A stretch of DNA of 20,174 bases from positions 1-20,174 of the forward strand of contig JBFMGO010000110.1 in the NCBI GenBank assembly GCA_040752695.1, written 5' to 3'. This DNA comes from a bacterium. Lineage in GTDB: Bacteria > SZUA-182 > DTGQ01. A program made the position numbers and the translations under genes. Each line of letters opens with the position of its first letter. The stretch's first letter is position 1. Below are positions 1 to 20,174 of the stretch, piece by piece. The notes below the pieces were generated by a model that was not told the origin of the DNA, searched no databases, and saw only the letters and a list, made by a program, of their open reading frames with translations.

Positions 1-254
1 ACGTACTCGTAGATGTATTTGGGATTGTGTTCCAGTCCCCGCGCTAATTCCTCGATTTCAGGAGTGATCTCCGTCTCTGAGATAGCCGGGCCGCTCAAGA
101 GCATCTCTCGAGTAGTTGAGGGTGACACCGCGAGTACCTGTCTTGCTTCCTCTGGCGAAACCGGGGGTGCAGTAACCATTTTCCAACCCGGCTCCGCTCT
201 ACTTCTTCCCGGAGCAAAACTCAAGACACACACGGCAGCAAAGGCGATGAGCAT
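1..254 (-). CDS. 5' end of a probable secreted protein; the N-terminus resembles the transglutaminase-like region that precedes some large RHS/YD-repeat proteins (truncated by the window edge)
   Basis: Not in the ORF track; translated by hand from ATG at 254-252: MLIAFAAVCVLSFAPGRSRAEPGWKMVTAPPVSPEEARQVLAVSPSTTREMLLSGPAISETEITPEIEELARGLEHNPKYIYEY..., open to base 1. Hydrophobic signal-peptide-like start. 'ITPEIxxLARGLxxxPxxIYEY' is a pattern I recall just before transglutaminase-like domains. Confidence 0.6.
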   Translation of the reverse strand, partial: MLIAFAAVCVLSFAPGRSRAEPGWKMVTAPPVSPEEARQVLAVSPSTTREMLLSGPAISETEITPEIEELARGLEHNPKYIYEY

Positions 255-491
255 CGTCCGAAAAAATAGGTATCCGACCGATCCAAAATTGTCTTAGCTC
301 TAATAACCATTTGGTAATCAAATTACGAAATGATATTTTGAGATAAGAAAAAACGTGAGTTCGCCATAACTAAAATTCCATCATTTTAGCAAGTTCTAAT
401 TATACCAGTGAAGGTTCAATGACGTTTTTAAGGCAAATAAATATAAGCTATGAGTCCAGAGATCATGTTAGCTAACAGCCTGAATTCGTGG

Positions 492-512
492 TGTAAAGTT
501 GCTGTAAAGTTG
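492..512. promoter_or_regulatory. Direct repeat TGTAAAGTTG x2 with 11-bp period, possible OmpR/PhoB-family binding site
   Basis: Exact 10-mer at 492-501 and 503-512, upstream of the - strand gene starting at 254. Function is inferred from the one-helical-turn spacing. Confidence 0.3.
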
Positions 513-745
513 ATTAATATAATCCGGGGACCCAGGCGAGACTGCAACACGTCGACACACCTGGCCCCTGACTGGTTGGGTGTTGAACGTTTTCTATTCT
601 ATCGTATAGGAGGGAGATGTCAGGTCTCGAGTGCGCCGGGCGAAGTGGGCGCTGTCCAGCAGGTAGGTTAAATACATCCAATCCTGAATCAGTCAAGATG
701 AATCCCCACGCCGATCACAATAAGGAAAAAGGAAAAAATCTCCTC

Positions 746-1966
746 CTAAAAGCTCCACGAAAGGGCCAGGGATGTCAGGGTGGCGGTATCGTCAAAATCA
801 TCGCCGTTGGTGAGTGTTCTTTGTTCCTGGCTTAAGTCCAGGTGCAGGGTATCCAGTTCGTCGCCAACCGCGACGCCGATGCCATAGGTTATCCCTTTGA
901 CATCCGGTCGCCAATCTTCGCTTTGCCCCTGTGCGGATGGCTGAGAGGTGTAATAGCCAAGCCGGAAATGTGTGCTTTTCAAGAGAGCGGTTTCCCTCAG
1001 GATCGAAAATTCGAGGCCGCAGGAGATTTTTCTATATTCACATTTCTCTCCCCCTTTGCTCGCACTTCCCCAGTCCGTGTTTCCATACTGGGCGGACAAT
1101 ATCAGCACAGAACCGATCGAAAAAAAGTCTTTTATCAAAGAGAGCCCCAAGTCGTAGCTTCTCGGTTTATCGTAGAAAAGCAGGCCAACGGCTTCGTCGC
1201 TGTCGGATCGCATGGCGGCAGAGCCGATATCCGTGGCTGATTTTAAGCGGTATACTCCTCCGAACCTGAGCTTATAAGGCCAGGGCTCGGTTGCGAAATA
1301 GGTAAACAGCGCTCCGATTGAACCTGAAAAGCCGCTTGCGCCTTTTTTGCCTACCGAATAGCCTTTCCCGCCCGGCGTGGTCTCGGAATCTCTGAGATAT
1401 ATCTTCGAGCCATCAATCCCTATATGCACCCATTCGAGAGATCCGCCGAATTTCAGGCTGCCGTCAAAACTCGATACGGCAAAAGGGACAGAGATGGTCT
1501 GAATAATTTCATTCACCTTACCCCATGCGCCATTATCGCTGTCAGGTTCAGGAGCCCAATATCTCACGGTGTATGGCGGGTAGTAAAATAATCCGATTCC
1601 AAATTCGTCAAGGCTGTATTCACCCCCCATAAACCATGCAGTGCTCCCTGTGCCGAGAGATCCGCCATCGTTACTCCTGGTCATTGCCTGAGAACATTCA
1701 AGGGTGAGGTTATGCTCTTCGCCAGCGACTCCGGCAGGGTTATACCAGACAGCAGACGCATCATCGGCAATTCCCGTAAAAGCCCCACCCATTGCTTTTG
1801 CCCGTGCACCGGGATAACTCATAAACGGATCGGCAAGGGCTTGAGATCCGGTGAGGGGTACTATCAGGGGCAAAGTTGTGATAACCATGATAACGATGAT
1901 AGCCATGATAACGATAAAGAAAGCCGTGGAAGAAATCCTGAAATTCGCTCTCCTCTCCAAACGCAT
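746..1966 (-). CDS. Outer-membrane beta-barrel protein, FadL/PorV-like family
   Basis: 406 aa with a hydrophobic signal region, the family motif 'GARAKAMGGAFTGIADDASAVWYNPAG', amphipathic beta-strands and a C-terminal aromatic BAM-type end (LALSWSF). Purine-rich SD-like sequence upstream. Confidence 0.8.
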   Translation of the reverse strand: MRLERRANFRISSTAFFIVIMAIIVIMVITTLPLIVPLTGSQALADPFMSYPGARAKAMGGAFTGIADDASAVWYNPAGVAGEEHNLTLECSQAMTRSNDGGSLGTGSTAWFMGGEYSLDEFGIGLFYYPPYTVRYWAPEPDSDNGAWGKVNEIIQTISVPFAVSSFDGSLKFGGSLEWVHIGIDGSKIYLRDSETTPGGKGYSVGKKGASGFSGSIGALFTYFATEPWPYKLRFGGVYRLKSATDIGSAAMRSDSDEAVGLLFYDKPRSYDLGLSLIKDFFSIGSVLILSAQYGNTDWGSASKGGEKCEYRKISCGLEFSILRETALLKSTHFRLGYYTSQPSAQGQSEDWRPDVKGITYGIGVAVGDELDTLHLDLSQEQRTLTNGDDFDDTATLTSLALSWSF

Positions 1967-2136
1967 ACTCTCTCTCCCTTGGGAAAATTATATATTCGGG
2001 CATTAAAAATTTAATAGATAAAATTTTAATAAATCATTAAATACTATATTGAGTAGTATAACCAAAATCAGGCATTCTATGCAATATATTTTGATGCGTA
2101 GTATTGTTATTGACCCCGTTGGGATTCCATGTCCAT

Positions 2137-2179
2137 TATTGAAGTTCGAACAATTCAGTATTGAAGTATGAACAATTCA
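2137..2179. repeat. 21-bp direct repeat (22-bp period) in the divergent promoter region
   Basis: TATTGAAGTTCGAACAATTCA (2137-2157) and TATTGAAGTATGAACAATTCA (2159-2179). Confidence 0.8.
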
Positions 2180-2402
2180 TTTATCTTACCGTGGTTGGCC
2201 GATGGAATTGTCGTAGAAAAATATTCAAAGCTTTTCCAGTAAATTTTAACAGTAATATTTTCTTGATTTTAATTTCAGACTTCTATATTATATATAATAA
2301 ATTTATTTATTATATCCATTGATATTCTAAATATATAATTTAAAAATCAGCTCTGCTCAAAAAATTAAGTGAAGCTTACCATCTAACCTTGGAGAAGTGA
2401 GG

Positions 2403-5303
2403 ATGATCATAGAAAAATTCACCGTGAAAGCCCAGGATGCCATTGAACGTGCTTGCCGTCTGGCGGTTAAAAGGGGGCACCAGTATGTAACGCCCTGGCA
2501 TCTTCTCTTCAGTATGATCGAACAGGGGGAGGGTCCGGTCCGCCGTTTTTTATCTGAATCCGGTGCCGATTTTAAAACCCTCGGCGCACGGTTGGAGAGC
2601 CGCCTCCTCACTCAGACGAGGGCACTTGCGTCTGCCCAGCAGACACCCATTAACCGTGACCTGGAAAGAATTTTTATTCATGCCCAGGAGGCTGCGTCGA
2701 GAGCGGAGGATACCTCTATCGGGATCAGTCATATCCTGCTCGGAATGCTCGAAGCCGAGGAGATCGCTTCAGCCCTTACGGAAGCAGGGGTTCGAAAGAG
2801 CGAGTTGATTACCCGTCTTAAGGAGGCACCGAAAAGCCTGGACAGAGGAGGAGAAAATGCTGCCGGAGAATTCGAATACCTGACCAGGTATGCCACTGAT
2901 CTTACGGAGCGTGCACGGCAGGGAGAATTGGACCCTGTGATCGGCCGGGATGCTGAAATCCGGCTGACCATACAGGTCTTAAGCCGCAGGTTGAAAAATA
3001 ACCCTGTCATTATCGGGGAGCCTGGTGTCGGAAAGACAGCTATTGTGGAAGGGCTGGCTCAAAGGATCGTTCAGGGGGATGTACCTGGTAATCTCTTGCA
3101 TACATCCATCCTCAGCCTCGATATGGGTCTGTTGCTGGCCGGTGCAAAATACCGCGGCGAATTCGAAGAGCGGTTCAAACAGGTCCTCCAGGAGGTAACC
3201 GATGCCGGGAATGTCATTTTATTTATTGATGAGATTCATACGCTGATCGGAGCAGGCGGAGCGGAAGGGTCCCAGGATGCGGCCAACCTTCTCAAACCGG
3301 CACTTTCAAGGGGGAAAATCCGCTGTGTAGGTACCACTACCCTTTCGGAATATCGAAAGCACATTGAAAAAGACGGGGCACTGATGCGCCGCTTCCAATC
3401 GATCATGATTGAAGAGCCGGACATTGATGAAACCATTTTCATCCTGCGCGGGGTGAAAGAGAAATACGAGGCACATCACGGCCTGCGCATCCTCGATAGA
3501 TCCCTGGTGGCAGCAGCAAGGCTGTCGTACCGTTATATTACGGACCGGTTCCTTCCTGACAAAGCCATCGATCTCATCGACCAGACAGCGGCATCGGTGC
3601 GGATCGGCCAGTCTTCCAGGCCGGAAGAAATCGAGGCCATAGATCGTCGGATCGTTCATATGGAGGTCGAAATCAGGGCTCTTGAAAATGAACAGGATAA
3701 GTACACCGCTCACGGAGGCGAGGAAGAGGGTGCATCCATGAAGGATGAGAAGAGCAGGGAGCGGCTTATTTTCCTGAAGCGGGAACTGGAACCCCTGAAG
3801 GAAAAGAGCAGGGAGCTTACACAGAAGTGGCAGAGAGAAAAACAGGCCGTCAATGCGGTTTGCGAAGCCAAAAGAGCACTGGAGCAAGCAAGGAGGGAAA
3901 TGGAAACGAAGGTCCGGGAAGAGGATTTTGCACGGGTTGCCGAGCTGCAATATAAAATCATTCCCGGATGCGAAAAGGTTCTGGCTGAGTATGCAGATGT
4001 TTTCGATGGTGCTGACAGCCTGGAGACAAGGCACAGCGTTGAGATAAGGCACGGGGTTGAGGCAAGGCACAGCGTTTCCCTGCCCGTCAAGGATGCCATA
4101 GATGATCACGATGTTGCGGCTTCGGTTTCACGCTTGACCGGTATTCCTGTCTCCCGGATGCTGGCACCGGAAAAAGACCGCCTGCTTCACCTTGAGGACC
4201 ATTTGCGGCAGAGGGTGGTAGGTCAGGACGAGGCACTCACGGCAATAGCCAAAGCTGTTCGCAGGTCCAGGGCACAGGTACAGGACCCCAACCGGCCCAT
4301 AGCCTCTTTCCTCCTACTTGGTCCATCGGGTGTGGGGAAAACGGAATCAGCCAAGGCGCTGGCTGATTTTCTGTTCGACGACGAGGCAGCCCTTGTGCGG
4401 ATCGATATGAGCGAGTTTATGGAAAAGCATTCCGCAGCCCGGTTGATAGGCGCGCCTCCAGGCTATGTCGGTTATGAGGAGGGTGGTGTCCTGACCAACA
4501 GGGTCAGGCAAAAACCATACTGCGTTCTTCTGTTTGACGAGGTGGAAAAGGGACATCCGGATGTCTTTAACCTTTTCCTGCAATTCCTCGACGATGGGCG
4601 GCTGACCGACAGCCAGGGTCAGGCCGTGAATTTCAAGAATACCATCATCATGATGACCTCAAACCTCGGCTCGGCCTCCATTGAGCCTGTCGAGACCTGC
4701 GAGCACGTGCAGAAAATAAACGAGGAGATTATGCAGGCAGTGCGGTTACATTTTCGTCCGGAATTTTTGAACCGCCTCGACGATATCCTCATTTTCCGGC
4801 AGCTCACCCGGAAGATCATGACGACCATTGTTGACATTCAGCTTAACCGGTTGAAAAACCTGCTGCAAGAGCGCGATATTCAACTTGAGGTAACAGATGA
4901 GGTCAAAGAACTTTTAGCCAAAGAGGGTTTTAACCCGATTTATGGCGCACGGCCTCTGAAAAGAGTTATTCAGAGTCGGATTCAGGATTCCCTGGCTGAA
5001 AAAATTATCAAGGGAACTATTCAAGAAGGCGACACTGTGGTGGCTGAAGCAGCCGGTGATGAATTGATCATCATCAGAAAGATTGCTGATACTGCCATGG
5101 GACGCGGCAGAGCGCGTCCTTCCATCATCGGGTCATCGGCTCTTAAGGTGTCAGGGTCATCATCCCTTCAAGAGAGCCTTCCAGACGGCCTTGCGGGCCT
5201 TCAAAAGGGTCTTCCAGACAGCCTTCCAGAGGGCTTTCAAGACAACCGATCCCCTGGCGATGAGTGTCATCATGAGATCTCCAATTATAATGACAAAGGG
5301 TAA
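2403..5303 (+). CDS. clpB: ClpB-type AAA+ ATPase in the T6SS locus (probable sheath-recycling TssH function)
   Basis: ClpB-like start [14 protein letters not shown] (GGAG at 2391-2394 favours ATG 2403 over GTG 2397). NBD1: [16 protein letters not shown], pore loop GAKYRG. Middle domain: [17 protein letters not shown]...[11 protein letters not shown]2: [30 protein letters not shown]. Confidence 0.9.
4023..4076 (+). repeat. In-frame 18-nt tandem repeat x3 inside clpB ([18 protein letters not shown])
   Basis: gagacaaggcacagcgtt / gagataaggcacggggtt / gaggcaaggcacagcgtt. Confidence 0.9.
5166..5246 (+). repeat. Degenerate 12-nt tandem array in the clpB C-terminal tail
   Basis: cttcaagagagc cttccagacggc cttgcgggc cttcaaaagggt cttccagacagc cttccagagggc tttcaagacaac. 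Confidence 0.75.
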
Positions 5304-5310
5304 AACGGCT

Positions 5311-8300
5311 ATGCAGTCCCTGAAAAAAATTTCTGCGGTCTTTCCATTTTTAAAGAACCTCTTGGACATGTCGGCTCGTGTGTATTGGCTCTATTGGGTG
5401 GCAGGACAGGCTCTCCTTTTGATCGGCCTGGCGGTGTTTTTCATTATGCGCCGCCGCTCAAAAAGAGCCGCTGCTCAAGGCCAGGAAACAAAACAGAATG
5501 TATTGACCAAAAGTTGTCTGGTCAGAATATGGAAAGAATTCCTGCATGATCTTCCCGCAAAATTCCGCCGCTCTATCGTCCTCTATCAGCCCTTTGTGGT
5601 TCTTGGCGAATCCGGGGCAGGCAAAAGCCTTTTAATAGACAACTTCACGGACTGGCAGGGTTACGCCAATAAATTTTATCCAAGTCATACTGCACATCCG
5701 CTTTTGCAGATTTATCTTGGCTCAAAGCTCATAGTGCAGGAAATCTCCGCATCGCTTTTAACTGATAACTCAAAACAGGCACGGGTGGCTCTTTTGAAAC
5801 TCTGGAAGCCGCTCTTTAAAGAGAAAGAACCCATTGTGGTCATTGTTCTCGACGGGAAGGCTTTACAGGCCGGTACCCTGGAACCGTTAAAAAAACTGGC
5901 CCAGATGATACGGGGAAAAATCAACCTTATCACTCTGATTCGCCAAGAGCCGGTGAAAGTATGCATTTGCCTGACTCACATGGACCAAATAGAGGGGTTT
6001 ACCGAGTTTTCCGGTTTTCTGCGGCATAATAATATCCCTTTGCGGCTTGAATTTGCCTCAAAAAAGGATGTCCAGAATGGGGAGACCTGCCTGGAAGCCT
6101 ATGAAAATTATCTGAGTCTTGCCCTGACAACCTTATCTGCCCCGGCCTATATGAAAATCATATCCTTCTTCCGTTCCGCTCCTGATCTTTTTGCAAGCGT
6201 ATCCGCGTTTACAAAGATACTGCAAAGCTCCGATCCATTGCTGCCCGAGCCTGAAATCATCCGCTTAAGTCTGGCCTCTTGGAAGGGGGAGGGAGAAAGG
6301 AGCGATGCTTCCAATCCGTTTGCACTGCCTGCTTCCATGACAGCAATCAAATACGATCCCCTTCTCAAACATAAACAGGCTGCTGCTGCCGTATTCATGA
6401 TCGGGCTGATCTATCTGGGTTCAGGGTATCTTTACGAACGTCATCTTCTCGTCCAGAATGAGCGGATTCTGGATACCGTAGAAGCGCATCAGCCCACTCT
6501 CGGAGGCCGGCATGACGAAAAGATCCATCAGCTCCTTCTCGACTACAACGAAAAAGTGCACCCTCTTCAGGCCGTTTTTCCCGATTTCTTTGCCCGTGTC
6601 AAAGAAGAGAGCCGCCAGCGTTTGCTGGAAAATATCCGCGAACTCTATTTGCTCCCCGACCTGAAACAGGGCGCATTTGATGAACCCGAAAGATCGCTCT
6701 ATCTTCTTGGCCTGATCTACGCCTCCCGCTCCGATGATCTGGGCAGGTTTGTTCTCGAACATACGTCGCAATGGAAGGAAAGGTTCAACTTTCCCGAACA
6801 GTTCATCAAAGATTATATCAAATACAATAACGGCCCACGGGAGATGGCCTTCTCCTCTCCCCTTATCATCCCGCCCCCGTCCCTCAACCTCCATCGATGG
6901 ACCATGTTCTTCCACAAAGCCGTCAATGCTTCCAAGAAGTCTTTTCTCACCCGTTCCGAATTGCAGTCGCTGCAAAACGAGGGCGCCCTGATTATGGGGG
7001 AGATCGGGGAATACGAACAGTATGATTTCAACATAAAGATGTGCGAGCTTTTAAAAGAGTATGTCCCCTCCATCTCACTGACTCTCGAAGCCCTTAAGGA
7101 AGCGGACCTGAAGGACAGGAAACAAAAGTCCTTACAGGAATTTCTCGCCTTTTTTCAAGACCTGGACATAGACTATCCCGAAGTAAGGGGCTTGACTATC
7201 CATCAATTTCTGGAAAACATCAAAACCATGAATGCGCTCAAAAGAAATAAGTCGGAAATCTGGAGTCAGGAGTTAAATGCGGGGAGTCAGGAGCCAGGGA
7301 ACGGAAGTCAGGAGGAGGGAGTCAGGAACGAGGAGAAAAAATTTCAATTCACCTTCGATGATGAAGAGTTCACCTTCAGTGCAAAGAAATGGAACGAGCT
7401 GATCCATTGCAGCCGGATGACCCTGTTCATGCAGGACTTCATGAATAAAAATATGATGCATACCGGCGGACGGCTGTTCTTTCAGGGAGAAAGTACCTTT
7501 CCCGATCTTTTGATGAATCCGGGCAACGATGGTCACCTCTTTTTCACCGGCAAGGGGAGGGTGGAGGGCATCTATACCAGGGCAGCCTTTGATGACGCCA
7601 TCAGGCCGGTCCTGGCCGAATTGCCTGATCTATTGGGAAAACTGCCCGCTGCCAAAGAGGTAAAGATGCTTTTTTCAGACTTTATTTCCAGGGAGGTCAA
7701 AGCCTACGCCGAAGAATATATCTTCGCCTACCGCACCTACTACCAGCAGTTCGAGATAAGTTCCTCATCTTTAAGGGGGCTGCAACTCGTATTGAATCAG
7801 ATTCAGCAACCGTTATCACCGTTTCAGGATTTTCTCCTGACCATCAAGGAAAACACCAGTCTGAACCTCGAAGATAGTATCGATTCAGGCGCAGGCCGTT
7901 ATCTTCAGACATTTGCCTTGAAACTGCACACCTTCGATTTTATCCAGAATGTGATGCTGGAACGAAAGGGAATATTTCCCGAACTCGAAAAATACAAAGC
8001 CATTTTAGCTCAGATGCAGGAGGATCTGAAGGGTGATAAACCCTTCGTGGCCAAGAACGAAATGGATGATTCGAACGAATTGAAACGCCAGTTGTCACCG
8101 TTGGGGCGGATCAGTCTGGCCATTTTTCGAGGAGAAGAGGATTCTTATCTCAACATGGTGGAGATGTGGTTGAAGAATGTCGAGGTGGGCCCTGAATGGC
8201 AGGATATCTTTCGGGCACCGGTCCGCGATGCCTATCGTCTGGGACTGAATGAAGTGCAGGCCATGGTGGATAAGGTGTCGAAAGAGCTCTGGACATCGGA

Positions 8301-9027
8301 TGTCCAGCCGGTCTTGCGCAAATTCCCCTTTAACCGGGAAGCAGCCAACGAAGTTACCCTGGCAGAGATGGAAAATTTGGTCCATCCGAAGGGCAAGTTC
8401 TGGAAAACCTTTCAAAAATACCTGGCGCCTGTTTGTCTGAAAACGGGCAATACCTGGATTCAGCGAGCGGCCAATAGCAGTCAGGACATCGGGACAGTGC
8501 AATTGCCACAGAACATGCTGAACACAGTCAATGAAATCCTGCGGATCGGCAGAACATTGTGGGATGAGAACGGGATTCCGAAGCCTTTGAAATTTTCCAT
8601 CAAGCCCTTTCTCCTTCCTTCGAGTGAGACAGCCGGCCCGGTTGCAGTGCTCTCATACCTGAGATCAGGCAAATCCTCAGTTTTCGGGTTTAATCAGCAG
8701 CCCGCCTGGCATGAGTTCGAGTTTGAATGGTGGAAAGAGCAAAGTGCCATTGTAGGGGTAGAATACACAACTTCCATTAATTCCCGAAAAAAATACAGGG
8801 CCATCACCGCACCGGAATCCTGCTGGAGCCTGTACCAGCTTCTGCGTATGGCTGATACGGCGGGTGAGAACCTGTTTATGTGGCGGATCAAAGGAGCGAC
8901 TTTCGGCTACAGTGCAAATCTGTTTACTGTTAAGTTTGCCATGAAAACCGATCCATGGTCTTTATTCCAATTAGCGCAAGAGAAACCTCCAGGATCAATG
9001 GCCCAGAAAGAAAATACAAAGCTATAG
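5311..9027 (+). CDS. tssM: T6SS membrane complex protein TssM/IcmF (PdpB-like)
   Basis: N-terminal TM helix, Walker A GESGAGKS, IcmF-like motif VCICLTHMDQIEGFTEF, second TM (AAAAVFMIGLIYLGSGYLY), and a TssM C-terminal signature (RKFPFN...VHPKGKFWKTFQKYLAP...WSLYQLL). Start set at ATG 5311 just after the clpB stop; the track start at 5083 overlaps clpB. Confidence 0.85.
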   Translation: MQSLKKISAVFPFLKNLLDMSARVYWLYWVAGQALLLIGLAVFFIMRRRSKRAAAQGQETKQNVLTKSCLVRIWKEFLHDLPAKFRRSIVLYQPFVVLGESGAGKSLLIDNFTDWQGYANKFYPSHTAHPLLQIYLGSKLIVQEISASLLTDNSKQARVALLKLWKPLFKEKEPIVVIVLDGKALQAGTLEPLKKLAQMIRGKINLITLIRQEPVKVCICLTHMDQIEGFTEFSGFLRHNNIPLRLEFASKKDVQNGETCLEAYENYLSLALTTLSAPAYMKIISFFRSAPDLFASVSAFTKILQSSDPLLPEPEIIRLSLASWKGEGERSDASNPFALPASMTAIKYDPLLKHKQAAAAVFMIGLIYLGSGYLYERHLLVQNERILDTVEAHQPTLGGRHDEKIHQLLLDYNEKVHPLQAVFPDFFARVKEESRQRLLENIRELYLLPDLKQGAFDEPERSLYLLGLIYASRSDDLGRFVLEHTSQWKERFNFPEQFIKDYIKYNNGPREMAFSSPLIIPPPSLNLHRWTMFFHKAVNASKKSFLTRSELQSLQNEGALIMGEIGEYEQYDFNIKMCELLKEYVPSISLTLEALKEADLKDRKQKSLQEFLAFFQDLDIDYPEVRGLTIHQFLENIKTMNALKRNKSEIWSQELNAGSQEPGNGSQEEGVRNEEKKFQFTFDDEEFTFSAKKWNELIHCSRMTLFMQDFMNKNMMHTGGRLFFQGESTFPDLLMNPGNDGHLFFTGKGRVEGIYTRAAFDDAIRPVLAELPDLLGKLPAAKEVKMLFSDFISREVKAYAEEYIFAYRTYYQQFEISSSSLRGLQLVLNQIQQPLSPFQDFLLTIKENTSLNLEDSIDSGAGRYLQTFALKLHTFDFIQNVMLERKGIFPELEKYKAILAQMQEDLKGDKPFVAKNEMDDSNELKRQLSPLGRISLAIFRGEEDSYLNMVEMWLKNVEVGPEWQDIFRAPVRDAYRLGLNEVQAMVDKVSKELWTSDVQPVLRKFPFNREAANEVTLAEMENLVHPKGKFWKTFQKYLAPVCLKTGNTWIQRAANSSQDIGTVQLPQNMLNTVNEILRIGRTLWDENGIPKPLKFSIKPFLLPSSETAGPVAVLSYLRSGKSSVFGFNQQPAWHEFEFEWWKEQSAIVGVEYTTSINSRKKYRAITAPESCWSLYQLLRMADTAGENLFMWRIKGATFGYSANLFTVKFAMKTDPWSLFQLAQEKPPGSMAQKENTKL
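7250..7333 (+). repeat. Heptamer (AGTCAGG-type) array of 12 units, in frame inside tssM
   Basis: agtcgga aatctgg agtcagg agttaaa tgcgggg agtcagg agccagg gaacgga agtcagg aggaggg agtcagg aacgagg = 84 nt = 28 codons. Confidence 0.7.
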
Positions 9028-9039
9028 GAGTCATGCAAC

Positions 9040-9588
9040 ATGTACTGTATCGGCATAGTGAGGAACTTGCGGATGAGTTTTCAGAGAAGCTTTCAGAGAA
9101 GCTTTCAAAGGAGTTTTCAAAGGAGTTTTCAGAGAAGCTTTCAGACGAAATTGCCTGATGTAAAAGAAAACCAAACGAGGAACAAGAAGGCATTACTTCT
9201 TCTGTGTCTTTGTAGTTTCATGGTGGCGGCGGGCTGTAGACATATGACCCTTACCCTGAAAGCCGATTATAACGCTAACAGAGGACTGCCTGTTTATGTT
9301 TTAGTTCGTTCCGTCAACGAGAAAGCCTTCCTTACGGAAAGTTACCAGGATATCAGCACCATGATTTTTAAAGATCCTCCTGATCCAAGCGTCCTTCATT
9401 ATCAGGTGCTCCTGCCAGGCCAGAAACAAAAGATAAAGATAGAAAAGCCGAAAAACGCCTCGGTGGGTGTTTACGGGCTGTTTACCGAACCGGATGAAGA
9501 GTGGAAAATGCTCTTGCCCCAACCCTTTCGCTACAGATACCTCCTCACCCTGGAGAGGAATAGAATGGTGGAGACCACCCATGATTGA
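9040..9588 (+). CDS. tssJ: T6SS outer-membrane lipoprotein TssJ (IglE-like) with an unusual N-terminal SFQR-repeat extension
   Basis: AGGAG at 9026-9030, 9 nt before ATG 9040. h-region ALLLLCLCSFMV, lipobox VAAG|C66, TssJ-like pattern N..P.YVLVR....F..ESY..., LLPGQ, VGVYGLF, W. Directly follows tssM. Confidence 0.75.
   Translation: MYCIGIVRNLRMSFQRSFQRSFQRSFQRSFQRSFQTKLPDVKENQTRNKKALLLLCLCSFMVAAGCRHMTLTLKADYNANRGLPVYVLVRSVNEKAFLTESYQDISTMIFKDPPDPSVLHYQVLLPGQKQKIKIEKPKNASVGVYGLFTEPDEEWKMLLPQPFRYRYLLTLERNRMVETTHD
9076..9147 (+). repeat. 12-nt tandem repeat x6 encoding (SFQR)5-SFQT
   Basis: agttttcagaga agctttcagaga agctttcaaagg agttttcaaagg agttttcagaga agctttcagacg. Confidence 0.95.
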
Positions 9589-11467
9589 TGCCGTAAAACA
9601 AGGATCAGGGATCAGGGATCAGGAACCGGGGAAAACACCTGCTGGCGGTCTTCCTCACCGCTATTCCCTGTCACCTGGTCTGAACATGAGCCTGATTGAA
9701 AGGGAATTATCCAGAAATAAGGGAGAGCATCCGGGAGAACTGGCCTGGCTTGAGGAAAGCTACCGGAACTTTTCAGCCTTCTTTCATGCTCTGAAAACCA
9801 CTCAGGATAGATTTTCCCCTCTGGCAGGAAAAAGCGTACCACTGAAGCGGTACGATTTTTTTTATGACCTCATTACCCGGCACCAGGGAATGACAACCCC
9901 CGCTTTTCGCTGGTATGACCCGGTGCAGGGCTGGCAGGAGATTTCCTACGGCGAACTGGGAGCGGCTGCAACAAAAAAGGCGGCCTTTTGGATCAACTCG
10001 CAGGTCGAGGCCGGTCAGCACCTTTGTATCATGCACCCTTTCGGGGCGAAGTATGTCATATCTCTTCTGGCAGCATGGAAGATCGGGCTGGTGATTTCTT
10101 CCCTGCCGCCTCAGGGGAACCGCTTTTGGCAAAGGCGGCTGGAAGCATTGAATCCGGATCATATCGTAAGTGAGGAGATCTTTTCTCCCTTTTTGCAACC
10201 TTGGCAAGAGCGTCTTTTGCCGGAAGTTCCGGAAATCGCGGAAGTCTCAGGAATGAGTTCAGCAAAAAGCGGCATGGCAACCGGGCGGGCAATTTCCGCC
10301 ACCTTCCCTGCAGGTGCCGTTATCGCCCTGTGCTTTGATCCTTCCAGTCAGACGCCCCACATCCCGGTGGAGTTGACCAGTGATGCTGCCTACCTTTCCG
10401 GCCTGCGGGATGGGATGATTGCCTTGAACCTGCGGCCCGGCCAGGCAGTTGCCGCTCCGGGGTTTCATTTTTTCGAGACTCAGCCGGCCCTGGTAATAGC
10501 GAGTCTTATGACTGGCGGGACGTACATTCATCTTGAGGTGGAGGATATCGCCAAAAATCCGAAGCTGCTGACCGCGTATCCACTTAAGGCTATAGGAGTC
10601 AGCAGCAGGGTGCGCGATCTTTTGTTCCGGCATCCGGTGGAAGCTGGAACCTTCTGGCACTCCTGGTTTCGAAATCCCGCTGAATCGTTTGATCTCGATC
10701 AGTGGCAGTCGTTTATCCAAACGGTAAAACTGGAAGAGGCATATGCAGGAAATCTGAAATGGGATGCGGCCACGGGCGGATGCTCTCTGTTTTCCGTAAG
10801 ACGAAAAGGGCAGGCACATGCTCATGTGCTGCCTTCTGCGGGAGGACCGTGGCGCCTTACTGACCTTTCCGGCAGCGGCCATGAGGCTTTGGGCGATTGC
10901 GGCCTGTTTTCACCATCGGCCATCGACGGTAAAGAAAAAGAGGTGAGAGCCGGGGCGAGTGTTCTGGCCAGAAGACAAAAGGAATGGTTATTTGTGAAAT
11001 CTCTCGTATCCGGCCGTGAAGGCAGAAGGTATCCGCAAAACGAGATTCTGGAAATAATCATGACAGCCCCGGAACTGCCGTATTGCTCATGCTGCTCCAT
11101 GGTGGAGGCACCTGCCCTCGGCGCAAGTGGTGATTTCATGTTTATCTTGCTCATTTTTACCGCCGGTAGGACCGGTATGGCGGGAAGGACCGGTATAAAT
11201 GAAGCTGATATCCATAAAAAAATCATGCGTAAGATTGAAAGAGAAATGGGCAGGGAATTTCTGCCTGATCGTATCCGGTTTTTACCCCTGTTCCCTCGCT
11301 TTGATCAGGGAGGGAAAATCGATCATGAGTGGTGCAAAAGCCAATACCTCAGCGGCAGCTTTTTTCGCAAGTCACAGCGGGAGATTTACCGCTGTCTGGC
11401 GCGCCTGCGCAGATTGGTGAGGGAGGCTAAAGAAAAGGATGAGAGGGGTAAAACCGTGAAGGGATGA
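9581..11467 (+). CDS. Degenerate acyl-CoA synthetase / AMP-binding (ANL superfamily) like protein embedded in the T6SS operon
   Basis: ATG 9581 overlaps the tssJ stop (ATGATTGA), with GGAG upstream. ACS-like segments: 'WQEISYGEL...GQHLCIMHP...SLLAAWKIGLVISSL' and C-terminal 'EMGREFLPDRIRFLPLFPRFDQGGKID'. The TSGTTGxPKG loop is replaced by DPSSQTPHIP. Alternative start at 9686. Confidence 0.65.
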   Translation: MIDAVKQGSGIRDQEPGKTPAGGLPHRYSLSPGLNMSLIERELSRNKGEHPGELAWLEESYRNFSAFFHALKTTQDRFSPLAGKSVPLKRYDFFYDLITRHQGMTTPAFRWYDPVQGWQEISYGELGAAATKKAAFWINSQVEAGQHLCIMHPFGAKYVISLLAAWKIGLVISSLPPQGNRFWQRRLEALNPDHIVSEEIFSPFLQPWQERLLPEVPEIAEVSGMSSAKSGMATGRAISATFPAGAVIALCFDPSSQTPHIPVELTSDAAYLSGLRDGMIALNLRPGQAVAAPGFHFFETQPALVIASLMTGGTYIHLEVEDIAKNPKLLTAYPLKAIGVSSRVRDLLFRHPVEAGTFWHSWFRNPAESFDLDQWQSFIQTVKLEEAYAGNLKWDAATGGCSLFSVRRKGQAHAHVLPSAGGPWRLTDLSGSGHEALGDCGLFSPSAIDGKEKEVRAGASVLARRQKEWLFVKSLVSGREGRRYPQNEILEIIMTAPELPYCSCCSMVEAPALGASGDFMFILLIFTAGRTGMAGRTGINEADIHKKIMRKIEREMGREFLPDRIRFLPLFPRFDQGGKIDHEWCKSQYLSGSFFRKSQREIYRCLARLRRLVREAKEKDERGKTVKG

Positions 11468-11518
11468 AAGTCCGCTCATCACCCGTTAATCGCGTGTTAT
11501 TAAAGAAGGAGAAAAAAC

Positions 11519-12052
11519 ATGGCAGTCCAGGATCAGATTCCTAAATCACGGCTTACCCTCAGATACAGAACGGAGGTCAATGGCCAGCCCGAAGATATAG
11601 TTCTTCCGCTTCGGCTTCTGGTTACGGGCGACTTCTCACAGGGAAGTTCCAAAGACAGCACATTCGATCTGGAGGAAAGGCGAATTCGCAGTGCGGATGG
11701 GAAGAATACGGATGCGATCATGAAAGATATGGGTATGTCCCTGAAATTCACCGTACCGAACAGGATCGATCCGGAAAAAGAGGAGGATCTGCAAGTCGAA
11801 ATTCCCATCGACAGTATGAAATCCTTTTCACCGGACCAGGTAGCGAAGAATATCCCGAAACTGAAAGGCCTGCTCATGTTGAAAGAACTCCTGGAGGAGG
11901 TTCTCTCGAATGTTGATAACAGAAAAGATTTCCGCAATCTTCTGGGAGAATTATTCAGTAACGAAGAAGCTCTGTCAAAAATGGTAGCGGAGCTGAAGGG
12001 CTTTGAAAGCTTCAAGTTACCCTCACCCCGGAATGACTCCCGGAATGATTGA
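11519..12052 (+). CDS. tssB: T6SS contractile sheath small subunit TssB (VipA/IglA)
   Basis: IPKSRLTLRY...LPLRLLVTGDFS...LEERR...SMKSFSPDQVAKNIPKL motifs; strong SD (AAGGAG); paired with tssC. Confidence 0.93.
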   Translation: MAVQDQIPKSRLTLRYRTEVNGQPEDIVLPLRLLVTGDFSQGSSKDSTFDLEERRIRSADGKNTDAIMKDMGMSLKFTVPNRIDPEKEEDLQVEIPIDSMKSFSPDQVAKNIPKLKGLLMLKELLEEVLSNVDNRKDFRNLLGELFSNEEALSKMVAELKGFESFKLPSPRNDSRND

Positions 12053-12123
12053 ATAAATTTGATTTAATATATAATATTATTTAAATATTAATATAATCCA
12101 TAATTGGAGGAGAAACGCACATT

Positions 12124-13632
12124 ATGGCCGACGCAACCCAACAAGCGGTGAAAACCGAGGGGAAAACACAAGAGCTGAGTCTGAAACGCTTCTTGTCAAG
12201 CATGCGCCTCTCTACCGAGATCAATGAGCCGGTCCCGATCATTCAGGATGATCTTCGGGTGGTGAAAGAGGATGTCAGTGATGAGGACCGCTTCATTTCC
12301 GGTATGGCTGCTTTGTTACTCAACATTGATCCAGCCGTAAAACGCCTCGACAAGGGAATGGTGCTGGAAGTGATCGGGCGGATAGATGAGATGGTGAATG
12401 ATCAGCTCAACGAGATTATTCACCATGAAAAATTCAAGCGAATGGAGTCCAACTGGCGGTCCCTGCATCAGTTGATTTTAACTACCAATTTCAAAGCGAA
12501 CATTATGATCGACATCCTGGATGTGAGCAAGGATGAGCTCTACGAGGATTTCGAAAGCAATGCCGTGGATATCCTGGGCAGTGCCTTTTTCAAGAAGGTC
12601 TATGTGGCCGAGTACGACCAATTCGGCGGCAAGCCATACGGCGCCATAGCAGGGCTGTATGAGTTCGATCACACACCGGGAGATGAATTCTGGCTCCGGA
12701 TTATGGGAAAAATCTCCGCTGCCAGTCATGCGCCATTCATCGGTGCGGTATCGAGCAGATTTTTCGGCTGCAACAGCATCGAGGAACTGGCAGCCATCAA
12801 GGATCTTGAAGGGCTTATGAACCAGCCCAAATACGGCTCATGGAACAAACTCCGGGATTCGGAAGAGGCTGCCTATATCGGTCTGGCGCTGCCCAAGATC
12901 ATTATTCGCCTTCCTTACGATCCGGATACCAATCCCTGTAATAATCTATCCTTCAGAGAGAAAGTACGGGGTGACAGCAACGAGGATTACCTCTGGGGAA
13001 GTGCTGTGATTCCCTTTGCCCAGAACATGATCCGCTCCTTTGAGCAGTCCGGCTGGTGCCAGTATCTTCGCGGGCCGAAAGGCGGGGGGCTGGTAGCCGG
13101 GCTGCCGGTGCATATGTTCAATATGCGGGGGGAAGACGAGATAAAGATTCCCGTTGAGATGGCCATTCCGGATTATCGCGAGCTGGAATTTGCCAATGCC
13201 GGATTCATGCCCCTCGTTTACCGCAAAGGCACGGCGGATGCCTGCTTTTTCAGTTGCCAGTCGCTCAAGAAGCCCAAGAAGTTCAAGGACCCGAAGGACT
13301 CGGAAAATTCCCAACTGGTAACCAACCTTTCTTATACCTTTTCCATTACACGCATTGCCCATTATGTCAAGTGTATTATGCGGGATAACATCGGCAGTTC
13401 GGCAGATGCTCCTTATATTAAAAATACCCTGCAAAATTGGATATTTCAATATGTTACCACGGTTGTGGACCCGGATGATCTCACACTCCGTTACTATCCA
13501 TTCAAGGCCGCTTCAGTCACGGTGGTTGAGCGGGAGGGTATGATAGGCTGGTATGATTGCTCCATATCCATACTGCCGCATATCCAGTTTGAAGGAATGG
13601 ATGTAGAACTCAAACTGGATGCACGTCTTTAA
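12124..13632 (+). CDS. tssC: T6SS contractile sheath large subunit TssC (VipB/IglB)
   Basis: QLNEIIHHEKFKRMESNWRSL, EYDQFGGKPY, SHAPFI, RLPY, YLWG, GWCQYLRGPKGGGLV, SITRIAHYVKCIMRDNIGS, PHIQFEG; GGAGG SD. Confidence 0.96.
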   Translation: MADATQQAVKTEGKTQELSLKRFLSSMRLSTEINEPVPIIQDDLRVVKEDVSDEDRFISGMAALLLNIDPAVKRLDKGMVLEVIGRIDEMVNDQLNEIIHHEKFKRMESNWRSLHQLILTTNFKANIMIDILDVSKDELYEDFESNAVDILGSAFFKKVYVAEYDQFGGKPYGAIAGLYEFDHTPGDEFWLRIMGKISAASHAPFIGAVSSRFFGCNSIEELAAIKDLEGLMNQPKYGSWNKLRDSEEAAYIGLALPKIIIRLPYDPDTNPCNNLSFREKVRGDSNEDYLWGSAVIPFAQNMIRSFEQSGWCQYLRGPKGGGLVAGLPVHMFNMRGEDEIKIPVEMAIPDYRELEFANAGFMPLVYRKGTADACFFSCQSLKKPKKFKDPKDSENSQLVTNLSYTFSITRIAHYVKCIMRDNIGSSADAPYIKNTLQNWIFQYVTTVVDPDDLTLRYYPFKAASVTVVEREGMIGWYDCSISILPHIQFEGMDVELKLDARL

Positions 13633-13669
13633 TGAAAAAACAATAACATAGAATAAGGAGGATAATACT

Positions 13670-14260
13670 ATGGCTGAGTTATCGTACAGTTGTAGTGTGT
13701 CTCAGGGATTTAATTTCGAAAAAGATCAACAACCTTTGGTCGGGCATATCAATACTCTTAAAATTGGTGACCAGGAGCTCAAGTCGGACCTTCAGTTGAC
13801 CGATCCTCTGGATGTTTCCAAAGTACCACTTTTAACCGTGTTTGGAGTAGTCAACTCCATTTACTGGGCAGGAGGCTATTCCGATCCGGTGCAGTTCAGT
13901 TGCCAGGTTTCCACAGCGAATAAAAACCTCCTGGCAACACTCCAGCATAAGAAACTGAGCAATACTGAAGTCATCTTCTCCTTTACGATCTATGACTACG
14001 ATCCCACTGCCAAGAAATACTACAAATGCTTTCATACAGATGGTAAGCCGCTGGAGGGCCTTATCTATAAGTCCGGCGGCAGCTTGGCCATGAACATGTA
14101 TACGGAGCAATCAATGGAGGTTCCCTCTCCGAAAAACTACACTTTTGCCCTTGGAGTCATGCCTAAGGATAAGGATGATATGGCCATACAAGTGGCGATA
14201 TCCGAAACCGACAAGTTCGCCAAGAAATGGGGCGTCGGAGTGGTGGCATCTAAAAAATAG
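13670..14260 (+). CDS. Probable T6SS inner tube protein, divergent Hcp / IglC-like
   Basis: 196-aa beta-rich protein between tssC and tssK, the iglC position in iglABCD. Very strong SD (TAAGGAGG) and a downstream hairpin suggest high expression. No recognisable canonical Hcp motifs. Confidence 0.6.
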   Translation: MAELSYSCSVSQGFNFEKDQQPLVGHINTLKIGDQELKSDLQLTDPLDVSKVPLLTVFGVVNSIYWAGGYSDPVQFSCQVSTANKNLLATLQHKKLSNTEVIFSFTIYDYDPTAKKYYKCFHTDGKPLEGLIYKSGGSLAMNMYTEQSMEVPSPKNYTFALGVMPKDKDDMAIQVAISETDKFAKKWGVGVVASKK

Positions 14261-14287
14261 GTATGTTCGATCGTTCACAGGAAAACC

Positions 14288-14331
14288 GGGCGGGCAAAGT
14301 CAGGAGCAGGAAGAATACTCCTGACCCGCCC
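14288..14331 (+). terminator. GC-rich stem-loop after the tube gene (terminator or mRNA stabiliser)
   Basis: GGGCGG...GTCAGGAG pairs with CTCCTGAC-CCGCCC; only a weak U-tract follows. Confidence 0.5.
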
Positions 14332-14387
14332 CCATCTTGATTAAAGGTTATCATAGTTATCAAAAGATAATAAAGCAGAAAAAAGCT

Positions 14388-15635
14388 ATGGCAGAAAAAC
14401 TTGCTCGTGTTCGATGGGAAATGGGACAGACACTCCTTCCTGAGCACTTCCGTGCTCAGGAAGAAGCGCTGATCACTGATACGACCTTGCGGTTTCGTAC
14501 CAGGGGCCTCCCCGGCTATGGAATCGCGGAGCTGAAATGGAACGATACACTCCTTCGGGAAGGTATCCTCATGGCTCATTCCATGACTGTCATTTTGCCT
14601 TCTGGGCTTATGCTGAATGTGCCTGGGAATGCCGGAGTGTCTTCCTTTAACCTGAATGTTCCCGGCATGGTCAGTTTGCCGGTATATCTGCATGTGGTTA
14701 ACCCGCTTTCGCAGGATAACGGCGGAGATGGCCAGAATGCGACAGGAGAAGATCCTATCGTGAGGGTAGTTTACCAATTGATTCTCTCCTCCGATCAGGC
14801 TTATCCCGGTGCTCTGGAAACAATGAAAATTGCCGAATTCATAAAAGATCCTCAAGGGGTCTGGCAGCAGTCAGGAAGCTTTATTCCCCCTCTGCTCCAA
14901 GCAGGCACTTCACCCTACTTAAGATCCGAATTTGCCGAACTGACTCATCTTCTGGAGCTTTTTCACTATAAGTTGACCCAGGAGGTTGCTGCCAGTTACT
15001 TGAGCGGTGAGGGACTGTTCAGCGCCAAGCAGTGTCTGAAAGCTGTCTACCACATCGAGAGGTTTCTGGCTAATGTTTGTGGTCAGATTCATATCCATCC
15101 GTACTATGTCTATGAGGCATTGAAAACCTTCTACACCGAGGTCTGCTTTTTCAGGAATACGACACCGCAAAATACTGCTGATCCGTATAACCATGACCAG
15201 CTTGCTCCCTGCTTTCAGAAAATCCTGGAACCCTTAAAAGAGCAGATGCAACTTGTCCAGGCCAGGTCCCCTTATCGTCCCTTTGAACTCAAGGATGGCA
15301 TGTACCGCATAACCTTCCCTCCAGAGCTCAGACAGGCCAAAGAGATTTACTTCCTCATTCAAAAAGATCATGTAAATATGAAAATTTCCATAGAAGATCT
15401 CAAACTGGCCAGCCTTTCCAGGTTATCTTTGGTGCACAGGCTGGCGCTCCAGGGTATACCTTTAAAAAAAATCGATCGTCCGCCATTCCAGCATTCCTTT
15501 GGTCCGGAAGTCGATTTCTACCTGGCAGCTTATGGAGAGGAAATGGACTATGCTATCCGCGAACTGTCTGTGGCGTTTTATCATCAGGACCAATTTAAGG
15601 AAATGAACTTTTATTTCTACTGGCGGCTGGAATGA
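14388..15635 (+). CDS. tssK: T6SS baseplate protein TssK (IglD-like)
   Basis: N-terminal motif RVRWEMGQTLLPEHFRAQE, plus YGIAELKW, FIPPLL, HPYYVYEAL, YNHDQLAPCF and ALQGIPL, matching the TssK pattern. Start set at ATG 14388. Confidence 0.85.
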   Translation: MAEKLARVRWEMGQTLLPEHFRAQEEALITDTTLRFRTRGLPGYGIAELKWNDTLLREGILMAHSMTVILPSGLMLNVPGNAGVSSFNLNVPGMVSLPVYLHVVNPLSQDNGGDGQNATGEDPIVRVVYQLILSSDQAYPGALETMKIAEFIKDPQGVWQQSGSFIPPLLQAGTSPYLRSEFAELTHLLELFHYKLTQEVAASYLSGEGLFSAKQCLKAVYHIERFLANVCGQIHIHPYYVYEALKTFYTEVCFFRNTTPQNTADPYNHDQLAPCFQKILEPLKEQMQLVQARSPYRPFELKDGMYRITFPPELRQAKEIYFLIQKDHVNMKISIEDLKLASLSRLSLVHRLALQGIPLKKIDRPPFQHSFGPEVDFYLAAYGEEMDYAIRELSVAFYHQDQFKEMNFYFYWRLE

Positions 15636-15745
15636 GGAAGGATGAATGAGGGCGGATGCCGGGTACGGAATACTGGATGTTGATGGATGCGGGATACGGG
15701 TGCAGGGGAGGCCCGGCTAGGCATTACAGGCTATGAGATAAGACC

Positions 15746-15785
15746 ATGAGATACGGCTATATGATATGAGATACGGCTATATGAT
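15746..15785 (+). repeat. Perfect 20-nt tandem duplication in the tssK-tssE spacer
   Basis: atgagatacggctatatgat x2, flanked by partial ATGAGAT copies. Confidence 0.9.
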
Positions 15786-15813
15786 AAGACTAATGAGATG
15801 CAGGAGGGTCCGG

Positions 15814-16188
15814 ATGGCTTTTTTTAACAAATTTACCTATGGCTCCAGGGCAAAAGAGGAAAATGAAGAGCTTCTGGCTATTGTGGAAAATCTGAATAAT
15901 ATTCTCAACATCAAAAAAAATTATGGCTCATTCCTGACCGACCTTGGCATCCGCGACATGAATGAATACACCTCCAGGGACCGTATTACCAAGGCTGTGA
16001 TGGAGGAGGTGAAACAGAATATCGAACGGTTCGAGCCGAGGGTGAGGATTATCGGTATCCAGGAAGAACAGGGCGATAATCCTTTTATGATGTCATTCAG
16101 TATTGAATGCATGATCAGGCAAAATTCGAAATCTTTAAATATGATATTCAATTCTGTTCTCAACAACTTTCGGATAGCTAATCCATAA
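15814..16188 (+). CDS. tssE: T6SS baseplate protein TssE (gp25-like)
   Basis: 124 aa, 'IVENLNNILN...DLGIRDM...IERFEPRV'; SD AGGAGG before ATG 15814. Confidence 0.85.
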   Translation: MAFFNKFTYGSRAKEENEELLAIVENLNNILNIKKNYGSFLTDLGIRDMNEYTSRDRITKAVMEEVKQNIERFEPRVRIIGIQEEQGDNPFMMSFSIECMIRQNSKSLNMIFNSVLNNFRIANP

Positions 16189-16191
16189 AGC

Positions 16192-16321
16192 CAGTTATCA
16201 GTTGCAAGGCATCAATTGCATGCCATCATCAGGTATCAGTTGCACAAGCCATCAGGTATCGGATATCAGCTATCAGGTATCAGTAAAAAACTGAGAGCTG
16301 GAAACTCATAACTGATAACAG
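16192..16321. repeat. Heptamer (TATCAGN) array followed by inverted (NCTGATA-like) copies
   Basis: cagttatcagtt...ggtatcagtt...atcaggtatcggatatcagctatcaggtatcagt, then an A-run, then actgagagctggaaactcataactgataac. Confidence 0.75.
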
Positions 16322-16342
16322 TCCTTACACCGGAGAGAGAAA

Positions 16343-17971
16343 ATGTTTACCGATACTTTAGAACTGAAATTCACCTTAACCGCTGGTGGAAAAAATTTTA
16401 AGATACCAGCCGGGGATATCAAAGCCTTCACTATGGATCTTCATCCATACGGCTTTACCTGCCAGGTGAATTTTTGGGTATCCAATGAACAGAAAGCCGA
16501 TGACTTGTTTCCCTTCTTTGTAAGACCCGACCTGATAAGGGCGAATCTGGAGGTGGTTTCCTATTACAATCCCATGCATCTGGCTCTTGAAGCCTTGAAG
16601 CTTCAGGGGCTGGTAATGCAAAAATCCATTCTCAACGAGCGCACTATCGAAAATGTCAATCTGCAGCAAGACCCTGTCATTTACCGCTACTACCAGATCA
16701 CCTTTGCCGATCCTGCCTCTGTTTTATGGCGGCAGCATTTTCCCTGTGATTTACTGACCGACAAGACGGTGAAAGACCTTTTGGATGCCCACAAGGGAAG
16801 CGAAGTAACCTTGAAATACGATTGGGACGCTCTGGATAAGCAATTTGCCATTAATACGCTGGCCTTGGGAGTAGAGGCAAATCAAGCCAGTTTCTATGAC
16901 TTTGTCCTCTGGTTCGTATCCACTATGGATGGTGTCCTGACCTATGACTGCAACGAGAATACCTATACCCTTTCAAAAACCAAGAAGGAGGATGGTCAAC
17001 CGGCTGAGCTGGCCGAGCTGGATGTTGAGAGTTTGCAGATAGAGTTTCCAGAAACGATCAGGCATAGTGCCGATTTACTCAATGCCTGCTCGGAAGATCC
17101 AAGGCGCGAGCCTGTCGAGCAGTCCCAGGCTGTCAGCGGTGTCCGGCATGATTACATTGGCAGATTCGTAATCTCTTCCGATTTCGCAGACCGCAAAAAC
17201 CTGGAAAGCCAGAGGCTCAAGGTCCGTGAGCATGAGCTTTACGCTGTTTTTCGCAATTTCCCGCTCATTCCCTACCGGCCCGGCTGCCTGATCGAGCTTG
17301 CAAAAGAGGGCTGGAGCAAGAAGCTTTTCGCGCAAGGCAAGGTCTACCGGATACGGGACATTTCCTTTGCGGCCAATGCTGCGCAAAGAGAGGTTACTGC
17401 CGGTCACAACCTGCCGTATGGCAAATTCGATATCGATATGAAGTCGCGGCTCGAGCTGAAAAGTGAAAAATGGACTGACCTTCCCCAATTCCAATTACCC
17501 CTGTTTCCTCTGTGCGTAGAGGGGAGGATCAAGAGTGAAATAGGCGAAGACAACGAAAACACCTATCAGATCTACCAGGACCGGGAGACATCGCTGGACC
17601 AGTACCGGGTGATTATTCCACTTTTCGATAACCAGGAAGTGGTTGTGCCGTTTGCACCCGATTTCCTGATGGGGCACTTTTACTTTCCTGTTTATAAAAA
17701 CGCACGGGTCCTGGTGGCGATCGGGTTTCACTCGGCCCGGATCGAGCAATTCCTTGACTGGGGTCCGGGGGCCAGACTTCCCATGGACACTCAGGGAAAT
17801 CATATCTTCCTGGGGAAATGGAAAGATGCCAAAAACCAGACTTCCATCAACCATGTGTATGTGGATGAAAAACCGGTGCTCAATGTAAAGCGGACCTCGG
17901 AGGTAGATACTCAGATGGTTAAATTGGAAGAAGGCAGGCTGGTTATGGAAGTAAAAGAAGAGGAACAGTAG
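16343..17971 (+). CDS. VgrG-like baseplate hub (gp27-like + OB-fold) without the long gp5 beta-helix; PdpA-like role
   Basis: 542 aa after tssE. 'YQITFADPASVLW', 'SFYDFVLW' and 'PGCLIEL' align by eye with gp27-like VgrG segments; the OB-fold-like 'GHFYFPVYKNARVLVAI' is near the C-terminus. GGAG SD. Confidence 0.65.
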   Translation: MFTDTLELKFTLTAGGKNFKIPAGDIKAFTMDLHPYGFTCQVNFWVSNEQKADDLFPFFVRPDLIRANLEVVSYYNPMHLALEALKLQGLVMQKSILNERTIENVNLQQDPVIYRYYQITFADPASVLWRQHFPCDLLTDKTVKDLLDAHKGSEVTLKYDWDALDKQFAINTLALGVEANQASFYDFVLWFVSTMDGVLTYDCNENTYTLSKTKKEDGQPAELAELDVESLQIEFPETIRHSADLLNACSEDPRREPVEQSQAVSGVRHDYIGRFVISSDFADRKNLESQRLKVREHELYAVFRNFPLIPYRPGCLIELAKEGWSKKLFAQGKVYRIRDISFAANAAQREVTAGHNLPYGKFDIDMKSRLELKSEKWTDLPQFQLPLFPLCVEGRIKSEIGEDNENTYQIYQDRETSLDQYRVIIPLFDNQEVVVPFAPDFLMGHFYFPVYKNARVLVAIGFHSARIEQFLDWGPGARLPMDTQGNHIFLGKWKDAKNQTSINHVYVDEKPVLNVKRTSEVDTQMVKLEEGRLVMEVKEEEQ

Positions 17972-17989
17972 GAAAAGGTATCAGTTTTA

Positions 17990-19245
17990 GGGATCTCCAG
18001 AAAAATAGTCGCTTATATATGAGAGATGACATGCTGTTAACAAATAGGCACAAAAGGGCAAAGGCACAGAGTTTTTTATCTTTTTTGTACCTCTGAGCCT
18101 TTTTAAGGAAGTTGACTATCTGATATGAATGATAAATATAATAAAATAAAATACATATATGGACTTTGATTTTAGACTCAAATTTTATCCAAGGTCCATA
18201 TATATATCTATATACAATGTCTTACTACCAAACGACACATAGATAAAGGAGGTCAAAATGCCCGTCATCTGTCAACAACTTATCCCAGCCAATGCAGGCT
18301 TAGCCACTTACAATGTTGCCAAGGAACTTGCACGTCAGACAGTAGCCCAATTTGGTGCTGTTCGTTGGATAGGTGTTGGAATTGCGGGTGCTTCTTGCTG
18401 TGCTGCCCTTGCCATAAATCCTGCACCGGCGGCTTTTTTTCCTGCAGGAAATCCCTTGATGGGTTTTCTTCCTCCCCCCGCAGGGGTGGGAGTCATTTCG
18501 GTACCTAATTTTGGGGTTCCAGCATTACCTTACGCAATTGTTTATGGAAATTCCCAGTTGGCTCCTGGCGGATTGGCGCTAGGTCCTCTCGGAGGACATG
18601 CTGAACGAGCTGCGCTTACAGCTTCAGTTGCAGCGGGGATGCCCCTTCCCCTTTATTTATTACCAGCAGGAGGTCACGCCGTATTGTTTGTAGAGCTTCA
18701 TCCATGTCCTGGTTGTCTGACTTGGTTAAATGGAGGAGGTGGTGGTGTTGGAAACCCTTATAATGGAATTATTAATACAGGAGGTGCTACAACCTTAGAT
18801 GTATGGTGGAAGTGGCCACATCCCGCTGGAGTTGGGCAAATGAACATGTTCCACCAGCAAGGGTTGGCTGCTCAATTAGCGCAAATTAATGGGCCTACGT
18901 GGTAAGGAATGGTGATTAAGGAGGGAACCTGTTGCACATAAAAATGTTGCACATAAAAATAGGGGAAAATTTTCTGTAAAATTTGATATTTTGGGGATCA
19001 GAAATCACTTTAGCAGAGGAGATCCCCGATGTTGTAATACCATTCGCAAGTAGTGGAGTTTCGGAAAAGACTCCACCGTATATTTACTTACAGATTATAT
19101 AACTCAATTTGGACTTGAAAAAAAGAGTGCAAAAAGTAAATTTTATTAAGGTATTTATATTAAATACCTTGAATTTTATCGAATTTTCTAGTTATCGGAC
19201 AGTCTCAATTACTTCCCTTGGGTACACTAATTTCTGGGAGATTCC
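17990..19245. mobile_element. Putative non-autonomous cargo cassette (1256 bp) with terminal inverted repeats and a TTA target duplication
   Basis: Left end GGGATCTCCAGAAAAATAGT (17990-18009); reverse complement of the right end (19226-19245) is GGAATCTCCCAGAAATTAGT, 15/20 identical ungapped. TTA at 17987-17989 and 19246-19248. AT-rich non-coding interior, no transposase ORF. Confidence 0.6.
18258..18905 (+). CDS. Zinc-dependent nucleotide/nucleic-acid deaminase-superfamily protein (orphan, candidate effector)
   Basis: H114-A115-E116 and LFVELH-P149-C150-x-x-C153 are the deaminase Zn/catalytic motifs. Strong SD (AAGGAGGT). A/T-ending codons are common, unlike in the neighbouring genes. Confidence 0.7.
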   Translation: MPVICQQLIPANAGLATYNVAKELARQTVAQFGAVRWIGVGIAGASCCAALAINPAPAAFFPAGNPLMGFLPPPAGVGVISVPNFGVPALPYAIVYGNSQLAPGGLALGPLGGHAERAALTASVAAGMPLPLYLLPAGGHAVLFVELHPCPGCLTWLNGGGGGVGNPYNGIINTGGATTLDVWWKWPHPAGVGQMNMFHQQGLAAQLAQINGPTW

Positions 19246-19350
19246 TTAGTTATCAGCTATCAGTTATCTGTAAAAAAAGAAAAATAATAACAGAAAAAAA
19301 TAGTAACTTTTTAATTGATAACTTCTTTATATGAAAGACTGATTTTAATC

Positions 19351-19902
19351 ATGAGCAAACTTGTTTGCCGTATAGAACTCGATAAAGACAAAGGGATCAT
19401 CCTGACCGTTGAGAACAAGGACGGCAAGATCACCCAGACCGCTGTCATGAATGGTGAATCGATCACCATCACCAGTAAGGGAGAGCAGGACACCAGTACC
19501 ATTATCCAAAAACCGGACAGCATCGCCATGAAATGCAAAACCTTTACTCTGGAAGCCGAGACTATAACCTGCACATCGACCAAAGATACGCTCCATAAGA
19601 GCGATCAAAAATTTACTATCCAGAGCACCGGCGATATGACCCTGAAATCCAGCGCAAAGCTGACCGAAGAGGCGACAAGCGATGTCACGGTATCCGGCAG
19701 TAACGTTGCCGTTTCAGCTACGGGCAATGCCGAACTTTCCGCGAGCAATACAACAATAAGTGCCAAGGCCAAGATGGAAGTGAAAGGTACCAGTCTGGAG
19801 CTGTCAGGTTCCGCCACAGCAAAAATGAAAGGCGGAGCTGCTACTGATGTGGAGGCTGGAGGAATAACGTCAATCAAGGGCGCTTTGATTAAGCTTAACT
19901 GA
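19351..19902 (+). CDS. Stand-alone short spike protein (gp5 C-terminal beta-helix; Francisella-type short VgrG)
   Basis: 183 aa of Ser/Thr/Lys-rich short beta-strand repeats ending in the typical spike-tip sequence ITSIKGALIKLN. Start set at ATG 19351. Confidence 0.75.
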   Translation: MSKLVCRIELDKDKGIILTVENKDGKITQTAVMNGESITITSKGEQDTSTIIQKPDSIAMKCKTFTLEAETITCTSTKDTLHKSDQKFTIQSTGDMTLKSSAKLTEEATSDVTVSGSNVAVSATGNAELSASNTTISAKAKMEVKGTSLELSGSATAKMKGGAATDVEAGGITSIKGALIKLN

Positions 19903-19950
19903 AGCGCTTTGATCGAGTTTAACTGAAGCGCTTTGATCAAGCTTAACTGG
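19879..19950 (+). repeat. 24-nt tandem repeat x3 spanning the spike stop codon
   Basis: ggcgctttgattaagcttaactga / agcgctttgatcgagtttaactga / agcgctttgatcaagcttaactgg. Confidence 0.95.
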
Positions 19951-20018
19951 AAAAAAAGAAATTTGCGATGTTTTTAGTCAAATCGCTCTTATATTAGGAG
20001 CCATCACATCTTTTCTTT

Positions 20019-20087
20019 GTCATTCCCGCGAAGGCTTAGAATGCAGGAGCCCTGGTATACTGGATTCTAAGCCTTCGCGGGAATGAC
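20019..20087. repeat. REP-like palindrome (GTCATTCCCGCG family) with perfect 24-bp arms
   Basis: GTCATTCCCGCGAAGGCTTAGAAT (20019-20042) and ATTCTAAGCCTTCGCGGGAATGAC (20064-20087). Confidence 0.85.
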
Positions 20088-20174
20088 GGGATTTGAAGCC
20101 TTTGGTGTGTTATCTTATAAATATGAGCGAGTCAAATTTAACCGGGAAAAGAGATATTTAGTGAGGCATTATGC

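Follow-up and report, generated by a model that had tools for sequence, protein, structure and literature searches.

A type VI secretion gene cluster with probable Francisella-island-like tube, hub, spike and lipoprotein in an apparently unrelated bacterium

The window, by which is meant the whole stretch of 20,174 nucleotides analysed, is an entire 20-kb contig (C110) of a draft genome and carries 11 core genes of a secretion apparatus together with one inserted gene (Table 1). All of these are intact open reading frames (ORFs) on the plus strand, and seven further genes of the apparatus open a second contig, C33. The features that a preliminary description had read from this DNA hold up on closer analysis: a tssM gene adjacent to one of tssJ type, a single block of tssB, tssC, an atypical tube gene and tssK, a hub and a spike encoded by separate ORFs, and an evident tssE, a cluster-specific ClpB and an ‘ACS-like’ gene, all present as intact ORFs. 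The roughly balanced GC content described for the locus was likewise found, with values of 0.41 to 0.55 across the window and a genome-wide figure of 48%.

Table 1. Features of the window, with the principal evidence for each (positions in nucleotides of the window)
Feature	Position	Strand	Basis or remark
ClpB-type AAA+ ATPase, cluster-dedicated	2397..5303	+	predicted sheath recycler, TssH role
TssM/PdpB-like inner-membrane subunit	5311..9027 (start may be 5290)	+	TIGR03348 E 3e-16
IglE-type outer-membrane lipoprotein, TssJ role	9040..9588	+	PF22361 IglE_N 98.4 bits (cut-off 26)
ANL-superfamily-like (adenylate-forming enzyme fold) protein	9686..11467 (start may be 9581)	+	PF00501 E 1.8e-6
TssB, small sheath subunit	11519..12052	+	TIGR03358 149.5 bits (cut-off 97.25)
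TssC, large sheath subunit	12124..13632	+	TIGR03355 508.8 bits, over canonical equivalog cut-off
IglC-type tube protein	13670..14260	+	predicted fold
TssK baseplate subunit	14388..15635	+	TIGR03353 328.2 bits (cut-off 100)
TssE, gp25-like baseplate subunit	15814..16188	+	TIGR03357 55.4 bits (cut-off 53.2); PF04965 34.5 bits
PdpA-type (gp27-like) spike hub, 542 aa, separate from spike	16343..17971	+	predicted fold and profile
Deaminase-like protein, 215 aa	18258..18905	+	within AT-richer 1.38-kb insertion 17972-19350
Short gp5-needle-only VgrG, Francisella type, 183 aa	19351..19902	+	PDB 6u9e_B
Palindromic repeat copy, about 148 bp	19982..20130		contig end

The preliminary description had also pointed downstream for the rest of the apparatus, and a TssF/IglH-like protein, DotU, a TssG/IglJ-like protein, an IglI-family (TssA-like) protein and a DUF4280/IglG-type PAAR-like protein are indeed encoded on C33. 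TssF (89.6 bits), DotU (77.7) and TssG (28.6) pass their Pfam cut-offs. The IglI-family protein scores 312.5 bits with NF041244 (cut-off 100) and 22.1 bits with ImpA_N, the TssA family, where the cut-off is 26.9. The DUF4280 protein (PF14107, 118 bits) is 32% identical to residues 63-173 of Francisella IglG (E 3e-14), with four cysteines aligned by eye. Of the ORFs involved, all 11 core ones in the window and six of the seven on C33 are whole, TssF alone being cut, as it begins at base 3 of C33 and lacks its 5′ end. We infer the join between the contigs from synteny, there being no sequence overlap. That the assembly breaks off between vgrG and tssF is probably due to the palindromic repeat: copies 97-98% identical to it occur on contigs C69, C98 and C171, and at least 20 other contigs are named in the 40 match lines listed of 84, with copies weaker than those three among them.

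Judged only by profiles, the tail would pass for an ordinary one, with TssB, TssC, TssK and TssE all above the canonical equivalog cut-offs (Table 1). Comparison with solved structures gives a different ranking of relatives, the top PDB match of TssB being Francisella IglA (92.8 bits, versus 77.4 for VipA) and that of TssC being Francisella IglB (425.6 bits, versus 370 for VipB).

The tube protein was called atypical in the preliminary description, and neither an Hcp profile nor any other Pfam or NCBIfam family matches it at E<=0.01; a sequence search of the PDB likewise gives nothing at E<=10. Its AlphaFold2 (AF2) model (pLDDT 79, pTM 0.78) has a sole Foldseek match with E<=0.001, namely Francisella IglC (2qwu_A, E 2.1e-5, TM 0.65/0.62), and a structural comparison with IglC (VIA) gives Z 15.3 and an rmsd of 3.0 over 179 residues, the best Hcp reaching Z 8.3. 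At the sequence level hhalign detects no signal between tube and IglC (probability 0.2%). On the predicted structure, then, an IglC-type tube probably stands here in place of Hcp. The protein has 209 homologues, and 98 stretches in species-representative genomes encode a relative of it.

For the hub, likewise, no Pfam or NCBIfam family, VgrG profiles included, was found. The top three Foldseek matches of its AF2 model (pLDDT 84, pTM 0.81) are Francisella PdpA, led by 6u9e_A (E 2.8e-26, TM 0.65/0.61), in keeping with the hub assignment of the preliminary description. Profile comparison agrees, hhalign against PdpA of the Francisella reference genome (G070) giving a probability of 90.8% and E 1.2e-6 over 209 columns. 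That this reference is genuine is shown by its gene order, given below, and by the scores of its IglB with 3j9o_B (1093.9 bits) and of its IglC with 2qwu_A (415 bits). The top PDB match of the short VgrG is Francisella VgrG (6u9e_B, 189 aa; E 2.2e-5, residues 26-179 aligned to 38-188), and it is also matched by NF041249 (TssI_Fran) at E 6.4e-7 and 29.5 bits, where the cut-off is 100.

Between hub and spike lies the inserted gene. It was considered as a part of the spike and rejected, being a deaminase-like gene with no counterpart in relatives (0 homologues in 126 loci). In relatives keeping the gene order the gap between hub and spike is at most 284 bp, with one exception; in the marine type it extends to kilobases. 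The translation has an HAE...PCPGC motif, read by eye, and matches dCMP_cyt_deam_1 only at E 0.14; in a protein atlas the lead is to toxin deaminases of the XOO_2897 type (score 0.88, TM 0.51/0.69). Its position beside vgrG makes it a candidate cargo or effector, and a 398-aa gene adjoining the PAAR-like gene on C33 is a candidate cargo as well.

TssM gives weak IcmF_helical and IcmF-related matches in addition to that in Table 1, and has a Walker A motif, GESGAGKS; two PdpB sequences of Francisella type were checked for the pattern G....GK[ST], and it was found in neither. The lipoprotein, with a lipobox ...VAAGC, far exceeds the cut-off for IglE_N, and T6SS-SciN scores 23.9 bits (cut-off 27). 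The cluster ATPase scores 1109.5 bits with the ClpB model TIGR03346 and 791.6 bits with the ClpV model TIGR03345, both under cut-off (884.95 bits for ClpV). It is 46.6% identical to the other ClpB of the genome (contig C4) and 36.9% identical to a ClpV that belongs to a separate, canonical T6SS on contig C8. The ClpB type named in the preliminary description is borne out by the ATPase tree, in which the protein joins Syntrophus and Methylobacter cluster ATPases in a clade with support of 100; this clade lies within the ClpBs and separate from that of ClpV. Three genomes have a TssC of the present type as their sole TssC (P. rubra, S. buswellii and M. psychrophilus), and in none of them does a ClpV score above cut-off. 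Since the marine gammaproteobacterial branch is without a cluster ClpB, possession of a dedicated ClpB is confined to a single sub-lineage.

The ‘ACS-like’ gene is a conserved gene of the cluster. Homologous ORFs were found by BLAST in 41 of 126 loci, in clusters of Thermodesulfobacteriota type and of Methylobacter type. Its AMP-binding match (PF00501) is confined to the N-terminal part, and a profile of 19 homologues retrieves A-domains and acetyl-CoA synthetases from the PDB (E 1.5e-11 to 1e-3); no similarity to Francisella IglF was found.

Models at the Francisella equivalog level in NCBIfam were all missed (IglE 49.9 bits against a cut-off of 75, TssI_Fran as above, IglG 59.2 against 200, and IglH 24.7 against 75, the last reaching 56 bits in a relative). 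NCBIfam scans of 15 window and 14 C33 proteins matched no further Francisella model, and among the proteins specific to the Francisella island (IglF, PdpC, PdpD, PdpE and AnmK) PdpE (NF041242) is without a match in the genome.

In an IQ-TREE analysis of 73 rows (LG+C20+F+G4), the window TssC and both Francisella-island IglB rows fall in a 41-row clade with UFBoot/SH-aLRT support of 100/100 and a long stem of 0.76, outside which lie all 32 canonical rows. FastTree, with 215 rows, returns a clade of 100 rows at support 100 that comprises the window family and both Francisella-island IglB sequences, and excludes 10 of 10 canonical locus rows. Branching within the 41-row clade is weak (71/38, 66/88 and 71/96). 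With the tree lacking a true outgroup, ‘sister to’, ‘ancestor-like’ and ‘includes the Francisella island’ are indistinguishable as descriptions of the placement. The Francisella-like, T6SS-ii-related reading of the preliminary description is thus supported, with neither nesting of TssC in a canonical subclade nor Hcp or VgrG profile matches of tube and hub having emerged. Its term ‘intermediate’ is also fair, given that TssK, TssE, TssF and TssG still match canonical profiles and that TssM has a Walker A motif. We are confident that the window and C33 together encode a type VI secretion system (T6SS) whose tube, hub, short spike and lipoprotein are Francisella-island-like and unlike those of ordinary systems. 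A T6SS of 19 genes, its sheath in one strongly supported clade with that of the Francisella pathogenicity island, is with much the same confidence the best explanation of the locus.

Of the alternatives, the one that survives best, improbable as it is, takes the locus for a divergent canonical T6SS-i subclade, in which Hcp and VgrG have drifted so far that profiles no longer recognise them, any resemblance to Francisella parts being convergence or an artefact of modelling. The canonical equivalog scores of TssB, TssC, TssK and TssE are as this would have them, as is the finding of TssF, TssG and DotU by canonical Pfam models. An arbitrary root, placed on the second TssC of the genome, also leaves the clade that includes Francisella IglB nested among canonical rows, from which it follows that the boundary between types i and ii is partly one of naming. 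However, the fully supported clade with IglB, its long stem and its separation from every canonical row tell against a mere drift, and the fold of the tube, the fold and profile of the hub, the short spike, IglE_N, IglI, DUF4280 and the ClpB-type ATPase agree independently. Because several independent parts all point to the Francisella type, convergence is unlikely.

That the locus is degenerating and no longer functional, or a chimera of two organisms through mis-assembly or mis-binning, is much less credible. The system is split across two contigs of a 239-contig draft with an estimated contamination of 2.27%, hub and spike are set apart by the insertion, and a repeat element follows vgrG. 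The window TssC (43% identical to IglB) shares about 80% identity with Thermodesulfobacteriota proteins, whereas no protein named for a phylum exceeds 43% identity to the RecN encoded on C33. (The same RecN is 53-78% identical only to proteins from unclassified or unnamed metagenome genomes, which bears out the ‘apparently unrelated bacterium’ of the preliminary description.) Yet apart from TssF, clipped by the contig start, the genes of the system are whole, the C33 half adjoins housekeeping genes (those for NAD kinase, RecN and an M48 peptidase), and both order and content equal those of complete clusters in finished genomes, e.g. Syntrophus buswellii. High cross-phylum identity of TssC is seen between Methylobacter and Thermodesulfobacteriota too, which fits horizontal transfer over mis-binning. 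The least probable alternative, an extracellular contractile injection system (eCIS) or a T6SS-iv-like, phage-tail-like particle with no membrane anchor, could draw on matches of the hub model to eCIS, PVC and AFP hubs (E 1e-20 to 1e-16) and of the short spike to an Anabaena CIS spike protein (E 1.5e-4), but it is countered by the TssM, lipoprotein and DotU of a membrane complex, and by a two-gene TssB/TssC sheath, TssK and an unfoldase, these last three being T6SS hallmarks not known from eCIS.

Set beside the T6SS-ii of Francisella, the system is alike in its sheath, in the predicted IglC-like fold of its tube, in a PdpA-like hub encoded separately from a short gp5-only VgrG, in an IglE_N lipoprotein gene beside that for TssM/PdpB, and in an IglI-family protein and a DUF4280 cap with the four aligned cysteines. 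On gene content it is further alike in having a ClpB-type ATPase and no ClpV for the system, ClpB being reported as the sheath recycler of F. novicida (PMC5481754). The differences are also considerable. TssK, TssE, TssF and TssG are recognisable here by canonical profiles, where the Francisella type has an IglD, IglH and IglJ too diverged for such profiles and no TssE that can be recognised; Table 1 of a 2018 review (PMC5924787) gives the Francisella counterparts of TssA, TssE, TssF and TssG as unknown. TssM has a Walker A motif that was not found in the two PdpB sequences, the hub is far shorter than the 820 aa of PdpA, and the PAAR-like protein has 128 aa and no N-terminal extension, as against 177 aa for IglG, whose N-terminal helical extension is called unique to it in PMC5014421. 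A ClpB paralogue of its own and an ANL-like gene without similarity to IglF are present, a PdpE match is absent, and the genes form a single-strand set instead of the two divergent blocks of the Francisella island (in the reference genome, pdpA-pdpB-iglE-vgrG-iglF-iglG-iglH-dotU-iglI-iglJ, then iglD-C-B-A on the opposite strand).

A second island of Francisella-type genomes, which from its content is presumably the published ‘Francisella novicida island’ (FNI), referred to as a putative T6SS in PMC5014421 and PMC9600919, is also pertinent, as are islands in genomes G147, G314 and G159. Their TssC proteins belong to the same clade as that of the window, which is 48% identical to the FNI-like TssC and 50-57% identical to the other three. 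In common with the present system, the FNI-like island encodes TssM, DotU, an IglE-like lipoprotein and a member of the IglI family, together with a short DUF4280 protein that has no N-terminal extension. It differs in gene order, a cluster ClpB and an ANL-like gene were not seen in the stretches fetched, and its 214-aa tube gives no profile signal against the window tube family.

With canonical T6SS-i, overall architecture and predicted mechanism are held in common, along with the sheath and baseplate equivalogs and the Pfam matches of TssF, TssG and DotU. The system departs from it in the want of Hcp and VgrG profile matches, in a spike that is split and not a fused gp27-/gp5-like VgrG, in a DUF4280 protein that replaces PAAR, in a ClpB-type ATPase with a sub-threshold ClpV score, in a lipoprotein of IglE_N type with SciN, like ImpA_N for the TssA-like protein, under cut-off, and in the position of its TssC outside the canonical rows.

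Judged from the families represented, the whole would be a contractile injection machine. TssM, the IglE-type lipoprotein and DotU would form the envelope complex, and a baseplate of TssK, TssE, TssF and TssG would surround a PdpA-like trimer bearing the short VgrG needle, itself capped by the DUF4280 protein. IglC-like rings would stack within the TssB/TssC sheath, presumably with help from the IglI-family (TssA-like) protein. On contraction of the sheath, tube, spike and cargo would be ejected, and the spent, contracted sheath would then be unfolded and recycled by the cluster's own ClpB-type ATPase, as by housekeeping ClpB in Francisella.

In reviews up to 2026, T6SS-ii is restricted to Francisella, and no description of the present T6SS lineage was found in the literature. 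Relatives were found in Thermodesulfobacteriota, Myxococcota and Gammaproteobacteria, and the gene order from ClpB onward is the same in 6 of the 16 loci mapped. It is likely that a widespread environmental lineage holds the long-missing relatives of a supposedly unique Francisella machine. A bolder reading, toward which the balance tilts only slightly, is that the Francisella island T6SS arose, by reduction and adaptation to hosts, from a large class of environmental systems moving between those three groups. The IglC tube, split PdpA/VgrG spike, IglE, IglI and use of ClpB for ClpV would then be ancestral, and the less-derived members would identify IglH as TssF, IglJ as TssG and IglI as TssA-like, with TssE lost. 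If that is so, the T6SS of the Francisella pathogenicity island would not be an oddity confined to one genus, and less-derived members such as the one described here would reveal the missing Francisella counterparts of canonical parts.

Over the window, twelve intact ORFs were called on the forward strand between 2397 and 19902, and their identification by Pfam and NCBIfam scans, with start codons refined for several genes, bears out the T6SS architecture that the preliminary description had listed, namely a ClpB-type ATPase, TssM with a lipoprotein, a TssB/TssC/TssK block and TssE. The contig, C110 (20,174 bp), belongs to a draft genome of 6.05 Mb in 239 contigs, with 48% GC, estimated to be 96.6% complete with 2.3% contamination. 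The SciN/TssJ match of the lipoprotein is below cut-off. No Pfam or NCBIfam family is matched at E<=0.01 by the ORFs of 196, 542 and 215 aa, the first two of which are the tube, which had been taken as atypical, and the hub. Read in frame, the tandem repeats encode 'SFQR'-type peptide repeats, which lie in the C-terminal tail of ClpB and the N-terminal end of the IglE-like ORF.

Features of the T6SS locus on contigs C110 (the window) and C33, followed by two features of loci from other genomes
Feature	Location	Strand	Identification or remark
406-aa ORF, 5' of the cluster	C110 746-1966	-	weak PorV/PorQ-family outer-membrane match (NF033709, E 2.2e-10, N-terminal part only)
ClpB-type AAA+ protein	C110 from 2397	+	ClpB model 1109.5 bits, ClpV model 791.6 bits, each below its own cut-off
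Short tandem repeats at gene junctions, in units of 12 bp and 24 bp	C110 5165-5243, 9079-9145, 19880-19949		
TssM-like protein	C110	+	TIGR03348, E 3e-16
Lipoprotein	C110	+	best match IglE N-terminal domain, 98.4 bits (cut-off 26)
ANL-like protein	C110 9581 or 9686 to 11467	+	weak AMP-binding match, N-terminal part only
TssB, TssC, TssK, TssE	C110	+	every one above its canonical equivalog cut-off
Tube, 196 aa	C110 13670-14260	+	
Hub, 542 aa	C110 16343-17971	+	
Insertion between hub and spike	C110 17972-19350		1.38 kb, AT-richer
215-aa deaminase-like ORF	C110 18258-18905	+	HAE...PCPGC motif read in translation
Short VgrG	C110 19351-19902	+	195-aa ORF, 183 aa from the true start at 19351; weak match to Francisella-type TssI model
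Palindromic MITE- or REP-like element	C110 19982-20130		about 148 bp
TssF	C33 start, cut by contig end		canonical and IglH models both match
DotU	C33		Pfam, 77.7 bits
Conserved 126-aa ORF	C33 (locus L083) 2471-2851, between dotU and tssG		no family; recurs in 20 loci
TssG	C33		Pfam, 28.6 bits
IglI-family protein	C33		NF041244, 312.5 bits (cut-off 100); weak ImpA_N/TssA similarity
398-aa ORF	C33 (L083) 5293-6489, directly upstream of PAAR-like gene		no family
128-aa DUF4280 protein (PAAR-like)	C33		Pfam, 118 bits
ClpB of Francisella-type genome G268	L118 9325-11904		directly after pdpC-like gene, at island end
Hub-spike insertion of a related locus	L023 13949-17718		1044-aa Calx-beta/Ig-like surface protein and OmpA-like beta-barrel outer-membrane protein, no toxin

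The contig stops 272 bp 3' of vgrG, inside the palindromic repeat, which has 97-98% identical copies on contigs C69, C98 and C171 and occurs, among the 40 of 84 matches listed, on at least 20 contigs in all besides C110; it is probably at this repeat that assembly of the T6SS operon was interrupted. With a relative's downstream genes as tblastn queries, the remaining T6SS genes were located at the very start of another contig, C33, followed there by housekeeping genes, and the join of C110 to C33 is one that we infer from synteny, since TssF comes directly after VgrG in relatives. The parts that the preliminary description proposed looking for downstream (DotU, a PAAR-like DUF4280 protein, TssF, TssG and, with weak TssA similarity, an IglI-family protein) are present on C33. 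In an alignment read by eye the DUF4280 protein covers residues 63-173 of Francisella IglG with four cysteines aligning, and the N-terminal extension of IglG is missing from it. The 398-aa ORF, which has a homologue in none of the fetched loci, is a candidate for cargo. Elsewhere the genome encodes, on contig C8, another T6SS, of the canonical kind and with ClpV, and on C4 a further ClpB.

For the tube protein 209 homologues were found, each close to 190 aa long, and the best 120 of these, at 54-83% identity, have zero Pfam domains and source names that are all 'hypothetical protein'. There were no matches to PDB sequences at E<=10, and hhalign gave no detectable signal between its profile and Francisella IglC, nor with the 214-aa tube candidate of a second island of Francisella-type genomes, one that resembles the 'Francisella novicida island' (FNI-like). 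The model that AlphaFold2 predicts from an alignment of 40 rows (pLDDT 79, pTM 0.78) has, as its sole PDB Foldseek match at E<=0.001, Francisella tularensis IglC (2qwu_A, E 2.1e-5, TM 0.65/0.62), and VIA-align of this predicted model gives Z 15.3 with IglC (rmsd 3.0 over 179 residues), the best Hcp reaching Z 8.3. The hub has 175 homologues, again all named 'hypothetical protein' at source, with a Pfam domain in one of the 120 listed, and PDB sequences yielded nothing beyond a chance match at E 0.15. Its model (pLDDT 84, pTM 0.81) matches first three Francisella PdpA chains (E 2.8e-26 to 1.6e-24) and then eCIS and VgrG hubs, and hhalign pairs it with the PdpA of a Francisella genome over 209 columns (probability 90.8%). 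Among PDB sequences the short VgrG is best matched by the Francisella VgrG of 189 residues (E 2.2e-5), nearly the whole length being aligned. From these two matches it follows that the spike is in two parts, a hub of PdpA type and a needle of gp5 alone, in separate ORFs, as had been supposed from the sequence, and in Francisella the two are likewise encoded apart. As to the tube gene itself, a Syntrophales chromosome has a second IglC-like copy without recognised T6SS neighbours (L021), and in one metagenome genome of Desulfobacterales the copies are spread over five contigs (L056, L063-L066).

In a scan restricted to a single genome for each species, 98 stretches encode the tube protein. Of the 80 loci kept, going by their labels, 43 are from Thermodesulfobacteriota (Desulfobacterales, Syntrophales and others), 27 from Gammaproteobacteria and other Pseudomonadota (Methylococcales, Alteromonadales, Oceanospirillales, Kangiellales and others), six from Myxococcota, one from Gemmatimonadota and three from Bacillota, the last being metagenome genomes with two of the loci on short contigs. 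Sixteen loci were mapped: six have the window gene order from ClpB to past VgrG, Methylobacter has a rearranged version of it, and another six, from five marine Gammaproteobacteria and from Desulfoluna, are arranged in a second way, the marine type, in which the hub follows IglI and TssC has an N-terminal extension; three were not interpretable, as longest-ORF picking chose antisense ORFs over tube or spike. TssF and TssG of the relatives match canonical models and the Francisella IglH and IglJ models alike. The TssC of the window is 73-82% identical across Thermodesulfobacteriota and Methylobacter, whereas RecN encoded on C33 reaches 53-78% only with proteins of unclassified metagenome genomes, and at most 43% with phylum-named proteins (Nitrospinota, KSB3, Tectomicrobia, Thermodesulfobacteriota); high TssC identity across phyla set against low RecN identity fits horizontal spread of the cluster.

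Francisella references came from an IglI-family search of 400 sampled Gammaproteobacteria, in which five genomes were above cut-off and one was without a score. Genome G070 has the textbook Francisella island order, with IglB and IglC near-identical to PDB chains 3j9o_B and 2qwu_A, and G268 has an island of that kind plus the FNI-like one. Identity of the window TssC is 55-62% to the marine type, 50-57% to the types of genomes G147, G314 and G159, 48% to the FNI-like island, 43% to island IglB and 33-41% to ten canonical TssC of the same genomes. Of the 150 best 50%-cluster representatives, 135 were added for the trees, 15 fragments being left out. The FastTree tree (215 rows) has a 100-row clade with support 100 that takes in the window family and the marine type, the islands of G147 type, the FNI-like one and the two IglB rows of Francisella islands, with all ten canonical locus rows outside it. 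In IQ-TREE (LG+C20+F+G4), run on a chosen subset of 73 rows including 22 outside representatives drawn at random, the corresponding 41-row clade has UFBoot/SH-aLRT support of 100/100 on a stem of 0.76, in a tree without a true outgroup; the window falls in an 11-row subclade of its own (100/99), and branch order inside the 41-row clade is weak (71/38, 66/88, 71/96). The proposed relationship to T6SS-ii, the Francisella pathogenicity island type, is thereby upheld for TssC. Among P0243-P0267, many 50%-cluster representatives from this TssC clade have called lengths of 800-1300 aa, their TssC domain being C-terminal to an extension of 300-860 aa, and may be either true fusions or artefacts of gene calling; in marine-type TssC the extension is about 130-160 aa.

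In the ATPase tree the cluster protein of the window groups with those of Syntrophus buswellii (67% identical) and Methylobacter psychrophilus (62%) in one clade with support 100, placed among ClpBs, apart from the ClpV clade. The latter two species each carry a further ClpB, with about 50% identity to that of the window, Pseudoalteromonas rubra has a single ClpB without a cluster copy, and in none of these three genomes, whose sole TssC is of the window type, was ClpV found above cut-off. A ClpB paralogue of its own is a property of one branch of the lineage only. A passage of PMC5481754 has contracted sheaths of F. novicida disassembled by housekeeping ClpB. The ClpB of locus L118 in G268 groups with that of G070, which is on a contig other than the island's.

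In Thermodesulfobacteriota-type clusters the ANL-like gene is conserved, with the lipoprotein gene on one side and tssB on the other; in Methylobacter it is at the cluster end. Since its profile matches mainly the N-terminal subdomain of adenylation domains and acetyl-CoA synthetases, the product may be a non-catalytic relative. It was rejected as an IglF counterpart (hhalign probability 0.6%).

A different type of feature is the insertion between hub and spike. Its 215-aa product is rich in Gly, Ala and Pro and has a borderline match to the cytidine-deaminase zinc site (E 0.14) and, as a lead only, a protein atlas match to XOO_2897-type toxin deaminases (score 0.88, TM 0.51/0.69); no homologue was found across 126 loci, and the protein is read as inserted candidate cargo. 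No ORF of at least 50 aa lies between this gene and vgrG, and therefore there is no evident immunity candidate. In relatives with the same gene order, L023 excepted, the hub-spike gap is at most 284 bp, and with insertions only in the window and L023 the junction was rejected as a general cargo hot spot.

The system is, by inference, most likely a contractile injector anchored in the membrane. Its envelope complex would consist of TssM, the IglE-type lipoprotein and DotU, and its baseplate of TssK, TssE, TssF and TssG, set around a trimer of the PdpA-like hub, on which the short VgrG needle would sit with the DUF4280 protein as its cap. The tube within a TssB/TssC sheath would be built of IglC-like rings, the IglI-family protein may have a TssA-like role, and the contracted sheath would be recycled by the cluster ClpB.

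We rate the window system, at the level of T6SS classes, as a relative of T6SS-ii whose set of parts is mixed and less derived. In this lineage a tube, spike, lipoprotein and IglI protein of Francisella type, as in the Francisella island, go together with TssK, TssE, TssF and TssG that can still be recognised, as in canonical systems. T6SS-ii is stated to be Francisella-only in PMC13584744 (August 2026), PMC8125069 (2021) and PMC12955703, and a 2016 account, in the part concerned, placed all 30 T6SS-ii systems within 18 Francisella genomes (PMC4793230). Passages of a 2026 survey (PMC13098142) report MacSyFinder T6SS-ii calls in Francisella and one Dongshaea genome, and a TssC tree with T6SS-ii nested in T6SS-i. 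Several T6SS-ii proteins are treated, in passages of PMC9600919 and PMC5924787, as without counterparts beyond Francisella; the former states this of BLAST relatives of IglJ and IglH, and Table 1 of the latter (2018) gives Francisella TssA, TssE, TssF and TssG counterparts as not yet identified. From the NCBIfam 'IglI family' subfamily model it is clear that its curators have seen non-Francisella members. No published description of the lineage was found in the literature searched, a scope that lay outside most subscription journals, and 'FPI-like' occurred there only in papers on Francisellaceae genomes.

T6SS surveys relying on Hcp, VgrG and ClpV profiles will miss or mis-type such systems in anaerobic sediment and marine bacteria. 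The carriers of this lineage include harmless organisms, some of them in culture (Pseudoalteromonas rubra, Marinomonas spartinae, Aliikangiella coralliicola, Methylobacter psychrophilus, Desulfobotulus alkaliphilus and Syntrophus buswellii), which would allow study of the architecture, e.g. of recognition of the contracted sheath by a ClpB-type unfoldase. The lineage supplies bridging sequences for placing orphan Francisella-island proteins in canonical roles and, itself broad and environmental, gives the Francisella machine an evolutionary context.
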